Assembly (NCBI GenBank): GCA_027317865.1
Contig: DAHVQG010000004.1
Coordinates: forward strand, 64,001 to 128,000
Direction: 5' to 3'
DNA length: 64,000 nucleotides
Source: Bdellovibrionales bacterium
GTDB taxonomy: Bacteria; Bdellovibrionota; Bdellovibrionia; Bdellovibrionales; UBA1609
The translations under genes were made by a program, and so were the position numbers. Positions 1 through 64,000 of the stretch are shown one piece after another. Below the pieces are notes generated by a model. That model was not told the origin of the DNA and searched no databases. It saw only the letters and a program-made list of their open reading frames with translations. Numbering within the stretch: position 1 is the stretch's first letter; every line of letters starts with the position of its first letter.

Positions 1-430
1 AATCGAATTTTGCAAAAAGCCGTGTAAAGGCCGGATATAAAAATGAAATAAACAGCAAAACTGTTGCAATCCCAAATCCGGCTAAAAATTTGCCAATCGC
101 AATTTCAGTCGAGCTCACGGGAGACGTTAGAAGCAAATCGTACGTGTGAACTTTCTTCTCTTCGGACAAAAGACGCATGGTCAACGCCGGGAGCGTAAAA
201 ATCAATACCAGGTTCACAACCGAAATATGTTGAACAAATACTGTTGTCATGAGGCTTTGCCCGTGCCCCCCTTGCATCATCGACATCATTCCTTGCTCGG
301 CAAACTGTTGAAGAAATGTGCGATACATGATCGTCCAAACCAGAGTACAAAGGAAGGCAATCAAAAAGAATAGTGGGCTTGTGACCACCTGCTTAAAGTC
401 TTTGCGGGCGATAAGATAAATCTTTCGCAT
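1..430 (-). CDS. ABC-2 type transporter permease (GldF-like), partial, runs off window start
   Basis: Not in the ORF track. Manual translation from ATG at 430 (GGAG upstream) gives MRKIYLIARKDFKQVVTSPLFF...PALTMRLFSEEKKVHTYDLLLTSP...IAIGKFLA, a typical ABC-2 permease signature. Lies directly downstream of an ABC ATPase. Confidence 0.88.
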   Translation of the reverse strand, partial: MRKIYLIARKDFKQVVTSPLFFLIAFLCTLVWTIMYRTFLQQFAEQGMMSMMQGGHGQSLMTTVFVQHISVVNLVLIFTLPALTMRLLSEEKKVHTYDLLLTSPVSSTEIAIGKFLAGFGIATVLLFISFLYPAFTRLFAKFD

Positions 431-462
431 GTCCAACGCTCCTTATTCCTAAAGGGTGTCCC

Positions 463-1398
463 CTAATGTTGCGATGTAAGCTCAATAAAAATATTTTCGA
501 GACCGGCATCGGGTTGGGTCAGTTCGACAAGCCCCGCACGCTGGTTAACCGCCGCTTCAGCAATGGCTTCAAGGCTATCCTCGCTCATGTTCCCTTGAAC
601 GCGAATTTGCGTGCCGGACATATTCACATCCGTGACACCGGATACGCTTCGCAATGCTTCGGCCAGATTCGAAACATTTCTCCGTACGCGGATATAAACT
701 TGGCTGTTGCCACGCAAACGCTGAGTCAACCCACTTAAAGTATCTTCAGCCACAATTTTACCGCTATTGATGATAATGGCGCGATCGCACGTCGCCTGAA
801 CTTCAGATAGAATATGCGTCGACAATATAATGGTGTGACTGCCACGCAATTCCTGCAAAAGATTTCGTATCTCCGCTACTTGCCGCGGATCAAGGCCCAC
901 TGTCGGCTCGTCGAGGATCAAAATCTCAGGATCACTCACGATCGCTTGCGCCAACCCCACGCGTTGTCGATATCCTTTTGATAAATTTTGAATCAAACGC
1001 TTTCGGACATCGGTGAGCTGAGTTCGCTCCAAAGCCCGGGTTACCAAACCCGCTACGCGAGAGTTGTCTACACCCTTAAGGCGCGCGACGAAATCGAGAT
1101 AATCGCTCACGATCATGTCGCCATACAGAGGCGGCGTCTCGGGCAAATAGCCGATCCGCTTTTTAACCTCAAAGGGATCTTCAAATACATCGTATCCTGC
1201 GATTTCGACCTTTCCGGATGTCGGCGCCATGAAACCGGTGATGATTTTCATCGTCGTAGTTTTACCGGCGCCGTTTGGGCCGAGAAAACCAACCACTTCG
1301 CCTTTTTTAACAGAAAAATTGAGGCGATCGATGGCTCGACGTTCACCGTAGTTTTTGGTCAAATCGTGAATTTCGATCATGCTCGTTGTACCACTCAT
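463..1398 (-). CDS. ABC transporter ATP-binding protein (GldA/CcmA-like)
   Basis: Walker A GPNGAGKT, signature LSKGYRQR, Walker B ILILDEPT, H-loop STH. Confidence 0.93.
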   Translation of the reverse strand: MSGTTSMIEIHDLTKNYGERRAIDRLNFSVKKGEVVGFLGPNGAGKTTTMKIITGFMAPTSGKVEIAGYDVFEDPFEVKKRIGYLPETPPLYGDMIVSDYLDFVARLKGVDNSRVAGLVTRALERTQLTDVRKRLIQNLSKGYRQRVGLAQAIVSDPEILILDEPTVGLDPRQVAEIRNLLQELRGSHTIILSTHILSEVQATCDRAIIINSGKIVAEDTLSGLTQRLRGNSQVYIRVRRNVSNLAEALRSVSGVTDVNMSGTQIRVQGNMSEDSLEAIAEAAVNQRAGLVELTQPDAGLENIFIELTSQH

Positions 1399-1435
1399 GT
1401 TGTACCTCGTCGGGTATGATCATTAAAAACTCTAA

Positions 1436-2773
1436 CTATAAGCCGCTATCGTCAACTCTTTTGTAACCGCGCAAAACAAATTGGTGGATGAACGTGCGCG
1501 CATTTGAATAGTTGACTCGCCCGACACGATCGCCTTTGATAGGCCGCACATATCGACACTCTGCTACTAAAATGTCGAATTTGTCGCCTGAATGCCGTGA
1601 CGCCTTATCGCCAAATTGGGTTCTTAATAAGCACTGTGCGCACTCATGTAAATCTGAATCAGTCACGTGGTCGCCCTTGTTTATTTGAAGAATTCCGTGA
1701 CTCCCCGGATAGTCTTTTAAATGCAGCCATAAATGCCAAGGCCGGGCTGCTCGCAAAAGCCTTAGGTTGTCAGCGGCCGATTTGCCAACAAAAAACTGAA
1801 ATGAACGAATCGTAAACGTCCGCCCGCGAGATTGCGCTTGTGCTAACAACGTTTTACGCTCACGATTTGAATTTGAATCGCGGCGCTTTGATTCGAATTC
1901 GATTGCGGCGGAAGGTAACACCGCAGTTGAATCGATCCGGGCCATCTCTGATTTCAGTTCGCGAATTTGTGTTTCAATTTCGTCACGTCTTTTTTTTGTC
2001 CCGATTATTTTGGAGCGAAGTTGTTTGGCCTTTTCAAAACAATGGTTCAAATTCCACGAAAATGACTGTTTTATGTCGAGGCAACCGGCGACTTCTACGG
2101 GAGCGCCTTGCAATGTCTGCGCACTTAAAAGCCACTGGCCGGCTTGCGTCCATAGTTCATCGCGCTTACGCGAAAGCTCTTCGCTCACCTTCTCGAGTGT
2201 TCGCTCGAGTTTTAATAGACGCCTTTTCAGATCGTCTTGCACGCTTGACGCTTTAGCGGTCTTTAGCCGCACAAGTTTTAGCGAGACCGCTTTGGCCTCA
2301 GCGAACGCCGTTATCTGTGGCCCATCTGACCGAATGCGAATTTCAATCACCCGTTCTTGCGAAAAATATAGCCGGGCAGCTGCGGTCGCGTCTACATCGA
2401 CGTATTCGACATCAACAACCGAACCGCCCATGAAATGCGAACGCAAAAATAAAATAAGCGGCTTCGTTACTGAACGAACGTTTGAGTTTGGTTTTTCATC
2501 AAGCAACTTAAGTTGAGACGCAAAATCGGTTCGCGCATTTTTTGCGGGTGCGGCCTCGATTTCGAGCCATAATTTCCGGCCGCGCTCTAAACGGGGCGAA
2601 TTTTCGCCCGACTGATCAAATCCATAAAATTCGAAAAGAAGGCGGTTTGAACCGTAGAGCTCAACTCCTTGCAGACGAGCTGATCGCAAATTTTCAAGTG
2701 CCTTAAGCATAGGTTCAATTGTATGCTGAAATGCGTACAGCTCCAACAAGAGCCTATTTACTCCAGCACGCAA
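1436..2773 (-). CDS. NFACT-R (DUF814) domain protein, RqcH/FbpA-like
   Basis: Central coiled coil; C-terminal VGKSAADN...WLHLKDYPGSHG motif typical of NFACT-R. Start codon uncertain (2773 or 2710). Confidence 0.8.
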   Translation of the reverse strand: MRAGVNRLLLELYAFQHTIEPMLKALENLRSARLQGVELYGSNRLLFEFYGFDQSGENSPRLERGRKLWLEIEAAPAKNARTDFASQLKLLDEKPNSNVRSVTKPLILFLRSHFMGGSVVDVEYVDVDATAAARLYFSQERVIEIRIRSDGPQITAFAEAKAVSLKLVRLKTAKASSVQDDLKRRLLKLERTLEKVSEELSRKRDELWTQAGQWLLSAQTLQGAPVEVAGCLDIKQSFSWNLNHCFEKAKQLRSKIIGTKKRRDEIETQIRELKSEMARIDSTAVLPSAAIEFESKRRDSNSNRERKTLLAQAQSRGRTFTIRSFQFFVGKSAADNLRLLRAARPWHLWLHLKDYPGSHGILQINKGDHVTDSDLHECAQCLLRTQFGDKASRHSGDKFDILVAECRYVRPIKGDRVGRVNYSNARTFIHQFVLRGYKRVDDSGL

Positions 2774-4233
2774 CCTTTTTCAGACGAAACATATTTCGCG
2801 TCAGCGTGTAAGAATAGTGACAACCACGGGATCACCGCGCGCGTTCGCTTTTGCGCCCAATCGATTTCAAGCTTCGCCATCGGAACCTGTGGAACATAAG
2901 AGAAATTGCGGCAGCGGGCCGCCGAACTTTTCGAAACAAAAAGGCAACTGCAAGCCATTTTTGACATGTACCCAAGAGCCAAAGGAGCCGCCTTCAACCG
3001 CCAAAGCAAGCTCGATGGCTGCAACTTTGAAGGTTTCGCGACGCGTGGAACGTACTTTTTTACGATAACCGGTTCGCCTCGTACAAGACGAACGGTCTGT
3101 TTAATATAATTGCCAATCGGAAACGAATCATCGCGCGTGTCGCCGATTCGAACCGCGATCAAATGCAGGGACGGAATAACGACCAAATATTGACCCCAGT
3201 GGCCAATTGTCGCAACCGTATCCGGCGGCGCAAACGGCCATGGCGCCGGTACATTCAATGCGCTCGACTCTTTGCCAATAGCGGGCTTGTTTATCCAAAG
3301 CGTCGCACCCGAAACATCATGTATATGCGGATCGGCCGGCCGGCGCATGGTAAATGCCGGCGGAATAGTTTCCATAAAATCAATAAAATGTGGGTCAACC
3401 AACCGCTTGCCGTTAATCTTGCCGTGATCCAAAAAAATCTGCCCAAGGCGAGCCAAATCGCGCGCCGAACTATAAAAATAAAACGCTCCGCCGATCGTTC
3501 CCGAAAGATCCGACTCCCAAATCCAATGCTTCATCCCGAGCGGGGCGAACAATTTTTGGCGAAAAACCGAGCGTATATTTTGACCGGCATAGACTTTTTG
3601 TAAAATATTAGCCGCAAGTAACGAGTCGCCGCTTGAATAGCGCCATGACGTACCGGGTTTAATGCCCGGCTCTAGCGGATGACCTAAAACGTATGCCGCC
3701 ATGTCGCGATGTCCGACCCCGTACAACATGGCAATTACCGACGAAGCCAATATGTTGCCTTTTTCGTAAATTTCGTTCCATTTGAGTCCGCTTGACCACT
3801 GCAACAGATCCCCGACCGTGATGCCGCACTGGCCGGGTTGTATCGCCGTGACGTATTTGCAAATCGAATCGCTCAAATTCACCCGATGCTCTTTAAGCGC
3901 GACGCCATACAGTAGAGCCATAACGGTCTTCGACGTTGACCACATGATGTGCTTTTTGTCTTTGTTATAGCCGCGTGCGTACTGTTCAAATACGGTGCGA
4001 CCGTTTACAATAACAATCGCGCCATCGGTACGTTTACCCTGCCGCCGCGAGGGGTTTAGCGATGTCGGGGCGATCGAATTTTGGGCAAATAAAAACCGTT
4101 GGTATGCAGTCAAATTTTGAGCTGAAATTTTCTCCGCTCGAGCTTTCGATACAAAACCAAAGGTGGCCGCGCTCACAATGACGCAAAATAGTAATGCGAC
4201 GCTTTTTTGATACAAGTTTGGCCCCCCATTCAC
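2758..4233 (-). CDS. Exported serine hydrolase, beta-lactamase (class C/PBP-like) family
   Basis: Signal peptide; SxxK (WSTSKT), YSSGD, late GHWGQ motif. Confidence 0.88.
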   Translation of the reverse strand: MNGGPNLYQKSVALLFCVIVSAATFGFVSKARAEKISAQNLTAYQRFLFAQNSIAPTSLNPSRRQGKRTDGAIVIVNGRTVFEQYARGYNKDKKHIMWSTSKTVMALLYGVALKEHRVNLSDSICKYVTAIQPGQCGITVGDLLQWSSGLKWNEIYEKGNILASSVIAMLYGVGHRDMAAYVLGHPLEPGIKPGTSWRYSSGDSLLAANILQKVYAGQNIRSVFRQKLFAPLGMKHWIWESDLSGTIGGAFYFYSSARDLARLGQIFLDHGKINGKRLVDPHFIDFMETIPPAFTMRRPADPHIHDVSGATLWINKPAIGKESSALNVPAPWPFAPPDTVATIGHWGQYLVVIPSLHLIAVRIGDTRDDSFPIGNYIKQTVRLVRGEPVIVKKYVPRVAKPSKLQPSSLLWRLKAAPLALGYMSKMACSCLFVSKSSAARCRNFSYVPQVPMAKLEIDWAQKRTRAVIPWLSLFLHADAKYVSSEKGCVLE

Positions 4234-4245
4234 GACAAACAGCCT

Positions 4246-4743
4246 TTATTTGTACTGAATATTCACTATTTCAACAACCGATTCGCCGGCCGGCCGCTTG
4301 ATTACAACTTCATCACCTTCTCGCTTGCCCAAAAGAGCTCTGGCCAAAGGTGATTGCCATGAAATTTGGCCCGCTTCGGGAGCGATTTCGTCTAAACCCA
4401 CGATCGTATAAGTTTTTTTACCGCCTTCTTCATTTTCAACAGTAACAGTTGCGCCAAATAGGACGCGATCACCCGATTGATTTTTGGGATCGACAACCTG
4501 CGCGTCTTCGATTTTTTTCGTTAGCTGCCCAATTCGCCGGTCAATTTCGCGCAAACGACGCTTGCCGTAAATGTAATCCGCATTTTCGCTCCGGTCACCG
4601 TTACTCGCCGCCCAGGCAACAGTTGCCACAACGGATGGACGTTCATTGTTAATTAAACCGCGCAGCTCATCTTTGAGCTTCTGTAACCCTCTCGGAGTAA
4701 TATAGTTGGGCGATAACGGTTTTACAGATGGCGATTGCTTCAT
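4246..4743 (-). CDS. greB: Transcription elongation factor GreB
   Basis: NYITP..G, WAASNGDRSENADYIYGKRRLREIDRR, ISWQSPLARAL. Confidence 0.95.
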   Translation of the reverse strand: MKQSPSVKPLSPNYITPRGLQKLKDELRGLINNERPSVVATVAWAASNGDRSENADYIYGKRRLREIDRRIGQLTKKIEDAQVVDPKNQSGDRVLFGATVTVENEEGGKKTYTIVGLDEIAPEAGQISWQSPLARALLGKREGDEVVIKRPAGESVVEIVNIQYK

Positions 4744-4805
4744 TGAACTCCATTACATAATCGTCGATTGACAGATTTTATGCCAAATTTTTAATTGCCT
4801 AGATA

Positions 4806-5879
4806 GTGAAAATCAACACTCTTTCCAACCATTTTCAATCTGATCATTTTGACGGCCGTCATTTTCATAACCCTGACGGCAGCTGCTGCCAAAAAGCGAG
4901 CGAATGGCTCCGTTGGATGCTCACAGAACCAAAAGCACAGTGGCCGCCCCAAGTGCCCAATTTAATTAAGCCGCAAATTTTTGATCGTGCGCCTGGCCAT
5001 AAGCCGCTCGTCACTTTTGTTTTGCACGCCTGCTTTTTGATACAATGGCACGGACTCAATATTCTGATCGACCCCATTTATTCTCGACGATGCAGCCCCG
5101 TTCCGTTTTGTGGGCCCGCGCGCGTACGTGAACCTGCTGTTGAATTCGATAAACTCCCGCCGATCGATTTTGTTCTCATCAGTCACAATCACTACGACCA
5201 TTTAGACGGCAACACCGTTCGCCGTTTGGAAGCCGCCCACGCTCCACAATTTATTTGCGGATTAGGCGACAGATCGCTGCTTAAAAAATTCGGAGCAAAA
5301 CAAATCACGGAACTCGATTGGTGGCAATCAGCCCCACTATTCGGCGCGCTCAAAGTTACATTCACTCAAGCGCAGCACTGGTCCGGACGCGGTTGGTTTG
5401 ATCATATGAAGTCGCTGTGGGGCGGATTTTTTATTGAAAATTCGGACTGCCGCATTTATTTCGCCGGCGACACGGGATATGGACCGCACTTTAGGACTAT
5501 CCGCGAGCGCCTAGGGATTCCCGACTTGTCGCTTTTACCGGTCGGGGCGTATAAACCTCGCTGGTTTATGCGGGAGCATCACATGGACCCCGAAGATGCC
5601 GTTCATGCCCATCTCGATTTGCAATCTCGCCTTTCTGTCGGAATGCATTTCGGTTCATTTCAACTATCAAACGAAGGTGTCGATGCTCCCCGCGAAGATT
5701 TGGCCCGCGCACGTACATTAATGGGAATTCCCGAAAACAAATTTCGGATAATTGAATTTGGCCAAACCATCACGGTTGAACCGGTTCGTATGCCCATGGT
5801 CAAGACCGCTGATACGCCGGCAATTAAACCTACCGTCAAAATTGATAGAGAAACTCAACCGATTTATCAATCGCTTTAG
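4806..5879 (+). CDS. MBL-fold metallo-hydrolase (NAPE-PLD/RomA-like)
   Basis: HNHYDH metal motif, QHWSGRG, FAGDTGY, HMDPE, MHFG. Confidence 0.9.
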   Translation: MKINTLSNHFQSDHFDGRHFHNPDGSCCQKASEWLRWMLTEPKAQWPPQVPNLIKPQIFDRAPGHKPLVTFVLHACFLIQWHGLNILIDPIYSRRCSPVPFCGPARVREPAVEFDKLPPIDFVLISHNHYDHLDGNTVRRLEAAHAPQFICGLGDRSLLKKFGAKQITELDWWQSAPLFGALKVTFTQAQHWSGRGWFDHMKSLWGGFFIENSDCRIYFAGDTGYGPHFRTIRERLGIPDLSLLPVGAYKPRWFMREHHMDPEDAVHAHLDLQSRLSVGMHFGSFQLSNEGVDAPREDLARARTLMGIPENKFRIIEFGQTITVEPVRMPMVKTADTPAIKPTVKIDRETQPIYQSL

Positions 5880-6498
5880 GCCGCTGATTCTTATCTGCCA
5901 TTAGGTTAGAAAATTCCGAGTTGCCGAAGTAAATCTTCTTATTGTCTTTAACCATAACATCGTAAGTACGCTGACCACGCGAAATAGATTGCCCCCGACA
6001 CGGATGCCCGGTGACCTCTTTTTTTTCGCCAATTTGCCAATCGTCCCGATTACAATAGTGCGTCTCATTAAATTTTAGCGCTGTCGCTTGCGCGACTGGG
6101 GTTTCAAAAAAGCGGTTAATTATAAAATCAATTTTATATAGGTCGTGATTCGCAACCCGCTCAAGGCCCGTAATTTCGTAATTCCCCGAAAACGACCGGA
6201 TCTCTTCGAGCCCATCCATTAGACAATCTCTGTCAGAAAAAATATGTTGATCGCGTGTCCACGCATTATTTCTTGAGAAAAGAAGTGTATCTTCTACGTA
6301 GGTTCCATCTCCGATCTTATGACATTCGGCAAACCATTTACCTTTAAGTTTTATTTCGGGGTAAATCCTCTTTTGGGTGGTCTCGCTCAGTAATGCCCAT
6401 TTTTGTTGCTTATAGCCCGCGATCGCATTGGCCGCAACAATGAGCAAAAAGGCGCACAGTATTCTCCAACTGAACTTGTCGTCTAAATTCGCGTACAC
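5836..6498 (-). CDS. Hypothetical exported or membrane-anchored protein (~220 aa)
   Basis: 3' part of ORF 5836..6834. GTG at 6498 is in frame and preceded by GGGAGG. N-terminal hydrophobic segment; four Cys in the soluble part. Confidence 0.7.
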   Translation of the reverse strand: MYANLDDKFSWRILCAFLLIVAANAIAGYKQQKWALLSETTQKRIYPEIKLKGKWFAECHKIGDGTYVEDTLLFSRNNAWTRDQHIFSDRDCLMDGLEEIRSFSGNYEITGLERVANHDLYKIDFIINRFFETPVAQATALKFNETHYCNRDDWQIGEKKEVTGHPCRGQSISRGQRTYDVMVKDNKKIYFGNSEFSNLMADKNQRPKAIDKSVEFLYQF

Positions 6499-6666
6499 GT
6501 TTTGCCTCCCACTTGTGTGCAACGCTTTTGAATTGCAAATGCCGCTCCATGAGCCTTTGAACCGAAATTGGGGTGGGGGCGCGGAATTAATCCTCGCTCG
6601 CGGCGGGTTTTGTACGTTTAAAATAAGCTCACGCTGGTACAACCATTGCACTGTCTCGGAGCAACT

Positions 6667-7053
6667 ATGATTGATCTGGATGAGCAAAGGCGATTTCTTG
6701 AAAAACGCCGAAATGACATTTTGTCGCAAGAAAAATCCATCCGCACACAAGCGCTCGGGGAGCTTTCTCCTGAACAAACCGGCGAGATATCGGGCGCCCG
6801 TCTGCACCCCGCCGATTTGGGTTCCGACACACAAGAAATCGAAACTCTCGAAACGCTTTCAGAACGAAATATTCAAACATTACGCGATATTGACGACGCG
6901 TTTGAACGAATCGAAAGCGGCACATACGGCATTTGCGCGTCTTGCGGTAATACCATTGCCGCTGCCCGTCTTAAAATCTTACCCGAAACCCGTTTGTGCC
7001 AACAGTGTGAAATTCGATTGGAACAGTTGCCTTCGAAATCCCCGTTGGGGTAA
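6667..7053 (+). CDS. TraR/DksA family C4 zinc-finger protein
   Basis: Coiled coil, HPAD tip, GTYGICASC...RL..LPETRLCQQC; ATG at 6667 with GGAG RBS. Confidence 0.92.
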   Translation: MIDLDEQRRFLEKRRNDILSQEKSIRTQALGELSPEQTGEISGARLHPADLGSDTQEIETLETLSERNIQTLRDIDDAFERIESGTYGICASCGNTIAAARLKILPETRLCQQCEIRLEQLPSKSPLG

Positions 7054-7080
7054 GAAATGCCAAACCGAAAAGGGGGGATT

Positions 7081-7779
7081 ATGAAAACATTAGTACTCGG
7101 GCTTTTACTCGCGTTAGCTTATCAGCCCTGCGCTCAAGCGCTACAGTTTCAATTAGCACCGCCGTGCGGACGACACGCGTCTGTTGGCGAAGTTTGTTCA
7201 CTGCCAATTCTTGCATTGCATCCGACGCAATTTACACTTGGGATGATCGAAGTCCGAGCCCGCGCAGCGCAATTCGAAAGAAAAAAACCGGCGAAATTCG
7301 CGAAATACATGAAAAAGCATAACGTACCGGTCGTCATCGGTCCGGACGGCGTCTTTTATATGACCGATCACCACCACTTGTCCCGCGCGCTATATGAAGA
7401 CGGCGTCCGAACAGTCAATGCGCAAGTGACACACGACTGGTCGAATTTGAACAGGGCGCAGTTTTGGTCCCGGATGGAGTCAACAAAGCAAGTTTATCTC
7501 TATGAAGATGGCCGCGGACCGCTTTCACCGAGCGAACTTCCGAATAACATCTTACAGTTAAAAAATGACTACTACCGCAGTTTAGCTTGGGCCGTGTGTT
7601 CCCAAACGAAAGCATTCAAAAAAGAAAAGGTCCTCTTTTTTAGTTTTTATTGGGCCAATTTTTTCAGAGCGCGCATACCGGATTCACTCGTTCGCAATCA
7701 TTTTGAACAGGCGGTACAGTTAGGCGCTCAATTAGCACGTTCACCAGCGGCAAAAGGAATGCCCGGCTATCGCGGCTAA
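7081..7779 (+). CDS. Exported ParB-like nuclease-fold protein (ParBc_2 type)
   Basis: Signal peptide MKTLVLGLLLALAYQPCAQA; LHPTQFTLG, VPVVIGPDG..YMTDHHHL, LKNDYYRSLAW motifs. Confidence 0.8.
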   Translation: MKTLVLGLLLALAYQPCAQALQFQLAPPCGRHASVGEVCSLPILALHPTQFTLGMIEVRARAAQFERKKPAKFAKYMKKHNVPVVIGPDGVFYMTDHHHLSRALYEDGVRTVNAQVTHDWSNLNRAQFWSRMESTKQVYLYEDGRGPLSPSELPNNILQLKNDYYRSLAWAVCSQTKAFKKEKVLFFSFYWANFFRARIPDSLVRNHFEQAVQLGAQLARSPAAKGMPGYRG

Positions 7780-7792
7780 GATTTTCAAGCCA

Positions 7793-8878
7793 TCAGGGTT
7801 CAAAGCAAAACCAGCCACCGACGGGGAAATGGTCGGTGGCACCACTTCCGGTTACCGGGTCAAAAGCAAGCGGTTTGCCACTTGGCGAAATAAACTCGTG
7901 GTGCCGAAGCGGCCCAAAGCTCCCTTGCTGCAAATATTTTAAAAAGTTTTGCGAAACAATGATCTGATCAAAGACTTCCCAACGCTTGCCGGCTTCAAAA
8001 AAACAGGTGGCCCGCTCTTTGAGTAAGCTTTCGGCATAATCATCTATTGTTTGCTTGTTTGCGCCTGGGTGTGCGGCCTTAAAATCGGCCATCCGTTTTT
8101 TCAAATTGAATGACTCTTCCTCTAAGTTACGCAATTTCTCAGTCATGCTTAATCCAAGACCGGCTTTCATTTCCGGGCTGTCGGGTTCCGCATTGAAATC
8201 ACCCATAATGATAATATTCGCAATCGGATTTCGTGACAAAATTTGATCGGTGACTTTTTTTAAAAACCGCGCCGCTTGAAACCGCTGCAACGCCGACCAG
8301 TCACCCAGTTTTTTACTTGGCCAATGGTTTACAAAGACAATCAGCTCTTCATCGTTTGGTAACCTTAAATGATATTCGACGATGGGTCTGGTCAAAAGAC
8401 CGCCTGAAAATTCTTTGCGCCCAAACCGCTTACGTTGCCGCCATAACGGATCGTCTTCGCTCCAATAGATATGCGCAACGGGCCCCTTAAGCATTGGAAA
8501 CCGTGAAATTAGCCCCAAGTTATTGCCGCGATCGTCCGCCTGAGGAGCAACGCCGTGACTGGCAAGACCCGATTTTTTCATCAAAGGATGCCGTACAAGT
8601 TGTGTCAAAAAATCACCGTCAACTTCGACGACTGCCAATAAATCGGGCCCTTTGTTGTCGTTCATTGAAGAAACCAATTTGGCTACCGCTTCAACTTTTT
8701 TTATTTCACTCTGTTTGTTCGGAAGAAATTTCTTATCGTGAATCAATTTAAACGCGTTCATCGTCGCTAGAAGATGCCCGCAAGAATAATTTGCGGATTT
8801 CTGCCGAGTCACCCCAATCGCATATGCGGGAACAAAAAAAATCGCACCCGCAAGCAGCAGGCGTTTCAACTTAGTCAT
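7793..8878 (-). CDS. Exported endonuclease/exonuclease/phosphatase (EEP) family protein
   Basis: LAVVEV, VNHWPSK, MGDFN, FDQI, TDHFPV catalytic motifs; signal peptide from ATG 8878, which overlaps the upstream stop (ATGACTAA); N-terminal CGHLL. Confidence 0.88.
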   Translation of the reverse strand: MTKLKRLLLAGAIFFVPAYAIGVTRQKSANYSCGHLLATMNAFKLIHDKKFLPNKQSEIKKVEAVAKLVSSMNDNKGPDLLAVVEVDGDFLTQLVRHPLMKKSGLASHGVAPQADDRGNNLGLISRFPMLKGPVAHIYWSEDDPLWRQRKRFGRKEFSGGLLTRPIVEYHLRLPNDEELIVFVNHWPSKKLGDWSALQRFQAARFLKKVTDQILSRNPIANIIIMGDFNAEPDSPEMKAGLGLSMTEKLRNLEEESFNLKKRMADFKAAHPGANKQTIDDYAESLLKERATCFFEAGKRWEVFDQIIVSQNFLKYLQQGSFGPLRHHEFISPSGKPLAFDPVTGSGATDHFPVGGWFCFEP

Positions 8879-10379
8879 CGTAACCCGAAAGCAAATCATC
8901 GCAATTCAGCTCCAACTGAGCCGACATTTTTTCAAATAATTTACGCTCACCGCTATTTAACGAATTAAAAAGATATCGCCGCCCCAACGGGCTGGAGTCA
9001 ACCGCCCGCAAAAGGTTTTTAAAAAAATCACGATTATTCAGTAGCGATTGACCCTTAAATTTTTCACCTCGAAATATTCCGATCAATCGCTTGAAATTAT
9101 ATTCAGTGGCGGTGCCCCTTTCGGCCATCCCCAATAGATCCTTAAATAAATCAAGCGCTGTCATCGGGGGATAAAGGCTTTTTGAAATTCGTTTTTTCGC
9201 GACCTGCATATATATCGCCATCGAATCAGTTGAATAATCTTTACTTGAAGATGACGTTTCGTCCTTATTACGCCAGTGCGGCACTTCGCCCCAACCATCC
9301 GAAAAAGAGGAAAATAGTGTTCGCCTTTCTTTAAACAGATCGGGAGCGGGAACTTGATCTTTAGGTATAAAAGTCAACGATTCGGTTCGTTTAAGTGGAA
9401 ATTCATACCCAAGTTCCAGCGCCGCTTTCTTAACTAAATCGATAAAGGTTGGGTCTCTCACAATTTTCATCACGTCGAACATTTCGCCGAGAATAGTTTC
9501 ATGCGCGGATGGCACATCTGCCCCCGGCGTTGTGCTTACTCGGCCATCCGCCGTGCGATGAAACGGACCAAACATTTCATGCCATCCGGTGGTATATGTG
9601 AGCGATGACGTTACCTTAGGCAAATAAAACGGATGAACCGGGCCTTCGGTCGTTATGTGACTGCGCTCCGATTCTTTCAATTGTTCAATATTAAGCGATG
9701 GCCTAATCACGTTGCTTTCAGTGCCGCCGCTCATGCCTATGCCAACGAAATTAACGCGATCGTAAAGCTTCTTTAAATCGCCTCCTTGAAGCGAATAACT
9801 TTGGTAAGCGGCGCGAATCAACTGACGCGATTGACTCGTTGAACGCCAACTCGTTACATCAAAGACGACAAACGGATAATCGTCGTTCATCTTTTCGAAA
9901 CTCAGCCCATTGCTACGTAAAAAATCAAACAAAAGCTCTCTGTCGTTTTGTGACGACTCTGTTGTCGCATTATAATAGTGTGGAAAACTCGGCCCGCTGG
10001 CATCCAGGCGCCTCACGCGGTTCTGTTGACCGATTGATTGATAGAAACCATCAAGCAAATCGGTCAGAAGCGCAACGTCGCGCCCAAGTCCAAGATATGT
10101 CGCACCCGGAAAAGCTCTTTCCATTGACGCAATGATGATTGCCGCATTTTGCGGTGAAAGCGAAACACCGTTATAAAACGGATTTATTGACGGCCATGTA
10201 TTGATTCCATATTTTGCGTCCATCGCAGATACAAACTCGTTTACAGTCGGACGGTTTCTTTGCTCTAAAAGCATTTGAATTGAATCGGCCGACCTCACGT
10301 TCATGCCGGCGGCCCGGCGGCCGTTGAAAACGCCAACTGTAAAAACGCAAATAAACGCCAAGCTTATCCAATACTTCAT
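8871..10379 (-). CDS. Exported hypothetical protein, 'GRD' family paralog 3 (possible PRTase-like fold)
   Basis: Shares RPT.E, FPG.T...GRD, FY...GQ..RV.RL, D..S...Q.R and LGYEFP with 16785..18401 and 21594..23198; C-terminal CDDLL. Confidence 0.8.
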   Translation of the reverse strand: MKYWISLAFICVFTVGVFNGRRAAGMNVRSADSIQMLLEQRNRPTVNEFVSAMDAKYGINTWPSINPFYNGVSLSPQNAAIIIASMERAFPGATYLGLGRDVALLTDLLDGFYQSIGQQNRVRRLDASGPSFPHYYNATTESSQNDRELLFDFLRSNGLSFEKMNDDYPFVVFDVTSWRSTSQSRQLIRAAYQSYSLQGGDLKKLYDRVNFVGIGMSGGTESNVIRPSLNIEQLKESERSHITTEGPVHPFYLPKVTSSLTYTTGWHEMFGPFHRTADGRVSTTPGADVPSAHETILGEMFDVMKIVRDPTFIDLVKKAALELGYEFPLKRTESLTFIPKDQVPAPDLFKERRTLFSSFSDGWGEVPHWRNKDETSSSSKDYSTDSMAIYMQVAKKRISKSLYPPMTALDLFKDLLGMAERGTATEYNFKRLIGIFRGEKFKGQSLLNNRDFFKNLLRAVDSSPLGRRYLFNSLNSGERKLFEKMSAQLELNCDDLLSGYDD

Positions 10380-12442
10380 ATACCTTCCAAATTCTCGTGA
10401 TCAATAAGCAAATCAGCGCAACTGTGATTTTCAAAAATATTTTTGTATTGTTTGTATAGCGTCTTCCGCGCATCGGGCTGCAATCGTTCGATAGCTTGCC
10501 GGAGTTGCTCGCGGTTAGGATGCAATTCCAAAAACTTTGCAAATGAAACTGCCACAAAATCCGACATACGCCGTTCATACTTCGGCGTCGGATCTTCTTG
10601 GTCGAACTGTATAAGCCTTACATATTCGCTTGGAGTACGGACATAAGCCCTCATGACCTTTTTCATGTATTCAATAAACGGGGGACCGTGGCGCACCAGC
10701 GTTTTCAGTTCGTTCAATTGGTCAAAGCCGGGATGGCTCGCCATGATTAAATCCAAATTGTCTACCACAATTTGGGCAATCTGAGGTTTATTGAGCGTTC
10801 GGACAACCATCATATTTTTCACATATGAAATAAATGTCTCAGGTGAAGTAAGCGCTTGGCTCCATTCGTAATTTGCCACAAGAGGTATCAGAAGCGCCGA
10901 ATACTTTTCTTTTCGTAAATCATTTTCATCATTGTCGAGATAGTCCTTAATATTCAAATATTCGCTTTCGTTTAACGTAGTGAAAAGATTGTACCGGCGA
11001 ATTACGTAGTCGATAAAATCCGGATCTGCATTCCGAGCAATCAGCGCCGTTAAATTTTCTCGCGAAATATTCAAAGTTTCTGGAATGAGACTTAAACTAT
11101 TCCGGTTATACACGCTGATGATTCCCGGCATAAGCACGCTAAAATCTTTATTTTGAACCGAACGGGGATTAACCTCAAAACCAACCCAAATTTCGCCCGG
11201 TTTTCGAACAGGCGTCTCAGATAAAATAATACCGGGAGGACCCCGCATTGGATTCGTTTTTTGGTCGGGCAGCAACAAGTTAGGAGCGTTGAGTTTACCC
11301 ATACGAAGACGCTCGAATGTTTCAAAGTCATAAATTTTCATATAGGCCGTTTTTATTCCAAGTTCGCCCGCTGTCGCACCCTGTACGCCGCCCAAAGAAA
11401 ACGCCGGCAATGGCTTTTGCTCCATTAACCATGCAAGCGAATCCGTATCACTGCGCGACCCAAACGTAGAAAGGTCTTTGCGCACACCCATTCTGTTTAA
11501 ATCAGCCCATGCGGCGTTTACGTCTAAGGCGTTGTTGATAAGCTTATTTGCGTTTTTTTCGATCCAGCGCAAAGCTCCGTGATATTGCGGATCTGTCTTA
11601 ATTTTTGAAAATGGTGCCGTTCGCAAGATCCTTTCAACAACTTTGAGGCTATTGCGATCGGGTTTAAGGCCATACTCAAATACTTTTATTAAAAACCTCA
11701 ATGCACTGATGACAACAGGATTGCCGGACGAAGATCGCGAAGTGGAATGATGAAGGCCGGTATTAAAATAGGTGATTTCTCCACGGGCGACGTCGTGAAA
11801 AAACAATCCTTCATCGCGGCGGAATTTTCTCAAATCTTGAATTCGTGATCGCTCACCCGTTGGGTCAGTAATCTCAATAAGGCCTGTGGATCCCGAGTCT
11901 GTATTTTGATTCTTAAAATCTTCATTGTTTAAAATGTCCGCCTTGAAACCGATGGAATACTGGAGCGGGCGCACTTCCCAAACCGAAATAGTTTTACCAC
12001 CCGTTGTCTTTTTGTAGGGGAATTTCATCTCAAGGTCATGCTGAAGTTCTTCCGCATATTGAGGTTTCGCGTCAACCACAATATCGATGTCCTGATTAAA
12101 ATGAAATATATTGACGATGCTAAAATCCAGCCGATCAGCGGAGAAGTCCCGCGAACCGAGTTCATATTGTTCCGCCCAACGGCAATAAACGGCAAAGGCC
12201 TCCGCCGCTCCACCAAAAAGATAAGCCCGTATGCCTCTTTTTTCCGCCCATTCCTTTATAAATTGAAACTCTTTTACACGGTCCAAATCAGTCTGGATTA
12301 GCTTTTCAAACTCGAGATACGATCCGTTTTGCCTCGAAATGGAAAGCATTTCGGGGGGATTTTCGTTCGCCGACGCGAACGAAGGCCCGCATATAAGTAC
12401 AAGTGCGAAAACTGGCAAAAGAAATAGATTTAAAACCTTCAT
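10376..12442 (-). CDS. Exported Pol-beta superfamily nucleotidyltransferase-like protein (CCA/poly(A) polymerase-like head)
   Basis: Signal peptide; YLFGG and QDIDIVV (hGG + DxD); later PVVISALRF resembling the DPLRxLR region; C-terminal CADLL. Confidence 0.65.
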   Translation of the reverse strand: MKVLNLFLLPVFALVLICGPSFASANENPPEMLSISRQNGSYLEFEKLIQTDLDRVKEFQFIKEWAEKRGIRAYLFGGAAEAFAVYCRWAEQYELGSRDFSADRLDFSIVNIFHFNQDIDIVVDAKPQYAEELQHDLEMKFPYKKTTGGKTISVWEVRPLQYSIGFKADILNNEDFKNQNTDSGSTGLIEITDPTGERSRIQDLRKFRRDEGLFFHDVARGEITYFNTGLHHSTSRSSSGNPVVISALRFLIKVFEYGLKPDRNSLKVVERILRTAPFSKIKTDPQYHGALRWIEKNANKLINNALDVNAAWADLNRMGVRKDLSTFGSRSDTDSLAWLMEQKPLPAFSLGGVQGATAGELGIKTAYMKIYDFETFERLRMGKLNAPNLLLPDQKTNPMRGPPGIILSETPVRKPGEIWVGFEVNPRSVQNKDFSVLMPGIISVYNRNSLSLIPETLNISRENLTALIARNADPDFIDYVIRRYNLFTTLNESEYLNIKDYLDNDENDLRKEKYSALLIPLVANYEWSQALTSPETFISYVKNMMVVRTLNKPQIAQIVVDNLDLIMASHPGFDQLNELKTLVRHGPPFIEYMKKVMRAYVRTPSEYVRLIQFDQEDPTPKYERRMSDFVAVSFAKFLELHPNREQLRQAIERLQPDARKTLYKQYKNIFENHSCADLLIDHENLEGI

Positions 12443-12459
12443 CCTTTAATTCGCAACCT

Positions 12460-15400
12460 TCATTCCTCTTTTGTGTTTGCGCTAACGGGTTGACGTATCA
12501 TTTTCGATAATAGAGTTGCGCACGAAACCGGCTTTGCGTTTTTTGCGCGCGCCTGCCAATCTTCGTACGTCCGAACCGGCTGTTGTGCGCTCTTTAATTT
12601 TTCTTCAATTTTGTGTTCAAGATCCTGAGCTCGCGATTCGCTTATGTCCCCTTTACGCATCAGCTCGGCGACTATCGCGCGAACAAGCGGCCATTTTTCT
12701 TTAAGAACGGCGATCGCAATTTCATGAGCGCGCGAAATCATTTGGCTTTGCTTTTGTTCAAACAATTGCCTTTGTCGCGAAGTTGCAAGAATTGGATTGC
12801 CTTTTTTATCGACTTGAACTCCTACAAGGTCGGTATCCATTCCCCATGTGGTGAGATATTCGGTTGTTACATATCTCATCGATTTCAAATCGTTTTGCCA
12901 TCCAATGTCGGCAGGTAAGCCCGCAAGCTCTTGAGCCACTCGACCGCCCCAAGCTTTAACAAGAAATGCCATCGTCTTATCGTAGTTGAAATTCGTATCC
13001 GCCCCGGGGATCGGCTTGTAATGCGCGTAGCCTTTTGCCGTTATCATTTTGCCGGTGAAATCTTTGAGGCGAGAATAGCGGATCGTAATATAATTCAAGA
13101 TCTCATTGGTTAATTCGGGATCATTTAAAACCGCGTGGCCAGCTTCATGGTAAGCCACTGTCTCAGCGTGTTTACCTAGCGGAATTTCGACTTCGGGCGC
13201 GAATTCCGTAAAGTCTTTTTGTATATAATCGAGTTTTTTACCATCCTTGTACACTTCAACGCCGACTAGAACCTTACGCGGCTCCGATTTTTTCTGGCGG
13301 TACGGTTTATTCGTCAAATTATCTTGAACATCGAGTTTGAATACATACGAAGACAAATCGTGCCCGATGTCGCCAGTCTTCATCAGTGCGGCTCCAAGAA
13401 GCGCACCCAGCCGGTTATCAAGCGCATTTCGAACCGATCGGCCACCTGTATCCGGGGTAAAAAATGCTCGGGTAAAATTCTCAACAAATTTAGGGCCGTA
13501 TTCAACAATCAGGCCCACGTGCTGTTCTTGCAGTCTGCGAATTTGATTTTTAAGTTCCTTTTCTGTGACACCTTTCATTTCGGTGGAAAGAAGCGGTTTC
13601 GCCAGTATGACGTCGGCTAGGCGCCCGAGAAACGCTTCGGGAATCCCATTTTTCACAAGATTCGCGCGAATGATCTCTTTCTTATTATTTTCGTTGTACG
13701 CATCCATTCTCAATTTATCGGTACTGAGACTCGTGAAGAATTCCTGCAAATCGTTGCCGGTGAATTCAAAAATATGATTTCGAAGATCGTATGTTCGGCC
13801 TGTTGCTGTCGACGTCCATTTGCCTTCGTCTAAAATTTCGTAGAAGTATTGCTTAAGCAGCTCTTCTTTGCGTTTGATGTCACCCCCGCCCATGTTAGAA
13901 AATTCATCGAAAACAATCACCCCGCCGTTTGGAGTGTTCATGAGCGCTCGCTCGAATTTTCCGATTTTGTGAGAGTCGACGTACCCGGCCGGTGAATTGA
14001 ATACGTCGTTCAAACGGCCCTCGAAATTAACATTGCCGAGTGGAATGACTTCAACTCGATCGGGTGAACCAAAAAGCGCCTCCGCAATTGCGCGGCCCAA
14101 TTCCGTCTTACCGACGCCCGTTGGGCCCACAATGGCAAACGATACGGCGGTTTTTCGACCCACGTCCGCATATTTCGACAATACGGCATCCGCTGCGCTT
14201 CGAACCGCTTCGTCTTGCCCGATAATCCGCGTCTTCATTCGTTCGGGCATCGATTGGATTTTTTCTAAAATTTCTTTGTCTTGAAGAGGATTAAAAAATT
14301 TCTGCTCGGGAGCGGCAACATCCAGGCTCTCGCTGTTGGTCCCATTTGTTACGCTCAATTTCACATCGGATGAGTTTTCGTTTTTGACTAAACCGATTTT
14401 AACTGTCCCATCCCGAGGGATATCCCAGTGGGCGCGTGCCTCGCGAATGGCAACTTTAAGATACGAATCGACCTGTTTGGCAACTTGCCGGTAGCCGTCC
14501 GTAACCGAAAATCCGGTCAGCGCTAAATGTTCAACCACAGCCGGCGAGACGTCGAGATGGAGATGATATTCAAACTCCATTTCGTTTTGCAATTTTTCAG
14601 TTTCACGGCGGGCAACCTCAATCGCGCCTTCTCGTGAACCCGGGTTGGCAATCGCCCACTCGTCGATTCGGCCCAAAACTTCCGGAGGTAATTGAAATTT
14701 GTCTTCGCCATCCGTCTTTTCGCGAAACAGTGCCGCGACGTCTTTTGATTTAAAACCTGCAAGTCGGCGATCGATTTCAGCCTGACTCCACATCGTAATA
14801 TTGTCCGGAAAAACGAGCTTCGCTCCCCGATTACTCGTGAGGATAACGATGTGACGGTTTGCCCGGCGAACTTTGCCATCGCCGCATGTAATTTCACCTT
14901 TATCAAAAAACTCCATTAACCGCTTCCACACATCAGGATGCATTTTTTCGGCTTCATTAATTACGATCACGCCGCCCATCTTGCCGCGAGAGGGGTCATC
15001 AAGGTATTCGCACAAAATACCGGACCTCTTATCTGAAGTTACCGTGCCGTTCGGTGAACCCACCAAAGTATTCACCGACAAGTCGCCGGTCTGATAGGTA
15101 TTGCCGTCTATAATGAGCGCTCTTCTTTTTGAACCGAATACTTTTTCAGCCAACGTTTCGGCAATTAAAGTCTTGCCGGTACCGGTAGTCCCGATAATCG
15201 CCATGACTTGCGGGCGCCTCGGGGTTCCGATTAATAAATTACCGACGCGTTCGACAAGCTTGTGAACCAAAGATTTCTGTTCAACAACAACGGAATCGAT
15301 CTCTTTTTCTTTCTCAGCTAAATATTCTTGAAAAGCCTTACCGTCGTGAGGGTTCGCCGGCAGCCCCGTGATCTCTTTTGCGTAATCGTAGATTTCGCTA

Positions 15401-16812
15401 TCGGTAATTTTGGCTGGTGCCCCGTCGTTCAGTCTGTGTACGTGAATGGCGAGACCTTGCAAAACTTTAAACGGACCGTCCGGGCGTGCCGTATCCGGTT
15501 GCAACAGCGGCGCGACTTTAACCGCAGCTTCGATCGCGTCGTCAGTGAATTCCACATTATACTTCTTTTCGATAACGGGAACCCAACTTGCCTTCAAAAT
15601 CCTAATCGTCGTTGCTTCATCGAACTCAGTAAGACCGATTTGTTCCACACGGCGAAGAAGCGCTTCATTATCTTTGAATTTATTCTGAAACTTATCCGAA
15701 TTACTTGCGCCCAAAATGGTAATGCCGCGATCTCTGGCATCCATGTAAGGCAATAACGCTTCAATCTGCGCCTCGTTAAACGTGTGAAATTCATCCACGA
15801 ATACGATGATTGGCTTACGTTCGCCGTTGTGATCCTGAGCATATGATTGCTCATAAAAAAGAACCGCGTCAAAAAATTGTTCTACCGCTTCGGCCATCGA
15901 ATTCGGATCATTCGATTTTGCAAGCCGCGAGATCCTTGCGGGCGTAACTTGAATCATCTCCGCATTATCAAATGCCTCATTAAAAACTTCGGTATCCGGG
16001 TATAAATGTTCCACCAAGATTTGGGCTACGCGTTCGGCGGCCGCAGTTTTACCCACTCCGGGTATACCGATAAAAACCGGATTTTTGCCTTTTATCCGCA
16101 CAAGAGTGTCAAGCGCTCGCTCAGCTTCTTTGTCACGCCCCAGTGTTTCGACGAACGAGCCGTTTTCAATGCTCTTTTTCACTTCGTCGGTCATAAAATT
16201 AGTAGTCGCGGTCAGTATGATCTTCGCCGCGGCCATTTTTTCTTCACCTTCCGCTCCGGTGGAATCGCGCAAAAGTTGATCTTTAAACGACTGACCGTCT
16301 TGCGCACTTGCCGTTTGTTCCACCGGTAACGGTGTCGGATTCGAGCGAATGCGCTCTCGAATTTCTAAAAACAAGTCGTCCAATTTATTTTTAGTTTGAG
16401 CGTTGAACGCCGTAGACGCGCGAAATTTTTCGTAAATCTTGTTGAATTGTTCAACTTCAGCGACACTCCCCATCGATCCGATACCGTTAAGATACTCTGA
16501 AATGTGAAAAGAGTTCGGTTTAGGTTTCGCTACCTCGATCTTTAGTTTCGCCATTAGAAAATTTAAAACCATGCGATACGGAAAATCTTTCAGCGACGAA
16601 ATTAATTTGGATGTTTCGACGGGATCACGGCTCGTATCGACGGCTTTCATTTTGCCGATCATGAGATTATATTCTTTTTCAGACGGCGTTCGGCCCGACT
16701 TATTTAAAGACTGTGCAAATCCGCAAGCGCCGAAAAAAATTCCGGCCACAAGCGCGAAAGCGACTAAAATCTCACTTTTTGAATCTAAGATTCGTTTATA
16801 ACTTCGGCGCAT
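12460..16812 (-). CDS. Exported ClpB-like triple AAA+ ATPase fused to an FtsH-type M41 zinc protease
   Basis: Three Walker A motifs (GIPGVGKT, GTTGTGKT, GPTGVGKT) with Clp NBD1/NBD2 context; AYHEAGH, GGRVAQE, GWQND; N-terminal signal-like segment; C-terminal CATLL. Confidence 0.88.
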   Translation of the reverse strand: MRRSYKRILDSKSEILVAFALVAGIFFGACGFAQSLNKSGRTPSEKEYNLMIGKMKAVDTSRDPVETSKLISSLKDFPYRMVLNFLMAKLKIEVAKPKPNSFHISEYLNGIGSMGSVAEVEQFNKIYEKFRASTAFNAQTKNKLDDLFLEIRERIRSNPTPLPVEQTASAQDGQSFKDQLLRDSTGAEGEEKMAAAKIILTATTNFMTDEVKKSIENGSFVETLGRDKEAERALDTLVRIKGKNPVFIGIPGVGKTAAAERVAQILVEHLYPDTEVFNEAFDNAEMIQVTPARISRLAKSNDPNSMAEAVEQFFDAVLFYEQSYAQDHNGERKPIIVFVDEFHTFNEAQIEALLPYMDARDRGITILGASNSDKFQNKFKDNEALLRRVEQIGLTEFDEATTIRILKASWVPVIEKKYNVEFTDDAIEAAVKVAPLLQPDTARPDGPFKVLQGLAIHVHRLNDGAPAKITDSEIYDYAKEITGLPANPHDGKAFQEYLAEKEKEIDSVVVEQKSLVHKLVERVGNLLIGTPRRPQVMAIIGTTGTGKTLIAETLAEKVFGSKRRALIIDGNTYQTGDLSVNTLVGSPNGTVTSDKRSGILCEYLDDPSRGKMGGVIVINEAEKMHPDVWKRLMEFFDKGEITCGDGKVRRANRHIVILTSNRGAKLVFPDNITMWSQAEIDRRLAGFKSKDVAALFREKTDGEDKFQLPPEVLGRIDEWAIANPGSREGAIEVARRETEKLQNEMEFEYHLHLDVSPAVVEHLALTGFSVTDGYRQVAKQVDSYLKVAIREARAHWDIPRDGTVKIGLVKNENSSDVKLSVTNGTNSESLDVAAPEQKFFNPLQDKEILEKIQSMPERMKTRIIGQDEAVRSAADAVLSKYADVGRKTAVSFAIVGPTGVGKTELGRAIAEALFGSPDRVEVIPLGNVNFEGRLNDVFNSPAGYVDSHKIGKFERALMNTPNGGVIVFDEFSNMGGGDIKRKEELLKQYFYEILDEGKWTSTATGRTYDLRNHIFEFTGNDLQEFFTSLSTDKLRMDAYNENNKKEIIRANLVKNGIPEAFLGRLADVILAKPLLSTEMKGVTEKELKNQIRRLQEQHVGLIVEYGPKFVENFTRAFFTPDTGGRSVRNALDNRLGALLGAALMKTGDIGHDLSSYVFKLDVQDNLTNKPYRQKKSEPRKVLVGVEVYKDGKKLDYIQKDFTEFAPEVEIPLGKHAETVAYHEAGHAVLNDPELTNEILNYITIRYSRLKDFTGKMITAKGYAHYKPIPGADTNFNYDKTMAFLVKAWGGRVAQELAGLPADIGWQNDLKSMRYVTTEYLTTWGMDTDLVGVQVDKKGNPILATSRQRQLFEQKQSQMISRAHEIAIAVLKEKWPLVRAIVAELMRKGDISESRAQDLEHKIEEKLKSAQQPVRTYEDWQARAKNAKPVSCATLLSKMIRQPVSANTKEE

Positions 16813-18401
16813 GATTCCCCTTTTAGGTTTTGCTTAACCCTTTCAAATAACCTTATTTTTTTCAGCGTCCAGTAGAGCGTCTTTTTCTGGTCGATCTCGT
16901 AAATTTTTTTCTTCAAGTTCGGAACCGTTCTAAAAAGTTTTGCGTATGCTTCGAGAAACGACGACGTAATTTTAAAGTCGCTACTAAGGGCGGCAATCAC
17001 CATGTCGGCCACATCGGCTTGAGTGGCCCACGCGCTCGAATAAGCATTGGATAGGTAATTTAAAAAGCGCGGCATTATTGCGCTAAGCTTGCTCACTGAA
17101 CTGTGTCGTGCCCGTATATGTTGCCAGGTACTCTGAAGGTAATTGAAATTGACGCCGTTTTGTCCCGCCCCATTGCTTTGTGCAACTTGCATAGCGGTTT
17201 CGTTCACAGCTCGCGCTTTAGGCGTGAAATTTGAAAAATCAAACCCGGGAGCGTTCGCCTTTTTCACCATATCGTCATTGTGTTGCAAATCCTGCCTGAT
17301 GATATCGGTGAGGTTCGTCGCGGCAGATGACGGCTCACTCGCCTCAGGTGACGGTCTTTTAAGTGGGAATTCATAACCAAGCTTTTTAGCAGCCTCGTAA
17401 ACTTGATGGTGAAATGTCTCAGAGTTGACTGCGTTCCAAATTTCTTTTTGCATCCATAATATATTTTCGTGCGTTCTCAGATCCGTAATATTTCCGGGAG
17501 TTGCCTTTAACTTTCCGTCTATTGAAACAATCGGCCCGAATGACTCTGTCCACGCCCCGGAAAAATGCTCGTATCCAGCCTCGTTCGATTTGTCTTGGTT
17601 TTCTGAAAAGCCCGTAAGTTTGAACTCGTCCCCGAAATTATGGGGCCGATCTCCGGTCAGGCTAAACTGGATTTCAAGATCACGCGATACGCTCTTGATC
17701 GCTGAAGACGGTACTGGAGCTGATCTAAACGTGCTCACAAACAACGCAAACATGTTTAGCTTTTTAATTAGATCCGCCGGTTTGCCTTTAAGATCATTGG
17801 CGTAATGGGAATACAAGGCGTTCAAAAACATTCGCCCTTGCTGTCCGCCTCCGGTTGAAACGGTATCGACAAACACGTACGGTTCGCGACGTTTGATATC
17901 CTTGAAACTAAAACCGTGTTCCAAAACAAAATGAACCAATGTTTGCGGAGTAACGCCGTTGAAACTGGCCTTGCTTACCATCAACCGCACAACCCGGTTT
18001 TGTTGCCCAATCGAGAGGTAAAATCCTTCGAGCATGTCCGCAATTGCCTGCGAATCGCGGCCGATAAATGCCCATGTCGCACCCGGAAATGTTTTTTCCA
18101 TCGCCGCGATCAGAGTTGGCCCATGCTTAAGCATCACTTTAACCCAATGCTCAGGCTGGTAAACGTGCGCATTTTTGACCTGAATAACGCTCGGTACATC
18201 TTCAAATTCAGGCAACTGGTTTAAAAAAGGTACTGATTCAGCCATCGTCGGGCGCGACGGCATTTCAAGCAGTCGAACAATATCCGGAGGAATATTCACG
18301 GCCCAACTGTTGTCTTGTTGCTGTCCTCGCGAAGTCGCGGACACCGAAACCGTCAGCAAAAAAGTAAAACTATAAATTAAAACTTGTGACGCAATTCTCA
18401 T
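16785..18401 (-). CDS. Exported hypothetical protein, 'GRD' family paralog 2 (possible PRTase-like fold)
   Basis: Signal peptide; FIGRDS, VFVDTVSTGGG (PRPP-loop-like), LGYEFP; C-terminal CAEVI. Confidence 0.8.
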   Translation of the reverse strand: MRIASQVLIYSFTFLLTVSVSATSRGQQQDNSWAVNIPPDIVRLLEMPSRPTMAESVPFLNQLPEFEDVPSVIQVKNAHVYQPEHWVKVMLKHGPTLIAAMEKTFPGATWAFIGRDSQAIADMLEGFYLSIGQQNRVVRLMVSKASFNGVTPQTLVHFVLEHGFSFKDIKRREPYVFVDTVSTGGGQQGRMFLNALYSHYANDLKGKPADLIKKLNMFALFVSTFRSAPVPSSAIKSVSRDLEIQFSLTGDRPHNFGDEFKLTGFSENQDKSNEAGYEHFSGAWTESFGPIVSIDGKLKATPGNITDLRTHENILWMQKEIWNAVNSETFHHQVYEAAKKLGYEFPLKRPSPEASEPSSAATNLTDIIRQDLQHNDDMVKKANAPGFDFSNFTPKARAVNETAMQVAQSNGAGQNGVNFNYLQSTWQHIRARHSSVSKLSAIMPRFLNYLSNAYSSAWATQADVADMVIAALSSDFKITSSFLEAYAKLFRTVPNLKKKIYEIDQKKTLYWTLKKIRLFERVKQNLKGESCAEVINES

Positions 18402-20158
18402 TCTTCAGCATCCATCGGTTCAAATTCATCTTTGGGGAATTCATGTCTGTCAGACCTTGGGTTCACCAATGATCTTTCAATCTCAACCTTCTTTTGGCTT
18501 TCTAGCTCTTCAACAACGGACGCGACCTTCTCGGCGCTATCGGCAACCAGTATGTGGCTCTTGATTTCTGGCGAAAGCGAACTGTTCGCTATAAATTTAA
18601 GTAAATACGAGTAGTACTTTGAATTTTGAATCACGACGTACGGGGGCCGCTTCGAGTATTGAATCGCCACGAGCGTCGCCGCGAGCTCGCGCATGGTTCC
18701 GTTACCGCCGGGCTCAATAATTACTAAATCACGATTGTTTACTAGCAACGGTATCCGTGAATGGTAATCAAGCGTCGGAATCGTGTGCGATTGAACTTCG
18801 CTTCTTGTATCCGTCTCGTAAGGCAGCGCTCCACGACCGACGCGGGGTATTCCAATTGAAGGTCCACCCGCATCGTAGGCCCCCATGTTTGCCGCGTACA
18901 TAACTCCACCAGCACCTCCGGTAACCACCGGAATGCCGCGGCTCCCGAACCAATATGCCGTTTGATACGTGTCGGGGGCGACTTCTTCGTCTAAACGGCT
19001 CGACCCGAAAACAGCGGCACCGCGAACGCCAGAAAGAACTCTTACACCTGAACGAGTAACGTCCACGTGCTCAAGAAGAGCAATGATTTCACCAAGACTC
19101 ATATTATTTGGCGAAATGCTAAATGCTTTTAGATTAACTGGATCTTTTACGGCCGGGAAAACCGAATACCGTACTGATTCCAAAACGCGAGTGGCGTTGA
19201 CGATTGCAGATATCGAGTTTGTGATGCCAAGCCGCCGGTAGGATATTCCAAAACCCCTTTTTTCAGATTCCAGTAGACTCGACCAATCGTGAAGGCGATT
19301 TTTTGTATTACCGTCGAGGTCGAGAACAAATCCCGCATCATTATTGAGGAGTGCGGCCATCCCTAACGTCGAGTCCGGGCTTACAATTGCCGGCAAGGCA
19401 TGTGAAACGACTTCAAGAAATGAATACGAATTATTGAAATGTAAAACAATGCCAGGACGGCCTCTTTCATTTCTTGCCCCGGCTTCGGGTAACATTGAAA
19501 TTCCGATGCCGCAGGGACCCGCCGCTCGAGCAATTATTTCCGCCGCTTTGTTGTCGGCATCGTAGATAATTGTATAGTTTTTTGCCACGAGCTGAGCGAC
19601 AAGCCGTTCGTACTTCGTGGCTTCGGTGTCTGTTGGCGCACGATCGGACGAACCAACGAGAACCGAAACCAGTTTCGAGCGCGGCAACCTGTACACTTCT
19701 AATATTTGTTTGTAGTCTTCAAAAAATCCTCTATCTTCGGGTACAGCCAACCGCTCTTTTAGAACCGGGATCAACGACAACCGGTTTTTTTCTTTTAATT
19801 CTTCGATCAACCCCTCGAGTTTTTTTATTTTAAATTTGAGGTCAGCTATCTTCTTTTTGACTTCCGCGCGTTTTTCCGGTGAACGGGCTGCTGGTGATTT
19901 TTCGGCGTATTCGAGGTAAAAACCCCAAAAATCGCTTGCATCACTTGACTCAAGTTTGTTTTTTAATGACCTAATCTCGCGTTCCATTTCGCGAAGTTTT
20001 TCTATTGCTTCGACGAGTTGCGGGCTGCGGTATTCGGCAAGTTTAAAGGCCTGGGCTTTTTCACCTTTTAAGACACGGTCGCAAGGCTGCCCGTAGGCGC
20101 TAGAAATCGCGAAGGTTGAAACCACAAAAGCGCATAAAAACAAGCGGCGCGAAATCAT
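18398..20158 (-). CDS. Exported LOG/SLOG family protein (NMP phosphoribohydrolase-like), tandem SLOG domains
   Basis: AAVFGSSR, TGGAGGVM.AAN.GA, SIGIP, PGGNGTMREL; signal peptide followed by CDRVL. Confidence 0.85.
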   Translation of the reverse strand: MISRRLFLCAFVVSTFAISSAYGQPCDRVLKGEKAQAFKLAEYRSPQLVEAIEKLREMEREIRSLKNKLESSDASDFWGFYLEYAEKSPAARSPEKRAEVKKKIADLKFKIKKLEGLIEELKEKNRLSLIPVLKERLAVPEDRGFFEDYKQILEVYRLPRSKLVSVLVGSSDRAPTDTEATKYERLVAQLVAKNYTIIYDADNKAAEIIARAAGPCGIGISMLPEAGARNERGRPGIVLHFNNSYSFLEVVSHALPAIVSPDSTLGMAALLNNDAGFVLDLDGNTKNRLHDWSSLLESEKRGFGISYRRLGITNSISAIVNATRVLESVRYSVFPAVKDPVNLKAFSISPNNMSLGEIIALLEHVDVTRSGVRVLSGVRGAAVFGSSRLDEEVAPDTYQTAYWFGSRGIPVVTGGAGGVMYAANMGAYDAGGPSIGIPRVGRGALPYETDTRSEVQSHTIPTLDYHSRIPLLVNNRDLVIIEPGGNGTMRELAATLVAIQYSKRPPYVVIQNSKYYSYLLKFIANSSLSPEIKSHILVADSAEKVASVVEELESQKKVEIERSLVNPRSDRHEFPKDEFEPMDAEE

Positions 20159-21588
20159 TGAGAACCTTTCAGTATCGCCTGACAGTCGCCAGCGGATTTA
20201 TCATGTGGTTTAACAATAAGATCTTCGACAGCACGGCCGAGTTCCTCACCGATCGGGACAATGACGAGTTTGGAATTCTGTTTTACGACCGCATTTGATA
20301 CGGGATACGAATCCGTCACAACCAGTTGATCAATAGATGCACTATTGAGCGCTTTACCGCCGTCGCCCGCGAGGTGTGTAACGACCGCAATAACTTTAGT
20401 CGCCCCTGCTTTCTTCAAATAATCAGCCACGTCCGCTAATGTGCCCCCGGTTGACGTTTCATCGTCTACAATAGCGACAACTTTGCCCGCCGGGCTCGGT
20501 CCGCTGAATCCGTAAAATTTTGTTTGAGCAGTGAGTGGATCGCGCTGTTTATTGGCGACAGCAACAGGCAACTTCAGCATGTCCGCATAAAGCGTGGCAT
20601 CTTTTTGAAATCCCGTATCCGGTGAAACAATCATTTCAACATCGGCATTTCGCAAGTACGCGCACAATGTATTAAGGCCCAAAACATTAAAGCTCGGAAT
20701 ATCAAAAAAGCCCTGTGATTGCGGAGCGTGTGCCCGAGCAAATTCGATAGCCTCTGTGCCAACACTTTCAATTAAGTCGGCAATCAGACGGCCAATCACC
20801 GTTACACCTTTTTGATCCGCCTTATCCGATCGCGCCCACGGCAACGGCGTTACCCACGTTACGGCGGCTCCATCTCTTGTCATCTGCGCAACTCGCGCCA
20901 AGGCGGCAAAAAAGGTTTCACTTTTGGGGATTACGACTGGCCTCACAAAAATTATTTGCGCGCCCTTTACCGCTCCTCTCGGGAGAGAACCTGGATTATA
21001 AACCGGCAAATTCAGAACACGCCCCATATCGCGAGCAATCGAATCGTGGGAGTCTTGAAGAATAAAACTGTGTGTCAGATGATGCCTGCCGGGCCAAACA
21101 CGACGGATTCTAATGGTTCGCGGATGGTTCCCGTTTTCAACAAACTTGGTCGCACCCGCTATGCCGATAAGCGATTCCACCGGTAAGGCAAGCGAACCGT
21201 TTGCGGTCGTGACCCGTATTTTTGAAATCGAAGTATTAAGAAAAGCAACAATCTCTCGTGCACCGAGCGTTCTTGCCGTTCGAATCTTAATCAAAGCCTC
21301 CATAAACATTTGGGGCGTCATTTCATCTGGAATCAAAATCCCGACTCGTTTGCCAGTAAGATTGGTCTGCACGCGCACGAAAGTGTCGCCGTTAGAAAAC
21401 TCTTGAGTTTTTTCTTCAATCATCCGGCAGCCAGGGTGTGACGTGCAGAATCGATTAGCAGCTTCTGAAAAATTACGTACAGAGAATAGTAATACGCTTC
21501 GATTGCGGGCGCTGGCGTAACCCGAGCCGACGAGCATAAGGGTCGTCATGCTCAAAAATGCAATTTTATTTAAACCCAACCCTTTCAT
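20155..21588 (-). CDS. Exported ribose-phosphate pyrophosphokinase-like protein with duplicated N-terminal domain
   Basis: FSNGDTFVRV, PWARSDK, HAPQSQGFFDIP, VSPDTG, KQR, IVDDETSTGGTL, VTH; signal peptide; ATG 21588 with GAGG RBS (GTG 21597 alternative); C-terminal CQAIL. Confidence 0.87.
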   Translation of the reverse strand: MKGLGLNKIAFLSMTTLMLVGSGYASARNRSVLLFSVRNFSEAANRFCTSHPGCRMIEEKTQEFSNGDTFVRVQTNLTGKRVGILIPDEMTPQMFMEALIKIRTARTLGAREIVAFLNTSISKIRVTTANGSLALPVESLIGIAGATKFVENGNHPRTIRIRRVWPGRHHLTHSFILQDSHDSIARDMGRVLNLPVYNPGSLPRGAVKGAQIIFVRPVVIPKSETFFAALARVAQMTRDGAAVTWVTPLPWARSDKADQKGVTVIGRLIADLIESVGTEAIEFARAHAPQSQGFFDIPSFNVLGLNTLCAYLRNADVEMIVSPDTGFQKDATLYADMLKLPVAVANKQRDPLTAQTKFYGFSGPSPAGKVVAIVDDETSTGGTLADVADYLKKAGATKVIAVVTHLAGDGGKALNSASIDQLVVTDSYPVSNAVVKQNSKLVIVPIGEELGRAVEDLIVKPHDKSAGDCQAILKGSQ

Positions 21589-21593
21589 CGTCC

Positions 21594-23198
21594 TCACCCT
21601 GCAGGTTTCAAAACGTCACTACACGTGGCTTCTAACATTTTACTTAACCGCTCATATGCCTTCGATCCGAGCGGACCGGATTTATGTTCGTTATTTAAAA
21701 AATATTCCCTCTTTGAGTTCCAAACTTCTTCGAAGGTGCGGCTGTTATGGTAGAGATGCGCCAAGCCGCTTTCAAATTTCTCACGCTCGCTCACGGCCGC
21801 GCCATTAACCGTGTCTTCACTTGCAATTGGATAGTTCGCAAGTAAACGCTTGATTAGGCGGCGAAGATCGCGCGCGCTAATTTTGCCATTTTCAAATGCA
21901 TGTACCGAACCCGCTAAAAACATGAGCGCAATTTGACCCGAATTTTTGTCAGTGCGGCCGTAAACATCCGATTTCATAAGAGACAAAATCTTCATTCCGT
22001 TTTCAGTCATCGGTTCGGCATCTTCACCAACAGGGCCAAGCTCTGAAATTATATCTTTGAACGATCTCTGCGCTTCAGCTATACGCTGTTCGGCAATTTC
22101 GTCGGCCGTTAGCATTCGAATGTCCGTTCGTTCGCGCGCGCGCCCCTCTGGGAACTCATACCCCAGTTCTCTAGCCGCTTTTTGCACTTCACTATAAAAC
22201 TCTTTTGTCGAAACAATTCCTATGATGTCGTACAGACCACCTAAAATTGTTTGGCGTATTTCAACGCTGGACAGACCTCCAGGTGGAGCGAAAACGCGCC
22301 CGTCTTGCATGCGCTGAAGTTGAAGGAATGGGCCGTGCCACTCTGAGCTGTAAGCAAGTTGGGCGCCATCGATTTTCAAAATTCGATCAGGACCGGTTGG
22401 CTGAGCATTCGATGTTTTAATGTACTTTTCGATTTTTTTTACAGTTTCATAATTTTGCGATCCAATTATCGGGTAGTTCGAATTTTTTATGTCAATGACA
22501 TTGACCTTCATCAAAAGGTTCGTGAGCGGCTTTTGTGTGCCTTGGTACACACTATAAAACGCACCAATATATTGGCGGCTTTGGCTCGTAGGGCTGTAAC
22601 TGGTCGCATCGATAATAATAAACGGCGGGTCTTGATCCACAGACTGCAGATGAAGTCCGTTAGTCGCCAAAAAATCGACCAAAATATCGGGCGTGCTGCC
22701 AACCAAAGATTGCCCGCTTGCATTGAGCCGCACGACGCGATGGTTTTGCCCGTGAGCTCGGTAAAAAGCGTCGACCATATCGGCAATCAATGCGGAGTCG
22801 CGACCCAAAAACGCATACGTTCCGCCCGGGTAGGCCGCTTCAAGACTAGCAATAATTTTTGGCCCGTCAGCCTTGGTTACAGCCACGGCTTGCGAACGTT
22901 CACCGGCATTTCTAAAGGGATTTTTTCTTGGCCACGGCGTTAACGCATTTTCGATTTCGGCAATGGTCGGGCGAGATTGCATGTTAAGCAATTCATTGAT
23001 TTTTTCATCACGAGCCTTTTTAGCTAATTGCTCCTGAACTTGCGGTTCGCCCCCATCGCTCAAATTAGTTGTCGTTATAGTCCCAAAGGCTCCGTGCCAG
23101 GACGTCCGGCTATTCGCCGCACGAACCTTCGCCGACACCGAAGCTGCTACAATTAAACCGGCGATCAACATTGATAACGCCTTACCCATTTTCCCCAC
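21594..23198 (-). CDS. Exported hypothetical protein, 'GRD' family paralog 1 (possible PRTase-like fold)
   Basis: Signal peptide; YPGGTYAFLGRDS, IIIDATSYSPTSQSR, LGYEFP; C-terminal CSDVL. Confidence 0.8.
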   Translation of the reverse strand: MGKMGKALSMLIAGLIVAASVSAKVRAANSRTSWHGAFGTITTTNLSDGGEPQVQEQLAKKARDEKINELLNMQSRPTIAEIENALTPWPRKNPFRNAGERSQAVAVTKADGPKIIASLEAAYPGGTYAFLGRDSALIADMVDAFYRAHGQNHRVVRLNASGQSLVGSTPDILVDFLATNGLHLQSVDQDPPFIIIDATSYSPTSQSRQYIGAFYSVYQGTQKPLTNLLMKVNVIDIKNSNYPIIGSQNYETVKKIEKYIKTSNAQPTGPDRILKIDGAQLAYSSEWHGPFLQLQRMQDGRVFAPPGGLSSVEIRQTILGGLYDIIGIVSTKEFYSEVQKAARELGYEFPEGRARERTDIRMLTADEIAEQRIAEAQRSFKDIISELGPVGEDAEPMTENGMKILSLMKSDVYGRTDKNSGQIALMFLAGSVHAFENGKISARDLRRLIKRLLANYPIASEDTVNGAAVSEREKFESGLAHLYHNSRTFEEVWNSKREYFLNNEHKSGPLGSKAYERLSKMLEATCSDVLKPAG

Positions 23199-23201
23199 TG
23201 G

Positions 23202-25613
23202 TTATTCCCTCAACCTTTCAGTTTTAACGCTTTTCGCGCCGTTATCTAAATATTTCGTATTTATATCACTTAACGCATTTCGAATGTCGTCCGCCGAATT
23301 CACCAAATATATCCTCGACAAAACCGATGCTGGTAACTTCGATTCTTTAAGATAGTTGGCAAGCGATCCGTAGAAATCGTTGGCCACAAAAATGATGCTT
23401 TGGCTCTTATTGAGGCCCGATGCGAAATTGACAAAAGCTGTCGCCAGTTCTTGAAGCGTCCCCTTACCGCCCGGCATGACCACGACAACGTTGTTCATAT
23501 AGAGCAACAACGGGATACGCGTTCGATAGTCAGTCGTTGATAAGGTCAGATTATGGACATCTGTCGCTGCCGATTTTTCACGCCATAGACTGCCACTCTC
23601 AAGCGGAATACCGATCGAAATGCCACCCGAGTTTATGGCGGCATCGTTGGCAATTCTCATAAACCCGTCCGCTCCACCAGTCGCAATGGCCAAACCGCTT
23701 TGCGCGATGGTTTTCGAGATGCTGTAAACCATCGAATCATATTTTGACTCTCGGGTACTTGAACCGAAAACGACCGCGCCCCCGGGAGTTTTTTGGCGTA
23801 ACGCCTGAACGGCTTCGGTCATTTCACGCTGATAATTCGAAATTTGTGAAAGTTGGTGGCGATCTAATTTCGCGATAAATTGGCCGTCATTTAATCGAAC
23901 CGGTTCCGTTTCTGCGAAGACAATTCCCGGCGTATCGCTATATTTTTCATAATCACTATATTTGCTATATTTTGATTTTTTACCGCGAAGACTTTCAATC
24001 GCTTCGTTGTTTGTTTTAAATTTTTGGATGCTAAGAAAGTGGTAATTGTCTCGAATCCCAAACGAGTAACCGTCAATGTTGTCAGTCCATTTGCGTAAGC
24101 CACCTAAGATGGGAAAATCAGAATTGTTGATAGTGCCGTCAATGTCCTTTTGAAGAAGCAATCCAAACCCGGTGACCGAGTCAGCCGTCATGATTCGATT
24201 GTTCGAATATGCAAACGCCTTCATTCTTAGGTACGGATTGGGTATCGATAAAATCTGGCTATTGTGGAGCATTGTTTCCGAACCGGCGGTCACTTCGCTC
24301 GTAATACCGACTCCACGGTCACCGACGGCTTCTGCGATAAGCGGCGCTGTCGGCACGTCGGCATCAAAAAAAACTATATAACCGTTCTTCGCCGCCGATC
24401 GAGCCAGCTCCACCGCTTCATTGGCATCGGCGTTGTTTGCGGCGCCCGTCAGAAGTGTCAGAGTTTTTGAAGTTCCGTCGCAGATAGCTTGCACCCAACG
24501 ATAATTCAGCATTTCACGGAGGTAGCCGCTATTTGCGTTTTCTTGTTTCAGTGCCGATATAAAATTGGCTTGAAGTTCGGCCGTCTGCTTTAACTCTCGT
24601 TCACGTTCCGCAATAAGCCGTTTTCGCTCGTTTTCTCTTTGTTTGGCGGCTATCTCTTCGTAATTTTCTTGAAGTTCGCTCAATGCGACTCCCTTCGGAT
24701 AATCGCTCTCTTTTAGAAATTTGAAATTCCAGTCAGCGGTACGCACGAGACGCGGCTTACCGTCATCGTCGAAAAATGAAACCACGTAGTCAGAGTTAAT
24801 TAATGAATCCCTTGCCCGGCCATAAACCAATGCGATCCGTTTCGACTTCGTCTTTATGCCTGAAACGGATGAGCCCGTAACCGGATCACGAAAGAACGAA
24901 TTTGAACTCAATACAGCAGCAGCCACTGCATGTTCCGGCTTTAATCCCTCGGTTTTGCGAATCACGGTGTTGATTGCCAACAACTCCTTCGTCGGAGATT
25001 CAACTTTTGTCGACGGAATCGGCACTTCCGCGGCAGCTAGCGATTCTGTTTTATTTTCTAAAGCATTGAGTTTCGGCGATTCTCGTCGTAACAATACCGA
25101 CGCCGCGACCAACGTCGAGTGGCCTTTGATTCGTGAAAATTCCGTTCCGTGTCTTTTAAAAGCAGAATCGTTGTAAAACTCTAATTCTTCTGGTTCAACC
25201 CAAGCGATTCGACGGCCATGAGTTGTCCATCCAGAAATTGCGACGGATGTTCCGCCTAACTTAAAATCATTGTTTTTAACCCCATAGACATAAATATCGT
25301 TCAACGGCGAAAGCACGACGTTACCGCTTAAGGCAATTGGCGAGGTCAATTTGGCGAGAGCGATCGGTTTCGTTTCGGCACTAACCTCAGCTATGTCCGT
25401 TGTGAGTGCTTTGATCGCTTTTTTAAAAGTCGGCTCTGTGGTATTTGTCCCACGCAGAATCAATTCGCAAACTGTAGACTTCTTTTCACTTTTCCCATTT
25501 TTCTTTGTGGCCGCGTGGGCCGAATTAAAGCTGAACAATATCAACAATGAAACAAGCAAAAGGGCTTGAGAATTACAGTCGTGAGACTTGAGCTTTAATG
25601 GCGCCCCCTTCAT
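23202..25613 (-). CDS. Exported LOG/SLOG family protein, large, with unknown N-domain and coiled coil
   Basis: AVVFGSS, TGGADGFM, SIGIP, PGGKGTLQEL; signal peptide ending AHA then CELIL; strong RBS (AAGGTGAGGGG). Confidence 0.85.
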   Translation of the reverse strand: MKGAPLKLKSHDCNSQALLLVSLLILFSFNSAHAATKKNGKSEKKSTVCELILRGTNTTEPTFKKAIKALTTDIAEVSAETKPIALAKLTSPIALSGNVVLSPLNDIYVYGVKNNDFKLGGTSVAISGWTTHGRRIAWVEPEELEFYNDSAFKRHGTEFSRIKGHSTLVAASVLLRRESPKLNALENKTESLAAAEVPIPSTKVESPTKELLAINTVIRKTEGLKPEHAVAAAVLSSNSFFRDPVTGSSVSGIKTKSKRIALVYGRARDSLINSDYVVSFFDDDGKPRLVRTADWNFKFLKESDYPKGVALSELQENYEEIAAKQRENERKRLIAERERELKQTAELQANFISALKQENANSGYLREMLNYRWVQAICDGTSKTLTLLTGAANNADANEAVELARSAAKNGYIVFFDADVPTAPLIAEAVGDRGVGITSEVTAGSETMLHNSQILSIPNPYLRMKAFAYSNNRIMTADSVTGFGLLLQKDIDGTINNSDFPILGGLRKWTDNIDGYSFGIRDNYHFLSIQKFKTNNEAIESLRGKKSKYSKYSDYEKYSDTPGIVFAETEPVRLNDGQFIAKLDRHQLSQISNYQREMTEAVQALRQKTPGGAVVFGSSTRESKYDSMVYSISKTIAQSGLAIATGGADGFMRIANDAAINSGGISIGIPLESGSLWREKSAATDVHNLTLSTTDYRTRIPLLLYMNNVVVVMPGGKGTLQELATAFVNFASGLNKSQSIIFVANDFYGSLANYLKESKLPASVLSRIYLVNSADDIRNALSDINTKYLDNGAKSVKTERLRE

Positions 25614-25986
25614 TGCCGACCCCTCACCTTCTTTGGAAGCTGTCGACTTACACGAAATGTCAAAATTTGGTCAAGAATTCAAAACATGAAGCGGTAATAC
25701 CGTAAAAAACTTTCTCAAATTTATGAAATTAATACGGTGATGTTGAACTTTAATCGGAATTGTTCTAGCTGCGGCGAACTTGACTGGATTTTGATATTTT
25801 TGCGCAAAATGAAAAACTGCTTTTAATATCTCATCTGCAACTGCTATGTCTGTTTGACAGTGGTAAGACATCGTCGCCGCCGCGGATTAACAGATTGATT
25901 GCAACCCGGCGGCGATTTTTTCGCAAATTCGCGCCCTACCCCAAAAAATAACAAGCCAGAAAAGACCCAATAGGGGTTTGTTGGTT

Positions 25987-26063
25987 TGGCGTCCCCGGCA
26001 AGAATTGAACTTGCGGCCTGCAGTTTAGGAAACTGCTGCTCTATCCGGCTGAGCTACGGGGAC
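25987..26063 (-). tRNA. tRNA-Arg (anticodon CCT)
   Basis: Reverse complement GTCCCCGTAGCTCAGCCGGATAGAGCA-GCAGT-TTCCTAA-ACTGC-AGGCCGCAAGTTCAATTCTTGCCGGGGACGCCA: cloverleaf, GTTCAA T-loop, encoded CCA, 77 nt. Confidence 0.96.
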
Positions 26064-26088
26064 AAACTCATAGACTCGTCAATGCCGT

Positions 26089-27504
26089 TCACGATGCTTC
26101 ATCGTCATCCAACTCATCGTCGCCAATCGTACCAAGTCGGTGCTTTTCGACTCGATAGCGCATGGATCGAAACGTGATACCGAGAAGTTTAGCCGCGCGT
26201 TTTTTCACCCCATCAGCGGAATGAATCGCTTTGACAAGCAATTCCTTTTCAATCTGTCCTAGAATCTTGTCAAGATCCACGCCGTCCTCGGTGATTTGAA
26301 TGTCGTGACTCGAAATCATTTTGTGCCCCGTCGGAGTGTTTACAAACGGAGGCAAACTTTCGGGCAAAATCGTGGCCCCCGCCTCAAGCGCAACCGTTCG
26401 TTCAATAATATTTTCGAGTTCGCGCACGTTGCCGGGGTAATCGTATTTTTTCAAAACGGCGAGCGCTTCGGCGCTGATACCTGAAATCGATTTGCCTAGC
26501 CGCTCGTTATATTTTTTTAGAAAATGTTGCGCCAGAACGGGAATGTCGTCCATACGCTCCCGCAATGCCGGCGCATGAATATTGATGACGTTTAGTCTGT
26601 AAAACAAGTCCTCACGGAATGTCTTTTCTTTTACCATTTCAGAAAGGTCGCGGTTTGTCGCGGCGATAATGCGTACGTCAACTTCGGTATCGTCGACGGC
26701 GCCCACGCGCCGAATGATTCGCTCTTGAATCACGCGCAGAAGTTTTACCTGTATCGACAGCGGCAGTTCTCCGACCTCGTCGAGAAAAATCGTCCCGCCA
26801 TCCGCAGCTTCAAACAAACCTTCTTTATCGACCACAGCTCCCGTAAATGAACCTTTTTTGTGTCCAAACATTTCTGATTCCATCAATGTTTCAGGAATGG
26901 CCCCGCAGTTGACCGGAATAAACGGTTTGTCATGAAATGGTCCGCTGAAGTGGACGGCTTTTGCGATCATTTCTTTACCGGTACCGCTTTCGCCGGTGAT
27001 TAATACGGTTGTTGGTGTATTACTCACGCGTCGGATAATTTCAAACACCCGGTGCATCGGTTCGGAATTACCGATGAGATTACCTAGACTGTTTTCTTTA
27101 CCCAATTCCTTTTTGAGGATTCGGTTCTCGCCCTCAAGCGATTTCGATCGCAGAGCATTCGCGATGTTGAGCCGAACCTCATCGATTTTAAAAGGCTTTG
27201 TGATGTAGTCGTATGCGCCCATTTTCATGGCATCGACCGCGTTTTCAGTTGTCCCAAACGCCGTGATCATCATAAATAACGTACCAGGGCTCTGCTCTTT
27301 GATCTGCTTCAAAAGCTCAATGCCCGTGACTTTCGGCATTTGTAAATCAGAAATCACCAGGTCAAACGATTTCTTTTTAAAAAGATCCAGTGCGCGCTCA
27401 CCGTCTTCGGCGCACGTCACCTCGTAACCTTCTTTTTTAAGCATGATTTCGAGAAATTCGCGGATTGACTCCTCGTCGTCAACGACCAAAATGCGCGCTT
27501 TCAT
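26089..27504 (-). CDS. pilR: Sigma-54 dependent response regulator PilR
   Basis: Receiver domain, GESGTGKE, GSFTGA, WPGN-like YPGNVREL, Fis-type HTH; follows pilS; ATG 27504 with AAGGAG. Confidence 0.88.
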   Translation of the reverse strand: MKARILVVDDEESIREFLEIMLKKEGYEVTCAEDGERALDLFKKKSFDLVISDLQMPKVTGIELLKQIKEQSPGTLFMMITAFGTTENAVDAMKMGAYDYITKPFKIDEVRLNIANALRSKSLEGENRILKKELGKENSLGNLIGNSEPMHRVFEIIRRVSNTPTTVLITGESGTGKEMIAKAVHFSGPFHDKPFIPVNCGAIPETLMESEMFGHKKGSFTGAVVDKEGLFEAADGGTIFLDEVGELPLSIQVKLLRVIQERIIRRVGAVDDTEVDVRIIAATNRDLSEMVKEKTFREDLFYRLNVINIHAPALRERMDDIPVLAQHFLKKYNERLGKSISGISAEALAVLKKYDYPGNVRELENIIERTVALEAGATILPESLPPFVNTPTGHKMISSHDIQITEDGVDLDKILGQIEKELLVKAIHSADGVKKRAAKLLGITFRSMRYRVEKHRLGTIGDDELDDDEAS

Positions 27505-27525
27505 TTCTGGGCTCCTTTCATTCAA

Positions 27526-29220
27526 TCATCCAATGTTCGCCGCTGTAGTAGGTGACGGAAATATCACGGCAAAACGTGAACCGTTGCCAGGTTCACTTTC
27601 TACTTTAATTTCGGCATTATGAGACTCAACTATTTTTCGGGTAATCGCGAGTCCGAGACCCGTACCGCTCGGCTTTGTCGTATAAAACGGTTGAAATAAG
27701 CGGCTCATGTTATCTTTTGAAATGCCGCAACCATTGTCACAGATTAAAACGACAACCCGATGGTCCTCCGAATCGTAAGATTCTATTGAAATCTCAGGAT
27801 GGAGAGTATCGGTCATCGACTGATACGCATTCATCAACAAATTTAATAGAGCTTGTTTTAGTTTATCGTGATGCCCGTACACCAGCCCCTGCGCTCGTAA
27901 ATCAAGGTTCACTTTGACTTCACGGCTCAACCGTTGATTCAATTTTACCGAATCGCTCACCTCTTTGAGAAGCGTGTTGATCCGGATCGGATCTTCGATA
28001 CGTATATTGGGTCGCACAAAATCCAAAAACTCAGTGATCAGATTATTAAGTCGGTCAATTTCTTTTAGAATAATCTTAAATAGTTTACCCTCTTCAGGCG
28101 TTTCAACCTTTACGCTCGATTCCAAAAGTTGAATGCTGCCACTGATACTTGCAAGCGGATTGCGAATTTCATGAGCAATGCCGGCGGCGAGCTGGCCGAC
28201 GGCCGCAAGCGTTTCTTTCTGTCGGAGTTCAAATTCAAGATTTCGAATTTCGGTTACATTTTGCACAAGCAATATATATTGTTTCTCCGGTTGCGCCCGT
28301 TCAAATCCATGTCGCGCCACCAGTGCCGGAACGGGTGCTCGAACGGATGAAATGATAACCTCAAGTATTGATTTTTCACGTTTGTAATTATAGTGATCCA
28401 CTTCGATACGCCGAACACTGGCGTTTGGTGTCGACTCGTAAAGTTGAATCTCGGCGACCAACTCGGGCGCAAGATCACGCAAAGGACGGCCTTCCATACT
28501 TAAATCACCGAAAATTCTAGCCGCCCCCCGATTGGCAAAAACGATACCTCGTTTTTGATCAACCATCAGAATTCCTGAAGGTATATGTTCGACAATCAGT
28601 TTGTTAAAATCGGTGAGAGTTTGGACGTCTTCACGCGTTTCGCGTAAATCCGTCGAAATAAACTCAATTTGATCGCCAAGAAATCCTCCCAAAGCGCTTA
28701 CGGTCAGAATAGAGAGATTATTCAAAAGCCAACTGGCCTGCATGTGCGACGGAAAAAATTTAGGCGATAACGCGATCAAAATATTTACAAGAAAAGCCGA
28801 CCAAAGTCCCAGCTGTACACCGAATTGAGTGCCAAGGGTAACGCCGCCAAGAGCACAATTCATTAGCGCAAAAAACAAAAAGACCGAATTTGTACGACCG
28901 AACACTCCCATCAGAAATACGATGGCCAAGGCATCGAAGAAAAATAAGATTTTAAGTGCCCGGCGCGTGTTTTGCGATCGCGAAATGGTTTCGAGGGTCA
29001 AAACGTGCATGAGAAAGGCCGCCAGCATGAGAAGATTGACGGGCTGCCAAACGGCGAGATCTAAAAAATCGCTTTGCAAAAGCTGTAACAGTAAAAAACC
29101 GAAATATACGGCACTGTAAAGCGCAAGCCGCAACCACAGTAGGCCGTAGCCCACGACCTGAATGTCGAGTAACATTTCAGAGGAGTTTTCGTTTGAAGTT
29201 GCGGTAACGTTTTCTGTCAT
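27526..29220 (-). CDS. pilS: Membrane sensor histidine kinase PilS
   Basis: Multiple TM helices, PAS region, AHEIRNPL H-box, G-boxes; position between pilC and pilR. Confidence 0.85.
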   Translation of the reverse strand: MTENVTATSNENSSEMLLDIQVVGYGLLWLRLALYSAVYFGFLLLQLLQSDFLDLAVWQPVNLLMLAAFLMHVLTLETISRSQNTRRALKILFFFDALAIVFLMGVFGRTNSVFLFFALMNCALGGVTLGTQFGVQLGLWSAFLVNILIALSPKFFPSHMQASWLLNNLSILTVSALGGFLGDQIEFISTDLRETREDVQTLTDFNKLIVEHIPSGILMVDQKRGIVFANRGAARIFGDLSMEGRPLRDLAPELVAEIQLYESTPNASVRRIEVDHYNYKREKSILEVIISSVRAPVPALVARHGFERAQPEKQYILLVQNVTEIRNLEFELRQKETLAAVGQLAAGIAHEIRNPLASISGSIQLLESSVKVETPEEGKLFKIILKEIDRLNNLITEFLDFVRPNIRIEDPIRINTLLKEVSDSVKLNQRLSREVKVNLDLRAQGLVYGHHDKLKQALLNLLMNAYQSMTDTLHPEISIESYDSEDHRVVVLICDNGCGISKDNMSRLFQPFYTTKPSGTGLGLAITRKIVESHNAEIKVESEPGNGSRFAVIFPSPTTAANIG

Positions 29221-30464
29221 CAGTGACTCGCCGCTGTCGCCGCCATGTTGAATATTGGCAAATACATGGCGATAACCAATGTTCCAACAATACCACCAAG
29301 CACGACCATCATTATCGGCTCGATCATGCTCGTGAGAGCGCCGGCCGCAGTTTCGACCTCGTCTTCGTAAAAATTCGCGACTTTATCTAGCATTTGGTCC
29401 ATGGCACCGGTTTGCTCCCCGACCGAAATCATTTGTGCCACCATGTGCGGAATTACAGATGATTGTTTTAACGGCTCTGAGAGAGTTTTACCTTTCGTAA
29501 TGGAATCCTTCGCGCGCAACAACGTAGCCTCAATCGGCCAATTTTTTGTCGTTGCGGCCGCAATGTCTAGAGCTTCGACGATTTTAACGCCGGCCGAAAG
29601 CATGGTAGAAAGCGTTCTTGAAAATCGGGCAACCGCGCCTTTTTTGATTAAATCGCCGAAAACCGGGATCTTTAAAAGAATTGTGTCGATCGTACGCCGT
29701 CCGTCTTCAGTTTTATAATAATTCGAAATTAGTATGGGTATTGCGATAATTGTTCCCACTATGACATACCATCGATGCACGAAAAAGTGACTGGCCGCCA
29801 TGACCTGCAAAGTCAGCCAGGGCAATTTCATGTGCGCATCGGAAAACATTTTAACGAAACTTGGAATAACAAAAATCATAATGATCGTAATAACAAGAGC
29901 CGCCACAACTGAAACGGCCGCAGGGTAAAACAATGCCCCTTTAATTTTACCTTTTAGTTTCACGGTTTTCTCAATATAAATGGCTAGCCGGTTCAAGATC
30001 GTGTCGAGCACACCGCCTTCTTCGCCGGCATGAACTAAATTGACATACATGTTGTCGAAAATTTTCGGGTGCTCTCGCATACATTCCGCGAGTCGCCGCC
30101 CCTTACTCACTTCATCCAAAATCGACTTGAGGGCCGAATTTAATGCTTGTGAGCGCCCCGGCCCAATCATCGCTTCGAGACTTTGCACAATCGGAACACC
30201 GGACCCAATGAGCGTGGCAAATTGGCGCGTGAACACTTGCAATTCTTTTGGAGTAACCGAACCACCGAGTGAAAATCCGCCGCTCTTTTTTTTCACCGCT
30301 ACTTTTGTTATCGATGTGACGTTACCAGTTTTCGGCACAATCCTCAGGAGCATGAGCCGTTGGGCGCGAATTCTTACTCGCGCTTCAGCCTCATTAGCCG
30401 CTTCGACCTCACCTTTTACAACCTTGCCCTCGAGTGTTTTGGCTTGAAACAGAAATGCTGACAT
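29220..30464 (-). CDS. pilC: Type IV pilus platform protein PilC
   Basis: Two GspF repeats: FTRQFATL...AGEEGG.L, RFSRTLSTML...VGEQTG. Confidence 0.95.
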   Translation of the reverse strand: MSAFLFQAKTLEGKVVKGEVEAANEAEARVRIRAQRLMLLRIVPKTGNVTSITKVAVKKKSGGFSLGGSVTPKELQVFTRQFATLIGSGVPIVQSLEAMIGPGRSQALNSALKSILDEVSKGRRLAECMREHPKIFDNMYVNLVHAGEEGGVLDTILNRLAIYIEKTVKLKGKIKGALFYPAAVSVVAALVITIIMIFVIPSFVKMFSDAHMKLPWLTLQVMAASHFFVHRWYVIVGTIIAIPILISNYYKTEDGRRTIDTILLKIPVFGDLIKKGAVARFSRTLSTMLSAGVKIVEALDIAAATTKNWPIEATLLRAKDSITKGKTLSEPLKQSSVIPHMVAQMISVGEQTGAMDQMLDKVANFYEDEVETAAGALTSMIEPIMMVVLGGIVGTLVIAMYLPIFNMAATAASH

Positions 30465-31532
30465 TTATATTCCCGCCTTTTTTAGAAGCGCATCCAGTTC
30501 TTCGACGTCCGGGCTCTCCTCAAACGCATGTTTAATATCGATTTTTCTTTTTAATATCAGGTTCATGAGCGACTGATTGAGCGTCATCATTCCGCTTTTG
30601 TTCTGACCTACCTGCATCATCCCGTAAATTTGATGTAATTTATTTTCGCGCACAAGGTTGCGCACGCTGGGGTTAAGAACCAAAACTTCTACCGCCGCAA
30701 TCATACCGCCGCCGATCTGCGGGAGCAGTCGCTGCGATACAATCGCGTTCAGTGACATACTCAATTGGTTGCGAATGCGGTCTTGTTGATCAGACGGAAA
30801 AACATTTACAATACGTGAAATCGTCGAAACGGCCGAATTCGTGTGCAATGTCGCAAAAACCAAGTGACCCGTTTCAGCCACCGTGATCGCCGTTTCAATT
30901 GTACTCAGATCGCGCATCTCACCCACTAAACAGACGTCGGGGTCTTGCCGCAAAAGGTGGCGCAAACCGTCTTGGTACGACATCGTGTCAGAAAACACTT
31001 CGCGTTGATTCACAATACAACCTTTGTGATCGTGCACGTATTCAATCGGATCTTCGAGAGTCACGATATGACCGCGCCGCTCCTGATTAATGCGATCAAG
31101 AATCGACGCAATGGTAGTAGTTTTACCCGAACCGGTCGGCCCCACAACGAGCACAAGGCCATTCGGATAATTTGCGATTTCGCCAACAATTGACGGTAAA
31201 CCCAATGAGTTGAGATCGGGAATTGAATGCGGAATACGTCGAAAAACTCCTGATACGATACCGCGTTGATACATGAGGTTACCCCGAAACCTTGCTGTGC
31301 CTTTAATTCCGAAACTGAAATCGAGCTCACGGTCCGTTTCAAATTTTGCTTTTTGCGCATCGGTTAAAATCGAATAGCAAAGTTCTTTAGTTTCTTCAGG
31401 TGTCAGTTCGGGCGATTTCACTCTCACGATGCGCCCATCAATACGAAGCGCCGGGGCCGAACCGGCCACGATATGAAGATCCGAAGCATTTTGTTTCACA
31501 ACTGTTTTAAGCAGTTGTTGCAAACTGATCAC
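30465..31532 (-). CDS. pilT: Type IV pilus retraction ATPase PilT
   Basis: ASDLH, GPTGSGKTTT, EDPIE, RQDPD, AETGHLVFATLHT, SVRNLVRE. Confidence 0.95.
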   Translation of the reverse strand: MISLQQLLKTVVKQNASDLHIVAGSAPALRIDGRIVRVKSPELTPEETKELCYSILTDAQKAKFETDRELDFSFGIKGTARFRGNLMYQRGIVSGVFRRIPHSIPDLNSLGLPSIVGEIANYPNGLVLVVGPTGSGKTTTIASILDRINQERRGHIVTLEDPIEYVHDHKGCIVNQREVFSDTMSYQDGLRHLLRQDPDVCLVGEMRDLSTIETAITVAETGHLVFATLHTNSAVSTISRIVNVFPSDQQDRIRNQLSMSLNAIVSQRLLPQIGGGMIAAVEVLVLNPSVRNLVRENKLHQIYGMMQVGQNKSGMMTLNQSLMNLILKRKIDIKHAFEESPDVEELDALLKKAGI

Positions 31533-33250
31533 AGGTCATCCTCGACGGTGCTATCCATGACTTCTTCAACAGACGTTTCGCCCGCTTTCAATTTCAATAG
31601 AGCCGATCGCCGGAGCGTCATCATGTGGTCGTCTTTTACCGCGCGCCGCTTTAGCTCAAGAGTTGAAGCGTTTTTAAAAATTGCGTCTTTCACGCTGGCC
31701 GAAAATTTCAATACTTCAAATACGGCCATGCGCCCTCTTAACCCTGTGCCACCGCAAGCGTCGCAGCCTTCACCCCTGCGCAGTTTGGTGTATTCCGAAA
31801 GCTCCGGCTCAAGCACACCGAGCTTAAGAAGTGTTTCTGGCGGCACATGAGCTTCAACTGTACAACTTTTGCAGACGCGCTTTAAAAGACGTTGCGCTAC
31901 AACCAGCGACGTGCTTTCAGCAACGAGATAATTGGGCACTCCCATGGAAGTAAGCCGGTTCACCGTCGACGCGGTATCGTTCGTGTGCAAAGTAGAGACC
32001 ACCAAGTGGCCGGTTGCGGCCGCCTTATATGCGATCGACGCGGTTTCAAGATCACGCATTTCACCAACCATGATAATTTCAGGGTCTTGGCGTAAAAACG
32101 CGCGCAATGCTTCAGAAAATCCAAAGCCAATATCGGCGTTCACTTGCACTTGATTTATCCCGTCAAGATTGAATTCGACCGGATCTTCTGCCGTTGAAAT
32201 ATTGACGTCGTTGGTATTGAGCGCAGCGAGAGCCGAATAAATAGTTGTCGTTTTACCGGACCCCGTGGGGCCGGTGATCAAAATCATACCTTGTGGTAAC
32301 ATCAGAACCGATTTGAAAATTTCGAGCTGTTCCGCCTCCATACCCAGCTTTTCCATATCGACCTGCAAATTGCTTTTATCAAGAATCCGCAACACGACTT
32401 TTTCGCCAAATAATGTGGGCAGGCAATTGACGCGAAAGTCGATTTCCGTTCCGTTTTTCAAACGGACTTTTAAACGGCCGTCCTGTGGCTTTCGACGCTC
32501 GGCTATATCCATTTTACTTAGAATTTTAAGACGGCTGATGATAGCCGCCGCTGATGCTTTGGGCGGTTGATGCATTTCTCGCAAAGAACCATCCACGCGA
32601 AAGCGCACGCGAAAGCGCTTTTCGTAAGTTTCTACGTGGATATCCGATGCGTGCTGCTTGATCGCCTCGGCCAATAACGCGTTCACAAAGCCGATAATCG
32701 GCCCTTCTTCAGCTGAGACGTCTTGGTCGACGACCATGGTTTCTTGCTGTACGACGGATTCGAAAACTTCGGCTGACTCTTCAATTTGCGATACGATATT
32801 TTCAATTTTCTTTTTGCCGCTTTGCCCGAAGTGCTTCTCAATCGCATGATTGATGGCATGCTCGGACGCCACTACAACTTCGACTTTACAACGGGTTAAA
32901 AGACTCAAATCGTCTTTAATAAATACGTTTGAAGGATCGGCAAAGGCGACAACCAAACTTCGGCCCGATTTTTGAATTGGTATTACACAGTGCTTTCGGC
33001 ACAATTGCGCCGGAACAAGTTTCACCGCCTCGGGGTCAATCTCAAACGTGCTGAGATCAATGGTCGGCAAATTGTATTGCTTACCCATAAATTCAGCGAG
33101 TTCACGATCTTTGACAAAACCAAGCTGCACAAGGGCTGAAGTCAACCGTCCGCCCGATTGTTTTTGTTCTTGGCGGGCTTTTTCCAGCTGTTCGATATCA
33201 ATTAGATTTTCTCGAACTAGCAGTTCCCCAATACCTTTTCTGACACCCAT
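31529..33250 (-). CDS. pilB: Type IV pilus assembly ATPase PilB
   Basis: MshEN-like N-terminus, ASDIH, PQDGR, GPTGSGKT, tetra-Cys zinc motif, GRMAVFE. Confidence 0.95.
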   Translation of the reverse strand: MGVRKGIGELLVRENLIDIEQLEKARQEQKQSGGRLTSALVQLGFVKDRELAEFMGKQYNLPTIDLSTFEIDPEAVKLVPAQLCRKHCVIPIQKSGRSLVVAFADPSNVFIKDDLSLLTRCKVEVVVASEHAINHAIEKHFGQSGKKKIENIVSQIEESAEVFESVVQQETMVVDQDVSAEEGPIIGFVNALLAEAIKQHASDIHVETYEKRFRVRFRVDGSLREMHQPPKASAAAIISRLKILSKMDIAERRKPQDGRLKVRLKNGTEIDFRVNCLPTLFGEKVVLRILDKSNLQVDMEKLGMEAEQLEIFKSVLMLPQGMILITGPTGSGKTTTIYSALAALNTNDVNISTAEDPVEFNLDGINQVQVNADIGFGFSEALRAFLRQDPEIIMVGEMRDLETASIAYKAAATGHLVVSTLHTNDTASTVNRLTSMGVPNYLVAESTSLVVAQRLLKRVCKSCTVEAHVPPETLLKLGVLEPELSEYTKLRRGEGCDACGGTGLRGRMAVFEVLKFSASVKDAIFKNASTLELKRRAVKDDHMMTLRRSALLKLKAGETSVEEVMDSTVEDDL

Positions 33251-33343
33251 GAAGACTAGCTTATCCGCTTGTGCCGTTTTTCGTAACTAGACTTACGACC
33301 TGAACTGACAAAATTCGCCAACGCCTCCGCAACGACGAACGGA

Positions 33344-34201
33344 TTACTTCGGTTGCGCGCGCAGATGCTCCCCAAGTTTATTTTCATAGGTCTCAGAATT
33401 TGAAAATGTGCGCCCGGCGATCTGTTCGCACCAAATCATGTCGGTGTGTGCGGAAATTTGATATCCGTACACGCACGAAGCTCCAACGTCCTTAGCGCCG
33501 CTCAATAACGGAGTCTCGACCGGAAGAATAGAAAAATCGATGGCGACTCCGCCAACTTTAAAAAAATTAAAATAGTTGAGCTCGACCAGCATGGGGTTGT
33601 CTTCTCCCATAGGTGTCGTATTGACGAGCACACCGTGAATTCCAGGAAGTAAAATCAAACCTTCTTTAGGAACCACGCGAAATACGGCGCCAAGATGACT
33701 GCGCTTGAGTTCGTTCACAAGCAATTGACCTTGATTTAAGTCAAGTGTCGAAACCGAAAAATTTTTAAACCCGTGCAGAAACAATCCTGTTATCGCGACC
33801 CGGGCCGCAGCGCCCGCGCCTACGACAAGTACGTCACTATCGAGATCAAGGCGTTCACCGACTTTGGCTAAAACCCGTGAAAATCCTTCGACTGCGTTCG
33901 ACTTTAACCACCATTGCCCATCGATGCTAACAATCGCGTCAGCCGCCTTAATCTTATCAACAATCACCGGGTGATTTTCAAACATCGGAATAACGACTTC
34001 ACCCAAACCGCGACCGACGCGAATTCCATTATAATTCTTAAGCCACTCCGGCAGTTTCGACTTGAATTCATCGACTGTCGTCTGAATAAATTCCACTTCG
34101 TTTTGAAAACCGTTGTTGTTTAAAAATTCGCTTAACAATTGGTAGCGTGGTTTGTTGTTTTCTAGACCTATCTCAACCCATTTAAACATTTTGCAACTCA
34201 A
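33344..34201 (-). CDS. Shikimate dehydrogenase-like protein (divergent)
   Basis: Rossmann VGAGAAAR, LVNTTPMG, TPLL..A motifs of AroE; substrate-binding motifs not recognisable. Confidence 0.7.
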   Translation of the reverse strand: MSCKMFKWVEIGLENNKPRYQLLSEFLNNNGFQNEVEFIQTTVDEFKSKLPEWLKNYNGIRVGRGLGEVVIPMFENHPVIVDKIKAADAIVSIDGQWWLKSNAVEGFSRVLAKVGERLDLDSDVLVVGAGAAARVAITGLFLHGFKNFSVSTLDLNQGQLLVNELKRSHLGAVFRVVPKEGLILLPGIHGVLVNTTPMGEDNPMLVELNYFNFFKVGGVAIDFSILPVETPLLSGAKDVGASCVYGYQISAHTDMIWCEQIAGRTFSNSETYENKLGEHLRAQPK

Positions 34202-35189
34202 AAAAAGTGCGGGCGGCGTGGACGTCGTGTGCGATCTGTTCCATTAACGCATGTGCGGACTCGAATTTCAATTCGTCACGCAGACGCTTTAAAAATTCAA
34301 GACACACGCGCCGCCCTTCAACGTTTAGCGGACGATCTAACACATGGCACTCAACTGTCACAGCATAAGAATCATGAAAAGTCGGTTTTCTGCCAATATT
34401 CGTTACCGAGGGCAAGCCGTCAGAACTCGAAATAATTTCGCCATTGTGCTCTGAATAAAGTCGCGTGATATAAACACCGTTTTTGGGCAGCAATTCGGCA
34501 TCCGTCTGAATGTTGGCCGTTCGAAAACCCAGAGTTTTACCACGGCCTTCGCCTGGCACAACATGACCGCAAATAAAGTAGGGCCGACTGAGAAATACAC
34601 AAGCCTTTTCAACATCGCCTGTTCGCAAGCTTTCGCGAATCCGTGATGACGATACAATTTCGCCATCTTTGAGGAGCGGCTCTAACTGTTCAACAAGGAC
34701 TTCGCCATGACCGTAACGCTTCCGATTCTTAGCCCACTCCTGTAAAGTCTGAAACGTCCCTGATCTGTCTTTGCCAAACGCAAAATCGTATCCGACCACA
34801 ACACCGGCAAGATCAACGTGAGCGGCCAATAAATTTAAAAATTCTTCGGGACGCAATTTGGCGAATTGTTCGTTAAAAGGCTCGATTATGAGCCAGTCGA
34901 TCTGATATTCGGCAAGGACCCGGGTAAAATCTTGTAAATCTAGGATTCGGGGAATTTCGGGTCCTGTAATTGCACCCATTGCGCGCAAAACTTTTGAGGG
35001 GTGTGGTTCAAAGGTGAAAACGGCTGTTTGTGATTGAGTTTGTTTCGCTATAGCCTGCACACGCTTAATCAAAGCTTGATGACCCAAATGAACACCGTCA
35101 AAATTGCCAAGCGTAAGAACAACGCGTGGGCGTAGACGCGCAAAATTTGGCTCACTGGCAAAATCTTTCAGTCCGTTTACTATCGTCAT
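34182..35189 (-). CDS. ribF: Bifunctional riboflavin kinase/FAD synthetase
   Basis: GNFDGVHLGH, TFEPHP, VGYDFAFG, VSSSRIR, GFRTAN, LRDELKF. Confidence 0.96.
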   Translation of the reverse strand: MTIVNGLKDFASEPNFARLRPRVVLTLGNFDGVHLGHQALIKRVQAIAKQTQSQTAVFTFEPHPSKVLRAMGAITGPEIPRILDLQDFTRVLAEYQIDWLIIEPFNEQFAKLRPEEFLNLLAAHVDLAGVVVGYDFAFGKDRSGTFQTLQEWAKNRKRYGHGEVLVEQLEPLLKDGEIVSSSRIRESLRTGDVEKACVFLSRPYFICGHVVPGEGRGKTLGFRTANIQTDAELLPKNGVYITRLYSEHNGEIISSSDGLPSVTNIGRKPTFHDSYAVTVECHVLDRPLNVEGRRVCLEFLKRLRDELKFESAHALMEQIAHDVHAARTFFELQNV

Positions 35190-35267
35190 TGCGCATACCT
35201 TCTCGTTTGCAAATTAACAGTGGAACACATTGAAATCTCGGCATTTTTTTGATACGTTGCGTTACTT

Positions 35268-37133
35268 ATGCGCAGACTTCGCCTTTACTTCATTTTGCTT
35301 ACGCGACGACTTTGGCGTCGACGTGGTTTGTGGCTCCGCGCGCTCATGGGGTGCGTACTCGGAATTGGACTTCTCACTATAGATCGCCAATCCGGTTACG
35401 ATTTACGCTTTCGCTTGCGAGGTAAGCAATCCGTCGACTCCAGTATCGTTATTTTGGCGATCGATAATTCAGCTTGGCGCTCGTGGCAACATTTATCGAA
35501 AACGGCTCCCATTGGGGATATGTATCGTAACCCGAAAGCATGGAAGCAAATTTTGGATCAACTTGTTTCGGAGCGGCCGCTTGCTGTAGGAGTCACCACA
35601 TACTTTGCACCAAATGTTTCGTCTGAATCCAATTCTCCGCTCCCGTCTGTATTCTCGAATTGGCGTGTCATCTGGGCCGCGCAACTTACCGAAGGCGGTC
35701 ACGTTTGGCTCCCGCCGTTTGCCTCACCGGTGAGGCGAAATTTTGGGCTTGTCCACTTCGTGCGTGATCGCGACGGAGTGATTCGGCGCTTCGGTACAGC
35801 ATCCGAACGCGTGCCTAACATCGCGGTACTCATGGCACGACGATTGCCCAACGTCAAAATTTCAAGTTTCAATATTTTGAAATCGAAGGAGCCGATTATT
35901 AATTATCGCGGCGATGCGGGCACGTTTGCTCACATCGGACTCACGAAATTTTTAAATCACGATTACCCGCAAAATTTCTTTAAACATAAACTCGTCATAA
36001 TCGGCACCCCCGATCTTTCGGGAGCGGAACTTCACACTCCTCTCGGCCAAATGTCTACCGCTGAAATACTTGCGAACATAATCGATAACATCCATTACGA
36101 TCGCTGGATTAAAAGACCTCCGTTTGCTGTTTTGGCTCTTTTTATTATTTTATTGGTGATGTTTTCGGCCTGGTTAACGTCGCGCTATCCGCAATTTTTG
36201 GCTTTTTTCATATTGATTTGGCTAAACATTTTTTATGTAACGTTTTCTCTGTGGTTATTTGACGTGCACTACCTGTGGCTGCCAATTTTACCGGCGGTGG
36301 CGGCCACATTCGGAACGTACGTCATATTTTTAAGCTTTCAGCTCACGCTCAAAGATTATCTGACCCAACAACTTGAAAACGAACACCAATTTCTACTTGG
36401 AGTGGAGCAGCTCAAAAACAATTTTTTAAGTTTAATATCGCACGACCTGCGTACGCCGATTGCTAAAATACAAGCGATCTGCGACCGGTTACTTGCTGAA
36501 AATCCGCAAATTGCCGTCGCACCTGATTTGGCGTCACTTCGAGAAGTGGCGACCGAACTCAATCGTTATATCGGTACGATCATCCAAATAACACGGGTTG
36601 AATCGAAGGACTTTCGCATTAACAAAGACGCTACGGACATTAACGAACTCATCGTACGAGCAAAAACGAGCGTGGAACCATTAGCCGCACAAAAGAAAAT
36701 TCATATTGAAACGAATCTTGAGCCCATGTTTTTAATCGAAGTCGATGCTGTTTTAATACACGAAGTAATCTTAAATCTCATCGAAAACGCTATTAAATAC
36801 ACTCCAGAAGGCGGCCGAGTGGGCGTTTCATCGCAAGAGGTTGATGGTCGTGTGATCGTTATGGTAGAAGATAGCGGAGTGGGTATACCCGAAACCGAAC
36901 AAGCGCACGTTTTCGAAAAATTTTTTCGAGGCGAGCACGGAAAATCGCATCCCAGAGGTTCGGGCCTTGGGCTCTATCTCGTCAAATATTTTGTTGAGCT
37001 GCACGGCGGGCAAATTATCTTGAAGAGCCAAGTTGGCGTTGGTACGAAAATCGGATTTTCATTGCCCATCGATGACCAACCTGAGCCTGAACTCGCGCAC
37101 GAAGAAGGAGCCACGAATGAGACTCACGCTTAA
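35268..37133 (+). CDS. CHASE2-domain sensor histidine kinase
   Basis: IVILAID, DRDGVIRR, VIIG, TPLG.M...EI.AN CHASE2 motifs, three TM helices, SHDLRTP, NAIKYT, GSGLGL. Confidence 0.9.
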   Translation: MRRLRLYFILLTRRLWRRRGLWLRALMGCVLGIGLLTIDRQSGYDLRFRLRGKQSVDSSIVILAIDNSAWRSWQHLSKTAPIGDMYRNPKAWKQILDQLVSERPLAVGVTTYFAPNVSSESNSPLPSVFSNWRVIWAAQLTEGGHVWLPPFASPVRRNFGLVHFVRDRDGVIRRFGTASERVPNIAVLMARRLPNVKISSFNILKSKEPIINYRGDAGTFAHIGLTKFLNHDYPQNFFKHKLVIIGTPDLSGAELHTPLGQMSTAEILANIIDNIHYDRWIKRPPFAVLALFIILLVMFSAWLTSRYPQFLAFFILIWLNIFYVTFSLWLFDVHYLWLPILPAVAATFGTYVIFLSFQLTLKDYLTQQLENEHQFLLGVEQLKNNFLSLISHDLRTPIAKIQAICDRLLAENPQIAVAPDLASLREVATELNRYIGTIIQITRVESKDFRINKDATDINELIVRAKTSVEPLAAQKKIHIETNLEPMFLIEVDAVLIHEVILNLIENAIKYTPEGGRVGVSSQEVDGRVIVMVEDSGVGIPETEQAHVFEKFFRGEHGKSHPRGSGLGLYLVKYFVELHGGQIILKSQVGVGTKIGFSLPIDDQPEPELAHEEGATNETHA

Positions 37134-38523
37134 AGCTCTCATTGTTGATGATGAACCGGAATTGAGAAAATCAGTCGAATCTATTTTGCGGTCTGTTCTA
37201 TCGGACTATGACTGGACCATTATTGAGGCCGAAAACGGTAAAACGGCGGTCGAGGCGGTGCACGCGCAGTCGTTCGATTTAGTTTTAATGGACGTACGCA
37301 TGCCGGAGATGAACGGTCTCGATGCCCTTCGCGCCATCAAAGAAATAGATCCGCGAATTTTTGTCGTTATCATGACCGCGCATAGTAATTTACAGGATGC
37401 GGTTACGGCTATCAAGTACGGGGCTTTTGACTATACCGAAAAGCCGATCGAACCGGCAAAATTGGTCGATCTCGTTAAACGCGCGATCGAAACAAAAGAA
37501 ATGGTTTCAAATATTGTGCTCTCGAACCCGATACTTGACGACGACGTTGATTCGAAGTTTGTCGGCGCCTCAGAAAAGATGCGTGAAGTTTTCAACCTCA
37601 TCGACCGGCTGGCCCACGTCGACACAACCGTTCTCATTCGTGGCGAAAACGGAACCGGAAAAGAACTCGTGGCACGCGCCATTCACCAAAACTCGCCGCA
37701 AAAGCACGGTCCGTTTGTAGCGATAAATTGCGGCGCGATTCCCGATACTTTAATGGAGAGCGAGCTCTTCGGCCATGAACGCGGATCGTTTACCGGCGCA
37801 ATCGAACGAAAAATAGGCAAATTTCAGCTCGCAAACAAAGGAACGCTATTTTTAGACGAAATCGGTGAGTTAAAGCCCGATCTTCAGGTGAAGCTTTTAC
37901 GCGTATTGCAGGAGCGAAAATTCATGCCCATCGGCTCCAACCGCGAAGTCCGATCGAATGCGCGCATCATTGCCGCGACCAACCGGAATCTTGAAAAAAT
38001 GATTGAGGATGGAACTTTTCGCGAAGATTTCTTTTATCGCTTAAACGTTATGCCCATTTTCATGCCACCTCTGCGCGAACGGCTGGATGATCTCGGCGAT
38101 CTTATCCGGTTTTTTATCGGGAAGTTCAATAAAAAGCTGAATCTGTCGATTACGGGCATCACTCCCGAGGCGCTTGATATATTGAGCCGGTATCGTTGGC
38201 CCGGTAACATTCGCGAACTTGAAAACGCCATCGAGCGCGCGTTCATTATCGAAAATTCAAATGTGATCACGGTGCGTTCGTTGCCAGAAAAAATCGTTAA
38301 TGAAATCAAAAATAAATCGACCATCCCCATGTCAGGCAAATACACGGGGCCCCTAAACTATGATTTATTTAAAGAAGCAGCCGAAAAAGAATTTATCGAA
38401 AGCGCCTTGAGGGCGAACGACGGTAAAATAAATAAAACGGTCGCACACGCAAATATCCCGAAAAACACACTCTTGCGAAAAATTAAAAAGTACAATATCG
38501 ACGTCGGCAAATTCTCAAAGTGA
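37117..38523 (+). CDS. Sigma-54 dependent response regulator (NtrC family)
   Basis: Receiver domain, GENGTGKE, GSFTGA, WPGNIREL; ATG 37117 with AAGGAG RBS. Confidence 0.92.
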   Translation: MRLTLKALIVDDEPELRKSVESILRSVLSDYDWTIIEAENGKTAVEAVHAQSFDLVLMDVRMPEMNGLDALRAIKEIDPRIFVVIMTAHSNLQDAVTAIKYGAFDYTEKPIEPAKLVDLVKRAIETKEMVSNIVLSNPILDDDVDSKFVGASEKMREVFNLIDRLAHVDTTVLIRGENGTGKELVARAIHQNSPQKHGPFVAINCGAIPDTLMESELFGHERGSFTGAIERKIGKFQLANKGTLFLDEIGELKPDLQVKLLRVLQERKFMPIGSNREVRSNARIIAATNRNLEKMIEDGTFREDFFYRLNVMPIFMPPLRERLDDLGDLIRFFIGKFNKKLNLSITGITPEALDILSRYRWPGNIRELENAIERAFIIENSNVITVRSLPEKIVNEIKNKSTIPMSGKYTGPLNYDLFKEAAEKEFIESALRANDGKINKTVAHANIPKNTLLRKIKKYNIDVGKFSK

Positions 38524-39633
38524 CAACTGATTCGTAAGTTGTTCAACCGCTTGCATCACCATTTCCGCAGTAATGTTTTTCATGCAAGCGTGCGTTCCGA
38601 TTGGACATTTCATGTGGCCATGACGCCCGCAAGGTCGACAATCAAGATCGGTTTGAATCACCGCTGATTGATCGCTCCACGGACGATAACCTTGCGCAAG
38701 AACGGTCGGGCCAAAAATACCCACAACAGGCCGGCCGGCAACGGCGGCTAAATGCATTGGTCCGCTATCATTTGCCACGACCACCTGTGCTTGGCTCATC
38801 AATGCATGCAAGTGCAAAAGATCAAATCGCCCGGCGAGAGACCGTACTTCAACATTCGCCGACCGCATAACGTCGTGATTTACCGAAGCGGAAATACGGT
38901 CGCAAATATCGCGCTCATCGCGTGTGCCAACCAAATAGACATTTAAGCCTCGTTCGGCCATCAGTTCTGCCAAACGCCTGTACCCTTCTTCGGTCCAACA
39001 TTTGGTCGACCATTGACTCGACGGTGCAATCACAGCAAACGGATGAGCGAGTTGATTGTTCACGCTTTCGGCAATTGCCGGATTTGGCGCAACTCGAACA
39101 TGACATTCATCGGGTATCGGTTTCGGCCATTTCAAAATGCTCGATTTTAACCGTAAATTATTTTGCTCGGTATTTGTGCTCCACTGTTCTACAAGTTCTC
39201 GAATATCCGGGTCAATAGGCGCTAAGAGCGACAAGACCCGTAGAGCTTCGGGTAAACGCATGTCGCGAGGCACACGCAGGTCGTAAAACGGCCGGTTCCA
39301 CCATTGATGGTATGATAATTTGTGTTCGGCTTGTACGGTTCGCAGGGCAAGTGCTGTACGCACGGATCGGTGGACCGATATCAAATATCGAATATGATGA
39401 TGCGCGAGCCGGTCGCGAAATTCCTGAAGGCCCGTAACATTTCGTTTGTCCAGTTCAAGAACATCATCCACTAGATTTAAGCGCGCAAATAAGTCGCCGA
39501 AACCCGGGCGGCAGACCAACATGAGCGAACTCTCCGAATCAATTTTCTTTAGACGACGAATAAGAGGAATAGTCAGAAGTAGATCGCCTAAAAATGCAGT
39601 TTGAAAGATGATGTTTGTTTGCCCTTGAGCCAC
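38515..39633 (-). CDS. GT9 LPS heptosyltransferase (WaaF-like)
   Basis: FLGDLLL..P, K.W, NDSGPMHLAA, FGPT, CRPC...C...C. Confidence 0.9.
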   Translation of the reverse strand: MAQGQTNIIFQTAFLGDLLLTIPLIRRLKKIDSESSLMLVCRPGFGDLFARLNLVDDVLELDKRNVTGLQEFRDRLAHHHIRYLISVHRSVRTALALRTVQAEHKLSYHQWWNRPFYDLRVPRDMRLPEALRVLSLLAPIDPDIRELVEQWSTNTEQNNLRLKSSILKWPKPIPDECHVRVAPNPAIAESVNNQLAHPFAVIAPSSQWSTKCWTEEGYRRLAELMAERGLNVYLVGTRDERDICDRISASVNHDVMRSANVEVRSLAGRFDLLHLHALMSQAQVVVANDSGPMHLAAVAGRPVVGIFGPTVLAQGYRPWSDQSAVIQTDLDCRPCGRHGHMKCPIGTHACMKNITAEMVMQAVEQLTNQLSL

Positions 39634-40742
39634 TCCGCGCCTCTTACCACTCCAGAGAGAATGGCCTGCACTTCGACGAGATCATAACACATAGGAGATT
39701 TGTTACAAGTGCGCGACCAACACGGGGAGCAGCCGGCAAAGCTGAGCACCTTTACCCCGCGATCGTAAAGATCGATTTCGTGTGCGCAAGTCGGCCCAAA
39801 CCACGCGACAACCCACTTTTTCATGGCTATTGCCATGTGCATGCCCAAACTGTCGCCGGTCACAACAACGTCGCAAGCCGCCACACTCATGAGGCCGTCC
39901 CGAAGACCACGCGTCGTCGGGGTTGAAATGACCGGTAAACCAAATGCGATTTGTTCATTTCGAGCTGTGTCTTCCGGGCCCCCAAGTAGAGCTACGCAAA
40001 ACCCTGCATTTATAAGGTCAATCGCAATTTTTCTTTGTGATTCGACCGGCAGCTTCTTATACGGAATAACGCTGCTGCATCCGGTATTTAGTCCAACGAC
40101 GATTTGTTCGCTTGGGGCCCACTGCGAACGCCTATTGGCAACTTCACGCCGCTCTTGAGAATCAAGCGGCAGTTCATATTCATCGCGGGCAAAGGTCGTA
40201 AGTTCCAGTGCATCCGCGACAAGTTGAGTCTCGGGCAGTAGATTTTCAAAAAACTTCTTCTTATTCGATAATCCGATCTGCCACAAATTATCGGCCGCCG
40301 GTGTCGCCGGCACAATAGCACCCGCGCGAGCATCGGCAACGAATCCAAAAATTTGATCGACGTGCGTTTGCGCGATGATGCCGGCCGCGACGAGTGATTT
40401 GTCTATGCAAAACCCGATGTCGAATTCAAGCGACGAAAGCGCAAGCAGATCTTCACGCGAGGTGGTCATCACCCGATCAATCAGCGGATGGCCGCGCAAA
40501 AGCGCGTCCGCCGGAGCTTGAGTAACCCACGTCAAATGGCAGGCCGCATATTTGCGCCGAATTGCGCGCAAAAGCGAGGTGGAGCGCACAACAGCGCCGA
40601 GCGCACCCAAATGGATTAACAGTACGCGCGTTTTAACTATCTCGCGATGCGGGCACGTTCCCGAGCACACATCGCTTTTACCGCATGGTTTGTAACCGTT
40701 AAAATAACGGCAATGAACTTGAGGTTCGAATCGGTCACCCAT
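39588..40742 (-). CDS. GT9 glycosyltransferase with Cys-rich N-terminus
   Basis: CRYFNGYKPC, LGAVVRST, DSLGMHMA, FGPT, CSPC. Confidence 0.88.
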   Translation of the reverse strand: MGDRFEPQVHCRYFNGYKPCGKSDVCSGTCPHREIVKTRVLLIHLGALGAVVRSTSLLRAIRRKYAACHLTWVTQAPADALLRGHPLIDRVMTTSREDLLALSSLEFDIGFCIDKSLVAAGIIAQTHVDQIFGFVADARAGAIVPATPAADNLWQIGLSNKKKFFENLLPETQLVADALELTTFARDEYELPLDSQERREVANRRSQWAPSEQIVVGLNTGCSSVIPYKKLPVESQRKIAIDLINAGFCVALLGGPEDTARNEQIAFGLPVISTPTTRGLRDGLMSVAACDVVVTGDSLGMHMAIAMKKWVVAWFGPTCAHEIDLYDRGVKVLSFAGCSPCWSRTCNKSPMCYDLVEVQAILSGVVRGAEWLKGKQTSSFKLHF

Positions 40743-40783
40743 TATTACAGTGTAGCACGCCCGCAATCGCTAAAGCCAAGCGG

Positions 40784-42052
40784 CTACTGACCTTTGTCGA
40801 GACTGGCCAGCCTACCCATCAGCGAACCAATTTTAATTTTCAACTTGATTTGCACCGGCAGCTTACGCGAATCGTCTGTTAACCAAACGTAGTTGTCGCC
40901 GGTCGCTTGAAATTTACCTTTTAAATGAAATGTCGGCTGGACGACAAGCGTATTGAATGTTCCTGCTTCGGTGACCAGTTTCTCACGCCGCAAAACATCG
41001 CCGTCAAAAACATAGTTCTTACCGTCGCCGGCCACTCGAAAAGCAATTTTTTTGCCCGGTCGCAGAGTAAAAGTCCGTAAATAATAGATCGCGCTGATGA
41101 AATTTTGTGAGTATGAGTCGAGCTTCCATTTTATGTTCTTTTCCTTTTCGTGATCATCGCCGGGATGAATCACTTTCTCCCACTCAGTGGCTTCGTCATC
41201 GTTCCAGTCAAAAAAGACTCTCGTTTCTTTTTGCTGGGATGATTCGTTGGCATCCATGGTGTACGTAATTGGAGTCAGCGTATCGAAATCAACAAAAGTC
41301 TCAGCCCGGTCGTCAACCGAATAGAAAAGCGAAAAAATTTTATTGGATTTTAAACTGACAGCAAAATCATATGCTTTTTTGCCATTTACAGTTTTATAGG
41401 GCAGTACCTTAAGTGAAAGTTGACCGGCCACGACGTTGAAATAGCTTACGTTTAAAACAACATCTTCGCCTGGACGAAACGGGTCGACCACCGGGCGCCG
41501 GCCGATAAAACCTTCACCGTCCTCTAGTTTTGGTAAATGAACTTCATTTAAATGATATTCTGTGTGCACCACTTTGTGCCTCCGCCAATGATGGTATTGC
41601 GTGCGCTCACTCTCACGCGTGCGTTCATGTTCACGATATCGATACAATCCATCGTAGTGATAATGGTGAGGATAATGGCGATATAAACCGCGAAAAAGAT
41701 GAAAACGATACTGATAATGGGATGGCAAATTTTCTGGTGTCGTTTGAGTTATTGTTTGCGGTTTTGTTTGTTGCCGGTTTCGAACAAATTGTCGTTGGAT
41801 ATGTGATCGGCGCCATTTTTTTGCCCTTCTCGCCCATAATTTGGTCGACTTCTTTACCGGAGTCTTCGTAAATTTGCCCACTCTTACGACGTTCGCAAAG
41901 GCCGCGTTGATATCTTTAAATTCACTTTTGTGCATGGGCTTAAGCGACGCACATCCCGTGAGTAGGCCAACGGCCACAATGACCAGTAGACAAAATTTAA
42001 AAATGCGCCCTACTGTCGAAATTCCTTCCATCGGCGATGTACCCACATCCAT
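40784..42052 (-). CDS. DUF3108-like lipoprotein with His/Tyr/Arg-rich linker
   Basis: Lipobox-like LLTGC; PF..GE, FYSVDD, WLTDDSRKLPV.I..KIKIG beta-rich domain; start uncertain. Confidence 0.72.
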   Translation of the reverse strand: MDVGTSPMEGISTVGRIFKFCLLVIVAVGLLTGCASLKPMHKSEFKDINAAFANVVRVGKFTKTPVKKSTKLWARRAKKWRRSHIQRQFVRNRQQTKPQTITQTTPENLPSHYQYRFHLFRGLYRHYPHHYHYDGLYRYREHERTRESERTQYHHWRRHKVVHTEYHLNEVHLPKLEDGEGFIGRRPVVDPFRPGEDVVLNVSYFNVVAGQLSLKVLPYKTVNGKKAYDFAVSLKSNKIFSLFYSVDDRAETFVDFDTLTPITYTMDANESSQQKETRVFFDWNDDEATEWEKVIHPGDDHEKEKNIKWKLDSYSQNFISAIYYLRTFTLRPGKKIAFRVAGDGKNYVFDGDVLRREKLVTEAGTFNTLVVQPTFHLKGKFQATGDNYVWLTDDSRKLPVQIKLKIKIGSLMGRLASLDKGQ

Positions 42053-42885
42053 TGTTCAGGATGCTCGCGCACCCATTCTTCAATCTTGTCACAGTAGCGT
42101 TGGGTGTTCACCTGGATATTTCGGTCTTTATCACCCGTGTCGACGTAAGGGATTTCGGCCTCGAAAGCAACTGCCGTACGCCCATTCGGCAAACGATACG
42201 TCAACGCCGGTATGACCGGTGCGCGCGACCGCTCTACAAGAATCGCCAGTCCCATTGGCGTGCCGGTCTCACGGCCAAAAAACTTTGTTTTGATACCGAT
42301 GGGTGGCCCCAAAAACTGATCGAGCATAAAACCCACTATTTCGTTTTTCTTGAGTTTCTTCAATATGGTCAGGCTCGACTTGCGATCGGGAATCAAATCG
42401 AGACCAAACCGTTGCCGCGTTCGAAACCAAAAATCATTGAGCGCGCGCCATTTGAATTCTTTGGTAATTGACGACAGTCGCATACCGTTCAGCGCGAAGG
42501 CAACAGTTGCCCAATCACCATTGCCGATATGTGAGATCAGAAGAAAAGCGCCTTTCCCCCCCTTAACCGCGTTTTGCAAATTTTCGATGCCTTTGACATC
42601 GAAATGATCGGCGTAATCATCAAGTTCAGCCGTTGGGAGCCGCAAAAACTCCACAAAGGAGCGACCGAGGTGACACACTGACGCTCGCGCAACTTTGACC
42701 CTCCGACTCTCAGGCCAATCTGGAAAACAATGCCGCAAATTATCCAGCGCCACGCGCCGGCGAATGCGAAGGACGTCAAACCAAATGAGTCCAAGAAAAT
42801 CACCAATCGCCATTTGCGCAAACAGCGGCACGCGGTTGATTATTTGCGAGATCAAATTAATGAACACGCTCGAGAATTTTTTCAT
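42010..42885 (-). CDS. Lipid A late acyltransferase (LpxL/HtrB family)
   Basis: HIGNGD, LDQ, FFG, PEQWMWVHRRWK. Confidence 0.92.
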   Translation of the reverse strand: MKKFSSVFINLISQIINRVPLFAQMAIGDFLGLIWFDVLRIRRRVALDNLRHCFPDWPESRRVKVARASVCHLGRSFVEFLRLPTAELDDYADHFDVKGIENLQNAVKGGKGAFLLISHIGNGDWATVAFALNGMRLSSITKEFKWRALNDFWFRTRQRFGLDLIPDRKSSLTILKKLKKNEIVGFMLDQFLGPPIGIKTKFFGRETGTPMGLAILVERSRAPVIPALTYRLPNGRTAVAFEAEIPYVDTGDKDRNIQVNTQRYCDKIEEWVREHPEQWMWVHRRWKEFRQ

Positions 42886-43897
42886 ATAGCCATTTGACCC
42901 TTAAACTTAATTTTGGCCGTAGTTCGGACTTCCAAAAAAAATCCCCGTCTTGCCGGTCTCGTTTCAAAAACTCGCGCAATTTCACGGCGTCTTTTTCGGT
43001 CGTCACGACCCGTTTGACCTTGCGATCTCGCGACTCGGACAAAATCTTCTCGAATTCTCCACGCGTGTACCGATGATGGTCGCGAAATTTAAAATGCTTT
43101 TTCACATCTAAATTTTTGGCAACAAGGGCCTCAAACGCGGCCGGATTGCCAATGCCCGAAACCAAAGTGACAGGTTCAAATTCGTGCAGTTCTTCGGCGC
43201 GTTCGTCATCCAATCGAATCAGCCGGCGAACGTGGTACTCGGATTCTATGACCGGCGTAGAACGGCCGTCTAATATTTCATCGATGAATTCAATTACATT
43301 CTGCTTTTGCTCAGGTGACACCAAATTCACTTTATTAAGAATAATGCAGCTTGCGCGTCGCAAAGATTTTATATTTTCACGACCGCGCCCCGCCGGGATC
43401 ACTGAATAATTTTTAAGCGGCTCCGTACAGTCAATTATGACAATATCGATGTCGCGATGGAGTTGCCGGTGTTGAAATGCATCATCGGCAAAAATCAAGC
43501 GTACGTCAGGATGGGCATTTAAAAGTTCGCGCGTGACGGCCATGCGCTTATTCCCAACGTAAATCGGAACACCCGAAAATAAATTAGCCATCATCGTGGG
43601 TTCGTCACCGTACTCAGCCGGATTGGCACCTGGTTTTACGCGCGCAATCTTAGTTTCAAATTCGCCTTTATATCCGCGCGAAATCACAGCCGGACTCAGG
43701 TGATTTTCAACGGCCCATCGCAACAGCTCACAAACAATAGGTGTTTTACCGGTCCCGCCTAAAGTGAGATTACCGACGCTAACAACTGTGACGCCGGCAT
43801 CTTGGGCCCGGAAAATTTTGCGGTCATAAAGCCAATTGCGAATATTCATCACCGACGAGTAAAGCGCGCTCAGAGGACATGCCAACAATCTAAGCAA
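42857..43897 (-). CDS. lpxK: Tetraacyldisaccharide 4'-kinase
   Basis: VGNLTLGGTGKTP, SRGY, GDEP, DDAFQH, TTEKD; start placed at TTG 43897 overlapping the lpxB stop (uncertain). Confidence 0.93.
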   Translation of the reverse strand: MLRLLACPLSALYSSVMNIRNWLYDRKIFRAQDAGVTVVSVGNLTLGGTGKTPIVCELLRWAVENHLSPAVISRGYKGEFETKIARVKPGANPAEYGDEPTMMANLFSGVPIYVGNKRMAVTRELLNAHPDVRLIFADDAFQHRQLHRDIDIVIIDCTEPLKNYSVIPAGRGRENIKSLRRASCIILNKVNLVSPEQKQNVIEFIDEILDGRSTPVIESEYHVRRLIRLDDERAEELHEFEPVTLVSGIGNPAAFEALVAKNLDVKKHFKFRDHHRYTRGEFEKILSESRDRKVKRVVTTEKDAVKLREFLKRDRQDGDFFWKSELRPKLSLRVKWLYEKILERVH

Positions 43898-45056
43898 GGT
43901 ACTGATCGAGAATATGGGCGACGCGGGCCGTGGCACCTTTGTCTCCAAGTAGCTCCTTCGTTCGGCCAAGCTCTTGCGAAACTTGCCGGTAATGAATTTC
44001 ATCGTACAACAGCGTAGTCAATTCGCTTTTTAAGCGTTCAGGATTCGCTTGCTCTTGAAATAACTCTGGAACCGCCGCCTTGCCAAGAATCAAATTAATT
44101 AATCCGAAAAATGCCGTACCCTTTACAAACCGTCTTGCAACCCACGCCGTGACCCGGTTCATTTTATACATAACCACCATAGGCCGCTTCATCAGCCCCA
44201 CAACTAGCGTGGCCGTCCCAGATGCACACAGTACAACATCGGTTAAACGAACCATGCGCAATGGCTCGTCCTTCATAAAGATCAACGGAATGCCGATTGC
44301 CGGCATAAAAGCCTTCATATCTTCAACCGATACGGTCGGGGCCAGCAACAGTGCGAATTTCAGCGCCGGATCATCTCGGTGCAAGAGTTCCGCGGTCTTT
44401 AGTTGCGTGGCCAAATGATGTTGGAGTTCGGACGGCCGGCTCCCAGGCATTAGCCCGACAACCTTTTCCGTATCAGAAATTCCGTATTTGTTTCGCCACC
44501 TTTTGCGTTCCTCAGAATCCAGCAAATCCGGCGATATTTCATCGAGGAGCGGATGCCCAACGAACTCGACGTCCATGCCGTGCTCTTTGAAAAACGGCTT
44601 CTCAAAGGGCAAAATGACGAGCATTTGGTCAACGCATTTTTTGATTTGTTCGACTCGTGACGTGCGCCAAGCCCAAACTTGGGGCGAGATATAATAGACG
44701 ATGCGAAATCCGCACGATTTGAGTTTTTTCGCGAGTCGCAAATTAAACCCGGGATAATCGAGAAGCAATACGAATTTCGGTTGCCGCTTTTTCGCCGCCT
44801 CGATGAGGCGCCAAAATACTTGGCGAATATCCCCGAAATGTTTGAGTACTTCGGTGAGACCGACGACCGCCATTTCTTCGGAGCGGCCAATCGCTTCAAA
44901 TCCGAGACGTTCCATTTCACGGCTACCAACGCCAAAGGCCCGAATGTTACGATCTTGTTTTTGCCAATATTCAAGCAGCCTTTGTGCGTACAGGCAGCTC
45001 GATGCTTCGGCGGCAACGATCATAACCTCAATGGTGTCGTTTTTCGATTGTGCCAA
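43890..45056 (-). CDS. lpxB: Lipid-A-disaccharide synthase
   Basis: DYPGFN, SPQVWAWR, ILPFE, VGHPL, PGSR, SGTATL; TTG 45056 with GGAG RBS. Confidence 0.95.
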   Translation of the reverse strand: MAQSKNDTIEVMIVAAEASSCLYAQRLLEYWQKQDRNIRAFGVGSREMERLGFEAIGRSEEMAVVGLTEVLKHFGDIRQVFWRLIEAAKKRQPKFVLLLDYPGFNLRLAKKLKSCGFRIVYYISPQVWAWRTSRVEQIKKCVDQMLVILPFEKPFFKEHGMDVEFVGHPLLDEISPDLLDSEERKRWRNKYGISDTEKVVGLMPGSRPSELQHHLATQLKTAELLHRDDPALKFALLLAPTVSVEDMKAFMPAIGIPLIFMKDEPLRMVRLTDVVLCASGTATLVVGLMKRPMVVMYKMNRVTAWVARRFVKGTAFFGLINLILGKAAVPELFQEQANPERLKSELTTLLYDEIHYRQVSQELGRTKELLGDKGATARVAHILDQYLA

Positions 45057-45975
45057 TGATTTGCTCCGCCAGCCGAAGCGCGCGCAGGCCGTCTTCACCA
45101 GTCACGACACACGGTTTGTTTAATAAACAAGAATCAATAAAGGATTGGGTTTCAGCAAGCAACGCATCGCCTTTTTCAAGACTCCAAGAATCCATATCTA
45201 TGGGAGGCGCCCCCTCACCATTCCACTCACCGGTCTTAGTGAAAAGGCGGACCTCGCCTGAACCAAAATCCATCGTCAGATATTGCGAATCTTGAAACAC
45301 ACGAAATTTTCTCTGGCTGTTGAGGCTGATTCGCGATGCCGTGACGTTGGCAACCGCTCCCGATGCAAATTCAATTCTGGCGTTTGCGATATCTTGAGTA
45401 TGCGTAATGACCGGCGTACCAACGGCCGCGACTGAAACCGGCTCACTTTTTGTTAGATGCAAAATCATGTCTAGATCATGAATCATAAGATCCAGTACAA
45501 CATTCACGTCAACTCCGCGCGGTTTAAACGGAGCGAGGCGATGACATTCGATAAACAATGGCTTATTCAGTTTTGCCTCAGCCGACTGTAAGGCGGGGTT
45601 AAATCTCTCCACATGCCCCACTTGAAGTTTCAAATTCTTTTTCGCCGCAAGTTCGCACAAGCTTTCGGCCTCACGGCTTGTTGTGGTAATCGGCTTTTCA
45701 ACATGAACATGAATACCGTTTTCAAGCAGCATCTTTGCGATTTCAAAATGCGACGACGTAGTTGACGCAACCGTCACCGCATCCACTTGACCGATAAGAT
45801 CTTCAAGCTTTGAAAATGCCGAAACACTTAGTTCGCGCGCCACTTCATCAGCGCGGGCCGGATTCGAGTCATATACACCCATTAGTTTGCAACGATCGAT
45901 CAACTTATATTTTTGCGCGTGAAAGCGGCCGAGGTAGCCTACGCCGACCACTGCTGTTCGCAACTTCGAAGTCAT
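45028..45975 (-). CDS. gnnA: Gfo/Idh/MocA oxidoreductase, probable UDP-GlcNAc 3-dehydrogenase GnnA
   Basis: GVGYLGRFHAQKY, EKP, GHVERFNPA, DLMIHDLD, TASR; position between lpxA and lpxB. Confidence 0.8.
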   Translation of the reverse strand: MTSKLRTAVVGVGYLGRFHAQKYKLIDRCKLMGVYDSNPARADEVARELSVSAFSKLEDLIGQVDAVTVASTTSSHFEIAKMLLENGIHVHVEKPITTTSREAESLCELAAKKNLKLQVGHVERFNPALQSAEAKLNKPLFIECHRLAPFKPRGVDVNVVLDLMIHDLDMILHLTKSEPVSVAAVGTPVITHTQDIANARIEFASGAVANVTASRISLNSQRKFRVFQDSQYLTMDFGSGEVRLFTKTGEWNGEGAPPIDMDSWSLEKGDALLAETQSFIDSCLLNKPCVVTGEDGLRALRLAEQIIGTIEKRHH

Positions 45976-46769
45976 CGCGCCACCCCGAATTTTGAGTTCT
46001 CTATGAAATTAATCAGATGCCGGATGTGGTCGCTTGCTTTGCACTCGCTCGTAATTTTCTGCAAAGATTCTTCTATAGTGCGGTCGCCCATAACTATAAA
46101 TCGAATGGCACGCGCAATATTTTCGATTTCATCCTTTGAGTACCCGGCCCGTTGCAAACCAATTTTATTTGTAGCACGGCATCGGGCCATTTCACTGCCT
46201 TCAGCAATTGTATAAGGCAACACGTCCTTTCGGATATGACTGGCGCCGCCCACATAGGCAAACCGGCCAACACGTGCAAACTGAACAATCCCGCACATTC
46301 CGCCGATATGCACGTGTTCTTCAACCGTCACGTGACCGGCAAACTGACAGCCATTTGCAACAACGACATGATCGCCAATTTGACAATCGTGCGCCACGTG
46401 AACGTAAGACATGAGCATACAGTGGTTGCCGATTCGCGTAACCCCGCCGCCTTTCACCGTCCCACAGTTGATGGTTACAAATTCTCGAAAAATGTTGTGA
46501 TTACCAATTTCAAGTTTCGTCGGGTCGTTTTTGTAAGACAAATCTTGCGGCGGCCCCCCAACCATCGCCCCCGGCAAAAAATTATTATTTTCACCGATAC
46601 TCACTACGGTTGAACTTGAACCAATGGTGACATGAGAATTTATAACGGTATTTTTGCCGATGCGGACGCGCCCTTTCACAACGGAATAAGGACCAATAAC
46701 TACACCCGAATCGAGCTCAACATCATTTTCAACGACCGCGGTGGGATGAATAGAAGTCGTCGTGCTCAT
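45972..46769 (-). CDS. lpxA: Acyl-ACP--UDP-GlcNAc(3N) acyltransferase LpxA
   Basis: IHPTA, hexapeptide repeats, PQDL.Y, HVAHDC, GHV. Confidence 0.95.
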   Translation of the reverse strand: MSTTTSIHPTAVVENDVELDSGVVIGPYSVVKGRVRIGKNTVINSHVTIGSSSTVVSIGENNNFLPGAMVGGPPQDLSYKNDPTKLEIGNHNIFREFVTINCGTVKGGGVTRIGNHCMLMSYVHVAHDCQIGDHVVVANGCQFAGHVTVEEHVHIGGMCGIVQFARVGRFAYVGGASHIRKDVLPYTIAEGSEMARCRATNKIGLQRAGYSKDEIENIARAIRFIVMGDRTIEESLQKITSECKASDHIRHLINFIENSKFGVAR

Positions 46770-47242
46770 TGTTCCTTCCCCTCAAATCGAACGGTGGCCA
46801 AAATTTCGGTTTCGGCAATCAACGTTTCGCCGACGCGGGAGCAAACTTTGCACGCAAAAAAGTGCCCGCGATCTTTGACCACTTCAGCATCAATAATCAA
46901 CTGGTCGCCCGGTATTACAGGAGCGTGAAACCGAACTTCACCAATCCGAGCGATGGCCACTTCAACTTGCGGGTCACCCGGCCGACGGCACGCAATTGCT
47001 CCCGCCTGCGCCATCGCTTCGAGTATCAATACCCCCGGCATTACCGGACGGTTCGGAAAGTGACCAGCAAAAAACCACTCATTAAACGTGACGTTTTTTA
47101 CGGCCTGCACGCGGCGTCCAACCCGCTTATCTCCGCCGGGGTCTTGAACATCTAAAACCCGATCGATCAGCACAAACGGATGCCGATGCGGAAGCATCCG
47201 TAAAATGTCATCTATAAGAATAGCCTCAGTGTTTTTTCTCAA
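46766..47242 (-). CDS. fabZ: 3-hydroxyacyl-ACP dehydratase
   Basis: LPHRHPF.LID, KNVTFNE.FF.GHFP..PVMPGVL..EAMAQ. Confidence 0.96.
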   Translation of the reverse strand: MRKNTEAILIDDILRMLPHRHPFVLIDRVLDVQDPGGDKRVGRRVQAVKNVTFNEWFFAGHFPNRPVMPGVLILEAMAQAGAIACRRPGDPQVEVAIARIGEVRFHAPVIPGDQLIIDAEVVKDRGHFFACKVCSRVGETLIAETEILATVRFEGKEQ

Positions 47243-47768
47243 GGGCTTTTATCACTTTATTCGTAATATCAATTCGGCTGGAAGCCCAAACTAAGTCTTG
47301 GTCGTCCTTATGAAAAATCGCCGTGTATCCGCCTTTTCTCGCAATCTCGTCAATGACTTTGCCGAGACGCTTAAGAAGCGGTTTTGACAACTCCTGATCA
47401 CGCTTGGCGAGCGCTTTCAGGTTTTGATCACGAAGTTCAAAAAACTGCATTTTTGCTTTTTCGATTTTTTGTTCTTGTTGCGCGCGAGCTTGGTCCGATA
47501 GCAGGAGATTTCTTTTCTCAAAATTCTTTTCCATATCGACTATAGCATCTTTGCGTTTTTCGAGCTCCGCTTTGCGCCTTTGAAAATCAGCGTCCAATTC
47601 TTTTTTTATCCGTTGGCCTTCTTTAGTCGCTTGAATGGCACGCGGGATATCCACCACGCCTATTTTTTCATCGGCCAAAGCCTTAGGTGAAAAACTCACA
47701 ACCAAAACTGTTGTTGCCAATATAGCAGCCAGGGCAATGCCACCCAAACGAGTTAAACCGAATTTCAT
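47226..47768 (-). CDS. skp: OmpH/Skp outer-membrane chaperone
   Basis: Signal peptide, KIGVVD, long coiled coil, DIT..VI end; downstream of bamA. Confidence 0.9.
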   Translation of the reverse strand: MKFGLTRLGGIALAAILATTVLVVSFSPKALADEKIGVVDIPRAIQATKEGQRIKKELDADFQRRKAELEKRKDAIVDMEKNFEKRNLLLSDQARAQQEQKIEKAKMQFFELRDQNLKALAKRDQELSKPLLKRLGKVIDEIARKGGYTAIFHKDDQDLVWASSRIDITNKVIKALEKKH

Positions 47769-47858
47769 AATTTTTAGCTCCTTTTTGTGCTAGCCGCACA
47801 CTTATTGGGGGATCTTACTCGTAAGATTTGCGCTGAATCAACAAAAATGGTGACCGAT

Positions 47859-50225
47859 TTAAAACGGTGACCCGATCGCAAACTGAAAGTCCACGGGCTT
47901 TTCACCGTAAATGGCTTGGCGGTCAAACGGCAAACCAAACTCAAAACGCAGCGGTCCAATAGGCGAAAACCACCTGAAGCCAAATCCCCAATCGCTCCTA
48001 AATTCGCTTAAAATCAAGCTATCATCGGCATAGCCCACATCGTAAAATACAACTCCCTTGACGGCTGCCTCCGGGATCAACGGAAACTCAAACTCCAAAT
48101 TGTAGTAGAGTTCTTGCGTGCCACCGAATGGTTTAAACGCTAACAGATACGCATTAGGTGAACCTGCCAGTTGATCGAATGCCACTTGTGAAAACTTTTT
48201 TCTGCCGATGGTAAACCAGTCGAAGCCGCGTAAAGTATTCGGACCACCTAACAAAAATAATTGGTTAAACGGTGGTGGCTCGCCGGATTTGTCTGAAGTA
48301 ATAATTCCGTACACAAGATTATTGCGCCAAATGATCTGCTTATACACCGGGAGTGGATGAAAATACCGGGCGTTAGCTATTGCCTTTGTATAGAACAAAT
48401 CGCCACCGAGTCCGGAGTATTCAACGTTCAACGAATCGTACATCCCCCGACTCGGTTCGAAACGGTCGTTACGAGTGTCGTATGCAAGCCCCGCAGTTAG
48501 GATACTTGCAATCCCGTTCGTGGTCGACGTCGGGAACAATGTCGGATCGCCCGAAGATGTCAGTTGAATATTCGTGCGTTCGACCTTGTAACCGATTGTA
48601 CCGCGCAAATACTGCGCAAGAGGATGCCCAACAGTAAAACCAACCCCGCGCTCGTTGTCGATGTACTCTAAATAATACATGTCGGTGTAAAAAATGTGAG
48701 TCCCGAGCAACCAATGGGTGTCCATAAAATAAGGGTTTGTAAAACTAAAATCGAAAATCTTCTCGTAGGAGCTGAGATTAACCGACAAGCCCAAAGTGTC
48801 GCCAAGGCCGAACAAGTTGATTTGCTGGATTTGCCCATTCAACAAAAACCCGCCAAAACTCGAATACCCGGCCCCAAGCTGAATCTGCCCCGTGTTGCGC
48901 TCTTTGACATGGACGTCGATATCCATAATGTTGGGGTGACCCGGCGGAGTGTGGGTATCGAAAGTCACGCTGCTGAAATAACCAAGACGTTTAATGTTCG
49001 CCAGCGATTCTCGTCTTTTTGTTTCGTTATACAATTCACCTTCGTAAATTCTCATTTCACGTCGAATGACTTTATCACGCGTTTTTGTATTGCCGATGAT
49101 ATTAATCTTACCGATATAAACCTTCGGCCCCTTGTCGATGTTAAACGTGATATCGACCCGCCGTTGTTTTACACGCGCACGCGTCTGCGGAATAATGTTG
49201 GCGTACGCATAACCCAAATCACCGTATTTCGCTTGAAGAGCCCGCAAGTCTTGCTGCAAAGTTTGATAAACAAAAATATGCCCGCTTTTTGTGTGAATCG
49301 ACTTGTAGAGTTCCCTGTCGGGGAACAGCAAATCGCCGGTAAAATTGACCTCGCCGACTCTGAACTTAGGACCTTCATGAACGCGTATTGTAATATAAAT
49401 ATATTTCTTATCCGGCGTGACGTAAACCTGCGGCCGGTCAATATGGGCTTGGATATACCCTTTGTTATAATACACCAGGTAATAGAGTAACTGGATGTCA
49501 CGATTAAATGTGTCTTGCTTAAATGAACCAGATCCCGAAATAAAACTGAAAAATCCGCCAACTTTCGTTTGCATGACGTTTCTCAATTCATTCGACGATA
49601 TGTGTTTATTACCAATAAATCGAATTTTTGCGACTTTGACTTTTCGATTTTCAACGATATGAAAAGTGAGAGTGGCGGTATTGTCTTTACCAGGCGTTGC
49701 TTCAGCCGTGACTTTTGCTAAGAAAAAGCCCTTATTTTCGTAAAGTTGCTGCAACTTTTTAACCGCGGTACGCACCTTAGCCATATCGAGAATTTCATAA
49801 GCCTTGAGATCAATGGCGCTTTTCAAGTCACTTGTGTCAACGGCATCGTTACCTTCGAATACAATTTTCGAAATCGTCGGCTTCTCTTTGACATAATAGG
49901 TTAGAATCGCCGTGCCGTTTATAATCTTCTCGCCTACTTCGATATCGATAAAAAATCCGGTCGCAAATATATGTTCGATATCCTGGCGAATTTGTTTGCG
50001 GTTAACCCGGTCCCCCACTTTCGAGCCAATTTGAGCGCGAATTGCCGAAGCTTCAATTTTACGGTTACCAACAATGACGATTTTTTGAATGATCGGCTGG
50101 AGCGGCTTTGCTCGGTACCGTGCCGCATAGGATTTGGCATTAAAACCCAGCAATACGCACGCCAGCACAACAGCTAAAATGATTAACGCGCTAAAATTGG
50201 ACTGACGGTCGTTCGAGATGTGCAA
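47859..50225 (-). CDS. bamA: Outer membrane protein assembly factor BamA
   Basis: POTRA repeats (GN..), GNTKTRDKVIRRE, LRGF, SPIGPLRFEFG, C-terminal F. Confidence 0.96.
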   Translation of the reverse strand: MHISNDRQSNFSALIILAVVLACVLLGFNAKSYAARYRAKPLQPIIQKIVIVGNRKIEASAIRAQIGSKVGDRVNRKQIRQDIEHIFATGFFIDIEVGEKIINGTAILTYYVKEKPTISKIVFEGNDAVDTSDLKSAIDLKAYEILDMAKVRTAVKKLQQLYENKGFFLAKVTAEATPGKDNTATLTFHIVENRKVKVAKIRFIGNKHISSNELRNVMQTKVGGFFSFISGSGSFKQDTFNRDIQLLYYLVYYNKGYIQAHIDRPQVYVTPDKKYIYITIRVHEGPKFRVGEVNFTGDLLFPDRELYKSIHTKSGHIFVYQTLQQDLRALQAKYGDLGYAYANIIPQTRARVKQRRVDITFNIDKGPKVYIGKINIIGNTKTRDKVIRREMRIYEGELYNETKRRESLANIKRLGYFSSVTFDTHTPPGHPNIMDIDVHVKERNTGQIQLGAGYSSFGGFLLNGQIQQINLFGLGDTLGLSVNLSSYEKIFDFSFTNPYFMDTHWLLGTHIFYTDMYYLEYIDNERGVGFTVGHPLAQYLRGTIGYKVERTNIQLTSSGDPTLFPTSTTNGIASILTAGLAYDTRNDRFEPSRGMYDSLNVEYSGLGGDLFYTKAIANARYFHPLPVYKQIIWRNNLVYGIITSDKSGEPPPFNQLFLLGGPNTLRGFDWFTIGRKKFSQVAFDQLAGSPNAYLLAFKPFGGTQELYYNLEFEFPLIPEAAVKGVVFYDVGYADDSLILSEFRSDWGFGFRWFSPIGPLRFEFGLPFDRQAIYGEKPVDFQFAIGSPF

Positions 50226-50298
50226 GCTTGCAGTTCCCCTGGCCCTACTAATTTGACTAACAAAAACCTATCCAACAAAGCGCGATTGACGATTGAAG

Positions 50299-50973
50299 TC
50301 AATTCCAATGACCATCTTTTAGAACCATTCTCCGCGGAAAGCGCGACGCAAAGTTCACGTCGTGAGTAACAACCACCAGTGTGAGGCCAAACTTCAGGCG
50401 AAATTGAAAAAATAGCTCCTGAATCTGTTCGCTGTTTTGCGTATCGAGGTTGCCCGTCGGCTCATCCGCCAACAGAATCTTGGGTCGTTGAACCAGGGCC
50501 CGAGCCACAGCGATGCGTTGTTGCTCACCTCCGCTGAGCTCTGACGGGAAGTGGTCGCTCCGGTCTTCTAATCCCAATAGTTGCAAAAGCTCCAAGGCGT
50601 GCTCACGCGCTTTCGACTCGGATTGGCCCGCAAAGCGTGCCGGCAGCATCACATTCTCTAGTGCTGAAAATTCTGAAAGAAGATGATGAAACTGGAAAAC
50701 AAAACCAATTTCTTGATTACGAAAACGCGCTAAATGCTCGTCCGGCTCCTTGGCCATGTCCTTACCGTTGAACAAGACACGGCCTTCAGTGGGGCGATCG
50801 AGCGTGCCTAAAATGTGCAAAAGCGTACTTTTACCCGCACCCGAAGCTCCCAAAATACAAACCGCCTGGCCCGCATAAACGTCGAAATCAATTTGCTGCA
50901 AAACTTCGAGTTTCGAATCCCCGCGTTCATAAATTTTGCTGACCTTGTCGAGACGCAAAAGTGGTTCACTCAT
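50299..50973 (-). CDS. lolD: Lipoprotein-releasing ABC transporter ATPase LolD
   Basis: GASGAGKSTLLH, FVFQFHHLL, LSGGEQQR, ADEPTGNLD. Confidence 0.92.
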   Translation of the reverse strand: MSEPLLRLDKVSKIYERGDSKLEVLQQIDFDVYAGQAVCILGASGAGKSTLLHILGTLDRPTEGRVLFNGKDMAKEPDEHLARFRNQEIGFVFQFHHLLSEFSALENVMLPARFAGQSESKAREHALELLQLLGLEDRSDHFPSELSGGEQQRIAVARALVQRPKILLADEPTGNLDTQNSEQIQELFFQFRLKFGLTLVVVTHDVNFASRFPRRMVLKDGHWN

Positions 50974-52222
50974 AGCGTAGACCTTCTACTGGATTCAATT
51001 TTGCTCCTCGTCGCGCCGGCGCAAGAGTCGCCACGTAACAAATGACCAGCGTCACCAAAAGAATCACCGCCATGTCCGTTTTGCGGATCTGCAAAACGAC
51101 GTGATCGAGCTTATAAACTTTGCCCGGAAAAAGTCCATAAACTGTTTCAAGCTTTAGAAAAATGCGGCAGCCGATCCAACCCAAAAGAACGCCGAAGGCC
51201 GAGCCTGCGGCCCCGATCACAAGCCCCTGCGTCGTAAACAATTGACGGACAAATTTTTTACTTACTCCCATAGCCCGCAAAATACTCATTTGCGAATAAC
51301 GCCGTACAACAGTGAGATACAGCGTGCTCGCCACATTGAACGCAGCGGCAATCTCCATGAGTAAAACAATAATGAAAATAACGACCTTTTCATATTGCAC
51401 AGCTTCAAATAAATTGCGGTTGGGGTCGCGCCAAGAGCGAACCCAGTAATTTGGACCCAATTGATCTTCTAGCGCCGTCGCGGCCGGTATGGCATCGCGA
51501 GCATGGGCCAAACGAATTCGCCAGCCAGAGATTCTCCCCGGCATATCCGAAAAATTTTGGGCTGATCGCAAATCCGTAACAATATAGCGGTCGTCAAAAT
51601 CGGAACGCCCCAGGCCGAGAACGCCACGCACAACAAACTTTTGCACTTTAGGCGTGAAACTCGCAGTCCCGTATCCGGTGGATATGGGCACAACTAGATT
51701 GAAAATCTCGCCAATTTTCAATGCAAATTTGCGCGCAATCCCTTTGCCGATAATCGCCGCGGGGATCCGCTTGCCGTTGGCCTGCTCATCCGCCAAATCG
51801 AAACGACCACGAATAATTCGCTTTTGAATGGCAATGACTTTAGCAGATGTTTTTGGATCAACCCCTTCAAGCAAAATTCCCGAAAGTTTTTTGTTGTGAA
51901 CAATCAGCCCCTCGACCATCAAAAACGGCGTCGAAGCTTTGTACGCTGGTAAATACGATTTTATTTTTTTTAAAACTTGCCGCTCCTGGGAGGGGCGCGC
52001 GAAACCGCCGCGCCGAACGATCATCAAATGCCCCTCCATATCAACGAGCGTATCTCGCAGAGTCGTTTCATAACCGCTCACAACCGCCATCGAGATCATA
52101 AGTGCTGCGACGCCGAGAGCGATACCTGTTACCGCCAATATAATATTGGGATTTAAAAACCGGCGCCCTTCGCGCAGATAACGCCAAACCATCCATATTC
52201 TCAGCCGAGTCGTACTTTTCAC
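50966..52222 (-). CDS. Lipoprotein-releasing ABC transporter permease LolC/E
   Basis: GIALGVAAL...AVVSG, W...N.NLF.A, ILRAMG, PARRGAKLNPVEGLRYE. Confidence 0.9.
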   Translation of the reverse strand: MKSTTRLRIWMVWRYLREGRRFLNPNIILAVTGIALGVAALMISMAVVSGYETTLRDTLVDMEGHLMIVRRGGFARPSQERQVLKKIKSYLPAYKASTPFLMVEGLIVHNKKLSGILLEGVDPKTSAKVIAIQKRIIRGRFDLADEQANGKRIPAAIIGKGIARKFALKIGEIFNLVVPISTGYGTASFTPKVQKFVVRGVLGLGRSDFDDRYIVTDLRSAQNFSDMPGRISGWRIRLAHARDAIPAATALEDQLGPNYWVRSWRDPNRNLFEAVQYEKVVIFIIVLLMEIAAAFNVASTLYLTVVRRYSQMSILRAMGVSKKFVRQLFTTQGLVIGAAGSAFGVLLGWIGCRIFLKLETVYGLFPGKVYKLDHVVLQIRKTDMAVILLVTLVICYVATLAPARRGAKLNPVEGLRYE

Positions 52223-53365
52223 TTATCCGCCTTAACCGTCGAGGGTGACTGCGTTTTCACCTGCGACTTAAGAAATTCTTCAATTACCGGGTCCAGATCG
52301 CCGTCAAGAACTTGGCTCGGTTGACCAGACTCCCAAGACGTGCGGTGATCTTTAACCATTTGATACGGATGCAATACGTAGGAACGAATTTGACTGCCCC
52401 ATTCGTTGGCTTTTTTCTGCGCGTCGATTTCTTCTTTTTCTTTGAGCAGTTTTTTTGATTCGATTTCGTAAAGTGCCGCTTTGAGCATTTTCATGGCACG
52501 ATTGCGATTGGCGATCTGACTCCGCTCATTTTGACAAGCGATGACGATTCCAGTCGGAATATGGGTGATCCGAACCGCCGAATCGGTTCGGTTCACGTGC
52601 TGTCCGCCGGCTCCGCTGGAACGATACGTGTCGACTCTCAAGTCTTCGTCTCGAATCACAACTTCGACTTCGTCGTCCACTTCAGGCCACACCATAACCG
52701 AGGCAAAACTTGTGTGTCGTCTGGCATTTGCGTCAAATGGACTAATTCGGACAAGACGATGCACACCATTTTCGGCTTTGAGATAACCGTATGCGAACGG
52801 TCCTTGAATATTGAGCGTCGCCGATTTGATCCCCGCTTCTTCGCCATAGTTAATCGACATGACTTCGACGCGAAAACCTTTGCGTTCGGCATAGCGCGTG
52901 TACATTCTAAGCAGCATTTCAGCCCAATCCTGCGCTTCGGTACCGCCCGCTCCCGAATTAACGGCAAGGTAGGCATTCAACGGGTCAAGCCGGTTACTCA
53001 AAAGACTTTTGATTTCAAGATCGCCAATTGTGCTCGACATTTTTTGGCATTCGCTTTTGAGCTCCTGAAAAAGTTCATCGTCTTGGCTGTCTTGAACCAT
53101 TTCAAGCATAACAGTTGCGTCTTCGTGGCGTTTTCGAAGCCCCTCGTAATCTTCAATCGATTTTTCGAGAATAGATTTTTCTTGGTTAATTTTCTGCATT
53201 TCGCGATGGTCATTCCAAATCGCGGGATTTTGTGCCTGATTATCTAGCTCTTCGATGCGCTTACGCTTGTGATCGATGTCAAAGATACCTCCTGAGGTCG
53301 CTCACTTTTTCGGCAATTGTGGCGAGACGGCCTTTGACGTCTGAGAGTTCAGTGGCGATGGACAT
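52219..53365 (-). CDS. prfB: Peptide chain release factor 2 (programmed +1 frameshift)
   Basis: SPF and GGQ motifs. N-terminal 28 codons (MSIATELSD...LRRYL) from ATG 53365 end at CTT TGA; the +1 frame continues in frame with ORF 52219..53199. Confidence 0.96.
53278..53293 (-). promoter_or_regulatory. prfB frameshift cassette (internal SD plus slippery site)
   Basis: Minus strand reads AGGAGG-TAT-CTT-TGA-C. Confidence 0.95.
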
Positions 53366-53379
53366 TCTTTGCGTTCCTT

Positions 53380-53850
53380 TTATTTGTGCGGAGGCGTTAG
53401 CTGCTCAAAAATCCGATCTTGCAAACGATACATAACCCGTGCCTGCTTGTCACTTTTTTCATGTTCATATCCGAGGAGATGCAAAATCCCGTGGATCAAC
53501 ATGTAGAGAAGTTCATCCCGATAACTCAGGCCGTGTTCGAACGCTTGCTTGCGAATGACTTGCGGGCAAAATACAAGCTCTCCCAAGCTGTCGGGCTCGA
53601 CGGGAGCAAAACTCAAAACATCGGTCGCCCGGTCTTTATCGCGAAATTTTTTATTAAGTCGCCGTATCTCGGCTGAATTTACGAAAACACACATTAGATT
53701 TTGAACCGACTCGGCCCTGCATCGCGTTTTAGCCGGCAGACGCCGCACAGTTTGGCTAGCTCGACTTTCAATCCATCGCTTTGACGGAATGGCGCGAGAT
53801 GTTCTTCGACCTTTTGATGCCGATATATTCGATAAAATCGTGACTTTCAC
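53380..53850 (-). CDS. ybeY: rRNA maturation endoribonuclease YbeY
   Basis: LNKKFR.KD.ATDVLSF, LGE, HGILHLLGYEH. Confidence 0.95.
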   Translation of the reverse strand: MKVTILSNISASKGRRTSRAIPSKRWIESRASQTVRRLPAKTRCRAESVQNLMCVFVNSAEIRRLNKKFRDKDRATDVLSFAPVEPDSLGELVFCPQVIRKQAFEHGLSYRDELLYMLIHGILHLLGYEHEKSDKQARVMYRLQDRIFEQLTPPHK

Positions 53851-53896
53851 ATTTCATTGTTTAACCTTGACGGCGATTCAACACAAGCGGCACAAG

Positions 53897-54961
53897 CTAA
53901 TTCATAGCGAATTCAAACTGTTCGCTAAAAGGCCCCTCACATTTTGATAAGCCGGCTAACCCTTCAATCGACACCGACATATGTTGGGTAAAGAAATTCG
54001 AAACACAGCTAACTTGATATGGAGTTTGGACATCAACGCATGCCTTAAAATCAAGCGAACTAGGAGGGTCCCACCAATGCCGGCCCGTAATCATGAGTCC
54101 ACTGAGCCGCGTGAGACATTGAACGGGATATGTTGAACTGGCACGCAACGCAGTTAATGTTTCGCCATTGAATTTCTTAATGTCGTTGGCTACTTCACCT
54201 GAGTAATAGGTAATATTGGTAAATTGGTTTGCGGCGGCATTTGAGTACGCCCCACCACGGATCATGTCTTCACTCTGATTGTTGGTGTATCCCGTTAATT
54301 CTTCACTCGAGGTTATCCCAGCAAGCTTCCATTTACCGGAGCGAGTAAAGACATATAATGCTCCCCCAGAGGCGCCTTCCGAACTCGCACAATCACTAAA
54401 TATTTCGTCAACGTGTAGCCCACGTACCGTGCAATGTCCGGCAACAACTCGAGTGAATCCCTTAAATTTGTCGTAAGGAAAACCAACCGTTTCGGCGGGT
54501 TCCCCCACATACACCTCGGATGGCTGGGCCACTTCGGCAAACTTCACCCACTTAGGCGCCGGTGACCGCAAATGCACGACCGCAAAATCTTGATAGGTAA
54601 TCGGTATATTCCGCCACTGCCATTTGGCATCGTATGAATTATCAAAGTATTGACCTGGCCAACTTTCATCGACAGCTATTTTTGGACCAGCATGACCTTT
54701 ATAGAAAAATTCTATCGCATCTGGCTTCCATTCGCTTCCCCAAACGCAATGACCCGCTGTCAGGGCCCATTGGGGAGCAATCATAACGGCAGAACAGTAA
54801 GTGGGATGCGTTGACAACGATAACCTTTGTACCGCCAGTTCGGCTGGTTGCGTATCGTCTGAAACTTGCCGCGGGTCCTTTGCGCCAAACCAACTCGCCT
54901 GCGCACGAATTCCACTGAAGACCGCAGCAACTAGAATCAAAGCAACGGTAATGCCCCGCAA
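53897..54961 (-). CDS. Exported trypsin-like serine protease with Cys-containing C-terminal domain
   Basis: Signal peptide; CSA..I...WALTAGHC, DFA, GASGG triad motifs. Confidence 0.85.
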   Translation of the reverse strand: MRGITVALILVAAVFSGIRAQASWFGAKDPRQVSDDTQPAELAVQRLSLSTHPTYCSAVMIAPQWALTAGHCVWGSEWKPDAIEFFYKGHAGPKIAVDESWPGQYFDNSYDAKWQWRNIPITYQDFAVVHLRSPAPKWVKFAEVAQPSEVYVGEPAETVGFPYDKFKGFTRVVAGHCTVRGLHVDEIFSDCASSEGASGGALYVFTRSGKWKLAGITSSEELTGYTNNQSEDMIRGGAYSNAAANQFTNITYYSGEVANDIKKFNGETLTALRASSTYPVQCLTRLSGLMITGRHWWDPPSSLDFKACVDVQTPYQVSCVSNFFTQHMSVSIEGLAGLSKCEGPFSEQFEFAMN

Positions 54962-55118
54962 ATCCCCCCCTTATCTGAATCGTTCGACTCAGACATTAAG
55001 ATTCGTGAACAATACCATTTTCATTTGCAAGTCACTACTGTTACAGTTCTCAACTGTAAAGTTTATATGGATCGTATTTTAAAAGTAGCGATGATTTACA
55101 TGTCTCAGGTCGGCTTAA

Positions 55119-55775
55119 TTAATGAGCGACTCGTACTTGCAAGTCCAATAGGACTTCGCCAGAAACCGGATCTATAAACATAATCGGATTAGACGAGGCG
55201 ACCCTACACGTCAGTAAATTCTGCCGCTTCTCACAATTCATCCTCACAGGCCACTCATAAACGGATTTATATTGCGAAATTTTTTGTTGGCTATAGGCCG
55301 TTACGCTGTACTCACGGCACTTTCCGACCAAACCCGAGACAATTCCGAGTGCACAATTCAAAAAAGTCGGCGGCTTCACTTGGACGACCGGATCGGCCAT
55401 TATGTTCAGATTTATCAGATTCGCGGTCATAATTTTTTGTAGGCAAAAATCACGAAAGCCAACAAATTGCCCATACGAATATTTTTTTGGCAGCTCCAAG
55501 TCGCATCGACCGTATAAATTTAAAGGCGAACGACCCGAATTCAATTCCAACGCGCTCGTTTGTTGAGGCGTCACAAGGTAGTACATAACCTTTTCTGACC
55601 ATCCATTTTCAGCATCTCTTGGATGCGTCCAAATTCGACCCGGGCTATAACTGACCCAGTTGTACCATGCTTCAGATGGATAAGTGCTCAACCTAAAATT
55701 AACGGGTCGAGCAAATGCTGAAGACGAAATAAAAATCAAACCGATTAATGATACGAGCAGAATCTGAGTTTTCAT
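55119..55775 (-). CDS. Hypothetical exported protein
   Basis: Signal peptide ending AFA, GGAG RBS, six Cys; no recognised domain. Confidence 0.75.
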   Translation of the reverse strand: MKTQILLVSLIGLIFISSSAFARPVNFRLSTYPSEAWYNWVSYSPGRIWTHPRDAENGWSEKVMYYLVTPQQTSALELNSGRSPLNLYGRCDLELPKKYSYGQFVGFRDFCLQKIMTANLINLNIMADPVVQVKPPTFLNCALGIVSGLVGKCREYSVTAYSQQKISQYKSVYEWPVRMNCEKRQNLLTCRVASSNPIMFIDPVSGEVLLDLQVRVAH

Positions 55776-55971
55776 CGCTCCACTCCATGCACCCGCCTGA
55801 GACGGTCGACATGCTGTATACCGGCCTTGACGCGTAACGTCAATACCCTCGGCAGGTCTCGCCCGTGACTCTACCAGATCTGCAAATAAACTGGAGCGGC
55901 CATTTTTCAGATACCAAAATTTTCATGGTCCATTGTTATTCTTCCTCAATTTGTGGCAAGACCACTAGATC

Positions 55972-56913
55972 GTGCAGTCAACAAATCCACAAACCACCTA
56001 CCAACTTCTTGATTCAGGCAACTTTATGCGCCTTGAGCAAGCCGGGCCATATCGAATAGTTCGCCCAGCAGCCGCTGCCGCATGGGGGCCATCCCTTGAT
56101 CATAGCGAATGGGATTGTTCTGATGTCTCGTTTCATCGCACGGGCGGCGATGCAAACCAAGCACGTGGGGAGTGGCAATTTCGCAATTCAAAGGCAAAAA
56201 CGTTACTCTCACAACCATGGCGCATTGAATTCAATCCTATTAGTTTATTTTTAAAACTCACGAGTTTTGGCCACCTTGGGCTATTCGCCGAGCAGGAGAA
56301 AAATTGGCGAAAAATTCACGAGATGATTGCAGCGCGAAAGACGGCATCGCCTAATTCTCCCGTTCGCGTACTCAACCTTTTCGCATATACCGGTGCAGCC
56401 ACGCTTCACGCGGCTCATGCGGGCGCCGAAGTCGTTCACCTCGACGCTTCAAAAGGAACAGTAAAGTGGGCGCGCGACAACGCCGAGGCTTCAAACCTTA
56501 CCCATTGCCCCATTCGATGGATCGTCGACGACGCTCAAGAATTTGTTGAGCGGGAACTCCGCCGCGGCCAACGCTACCACGGAGTTTTACTCGACCCCCC
56601 GTCGTATGGACGCGGCAATAACGGTCAGATCTGGAAGATTGAAGAACACCTATTGCCGCTACTTAAAAAAGTATCTGCTTTGTTAGAAGACGATTTTCTA
56701 TTTGTCCTTTTATCGTCACACTCGCCCGGATACACGCCGATCTCGCTAAGGAATATTTTAGAGCAGATTTTAAATAGTGCTCATTCTCGAGATGAAAAAT
56801 TTCATATGACTGTACAAAACGGCCAATACACCGCGGCTGAAATGGTGATTTTAGATTCGACCGGCAAACCGCTGCCAAGCGGCGCCGATTGTTTGTTTCT
56901 GTCTCGAGCGTAA
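55972..56913 (+). CDS. Class I SAM-dependent methyltransferase (RlmI/YwbD-like)
   Basis: YQLLDSG..RLE, FGHLGLFAEQ, VLNLFAYTG, LDPPSYGRG. Confidence 0.88.
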   Translation: MQSTNPQTTYQLLDSGNFMRLEQAGPYRIVRPAAAAAWGPSLDHSEWDCSDVSFHRTGGDANQARGEWQFRNSKAKTLLSQPWRIEFNPISLFLKLTSFGHLGLFAEQEKNWRKIHEMIAARKTASPNSPVRVLNLFAYTGAATLHAAHAGAEVVHLDASKGTVKWARDNAEASNLTHCPIRWIVDDAQEFVERELRRGQRYHGVLLDPPSYGRGNNGQIWKIEEHLLPLLKKVSALLEDDFLFVLLSSHSPGYTPISLRNILEQILNSAHSRDEKFHMTVQNGQYTAAEMVILDSTGKPLPSGADCLFLSRA

Positions 56914-56925
56914 TTTTTTGCCCGG

Positions 56926-59388
56926 TCAACGGCTCCGCTTTTTCATCGTGACACCGTCGGCGACCAACTCGTTCTGCTGTTTAACCGCAATCAATTTACC
57001 GTCTCGCATGTGTGGATATTCCATTCGCTGGTGATACATCGCGAGCAAAATTTGCTTGAACGTATCTTTGATCGTCGCTAAGTCACGTATCGACAGGTTA
57101 CATTCATCGAGTTGACCATCCATAAACCGGCTCTCGATAATGTTTTCAACAATGGAATTCAATCGGCTCTGCGTCGGCTCGTCGAGCGCACGTGCCGTGG
57201 CTTCAATGCCGTCAGCCAGCATGACGAGCGCCGCTTCTTTAAATTGAGGCTTTGGCCCCGGATAACGAAAATCGCTTTCTTCAACAGTGCCCGTTGTATT
57301 TTCGTTTTGATCTTCGAGGGCACGGTTATAAAAATACGAAATGAGTGTTGTCCCGTGGTGCTGTAAAATTCCATCCACAATCGGCTTGCCGAGTTTATGT
57401 GCAATTGCCATTTCGGCTCCGTCTTTTACATGAGCAACGAGAATTGTTTTGCTCATGTGCGGAGACACTTGATCATGCGGGTTATGGCCCGGCCTTTGGT
57501 TTTCGACGAAATACTGCGCGTGCTCCATCTTGCCGATGTCGTGATAGAAGGCCATGACTTTGGCAAGTAGCGGATTGGCACCAATTTCTTTGGCGGCCGC
57601 GTCCACCATATTGCCAACATTCATGGCGTGATGATAAGTCCCCGGCGCTTTCATCATAAGCTCTTGCATGATGGGATGATTGAGATTTCCGAGTTCAAGC
57701 AATTTGATGTCGGTTGTTACATTAAAAAGCGATTCTAAGAGCGGCAAAAATGTCATGGCGACGAACGACGATAGCACTCCGCCACAAAAGCCCGCAGCTC
57801 CGCAAATACCCGCCCCCCAAAAAACGTGTTTGTTGGCCATCTCTTGCATCGTGAAAATAAGGAGCGATGACAGCGCACCAACTAAACCCGTACGCAGGCC
57901 AGCCATATAAATGTCGTTGCGCTTTTTGCAGCCAAACACGCCTTGCGCCGCCGCGATACCGCTGATCAACGTGACCAGAAAAACTCCCAAGTTGAGATCT
58001 AACATGACGGCTAAAACCGTCGAGAGAAACACAGTAAAAATCCATACGATTTCAGTCGAATTAACGAGTAGACCCACAAGCATCGGACCGGCTACTGCGG
58101 GAGCGGCAACCTGAAAAGCAAAGTCCGGAATTTTACTGAATCGATCGGCCAGACTGGCATCCATAACGTACAGAAACAAGCGGGCCAAAATGACAACCAA
58201 AACCGTCACGACACCCATGATCAGAATGTCTTTGGATTCAATCTTAATTTTATCTCGCGAATACCGGCGCAAAAAGGATATAAATGTAATTGTCAATAAG
58301 ACGAACAAAAGTGCGGAGAAAAGCGCTAGAAAATCGACCCTGCGGGCGGCTTCTTTGCTACGAATTGCATTCAAAATCGATAAATGGACCGGATCGATAG
58401 TCGTGCCCTTGCTCACCACGACTTGATTTTTCTTAATTGAAATTTGAACCGGCAGGACGCTATCCCACGCCTTTTTTTGACGTTCTTCGAAATCTTGTTT
58501 GTTGAGCGTGAGGTTCGGTAACAAAAGGCTATGCGCAAGAAGTGTTACGTTGTATCTCGACTGCTCGTTCAATTCCGCAAAACCGCGCACGCCGTCGAGA
58601 GGGAATTGCGTCATGTCTTGCATATTTTTGATGGCATCCATTTTCATGAGCATTTCATGGCCGTTGCCATTTGGGGTCAGTTCGCGAATAATCACCTGCC
58701 GATCCGAATTTCGAAGGGTCGGGTCCACAATATCGGCTATCTTTTCGTTCGCCCATTGCGACACAACACGGATCAATATGTTTTCAATCTCAACGTTAAA
58801 TCTCTGTTCAACCAACCACTCGAAAATATGAGTGGGCACTTTCACCTGGAGTGCATTCATAAATTCAGGCTTGAAGCGCATAAATTTTCTGACCTTCATG
58901 GCCCGTGCAAAATCTGAGCGCGGCCAATACGTCTGATCCACTCGAATCCGCATAATCCGAAACGCTTTGTATATACGGTTATAAACTGGGTCATAAGCGT
59001 CGTATTGATAATCAAATAAAACCGGTTGTGATTTCTCGGCCGCCAGCCGCTTTTCTTCAGTGGCGGCTTGGTCTACGATTGTGACGTTCATCGGAGACCG
59101 AATGTCCGTCTTTGCTACGTCACCGACTGAAAAATGTCCGATGGTTTGAAAATCACTGAACATCAAAAGTGAGAGCGCCAGCGCGAATAAAAAAAACAAA
59201 AGAACACGCCGGAGATCAAATTTTCGATCGAGGTAGTAGGCTAAGCGTCCTAAAAAGCTCTTTTCAAAACCAAGCTGATTGACCCAATTCAAAAAATGCA
59301 ACGACGGATCAACGTATTGTGTGCGAAGCCGAACTTCTTCGGCTGATGCCCGTGATTTTTTCGAACCGCGCCCTTCCAAAAACGACAT
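56926..59388 (-). CDS. 7TM-HD family membrane phosphohydrolase (PgpH-like)
   Basis: Extracytoplasmic domain, multiple TMs, APGTYHH, YHDIGK, YFVENQ, HHGT, FRYPGPKP, LAD..EA. Confidence 0.92.
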   Translation of the reverse strand: MSFLEGRGSKKSRASAEEVRLRTQYVDPSLHFLNWVNQLGFEKSFLGRLAYYLDRKFDLRRVLLFFLFALALSLLMFSDFQTIGHFSVGDVAKTDIRSPMNVTIVDQAATEEKRLAAEKSQPVLFDYQYDAYDPVYNRIYKAFRIMRIRVDQTYWPRSDFARAMKVRKFMRFKPEFMNALQVKVPTHIFEWLVEQRFNVEIENILIRVVSQWANEKIADIVDPTLRNSDRQVIIRELTPNGNGHEMLMKMDAIKNMQDMTQFPLDGVRGFAELNEQSRYNVTLLAHSLLLPNLTLNKQDFEERQKKAWDSVLPVQISIKKNQVVVSKGTTIDPVHLSILNAIRSKEAARRVDFLALFSALLFVLLTITFISFLRRYSRDKIKIESKDILIMGVVTVLVVILARLFLYVMDASLADRFSKIPDFAFQVAAPAVAGPMLVGLLVNSTEIVWIFTVFLSTVLAVMLDLNLGVFLVTLISGIAAAQGVFGCKKRNDIYMAGLRTGLVGALSSLLIFTMQEMANKHVFWGAGICGAAGFCGGVLSSFVAMTFLPLLESLFNVTTDIKLLELGNLNHPIMQELMMKAPGTYHHAMNVGNMVDAAAKEIGANPLLAKVMAFYHDIGKMEHAQYFVENQRPGHNPHDQVSPHMSKTILVAHVKDGAEMAIAHKLGKPIVDGILQHHGTTLISYFYNRALEDQNENTTGTVEESDFRYPGPKPQFKEAALVMLADGIEATARALDEPTQSRLNSIVENIIESRFMDGQLDECNLSIRDLATIKDTFKQILLAMYHQRMEYPHMRDGKLIAVKQQNELVADGVTMKKRSR

Positions 59389-59517
59389 TGAGTTAACAAT
59401 CCTCCAGAGTCTTTATCGGATTTTAAACCATTTAACCGTATAATCTCGTAGATTTAGTTGATGATTGGACATTTGTCGAATAAGTGAATTTGATATCAAA
59501 CGCACCTGGAGGTAAAA

Positions 59518-60348
59518 ATGCCTGTTGCGCCTAAAAACACTCGATCTTTTGCGTCCTTAGTCGAGGTTGTCGCTGCGTTGCGCGGACCTGATGGCTGCCC
59601 CTGGGATAAAGAACAAACTCATTCGACACTGACTCAATACGCGATTGAAGAAGCATTCGAGTTAGCCGAAGCCATTGATAGCGGCGACCAAAAGGCGATT
59701 ATCGAAGAGCTCGGCGATTTGCTTTTACAAGTTGTTTTGCACTCTGAAATCGCCCGGCAAAACGGGTCATTCACTCTCGACGACGTCATACAGAGCATTA
59801 CTGAAAAAATGATCCGGCGTCACCCGCACGTATTTGGCGACATGAAAGTTTCAGGGAGCTCCGACGTTCTCAAGAATTGGATCAAAATTAAAGATCAAGA
59901 AAAGGCGGGCACAAACCGCACAGAAATGGTAACGACCGGCCTCGGATCAATTCCGGTTAACATGCCGGCTTTAATTCGCGCGCAAAAAATCGGCGACAAG
60001 ACAGTTCGACGCGGTTTTGATTGGTCCACCCCCGCTGAAGTTTTTAATAAAGTCGAAGAAGAAATTAACGAACTTCGGCACGCAATCGAAGTCCACGATG
60101 TAATAAACGAGCAAGAAGAATTAGGTGACGTATTGTTCACCGTTGTGCAACTTGCGCGTCATTTGAATTTCGATGCCGAGCAAGCGTTACGCCAATCGAA
60201 TCGTAAATTTGAATCGCGTTTTCAAAAAATGTGCGAATTGATTCATCAAGACGGTAAGAACTTTTCTGATTTATCGGTCGACGAACTTGAGAACTACTGG
60301 AAAAGCGCAAAAGATCAATTGGGGCGCCTATTGACTCCGATCAAGTAA
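59518..60348 (+). CDS. mazG: Nucleoside triphosphate pyrophosphohydrolase MazG
   Basis: LRGPDGCPWDKEQT, EELGDLLLQ, KMIRRHPHVF, GFDW, second EELGD. Confidence 0.95.
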   Translation: MPVAPKNTRSFASLVEVVAALRGPDGCPWDKEQTHSTLTQYAIEEAFELAEAIDSGDQKAIIEELGDLLLQVVLHSEIARQNGSFTLDDVIQSITEKMIRRHPHVFGDMKVSGSSDVLKNWIKIKDQEKAGTNRTEMVTTGLGSIPVNMPALIRAQKIGDKTVRRGFDWSTPAEVFNKVEEEINELRHAIEVHDVINEQEELGDVLFTVVQLARHLNFDAEQALRQSNRKFESRFQKMCELIHQDGKNFSDLSVDELENYWKSAKDQLGRLLTPIK

Positions 60349-60911
60349 ATTTCGAAACTTTCTTTTCTAACACCCTTGGGTCGAAAAAGATGGTGGGATT
60401 GAAACCGCGACTTTGTTGCTAATTCGACTTGCTTGGCACCGCCCCCCATGAACAATTTCATGACGACGTGCCCGCCCGGGCGAAGAAGCTCATCGGTCAA
60501 TTCCAAAACTTTCATGCATAGTTCTTCGGAACGCGTTTGATCCGTAATTGCGCTACCCGTTGTTTGCGGAGCCATGTCGCTCAATATGACGTCATACGGA
60601 GCTTCAATGAACTGTTCTTTTGGAGTTGTAAAAATGTCGCTCACCAAAAATTGCGCGTTATTCGCTCGCAAACCCGCTGCTGACAAATCCACCGGTTTTA
60701 GATCAATGCCACGAAGAAATCCTTTAGGTCCCAAAATTTTCAGTGCAACTTGACTCCACGAGCCAGGCGCGCAGCCCAAATCTAACACCTTCGCGCCGAC
60801 ACGGATGACGCGCCAACGCTTCTGAATTTCATCGAGCTTATAGGCGGACCGCGCCAAATAGCCCTCTTTTTTAGCCATCTTAAAATAATGATCTTGCGGA
60901 TTGTACGCCAT
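60315..60911 (-). CDS. rlmE: 23S rRNA 2'-O-methyltransferase RlmE/FtsJ
   Basis: RSAYKL, LDLGCAPGSWSQ, SDMAP, K, SFEIY. Confidence 0.93.
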   Translation of the reverse strand: MAYNPQDHYFKMAKKEGYLARSAYKLDEIQKRWRVIRVGAKVLDLGCAPGSWSQVALKILGPKGFLRGIDLKPVDLSAAGLRANNAQFLVSDIFTTPKEQFIEAPYDVILSDMAPQTTGSAITDQTRSEELCMKVLELTDELLRPGGHVVMKLFMGGGAKQVELATKSRFQSHHLFRPKGVRKESFEIYLIGVNRRPN

Positions 60912-60995
60912 TGTGATTTTAAATCCCAACTTCACAAGCAATTAAGGAGCACGTGAGCCGTGAACTCACATAGCTCACGCTCGAAGGAGCCCTGT

Positions 60996-62204
60996 ATGCC
61001 CACTCGAATTCTTATTTCTATTTGTATCGTGACCTCGTTCGCGACTCAAGCGCGAGCATGGGGTGAACGCGGACATTTTATCATTGGTTACACTGCCGCA
61101 CGCTTGTTCGAAACGCAACCCACACCCGTAGAACAAAAAAAATTGGGGATATTTTTTACGAGCCGTACCCTAATGCTCGGGCTACTCTCACAAATTCCCG
61201 ATATAGAATGGAAAGACCCTCGCTACCCTCAAATTGTAAAAGAAAACGACCCCTGCCATTACTTCGATACCGAATACGTGTTGGGGTTACCGAAAAATCT
61301 ACGCTCTTATCTTACTAAAATTCGCAATCTCCAACCTAATTTACCCAAATTCGTAAAAGAATATATCGGTAAACCCAGCCGGGTAAATCCGTCGAAGACC
61401 ATAACTTTTTCAAGCCTCGGGAGCGCACCCTTTCGCACTCAGCAACTGTTTCAAATGATGGTCTCGGCATTTCGTTGCGCAAGCTCCAAAAAACCTTTAA
61501 CAGCCAAACAACGTCGATGGGCGGCATTGCACTTTCGCAACCCACTTAGGAGCGGATATTACAAATGCTCGAAAAATTCCTCTCGGCTTGAAGATTTAGC
61601 CGCCGCAATTGAAATTGGCGGCGTCATGTCGCATTTTATCGGTGATTTAACACAACCTTTTCACGTCACAGCTGATTACAACGGATGGGGCACTGGCCAT
61701 GGCGGAATCCATGCCTATTTTGAAAGTAATGTTTTACACTATCTCGACGAGAACCTCGGGGCCGATGTGCTTCGCGACGCAGAAAATCCCGCACGCCAGC
61801 GGCAAATTATGAAACAGTTGAGACTTACAAAGTTTTCTGGAGTGCCCATTCCAACAATTATGTTTCATTTGATTGCCGACTCTTATTCAAAACGCCAAGA
61901 ATTTTTGGATGCCGACAGCCGTTCCGCACTTTTAAAACCAAGCACAATTTGCCGGGTCGGTTACAGATGTCCGCCTCATTCTCATTTAGCGGTACGGCGT
62001 GATTTTCGAAACCCTAAAGTTCAAGCCGCGTTTCGCCCAATCATTGTTGAACGGCTTACGGTTGCCGCGTACGTGGTTTATAAAATTTGGCATTTGGCGT
62101 GGGTTGAAGGGGGCAGGCCAGATGTTCACAACATAAAATCTTACGCTATGCCATACCCGCTCAAAGTGCCGTTTATCCGCCTGTCACCGCTCTTAAAAAA
62201 ATAA
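60996..62204 (+). CDS. Exported S1/P1 nuclease or zinc-dependent phospholipase C fold protein
   Basis: Signal peptide ending ARA followed by mature WG..GH; HYFD; HFIGDLTQPFH; HAYFE. Confidence 0.8.
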   Translation: MPTRILISICIVTSFATQARAWGERGHFIIGYTAARLFETQPTPVEQKKLGIFFTSRTLMLGLLSQIPDIEWKDPRYPQIVKENDPCHYFDTEYVLGLPKNLRSYLTKIRNLQPNLPKFVKEYIGKPSRVNPSKTITFSSLGSAPFRTQQLFQMMVSAFRCASSKKPLTAKQRRWAALHFRNPLRSGYYKCSKNSSRLEDLAAAIEIGGVMSHFIGDLTQPFHVTADYNGWGTGHGGIHAYFESNVLHYLDENLGADVLRDAENPARQRQIMKQLRLTKFSGVPIPTIMFHLIADSYSKRQEFLDADSRSALLKPSTICRVGYRCPPHSHLAVRRDFRNPKVQAAFRPIIVERLTVAAYVVYKIWHLAWVEGGRPDVHNIKSYAMPYPLKVPFIRLSPLLKK

Positions 62205-62226
62205 TTGCGCAGAAGAATACTGCACG

Positions 62227-62859
62227 TCAGGCGGCGATCCACATTTCCAAATTTTTTTCATCATTTATGCTCTGGAGCGGCAAAATACAAAGCCGGTGTC
62301 GCTCGTTCATTGGTTGGTCGGCAATTAGACAGCACATCAACTCAATTTGCTGTTTACTGTTGGGCTTTGCAATCCGAACTTTGAAGTGCCCGGCAACCCA
62401 CTCAGGCACATTTTCATCGAGATTCATCCCCCCGACCGAAATATCTTTCGTGAAGGTTCGAAAAATACGGCTGCCTGATAGAATTGTAATCTGCATTCTC
62501 TTTTTATACCGTTTTTTATTACGGACGACGAAATCAGATGTCAGGACGGCAATAGCTTCGTTAGTTGCCGTTTGTCGAAACTGCGGTTCATCTAACGGCG
62601 CCAACGACGACTCTTCTGTTCCTTTGGGAGGGGGCGGCGGAGAAACCGACGGCACACGATAAATCATCTCGGTTAACCCATCGACCTGATTGACGGGTCT
62701 CCAGTCCGGCCATTCGTCTTTCCATGCAAACCAATTTTCAAGTTGTGAAGTATCTAAATTTGAAATAAACGCGCGAGCTTCGTCAAACAAGAGACCCTCT
62801 ATAATTCGGCCATCAAGCTTTCGGAACAAACACCATAAATGAGGTTTTCTTTCAGACAT
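62227..62859 (-). CDS. GYF_2(DUF4339)-like plus PilZ domain protein
   Basis: W...W..W N-domain, poly-Pro linker, RxxxR (RNKKR) and DxSxxG (DISVGG). Confidence 0.8.
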   Translation of the reverse strand: MSERKPHLWCLFRKLDGRIIEGLLFDEARAFISNLDTSQLENWFAWKDEWPDWRPVNQVDGLTEMIYRVPSVSPPPPPKGTEESSLAPLDEPQFRQTATNEAIAVLTSDFVVRNKKRYKKRMQITILSGSRIFRTFTKDISVGGMNLDENVPEWVAGHFKVRIAKPNSKQQIELMCCLIADQPMNERHRLCILPLQSINDEKNLEMWIAA

Positions 62860-62874
62860 TTCGCTCTCACTTAT

Positions 62875-63795
62875 TCAAAAACACGACCGAGACACATACC
62901 CACGCTTGCTCCCGACCTGAACCTCAACCCAGCCGTTAATCACTTGATAAAGTGCGTAGCGGTGCCCTCTATAAATTTCACCGATTTTATTGGCACCACC
63001 GTCAGCCTGCGCCAGCACATCGCAGTTATACTTTGGTGCGCGCGCAATGACTTCTGTGGGAATTGAACTGACTTGCCGTTGTATTTGATTTCGCGCCGTC
63101 CGCATTTTGTTTTTTGCTTCATCCGCACGAAATGCTTTTTCACGCAACACTCGAAGCTGGTCATTTAGCACCTTTTGCTTGCGCCTCAATTGGATGATGT
63201 CTCTGGCGATTGCTTCGGTTTGCACTTTGTCCTGCTCAACCGTATTTTGAAGTTTCAAATTTTCACTTCTCTGCTGCGCAAGCTTTTGCGCGAGGTTTGT
63301 CTTCTGTGTCTTAGCCATCTGCAATTCGGAATTTGTGATTTTAAGTCTCGTCTTCGTCGCAGAGACCTTTGCCTCAATCTCAGCAACCCATTTCTTTGAG
63401 ACTTCTATTTGATGCTTGTAGAGACGCTCCATTCTTCGCTCTTGTGCGATTTGCCGGTCATAAATGCCGATCTGCCGCTTAGCAATGGCTTGCTTGATTT
63501 TAGCTTCATGTATTTGACGTATAGCCTGTAGGCGTAACTTTTCTTCGGCGAGCTTTTCTTCATGGTCTTGGCGTCGAAGTTGTGCGGCTTCCGTTCGCGC
63601 CTGAATAGAATTAGAAATCACGGAATCGACGTCACTCTCGACATCGTTGACGCTTTCAGCATGAGCCCGCTCAATACAAAAGCCGGTCACCGCTTCACCG
63701 GACAAAAGTGGAGATGTGAAGCCCGCAAAAACTAACCCGACTAATAGCAATAGCGCTCGAACAAGTTGATGTTTAGACGGCAATCCAATCTTCAT
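62875..63795 (-). CDS. Exported coiled-coil protein with C-terminal SH3b-like domain
   Basis: N-terminal hydrophobic segment, long heptad-rich region, ends IG.I..G.......NGW..V....RGYV. Confidence 0.75.
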   Translation of the reverse strand: MKIGLPSKHQLVRALLLLVGLVFAGFTSPLLSGEAVTGFCIERAHAESVNDVESDVDSVISNSIQARTEAAQLRRQDHEEKLAEEKLRLQAIRQIHEAKIKQAIAKRQIGIYDRQIAQERRMERLYKHQIEVSKKWVAEIEAKVSATKTRLKITNSELQMAKTQKTNLAQKLAQQRSENLKLQNTVEQDKVQTEAIARDIIQLRRKQKVLNDQLRVLREKAFRADEAKNKMRTARNQIQRQVSSIPTEVIARAPKYNCDVLAQADGGANKIGEIYRGHRYALYQVINGWVEVQVGSKRGYVSRSCF

Positions 63796-63811
63796 AGTTC
63801 ACTCCAACTTC

Positions 63812-63838
63812 ATATCGGCAGTTTCATTTAAATGTATA
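63812..63838 (-). promoter_or_regulatory. Candidate sigma-28 (FliA) promoter for 62875..63795
   Basis: Minus strand TATA-N15-GCCGATAT versus consensus TAAA-N15-GCCGATAA, just upstream of the RBS. Confidence 0.5.
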
Positions 63839-63951
63839 AATTTCAGGACCATACCCATTTTAGCACCTGCATCAATGTGTAGTTCCAGATTGGAGTTAAC
63901 TTTATCTGCAATATAAAAGGAGCTGATGGCAAATTTGCGCGGCCTAGACTT

Positions 63952-63967
63952 TGGCATAGGGATTGCT
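63952..63967 (+). promoter_or_regulatory. Candidate sigma-54 promoter for a gene beyond the window end
   Basis: TGGCAT-AGGGA-TTGCT: GG-N10-GC spacing matches the -24/-12 consensus, in an intergenic region. Confidence 0.65.
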
Positions 63968-64000
63968 ACATGTTCTAAGCATCCCCCCTTGGCGGCCTGG

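Follow-up and report, generated by a model that had tools for sequence, protein, structure and literature searches.

A nine-gene cassette of tagged enzymes with signal-peptide-like starts in a Bdellovibrionales genome: candidate effectors for delivery into another cell

Why would a bacterium gather enzymes of cytoplasmic type, some of them ATP-dependent, in a single operon and give each of them what looks like an export signal? The question is raised by nine co-directional ORFs (g1 to g9) on the minus strand, between positions 7793 and 25613 of the window, the whole 64,000-nucleotide stretch of DNA that was analyzed; the coordinates of the nine genes and their tags given below all refer to that strand. 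From g1 to g9, the junctions measure +3, -4, -4, -4, -28, +17, -4 and -29 nt, the last shrinking to -8 nt should g9 begin at codon 8, its second ATG. These values match an earlier reading of the sequence alone (the sequence-only reading), which had described nine co-directional genes that overlap slightly or are separated by no more than 17 nt. Pfam likewise agrees with its statement that the cassette lacks transporter, regulator and mobility genes, as no such domain was found in the nine proteins. An untranslated stretch of 373 nt (25614..25986, minus strand; from reading of the sequence) separates g1 from a tRNA-Arg gene and is likely the promoter region of the operon; consensus sites were no more numerous there than in shuffled sequences, and we therefore assigned no promoter. 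A genomic island at the tRNA gene was considered and rejected for want of a direct repeat, an integrase or deviant composition: no repeat of the tRNA-Arg of at least 12 nt occurs elsewhere in the window, Pfam found no integrase domain in the nine proteins or the window, and the GC3 of the cassette (0.472) equals that of the remainder of the window (0.486 +/- 0.035). Given the lack of an att repeat and this composition, the cassette is not a mobile island.

Signal-peptide-like starts and a shared cysteine tag

Sec (type I) signal peptides were judged by a simple rule, namely a basic n-region, an h-region of about 7 to 15 residues (uncharged stretch below about 20) and small residues at -3 and -1. 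By this rule of thumb, all nine proteins start with a Sec-type signal peptide: each has a basic N-terminus and an uncharged core of 13 to 19 residues, and the putative cleavage sites carry A, V, S or G at -3 and A or G at -1 in eight of the nine, with F/G in g8. The same crude rule selects 15 of the 40 other ORFs in the window, membrane proteins among them, which puts the chance of nine such starts in a row at 0.375^9, or about 1.5e-4. Similar starts are found in homologs: P0154 to P0156 (relatives of g6), 134 of 149 representative relatives of g7, and P0002, a relative of family B (g2, g5 and g8). Together with the n-region, core and -3/-1 features, this conservation bears out the claim that every protein begins with a signal-peptide-like segment. 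True starts downstream of the hydrophobic segments, named earlier as a possible refutation, are very improbable, as overlapping start/stop junctions fix the starts, and starts further downstream would truncate the segments. In g1 and g3, the opening 12 residues of the mature protein are basic (+4 and +3, respectively), which is unusual for Sec substrates and disfavors Sec export of these two proteins.

All nine proteins also share a feature that the sequence-only reading had not reported: a terminal tag, Cys-x-x-[LIV]-[LI], present in 9/9 cassette proteins and in 0/40 other ORFs of the window (chance about 4e-13, from the frequency of the motif elsewhere in the window). It lies shortly after the signal peptide in g1, g4 and g9, and 7 to 19 residues from the C-terminus in the other six; in g2, g5 and g8, its cysteine is the only one of the mature protein. 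We consider this shared tag to be independent evidence that the nine proteins have a common fate. We found no description of this terminal cysteine tag in the literature. A convergent neighbor on the plus strand (7057..7779), a ParB-like nuclease of 240 aa (ParBc_2, 176 bits) with a signal-peptide-like start, is a possible tenth member of the set. Its possible N-terminal tag, YQPCAQAL, was left out of the count because A-L stands in place of [LIV][LI] and the motif falls within the uncharged stretch.

Several known cysteine-containing signals were compared with the tag. With the lipobox defined as [LVI][ASTVI][GAS]C closing the h-region, lipoprotein signal peptides were rejected, since the residues preceding the N-terminal tag cysteine are STV (g1), GQP (g4) and NYS (g9); a lipobox-like FGAC occurs in g6 only (residues 27-30). 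A CaaX box, in which the cysteine is exactly fourth from the C-terminus, was also rejected, the cysteines in the window being 7 to 19 residues from the end or N-terminal; in the nearest case among the relatives inspected (e.g., CRSLF in L052), four residues follow the cysteine, one over the CaaX limit. MYXO-CTERM and its kin resemble the tag in being short terminal cysteine motifs on exported proteins in multiple copies: excerpts of a preprint describe an invariant cysteine and many copies per genome, in tripartite signals (motif, transmembrane helix and Arg cluster) that are always C-terminal, and Bdellovibrio is mentioned 0 times in it (10.1101/2023.06.07.544157). In contrast, no hydrophobic helix follows the cysteine of the cassette tag, and 3/9 tags are N-terminal. 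A tripartite C-terminal sorting signal was therefore rejected, as the tails after the cysteine are 7 to 19 residues long, hydrophilic and free of a transmembrane segment; the sorting-domain models of NCBIfam had no match in the nine proteins.

Enzyme families in the cassette

The protein g6 (1450 aa; 12460..16812) combines a signal-peptide-like start with three Clp/Hsp100-type AAA+ modules, an FtsH-type M41 peptidase and a C-terminal tag (CATLL, residues 1431-1435; 12508..12522, by motif scan). Pfam assigns AAA_2 (131 bits), AAA (73.8), Peptidase_M41 (49.3, cut-off 29.9) and ClpB_D2-small (33.7). Walker A motifs lie at residues 249, 541 and 896, the Walker B motifs read DE, NE and DE, with N replacing D in the second module, and the zinc motif HEAGH is at 1222; HEXXH and a PF01434 score above gathering place g6 in peptidase family M41. 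The Pfam domains support the Clp-type AAA+ assignment made earlier. Its best PDB sequence matches are ClpC, ClpB and ClpA (1e-39 to 1e-27). As a ClpV, ClpB or ClpA proper, g6 was rejected on NCBIfam scores (255.8 vs 884.95, 248.7 vs 1232.1 and 225.8 vs 993.15) and on its three Walker A motifs, and as an FtsH on TIGR01241 (47 vs 600). The protein shares AAA_2, AAA, ClpB_D2-small and an M41 domain with HEAGH with the Hsp100/Clp and FtsH families, but differs from Hsp100/Clp in its three rather than two P-loop modules, fused M41 domain and signal peptide, and from FtsH in lacking the FtsH-type membrane pair. The relatives P0154 to P0156 keep the ATPase and HEAGH motifs, apart from the first-module Walker B, for which the script had no match in P0155. 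All three combine a signal peptide with a C[DE]SWLL tail, and the relatives at loci L048 and L052 also retain signal peptide and tag.

Two paralogous proteins (BLASTP 9e-38) belong to the LOG/SLOG group. In g1 (803 aa; 23202..25613), a signal-peptide-like start (residues 1-34) and an N-terminal tag (CELIL, residues 49-53; 25455..25469), 15 residues past the guessed cleavage site, precede a C-terminal LOG/SLOG domain (LDcluster4 53.5 bits and Lysine_decarbox 37.6 bits in Pfam, residues 615-777); the N-terminal region has no assignment. The start of g4 (586 aa; 18398..20158) contains an SRRLFL stretch, and its N-terminal tag (CDRVL, residues 26-30; 20069..20083) lies 3 residues past the guessed site; Pfam scores are 51.4 bits for PF18306 and 47.9 bits for PF03641, and alignment with PDB 1wek and LOG enzymes shows GGxGGVM and PGGxGTxxEL. 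Both proteins lie above the PF03641 cut-off (37.6 and 47.9 vs 27) and below that of TIGR00730 (56.2 and 48.2 vs 96.35). PpnN is a nucleotide N-glycosidase; g1 and g4 share GGxGxxM and PGGxGTxxE with LOG/PpnN-type N-glycosidases, to which they add signal peptides, tags and long unassigned N-terminal parts. Between them in operon order, g3 (480 aa; 20155..21597) is a PRPP synthetase that passes the ribose-phosphate diphosphokinase model TIGR01251 (152.1 bits, cut-off 113) and conserves ARxDK, HAxQxQGFFDIP and VDDxxxTGGT in alignment with human PRPS2. It has the PRS motifs of class I PRPP synthetases but differs from them in its signal-peptide-like start, its C-terminal tag (CQAIL, residues 472-476; 20170..20184, by motif scan) and an extra N-terminal half-domain. 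Scores in Pfam and NCBIfam and the aligned motifs agree with the earlier PRPP synthetase assignment and, apart from the TIGR00730 scores, with that of LOG. In g6, the Walker A motifs (three), Walker B and HEAGH are intact, as are the PRS motifs of g3, in line with the view that the cassette encodes ATP/NTP-dependent enzymes.

For g7 (688 aa; 10376..12442), which has a signal-peptide-like start, a polymerase-beta-type domain (about residues 45-470), a helical C-terminal part and a C-terminal tag (CADLL, residues 675-679; 10406..10420, by motif scan), Pfam returned no match at E <= 0.01, PolyA_pol included. The protein has 524 representative relatives, and its GG and DxD are invariant. The AF2 model has a pLDDT of 85, with values below 50 at residues 20-33 and 672-688, and residues 1-33 lie outside the fold. 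The top Foldseek matches of the model are class II CCA-adding enzymes (5hc9, 4wby, 3h3a, 1vfg and 3aql; E 7e-4, probability up to 1.0), with low TM-scores of 0.20-0.24 by query and 0.30-0.38 by target at about 14% identity. The evidence points to a polymerase-beta nucleotidyltransferase whose predicted fold is closest to CCA-adding enzymes. Of the earlier CCA/poly(A)-type call, the fold and the GG...DxD motif stand, whereas membership of the class II CCA-adding/poly(A) polymerase sequence family does not, as there is no PolyA_pol match and the resemblance is one of fold. The g7 family further differs from CCA-adding enzymes in its signal peptide, tag and many fused C-terminal extensions.

The remaining genes encode the near-orphan family B and a nuclease-like protein. 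The mutual paralogs g2 (534 aa; 21594..23198), g5 (538 aa; 16785..18401) and g8 (502 aa; 8871..10379) have signal-peptide-like starts and C-terminal tags: CSDVL at residues 526-530 of g2 (21609..21623; cysteine 8 residues from the C-terminus), CAEVI at 531-535 of g5 (16797..16811; motif scan) and CDDLL at 493-497 of g8 (8889..8903), whose DNA overlaps the start of g9. No Pfam or NCBIfam model matched g2, its AF2 model (pLDDT 57.5) had no significant fold match in the PDB, and P0001 and P0002 were the only relatives of family B among 5.8 billion proteins. The product of g9 (368 aa, or 361 aa from the second ATG; 7793..8899) is an EEP-fold nuclease/phosphatase (Exo_endo_phos_3, PF19580, 78 bits vs a gathering cut-off of 27) without a match in a PDB sequence search; it has a signal-peptide-like start and an N-terminal tag (CGHLL, residues 40-44; 8768..8782) 13 residues past the guessed cleavage site.

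Relatives of the cassette and their tags

A genome search found no second copy of the nine-gene cassette. All 76 listed loci with g7 relatives, from genome matches that do not include the window's own genome, are in Bdellovibrionota-type MAGs, many copies per MAG, which supports the proposed link to Bdellovibrionota; the closest g7 relative among them has 38% identity. Only the g6-g7 pair recurs as a syntenic unit, and relatives of g1 to g5, g8 and g9 were absent from these 76 loci. The families of g7-like proteins are large, variable and effector-like, with multiple copies per genome. Matches in PADLOC-DB 2.0, NCBIfam and the literature revealed no described system resembling the cassette, as the sequence-only reading had supposed.

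Relatives from three families (g6, g7 and family B) combine a signal peptide with a similar tag. Among the 149 g7 representatives, 122 have a cysteine in the last 35 residues, cysteine makes up 2.89% of the last 30 residues vs 0.12% of the body (a 24-fold enrichment in the tail), and L, F, I or V stands at +4 from the cysteine in 73%. Of the g7-like ORFs with a complete C-terminus in the genome loci, 64/83 have their last cysteine at most 30 residues from the end. The tag is uniform within one MAG and different between MAGs: CAZCBS01 and JBJMMA01 have C-[IVL]-x3-L-x3-L with the cysteine 11 from the end, whereas JAZKJB01 has C-x-x-L-F and CALLAU01 has C-x-x-[VI]-L. In a g7-like protein of L048, the C-terminus is taken by an FGE-sulfatase end and the tag is shifted to the N-terminus. 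Other tagged proteins with signal peptides in these loci are also of cytoplasmic type (Macro, nucleoside 2-deoxyribosyltransferase and ABC1 kinase). Across all ORFs of the loci, a loose form of the motif is non-specific (59/339 signal-peptide-like ORFs vs 25/319 others). No gene for tag-recognizing machinery was found in the genome loci, where no family recurs next to g7-like genes.

Candidate site of action

With middling confidence, we favor the reading that the nine proteins are a Sec-exported, tag-marked set acting jointly where both ATP and nucleic acids are present, in the simplest case the prey cytoplasm of a Bdellovibrionota-like predator. The proteins would then have to be delivered into the target cell, and the data suggest a predatory bacterium that sends these enzymes into a second cell along a hitherto undescribed route. 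There, g6 would unfold and degrade proteins on the ATP of the victim, g9, perhaps with the ParB-like neighbor, would cut nucleic acids, and g7 would add nucleotides to RNA 3' ends or another acceptor. Judging from the chemistry of their families, g1 and g4, as LOG-type N-glycosidases, might cleave nucleoside monophosphates to base and ribose 5-phosphate, from which g3 could form PRPP and AMP with ATP; the net reaction of such a loop, ATP + H2O -> adenine + PRPP, would destroy the adenylate pool. The tag, found at either terminus, on disordered ends and in genome-specific flavors, may provide a handle, either for recognition or through its thiol, in a second step that follows Sec export, such as sorting, tethering or release.

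Parts of this scheme have precedents. To our knowledge, the known Sec-exported predation enzymes of B. bacteriovorus are ATP-independent hydrolases; these nucleases, peptidoglycan enzymes and proteases also have an N-terminal Sec signal and act on the victim, whereas AAA+ protease, PRPP synthetase and nucleotidyltransferase are part of the cassette, whose nine proteins all bear the additional terminal tag. In excerpts of published work, a Sec signal peptide alone directs NanoLuc into the supernatant of B. bacteriovorus (PMC12622784), and one of its enzymes is secreted into the prey periplasm (PMC11656739). Another parallel is the secreted, ClpB-like HSP101 of the Plasmodium translocon PTEX, two chains of which (6e10 and 6e11) figure in the PDB matches of g6. 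Like g6, it belongs to the Clp/Hsp100-type AAA+ proteins and has a secretory signal, and it is described as working outside the cytoplasm of its producer, at the interface with the invaded cell (PMC7355975, PMC6550532). The analogy is one of topology only. PTEX comes from a eukaryote, lacks a protease domain and operates with pore and adaptor partners, and no gene for a pore was seen with the cassette.

The same signal peptides and tag would also fit proteins that are exported and act outside an intact cytoplasm (in the bdelloplast lumen, at the surface, in vesicles or in the medium) on ATP, nucleotides and proteins leaked after breach of the victim's membrane, with the tag tethering or assembling the enzymes in the envelope, for example by disulfides. 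In an oxidizing periplasm, a lone unpaired cysteine at a flexible terminus would be well suited to form an intermolecular disulfide, and excerpts of two studies describe secretion of known Bdellovibrio enzymes into the bdelloplast (PMC12622784; PMC11656739). We nevertheless think this unlikely: a diluted leak would hardly supply sustained millimolar ATP, and the Walker motifs conserved in the g6 family argue for genuine use of ATP. Both an AAA+ protease of three modules and a PRPP synthetase depend on such a sustained supply.

One g7-like protein (L070) contains ankyrin repeats, and one tagged protein (L004) HEAT repeats; together with the effector-like nature of the g7-like families, these could instead point to a eukaryotic host, in which case the lineage would live with protists, intracellularly or as an epibiont, and its proteins would act as effectors in the host cytosol. 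We regard this as distinctly improbable, given that the tag is no CaaX box, that genes for type III, IV or VI secretion are absent from the window, and that the listed relatives are all from Bdellovibrionota-type MAGs, a phylum described, in the available excerpt, as preying on bacteria (PMC8067016).

Very little credence is due to uncleaved anchors or misplaced starts, by which the proteins would form a membrane-bound complex for nucleotide metabolism and proteolysis facing the producer's own cytoplasm. In favor of this reading, proteases of the FtsH type are usually anchored in the membrane with their domains in the cytoplasm, the uncharged core of g6 reaches 19 residues, and the hydrophobic segments of g1, g3, g8 and g9 have basic residues behind them. 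Against this, most cores have 13 to 18 residues and, with basic N-regions and A/G/S at -1/-3, the geometry of signal peptides; the starts are fixed by the junctions, and the first 33 residues of g7 are modeled outside the fold. Strong depletion of cysteine with a single terminal cysteine, as seen in the g7 relatives, is also generally a trait of exported more than of cytoplasmic proteins.

Finally, a cytoplasmic anti-phage or nucleotide-signaling conflict system is scarcely credible: the mix of SLOG, PRTase-like, nucleotidyltransferase, nuclease and AAA+ protease domains recalls nucleotide-centered conflict systems, and PADLOC-DB 2.0 gave weak matches to PsyrA (g1 and g4; best E 5e-6 in g4) and ShosT (g3, 1.4e-4) and to the ClpB-like PDC-M37B/DolB models (g6), but these reflect generic domain similarity with no specific component of a known defense system, the cassette is no mobile island, and all nine proteins carry export signals.

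Enzymes of the cassette and their export signals

Nine open reading frames (ORFs), g1 (23202-25613) to g9 (7793-8899) in transcription order, occupy positions 7793-25613 of the minus strand without competing long ORFs and are referred to here as the cassette. The junctions from g1 to g9 measure +3, -4, -4, -4, -28, +17, -4 and -29 nt, the last becoming -8 nt if g9 starts at its second ATG, and these lengths agree with the nine co-directional, tightly packed genes of the sequence-only reading. Consensus promoters and terminators were found at the level of shuffled sequence (20 versus 23.8 and 28 versus 26.8); no sites were assigned and, with counts no higher than in the shuffles, the scan is uninformative either way as to a single transcript.

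With the exception of family B, the cassette adds new members to known enzyme families. The paralogues g1 and g4 carry a C-terminal LOG/SLOG domain that keeps the GGxGxxM and PGGxGTxxE motifs, while the N-terminal region of g1 has weak, SH3-like Atlas neighbours (TM below 0.5). The g3 protein is a PRPP synthetase that scores above an NCBIfam subfamily cut-off and keeps the catalytic motifs, with an extra N-terminal half-domain, and g9 is an EEP-fold nuclease/phosphatase. In g6, three Clp/Hsp100-type AAA+ modules precede an FtsH-type M41 protease: each module has an intact Walker A, with DE, NE and DE in turn as Walker B; HEAGH is present, and these motifs are kept in relatives of 50-56% identity, except that our script did not find the first-module Walker B in one of them, P0155. 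The second AAA+ module reads VIVINE (residues 615-620, window 14950-14967), where Asn replaces the Asp of Walker B; the protein-database relatives P0154-P0156 share this change, and its conservation suggests that the module may be binding-only. The g7 protein, which has no Pfam match, is a polymerase-beta-type nucleotidyltransferase from a family of 524 representative members in which GG and DxD are invariant; the best structural matches of its AlphaFold model (mean pLDDT 85), weak ones, are class II CCA-adding enzymes and poly(A) polymerases (Foldseek E 7e-4, TM by target 0.31-0.38).

The remaining three proteins, g2, g5 and g8, are paralogues of a near-orphan family that we call family B. 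Searching 5.8 billion proteins by word index, with one sequence or with a profile of four, recovered in either case only P0001 (99% identical) and P0002 (33%), and among 185,579 species genomes 573 pattern matches yielded no confirmed relative. The ESM Atlas gave no feature match, and the structure neighbours found there were unnamed Actinomycetota clusters (TM 0.41 by query). The AF2 model has a pLDDT of 57.5; Foldseek against the PDB returned nothing at E <= 0.001 (top match 8a0m_D, E 0.03), and a profile search of PDB sequences gave no match. Family assignment likewise yielded no hit. The PRPP-dependent ribofuranosyltransferase 7shg stands at rank 16 of the Foldseek list; that family B might use PRPP is a lead only.

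All nine proteins begin with a signal-peptide-like start by rule-of-thumb features, namely 1-5 basic residues ahead of an uncharged 13-19-residue core; this crude rule also flags 15 of 40 other ORFs of the window, membrane proteins among them. A plausible signal-peptidase site (A/V/S/G at -3, A/G at -1) follows in eight of the nine. Because the stop and start codons overlap at the junctions, the start codons are fixed, and in-frame downstream starts would truncate the hydrophobic segments. Such starts are kept in 134 of 149 representative g7 relatives, in the g6 relatives P0154-P0156 and those encoded at the genome loci L048 and L052, and in the family B relative P0002; in the g7 model, residues 1-33 lie outside the fold. 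The earlier claim of an export signal on every cassette protein is thus supported both by these features and by their conservation. Both g1 and g3 are basic early in the mature region, which is atypical of Sec substrates. The g4 protein starts MISRRLFL (residues 1-8, window 20143-20158), in which S-R-R-x-F-L resembles the generally known twin-arginine (Tat) consensus; this motif is absent from the other eight proteins.

Relatives in Bdellovibrionota and a terminal cysteine tag

A g7 profile scan of one genome per species confirmed 183 stretches, and taxonomy is known for the best 80 of these, which correspond to 76 loci. All 76 come from metagenome-assembled genomes (MAGs) titled Bdellovibrionia, Bdellovibrionota, Bdellovibrionales, Bacteriovoracaceae, Pseudobdellovibrionaceae or Oligoflexia, or from older 'Deltaproteobacteria'/'Proteobacteria' bins, so that the proposed link to Bdellovibrionota holds for 76 of 76 loci from the best 80 of 183 stretches. 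Within the same best 80, single MAGs contribute many g7-like loci (at least 17 in CAZCBS01 and at least 16 in JBILOD01), often with genes in tandem: four stand in L005 (2865-13166) and five in L069 (24-15411), with overlapping stops and starts, and every copy carries a signal peptide and a terminal tag (see below). Cassette relatives within the 76 loci are confined to g6 and g7, with none for g1-g5, g8 or g9, and among the loci searched the nine-gene cassette as such is unique so far. A g6-like gene adjoins a g7-like gene in L048, lies near one in L052, and is present in L070 as a partial gene divergent to one. In L055 (4751-11731, plus strand), one 2327-aa ORF joins a g6-like AAA-AAA-AAA-M41 part to a nucleotidyltransferase of g7 type and, further, to an FGE-sulfatase domain, and this fusion is a Rosetta-stone link of g6 to g7.

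The nine cassette proteins share a short motif, Cys-x-x-[LIV]-[LI], close to one terminus, which we call the tag and which the sequence-only reading did not mention. Its Cys lies 3-15 residues past the guessed cleavage site in g1, g4 and g9 and 7-19 residues from the C-terminus in g2, g3, g5, g6, g7 and g8, and it is the sole Cys of mature g2, g5 and g8. The corresponding terminal zones of all 40 other ORFs of the window lack the motif, and from its frequency elsewhere in the window the chance of finding all nine proteins tagged is about 4e-13. Over the 29-nt overlap at 8871-8899, two frames are in use: one gives the C-terminal tag and tail of g8, the other the first residues of g9.

Among the 149 representative g7 relatives, 122 have a Cys within the last 35 residues; Cys makes up 2.89% of the last 30 residues versus 0.12% of the body, a 24-fold enrichment, and in 73% L, F, I or V stands four residues after the tail Cys. 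In the genome loci, the last Cys lies at most 30 residues from the end in 64 of 83 g7-like ORFs with a complete C-terminus. Most of those without such a Cys end in an FGE-sulfatase domain, an assignment made by Pfam in the two proteins scanned, from L048 and the L055 fusion. The L048 protein has CADLL directly after its signal peptide, and the g6-like protein encoded just upstream has CADLL at its end. Other g6 relatives end in C[DE]SWLL (P0154-P0156) or CRGLF (genome loci), and the tail of the family B relative reads CGKYL. A subset of g7-like proteins without a C-terminal Cys ends in G[FL]R[LMI][VAL]R (L022, L039, L040, L041, L044, L046, L048 and L049).

The flavour of the tag is one per MAG and differs between MAGs, the pattern expected of a motif that is read by a genome-encoded partner. 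Further tagged proteins with signal peptides in these loci are also of cytoplasm type: a Macro domain protein, a nucleoside 2-deoxyribosyltransferase, a 1677-aa ABC1 kinase and a HEAT-repeat protein. Over all ORFs of the loci, a loose version of the pattern has poor specificity, occurring in 59 of 339 proteins with signal-peptide-like starts versus 25 of 319 others (30 of 255 versus 22 of 403 in a first crude count). No recurrent neighbour encoding tag-handling machinery was found in the 76 loci, where no cluster apart from the g7 family (110 members) is present in more than seven.

A CaaX box was rejected on residue positions, and a lipobox was likewise rejected. Tripartite Cys sorting signals combine a transmembrane helix with an Arg cluster (10.1101/2023.06.07.544157); the tag has neither and is sometimes N-terminal, and we therefore rejected this assignment too. 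Found at either terminus, on a low-confidence flexible end and often as the sole Cys, the tag is better explained as a recognition peptide or thiol handle than as a processing site. The cassette had not been recognised as a described system, and this was borne out: no PADLOC system matched, NCBIfam sorting domains gave no match in the cassette, and in the literature covered (main texts, mostly from outside subscription journals) neither the tag nor a secreted bacterial AAA+ protease nor the cassette is described.

Destination of the enzymes and role of the tag

The periplasm holds no ATP pool, and the AAA+ protease, PRPP synthetase and nucleotidyltransferase would therefore be useless there. 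What the sequence-only reading observed is confirmed and strengthened. Its interpretation, in which the proteins are exported and then delivered to an ATP-containing compartment, most simply in prey or host cells, is partly supported: export and the Bdellovibrionota link are supported, and for delivery we infer, with evenly balanced confidence, that the cassette proteins leave the producer and act in an ATP-containing compartment, most simply the victim's cytoplasm. The best-surviving rival would have them working extracellularly or within a breached bdelloplast. The Sec-exported hydrolases of B. bacteriovorus are one of the two nearest functional analogies, and in that species a Sec signal alone suffices for release (PMC12622784). 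A eukaryotic target cell is an unlikely candidate, against which stand the 76 loci, all from Bdellovibrionota-type MAGs. It is also unlikely that the hydrophobic segments are membrane anchors of enzymes that face the producer's own cytoplasm, a reading disfavoured by the plausible cleavage sites of eight proteins. A defence system is the weakest candidate, PADLOC having given no specific match.

If the proteins do reach the victim's cytoplasm, the nuclease(s) and the g7 nucleotidyltransferase would act on nucleic acids, the LOG-type enzymes g1 and g4 would convert NMPs to base and ribose 5-phosphate, and g3 would turn ribose 5-phosphate and ATP into PRPP and AMP. The LOG and PRPP synthetase steps would then form a loop, for which the overall balance is ATP + H2O -> adenine + PRPP, a proposed killing chemistry that would destroy the adenylate pool, while the g6 AAA+-M41 machine would degrade protein at the expense of the victim's energy.

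For the tag itself, we advance as a tentative and rather doubtful proposal that it is a hitherto undescribed second-step targeting signal of uncultured Bdellovibrionota. After Sec export, this signal would direct cytoplasm-type enzymes, in a large repertoire particular to each genome, out of the predator periplasm and into the victim cytoplasm; the repertoire would comprise an ATP-driven unfoldase-protease, nucleotide-destroying enzymes, kinases and nucleotidyltransferases. Such a signal could work by thiol chemistry, a disulfide forming a tether while the protein is in the oxidising periplasm and letting go once it is in the reducing cytoplasm. Alternatively, the exported AAA+-M41 machine could recognise it as a terminal handle, much as terminal degrons are read by AAA+ unfoldases and exported proteins are threaded by the PTEX translocon of Plasmodium. 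The secreted ClpB-like HSP101 of PTEX is the other nearest functional analogy.

The route of proteins across the victim inner membrane in Bdellovibrio-like predators is, to our knowledge, an open question, and a five-residue tag common to nine exported, putatively co-transcribed proteins and hundreds of relatives offers a defined, testable handle on it. The locus predicts ATP-dependent machines with Sec signals (a triple-AAA+ protease and a PRPP synthetase), which is unusual for bacteria. If true, the proposal would add a new effector class, probably a new sorting step, and a sequence rule for the effector repertoires of uncultured predators.

Genomic surroundings of the cassette

Upstream of g1, across a 373-nt spacer, lies tRNA-Arg(CCT) (25987-26063, minus strand), which is downstream of pilR and at which the type IV pilus set pilB-pilT-pilC-pilS-pilR (26089-33250, minus strand, in transcription order) ends. 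This order may be shared by B. bacteriovorus HD100; a literature search on Bd1509-Bd1512 returned nothing confirming the pil gene order in B. bacteriovorus. A recent genomic island at the tRNA was considered and rejected, since no att repeat and no composition shift were found: the GC3 of the cassette equals that of its surroundings and the tRNA-Arg is not repeated elsewhere in the window, so that the cassette is unlike a recent island, and no integrase was found in the window either. The remainder of the window holds core envelope and housekeeping genes (lipid A genes, BamA, Skp, LolCD-like genes and RF2). Signal-peptide-like starts also occur at 53897-54961, 55119-55775 and 62875-63795 on the minus strand and at 60960-62204 on the plus strand; one of these four ORFs encodes a trypsin-like protease, three are without a Pfam match, and none is tagged. 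A ParB-like nuclease (ParBc_2, 176 bits; 7057-7779, plus strand) converges on g9. It has a signal-peptide-like start followed by YQPCAQAL, which resembles YGQPCDRVL of g4, and it may thus be a tenth tagged protein.

Follow-up and report, generated by a model that had tools for sequence, protein, structure and literature searches.

The window, meaning the whole 64-kb stretch of DNA that was analysed, contains an operon whose nine products share a short cysteine motif close to one terminus, raising the question of whether this motif is a true common feature and what it would do for the enzymes that carry it. How predatory or cell-attacking bacteria without classical injection systems move enzymes past their own periplasm is poorly understood. 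Every operon protein contains a single copy of the pattern C-x-x-[LIV]-[LI], close to one end of the chain (9/9; 5,949 amino acids with 25 cysteines in total), all nine copies being located on the minus strand at the coordinates collected in Table 1, which confirms the claim of the preliminary description that the motif is shared by the whole set. That description also held the tag cysteine to be the only one in the mature chain of the GRD-family paralogs, as is the case for P2, P5 and P8. Signal-peptide-like N termini, called by eye and with a crude hydrophobicity rule, are present in 9/9 operon proteins, and the N-terminal tags lie from a few to ~25 residues past the signal-peptide cleavage site. 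For P9 the likelier start is at position 8878, as judged from orthologs, placing the tag cysteine at residue 33 instead of residue 40 of the longest open reading frame.

Table 1. Operon proteins, their tags and a tentative further member, with positions in the window.
Feature	Position	Strand	Description
P1	23202..25613	-	803 aa; signal peptide; C-terminal SLOG/LOG-like domain
P1 tag CELIL	25455..25469	-	N-terminal, Cys49; codons TGC GAA TTG ATT CTG
P2	21594..23198	-	534 aa; GRD-family paralog; no Pfam or NCBIfam match
P2 tag CSDVL	21609..21623	-	Cys 9th from end; sole Cys outside signal peptide
P3	20155..21597	-	480 aa; signal peptide and ribose-phosphate diphosphokinase (PRPP synthetase) homolog
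P3 tag CQAIL	20170..20184	-	Cys 9th from end; in tail past matched domain (domain end ~residue 460)
P4	18398..20158	-	586 aa; signal peptide; C-terminal SLOG/LOG-like domain
P4 tag CDRVL	20069..20083	-	N-terminal, Cys26; ~3 residues past likely cleavage site
P5	16785..18401	-	538 aa; GRD-family paralog
P5 tag CAEVI	16797..16811	-	Cys 8th from end; sole Cys outside signal peptide; overlaps P6 start codon
P6	12460..16812	-	1450 aa; signal peptide; three AAA+ modules (ClpA/ClpB-like); C-terminal M41 (FtsH-type) peptidase, HEAGH
P6 tag CATLL	12508..12522	-	Cys 20th from end; in tail after M41 peptidase
P7	10376..12442	-	688 aa; signal peptide; model resembles class II CCA-adding enzyme or poly(A) polymerase
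P7 tag CADLL	10406..10420	-	Cys675, 14th from end
P8	8871..10379	-	502 aa; GRD-family paralog
P8 tag CDDLL	8889..8903	-	Cys 10th from end; sole Cys outside signal peptide
P9	7793..8899	-	longest ORF 368 aa; signal peptide and endonuclease/exonuclease/phosphatase (EEP) domain
P9 tag CGHLL	8768..8782	-	directly before first strand of EEP domain
ParB-like nuclease, PF08857 (tentative tenth member)	7057..7779	+	signal peptide, then ...YQPCAQAL...

The likelihood of finding such a set by chance was estimated from each protein's own composition over 71 terminal start positions, giving a joint probability for the nine proteins of about 1e-18.3 for the strict motif, about 1e-9.9 for the relaxed form C-x-x-x-[LIVMF] and about 1e-5.5 for any terminal cysteine. 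As the GRD trio and the SLOG pair are paralogs, about six independent families stand behind this joint probability, and even with this considered the pattern is still far beyond chance. The 40 other open reading frames of the window (14,671 amino acids, 161 cysteines) contain 10 strict matches with none in the last 25 residues and two in the first 50, one at residue 4 in the reading frame of a cytoplasmic glycosyltransferase and the other at residue 21 inside a lipoprotein signal peptide. The relaxed rule, a near-terminal cysteine followed by any hydrophobic residue at +4, matches 20/79 unrelated reading frames, so single relaxed matches mean little. The segment YQPCAQAL of the ParB-like nuclease resembles GQPCDRVL in P4 and is a relaxed match only; given the ~25% background of this rule, the nuclease is only a lead as a tenth tagged protein. 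The tag cysteine is encoded by TGC or TGT and the hydrophobic positions by TTG, CTG, TTA, CTA, CTT, ATT, ATA, GTT or GTC, and because the codons vary among the nine sites the tag is not a DNA repeat or other DNA feature.

Conservation of the cysteine in orthologs had been named beforehand as one of the observations on which the tag would stand or fall, and the cysteine is kept. A search with the GRD family returned 18 matches among 5.8 billion proteins, 18/18 having the tag cysteine, which is invariant in 20/20 aligned proteins although the C-terminal half does not align; in three short members (339-375 amino acids) that half is absent and the tag follows directly after the conserved core. The P7 family retains the cysteine in 10/10 matches. 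For the EEP family, with 13 of 33 matches taken into the alignment, it is found in 4/4 close orthologs and 0/8 distant Bacteroidota-type homologs. The SLOG sample comprised the best 150 representatives, 111 having a signal-peptide-like start, and in 87/111 of these a cysteine occurs in the next ~65 residues, being the only mature cysteine in 55/87. This N-terminal zone has a cysteine density of 1.32% compared with 0.12% in the rest of the chain, and the residue at +4 is hydrophobic in 71/87 compared with 26.5% at other positions of the zone and 38% at other cysteines (binomial p ~1e-26), with +3 hydrophobic in 43/87.

The C-terminal tags were pooled (n=43, combining 28 unselected search matches with 15 window and locus orthologs picked as tag-bearing), and here +4 is hydrophobic in 43/43 and +3 in 31/43. 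The distance from cysteine to chain end is 6-33 residues (median 9), and the tails after the tag have 1-28 mostly polar residues. The five-residue motif as first described therefore stands in part, the cysteine and a hydrophobic +4 residue (L, I, F, M, V or Y) being invariant across relatives while +3 is hydrophobic in only about half to three-quarters. A working definition of the tag was adopted comprising a Sec-type signal peptide, a lone or rare cysteine within ~35 residues of a mature end, a hydrophobic residue at +4 and conservation in orthologs. It describes 9/9 window proteins, 18/18 GRD and 10/10 P7 relatives and 4/4 close EEP orthologs, and the combination of signal peptide, terminal cysteine and hydrophobic +4 is present in 71/111 signal-peptide-bearing SLOG representatives. 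At +7 the window tags have T, A, S, E, S, M, H, Y and M, and some tags, such as CMDLLK and CGGYLK, stop before this position.

The AlphaFold2 model of P5 (mean pLDDT 82.5) places the tag helix at residues 531-537 on a tail with pLDDT below 50, and in the P7 model the tag helix (residues 676-679) begins just after Cys675, the pLDDT of both helices being below about 60. The short helix suggested in the preliminary description is borne out to the extent that both models show one leading from the cysteine on a low-confidence tail. The core of the tag, as modelled, is C-x-x-Φ-Φ forming a predicted one-turn helix on a flexible tail, often with a polar residue and glycine following. By eye, a coiled-coil-like sequence is present right after the tag of P4.

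The window tags are carried by six folds, namely SLOG/LOG-like, PRPP-synthetase-like, GRD, triple AAA+ with M41 protease, CCA/poly(A)-polymerase-like nucleotidyltransferase and EEP nuclease, and the related loci add a tagged alpha/beta hydrolase and a tagged 188-amino acid unknown protein. The idea of a portable tag usable from either end is upheld in that at least six unrelated folds of the window bear it and both ends are used, but each family is fixed to one end, N-terminal for SLOG and EEP and C-terminal for GRD, P7, PRS and AAA+. Locus orthologs have the tag at the same end for PRS (2/2), AAA+ (1/1) and P7 (1/1), as do SLOG orthologs (4/4) in loci L001, L002, L003 and L006 where the N terminus is present. 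Across the window and these four loci the tag is found in 26/28 homologs, the two misses being one 5'-truncated reading frame and one protein without a signal peptide, compared with 1/6 homologs in loci L004 and L005. Within a genome, the families thus agree in having or lacking the tag. In a small post hoc sample, tag-less relatives have Trp/Lys-rich stretches at the same termini resembling membrane-binding amphipathic segments.

The tag is almost certainly a real feature selected at the protein level. It is a portable terminal element in which one or two hydrophobic residues come one helical turn after a lone cysteine. Within a group of uncultured Oligoflexia/Bdellovibrionia, six or more families of exported enzymes unrelated to one another have acquired it, and it is retained in relatives in which the remaining mature chain is nearly cysteine-free. 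No description of such a tag was found in print, and it looks like a previously undescribed address or attachment signal.

The cargo is unusual in comprising an exported PRPP synthetase, a triple-AAA+ protease, a CCA/poly(A)-polymerase-like enzyme, two LOG-like enzymes and a rare new family. The enzymes look catalytically intact and ATP/NTP-dependent from their sequences, with three Walker A motifs and HEAGH visible in P6 and a DDETSTGGT loop in P3. Several of them (the PRPP synthetase, the AAA+ protease and the CCA/PAP-like nucleotidyltransferase) need ATP or NTPs, so they most likely act inside the cytoplasm of another cell, for example prey, or in what leaks out of it. That enzymes dependent on nucleotides, RNA and ATP bear Sec signal peptides suggests delivery into another cell, predation being inferred solely from the taxonomic labels of related MAGs.

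The explanation that best accounts for these features, with a probability of roughly 40%, is that the tag is a docking helix whose single thiol is available to form a mixed disulfide, either with other proteins that carry the tag or with a partner common to them. The thiol and the hydrophobic side chains would line the same side of the helix, and this face would dock in a hydrophobic groove beside a reactive cysteine of another tagged protein or of a shared partner, which might be a carrier, receptor or oxidoreductase. A mixed disulfide formed in the oxidising periplasm or extracellular space could tether or sort the co-expressed nucleotide-, RNA- and protein-degrading enzymes to travel as a set, and reduction in a cytoplasm would free them. 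Points against this mechanism are that the L004/L005 homologs manage without the tag, that the aromatic critical at position 7 of the Mia40 signal is not a feature of the tags, that the tag helices have low pLDDT, that the lone cysteine could equally be modified, that a Sec signal peptide alone sufficed for release of a reporter in B. bacteriovorus (PMC12622784), and that the search for a partner gave no candidate. The window and the six related loci yielded no thioredoxin-fold, Dsb-like or Mia40-like gene, nor a carrier, translocase or modifying enzyme, and the related loci have no non-operon neighbour in common. A bolder and rather improbable extension takes the tag as the address of an unknown delivery route in Bdellovibrio-like bacteria, with terminal-thiol capture, joint carriage into another cytoplasm and release by reduction. 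The oxidative trap or reducible tether would then be a bacterial counterpart of the Mia40 relay, carrying enzymes that work only where ATP, NTPs, tRNA and nucleotides exist, and the Trp/Lys-rich terminal motif of the tag-less relatives might be an alternative address for the same cargo.

Set against the docking helix, the alternative surviving best, though itself somewhat unlikely, is a self-contained oligomer staple in which the tag binds only its counterpart on another copy of its own protein, by way of a hydrophobic mini-zipper and an interchain disulfide lock, stabilising the enzymes outside the cell with no partner or sorting role. LOG, PRPP synthetase and AAA+/FtsH families are oligomers, a matter of general knowledge that favours a staple, as do the flexible ends on which the tags sit, the sequence following the P4 tag and the cysteine-poor remaining chain, which is expected if stray disulfides are to be avoided. 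A staple would not require the same sequence in every family, however, and the same five-residue pattern occurs on at least six unrelated folds including usually monomeric families such as the EEP nucleases; the concordant presence or absence across families within a genome points instead to something shared.

The lone cysteine could equally be open to lipidation or other modification. A dedicated enzyme might recognise C-x-x-Φ-Φ close to a free end and S-acylate the cysteine or modify it covalently in another way, anchoring the tagged proteins to a membrane, vesicle or surface. This fits an invariant cysteine beside hydrophobic residues on an accessible tail and would agree with the membrane-binding-like termini of the small sample of tag-less relatives. 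The tag fits neither the lipobox nor the CaaX pattern, nearby genes in the window and the six related loci include no acyltransferase or the like, and we know of no system that lipidates an internal cysteine of Sec-exported proteins at either end, making such a modification site rather unlikely. Quite improbable is a non-covalent second-step secretion signal, with the cysteine a recognition residue only, read by an outer-membrane or cell-to-cell translocon. The tag is terminal, portable and confined to Sec-exported proteins, and in the window the operon adjoins pilB-pilT-pilC-pilS-pilR, but the pil genes do not flank the related loci and a strictly invariant cysteine, being rare and reactive, is unusual for a purely non-covalent signal. 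Also against it, the available part of a B. bacteriovorus secretion toolbox study, which covers only Sec signal peptides, describes a reporter brought into the supernatant by a Sec signal peptide alone, so that on this evidence a second signal is not generally needed for release in that species (PMC12622784).

A degron or adaptor tag for the AAA+ protease P6, serving timed destruction or unfolding of the co-expressed enzymes, is highly unlikely. AAA+ unfoldases can grip unstructured peptides at either terminus of a chain, and a P6-type protease is present in both the window operon and locus L003, but P6 itself is tagged, degrons do not typically need an invariant cysteine, and tagged SLOG relatives are many whereas GRD and P7 are rare families. 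The motif definition is post hoc and the P5 and P8 tags overlap or abut the start codon of the next gene, yet chance, composition or a by-product of overlapping genes or ribosome-binding sites at gene junctions can be dismissed, with a joint probability of 1e-18 to 1e-10, varied codons, three N-terminal tags and a cysteine kept in relatives with different neighbours and lengths.

A five-residue tag that serves from either terminus and marks a defined set of cargo would be a direct handle on enzyme delivery, one that predicts which proteins travel together and is open to mutation or transplanting onto reporters, with the concordant presence and absence across genomes usable for finding partners by phylogenetic profiling. 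A true dimer staple would be a smaller finding, yet a neat convergent acquisition of one motif by many folds.

Comparison of the terminal cysteine tag with known systems shows several partial likenesses. PEP-CTERM, GlyGly-CTERM, MYXO-CTERM, LPXTG and type VII YxxxD/E signals are also short terminal motifs common to unrelated exported proteins of one lineage, but to our knowledge they are never N-terminal. In the -CTERM and LPXTG signals the motif precedes a transmembrane helix and then a basic tail; exosortase, rhombosortase and sortase signals are rejected on the short, mostly polar tails that follow the tag, and no NCBIfam or Pfam sorting-domain model matches any of the nine proteins. The N-terminal tags are like a lipobox in having a cysteine shortly after the signal peptide. 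A lipobox, [LVI][ASTVI][GAS]-C, sits right where the hydrophobic core of the signal peptide ends, and it is rejected on the residues preceding the cysteine (STV in P1, GQP in P4 and NYS in P9) and the C-terminal position of six tags; charged spacers separate hydrophobic core and cysteine in P1 and P9, and many SLOG relatives have Lys/Glu-rich spacers. The CaaX prenylation box is likewise an attachment site with a cysteine and then aliphatic residues near the C terminus, in which the cysteine must be the fourth-last residue and +1 and +2 must be aliphatic. It is rejected on a cysteine 6-33 residues from the end, hydrophobic residues at +3/+4 and three N-terminal tags in the window. Microcompartment encapsulation peptides and encapsulin cargo-loading peptides are short, portable, helical N- or C-terminal tags on a flexible linker, directing sets of unrelated enzymes to one destination. 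Their cargo is cytoplasmic and binds the shell non-covalently with no conserved cysteine, whereas the operon cargo has Sec signal peptides; a cargo tag of this kind is rejected on the nine signal-peptide-like N termini and the absence of shell or encapsulin families from the window.

The closest geometry is that of the mitochondrial intermembrane-space targeting signal (ITS/MISS) of Mia40 substrates, which in the available part of its description is a helix with hydrophobic residues 3, 4 and 7 from the docking cysteine, placed upstream or downstream of it and sufficient for targeting (PMC2806287). The operon tag shares the hydrophobic residues 3 and 4 away on the same face (+4 and +3 in 43/43 and 31/43 C-terminal tags and in 71/87 and 43/87 SLOG relatives, with the helix predicted from the cysteine), and the Mia40 signal works by mixed disulfide with a receptor-oxidase in a periplasm-equivalent compartment (PMC2806287). 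Differences are that the Mia40 signal depends on a critical position-7 residue, aromatic or hydrophobic, that the operon tag lacks (PMC2806287), that it is internal whereas the tag is terminal, and that its substrates have twin CX3C/CX9C motifs and final internal disulfides whereas the operon tag often has a single cysteine. Mia40 substrates also go with a Mia40/Erv1 relay; no Mia40- or Erv-like gene is present in the 64-kb window, and P7 was rejected as ALR-like, its similarity not being significant (E 0.09-0.47) and CxxC being absent. Membership of the Mia40 system is rejected on position 7 and on the sole mature cysteine of P2, P5, P8 and 55/87 SLOG relatives, and the likeness of the tag to the Mia40 signal is an analogy of geometry only.

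The nine exported proteins of the operon (P1-P9 in order of transcription) are encoded by closely packed genes between bases 7793 and 25613 on the minus strand of the window, with most neighbors overlapping by 4-29 bases. All nine start with a basic and then a hydrophobic segment resembling a Sec signal peptide, as called by eye and with a crude rule. The preliminary description had claimed that these proteins share a terminal tag, C-x-x-[LIV]-[LI], and this motif is found exactly once in each of them and near an end in 9/9, with every position assigned to it being correct. The operon proteins contain 25 Cys among 5,949 residues, nine of which are the tag Cys. Calculated analytically from the composition of each protein, the joint probability of a terminal match in 9/9 is ~1e-18 for the strict motif, ~1e-10 for C-x-x-x-[LIVMF] and ~1e-5.5 for any Cys. 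The GRD members (P2, P5 and P8) and the SLOG members (P1 and P4) are paralogs, and the nine proteins therefore represent about six independent families; the margin over chance is very large even allowing for this paralogy and for a motif chosen post hoc. Elsewhere in the window, the 40 further ORFs contain 10 strict matches, none in the last 25 residues. The codons vary freely among the nine motifs, so that it is the protein sequence, rather than the DNA, that is conserved, and a DNA-level repeat or junction artefact is ruled out by the differing codons and the unrelated flanks. As an internal comparison, three other seemingly exported hydrolases of the window (a trypsin-like protease, an S1/P1-nuclease-like protein and a beta-lactamase-family protein) are without the strict tag and, unlike the operon proteins, rich in Cys, with 7-8 each.

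In the core of the tag, the Cys is followed by two residues, mostly polar or small, and then by one or two hydrophobic ones, with no conservation before the Cys or beyond +5; Gly is present at +6 in 4/9 window tags. Between a C-terminal tag and the stop there are 1-28 residues, and an N-terminal tag is separated from the likely cleavage site by a few to ~25 residues. The AlphaFold2 models of P5 and P7 both predict a short helix starting from the Cys (residues 531-537 and 676-679, respectively), located on a low-confidence tail that is unpacked against the body. Positions 0, +3 and +4 of a helix lie on the same face.

Features of the operon, its surroundings and the related loci (positions refer to the window unless a locus is named)
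Feature	Position	Strand	Description
P1, P4			C-terminal SLOG/LOG-like domain (PF18306, PF03641)
P2	21594-23198	-	GRD paralog; no Pfam or NCBIfam model matched
P3	20155-21597	-	Ribose-phosphate diphosphokinase (PRPP synthetase, PRS) homolog
P5	16785-18401	-	GRD paralog; no Pfam or NCBIfam model matched
P6	12460-16812	-	1450 aa; three AAA+ modules, ClpA/ClpB type, and C-terminal M41 (FtsH-type) metallopeptidase
P7			No family match; model like class II CCA-adding enzymes
P8	8871-10379	-	GRD paralog; no Pfam or NCBIfam model matched
P9			Endonuclease/exonuclease/phosphatase (EEP) domain
ParB-like nuclease	7057-7779	+	PF08857; convergent with operon; signal peptide, then YQPCAQAL
Trypsin-like protease	53897-54961	-	
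S1/P1-nuclease-like protein	60960-62204	+	
Beta-lactamase-family protein	2758-4233	-	
tRNA-Arg	25987-26063	-	Anticodon CCT; between pilR and first operon gene
Release factor 2 frameshift site	53276-53291	-	AGGAGG TAT CTT TGA C; upstream of ORF 52219-53199
Alpha/beta hydrolase	L003:12228-13220	-	Only Cys in N-terminal tag-like CGVYL
188-aa protein	L006:5289-5855	-	Family unassigned; only Cys in CSSLF just after signal peptide
Trp/Lys-rich C termini	L004:7593-9977, L004:9908-11890, L005:2177-3520		
Trp/Lys-rich N termini	L004:11953-13557, L004:13585-15309, protein P0126		

The proteins carrying the tag are diverse in fold. The match of P3 to its family covers the N-terminal domain at residues 37-118 and resumes at ~residue 209, and the gap indicates that P3 has an insertion of ~90 residues in addition to its signal peptide and tagged tail; its PRPP loop is seen in the sequence, as are the three Walker A motifs and the HEAGH site of P6. 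The triple AAA+ plus M41 arrangement of P6 in one exported chain is unusual given the signal peptide, and the P6 ortholog in L003, one of six related loci in MAGs (L001-L006), has 1434 amino acids. The P5 model (mean pLDDT 82.5) gives only weak fold matches, the best being PRPP-dependent ribofuranosyltransferases and PyrR (best E 0.024), so that a phosphoribosyltransferase-like fold is a lead and not a result. The invariant residues of the GRD family include E102, D116, R136, D179, S182 and Q188 (P5 numbering), and its VDTVSxGxG stretch, which is reminiscent of the PRPP loop of phosphoribosyltransferases, points the same way as the fold matches. The P7 model (mean pLDDT 82.3) matches class II CCA-adding enzymes with a best E of 1.3e-4. 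A reading of P7 as an ALR/Erv1 sulfhydryl oxidase, for which comparison of the sequence with solved structures gave non-significant matches only (E 0.09-0.47), is dismissed, as P7 lacks a CxxC and the model places it with the CCA-adding enzymes.

Conservation of the Cys in orthologs had been set beforehand as a test by which the tag could be refuted. The tag withstands it, as the Cys is retained in 18/18 GRD proteins, 10/10 P7 homologs and 4/4 close EEP orthologs. The GRD family is rare, with 18 matches among 5.8 billion proteins, and the Cys is placed 6-16 residues from the C terminus, as part of C-x-x-[LIVMF][LIVMF] in 12 and of C-x-x-x-L in 6. In an alignment of 20 GRD sequences the tag Cys is among 16 invariant columns, the C-terminal half being otherwise unalignable, and in three short members that are missing this half, the tag follows immediately on the conserved core. 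The last Cys of the P7 homologs lies 6-33 residues from the end and is followed by x-x-[LIYFA]-[LF]. Pooling the C-terminal tags of the 28 unselected GRD and P7 matches with those of 15 window and locus orthologs picked as tag-bearing gives a hydrophobic residue at +4 in 43/43 and at +3 in 31/43.

The N-terminal tags show a comparable pattern. Of the 150 top-ranking SLOG representatives (50% identity clusters) retrieved with P4 as the query, 111 have a signal peptide-like start and 87 of these have a Cys within ~65 residues after it (24/111 have none), which is the sole Cys of the mature chain in 55/87. A hydrophobic residue at +4 accompanies the Cys in 71/87 compared with 26.5% for other positions of the zone and 38% for the other Cys of these proteins (binomial p ~1e-26), and Cys density is eleven times higher in the zone than in the rest of the chain (1.32% versus 0.12%). 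The four close EEP orthologs with intact N termini carry CEYFL, CDYFL, CDYWL and CNYLL at the same place, and the Cys is absent there from eight distant, mostly Bacteroidota-type homologs (13 of 33 matches aligned). Both hydrophobic residues are already part of the first domain strand of EEP, which leaves the Cys as the only new element. In orthologs from the related loci the tagged end agrees with that of the window protein, being the C terminus in PRS (CAEIL, CSDQI), AAA+ (CGSHV) and P7 (CARAI) proteins and the N terminus in SLOG proteins (CEKTL, CFTFL, CAWSI, CGSLF). Two further exported proteins in the syntenic clusters, the alpha/beta hydrolase and the 188-amino acid protein, look like additional tagged folds. 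The observation of the tag in the nine proteins is thus confirmed and extended.

The relaxed rule (a Cys with a hydrophobic residue at +4 near an end) also matches 20/79 unrelated ORFs, a background of ~25%, and is unspecific for single cases. The ParB-like nuclease, the YQPCAQAL of which resembles GQPCDRVL in P4 and fits the relaxed motif only, is therefore a tentative tenth member. The tag is present in 26/28 homologs from the window and L001, L002, L003 and L006, the two misses being an ORF cut by the contig end and one without a signal peptide. It is not universal, as 5/6 GRD and SLOG homologs of L004 and L005 are without it. Presence or absence is concordant across families within a genome, a descriptive result as L001 and L002 belong to one MAG and paralogs are not independent, and such concordance is expected if a reader of the tag is encoded elsewhere in the genome. 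At the corresponding termini of the tag-less homologs there are stretches rich in Trp and Lys (HPKKGWGYFLERF, HPKQSWFSFFRKSS, KPSQWKNKVSIWRERIF and PKPQGWRNRLVAYL, for instance), which may be an alternative terminal tag, in a small sample and with a motif defined post hoc.

P3, P6 and P7 are members of families that use ATP or NTPs and carry export signals despite this, the bacterial periplasm normally being without ATP. Together with the two LOG-like enzymes, the EEP nuclease and three possibly PRPP-dependent enzymes, they give the cargo set the look of a kit for acting on another cell's nucleotides, RNA and proteins. The idea that this cell would be prey draws only on the cargo set and on the taxonomic labels of the MAGs containing the related loci (Oligoflexia, Bdellovibrionia, Bdellovibrionales or delta proteobacterium). 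Outside the operon, the window is ordinary Gram-negative housekeeping, with genes for lipid A synthesis, BamA, Skp, LolCD-like proteins, RF2 and the type IV pilus. The RF2 ORF begins at profile position 24 because of the programmed +1 frameshift site upstream, a classical and well known feature of this gene. The tRNA-Arg gene beside the operon suggests that the operon may be an inserted island, although its GC content (0.44-0.49) does not set it apart from the flanks. A search of the 25.6-26.1 kb gap for small ORFs gave nothing other than the tRNA, and no sigma-54 promoter, a possible link to the adjacent pilR, was matched in 25614-26088; the 63 sigma-54 matches over the whole window, against 60 expected, amount to chance, as does a scan of the operon for sigma-70 promoters and terminators.

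The portable terminal tag proposed in the preliminary description is supported. The invariant lone Cys, the nearly Cys-free chain and export to an oxidizing compartment argue for thiol chemistry over mere shape recognition. With the geometry of the Mia40 signal, this favors an inferred mechanism in which the tag would be a docking helix forming a mixed disulfide either with a common partner or with further tagged proteins, and the disulfide would tether or sort the tagged set. Pfam searches of the 40 other window ORFs, of 7 unannotated ORFs with a lenient threshold and of 10 locus ORFs returned no thioredoxin, Dsb, Mia40 or acyltransferase candidate for the partner, and all-against-all BLAST of the window and locus ORFs gave two-component-system proteins as the only ones in common beyond the operon families. 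The Cys could also be a plain homo-oligomer staple, linking copies of the same protein, or a site of lipid or other modification, both rival uses of the residue. A non-covalent secretion signal and a degron for P6 are further rivals.

The tag was compared with the CaaX box, the lipobox, exosortase, rhombosortase and sortase signals, and microcompartment or encapsulin cargo tags, and it lacks the defining features of each. A search of the openly accessible literature centered on Bdellovibrio and SLOG gave no account of a tag or an operon of this kind, and the tag is considered new as a sequence feature. The Mia40-substrate targeting signal of the mitochondrial intermembrane space consists of a short amphipathic helix bearing hydrophobic residues at 3, 4 and 7 positions from the docking Cys, which slides into a hydrophobic cleft enabling the mixed disulfide and is sufficient for targeting foreign proteins (PMC2806287). 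The tag lies outside the Mia40 system, because position 7 is unconserved, the tagged proteins are without twin Cys motifs and nothing resembling Mia40 or Erv is seen among the window and locus ORFs; in its geometry, however, the Mia40-substrate signal as described there is the closest precedent.
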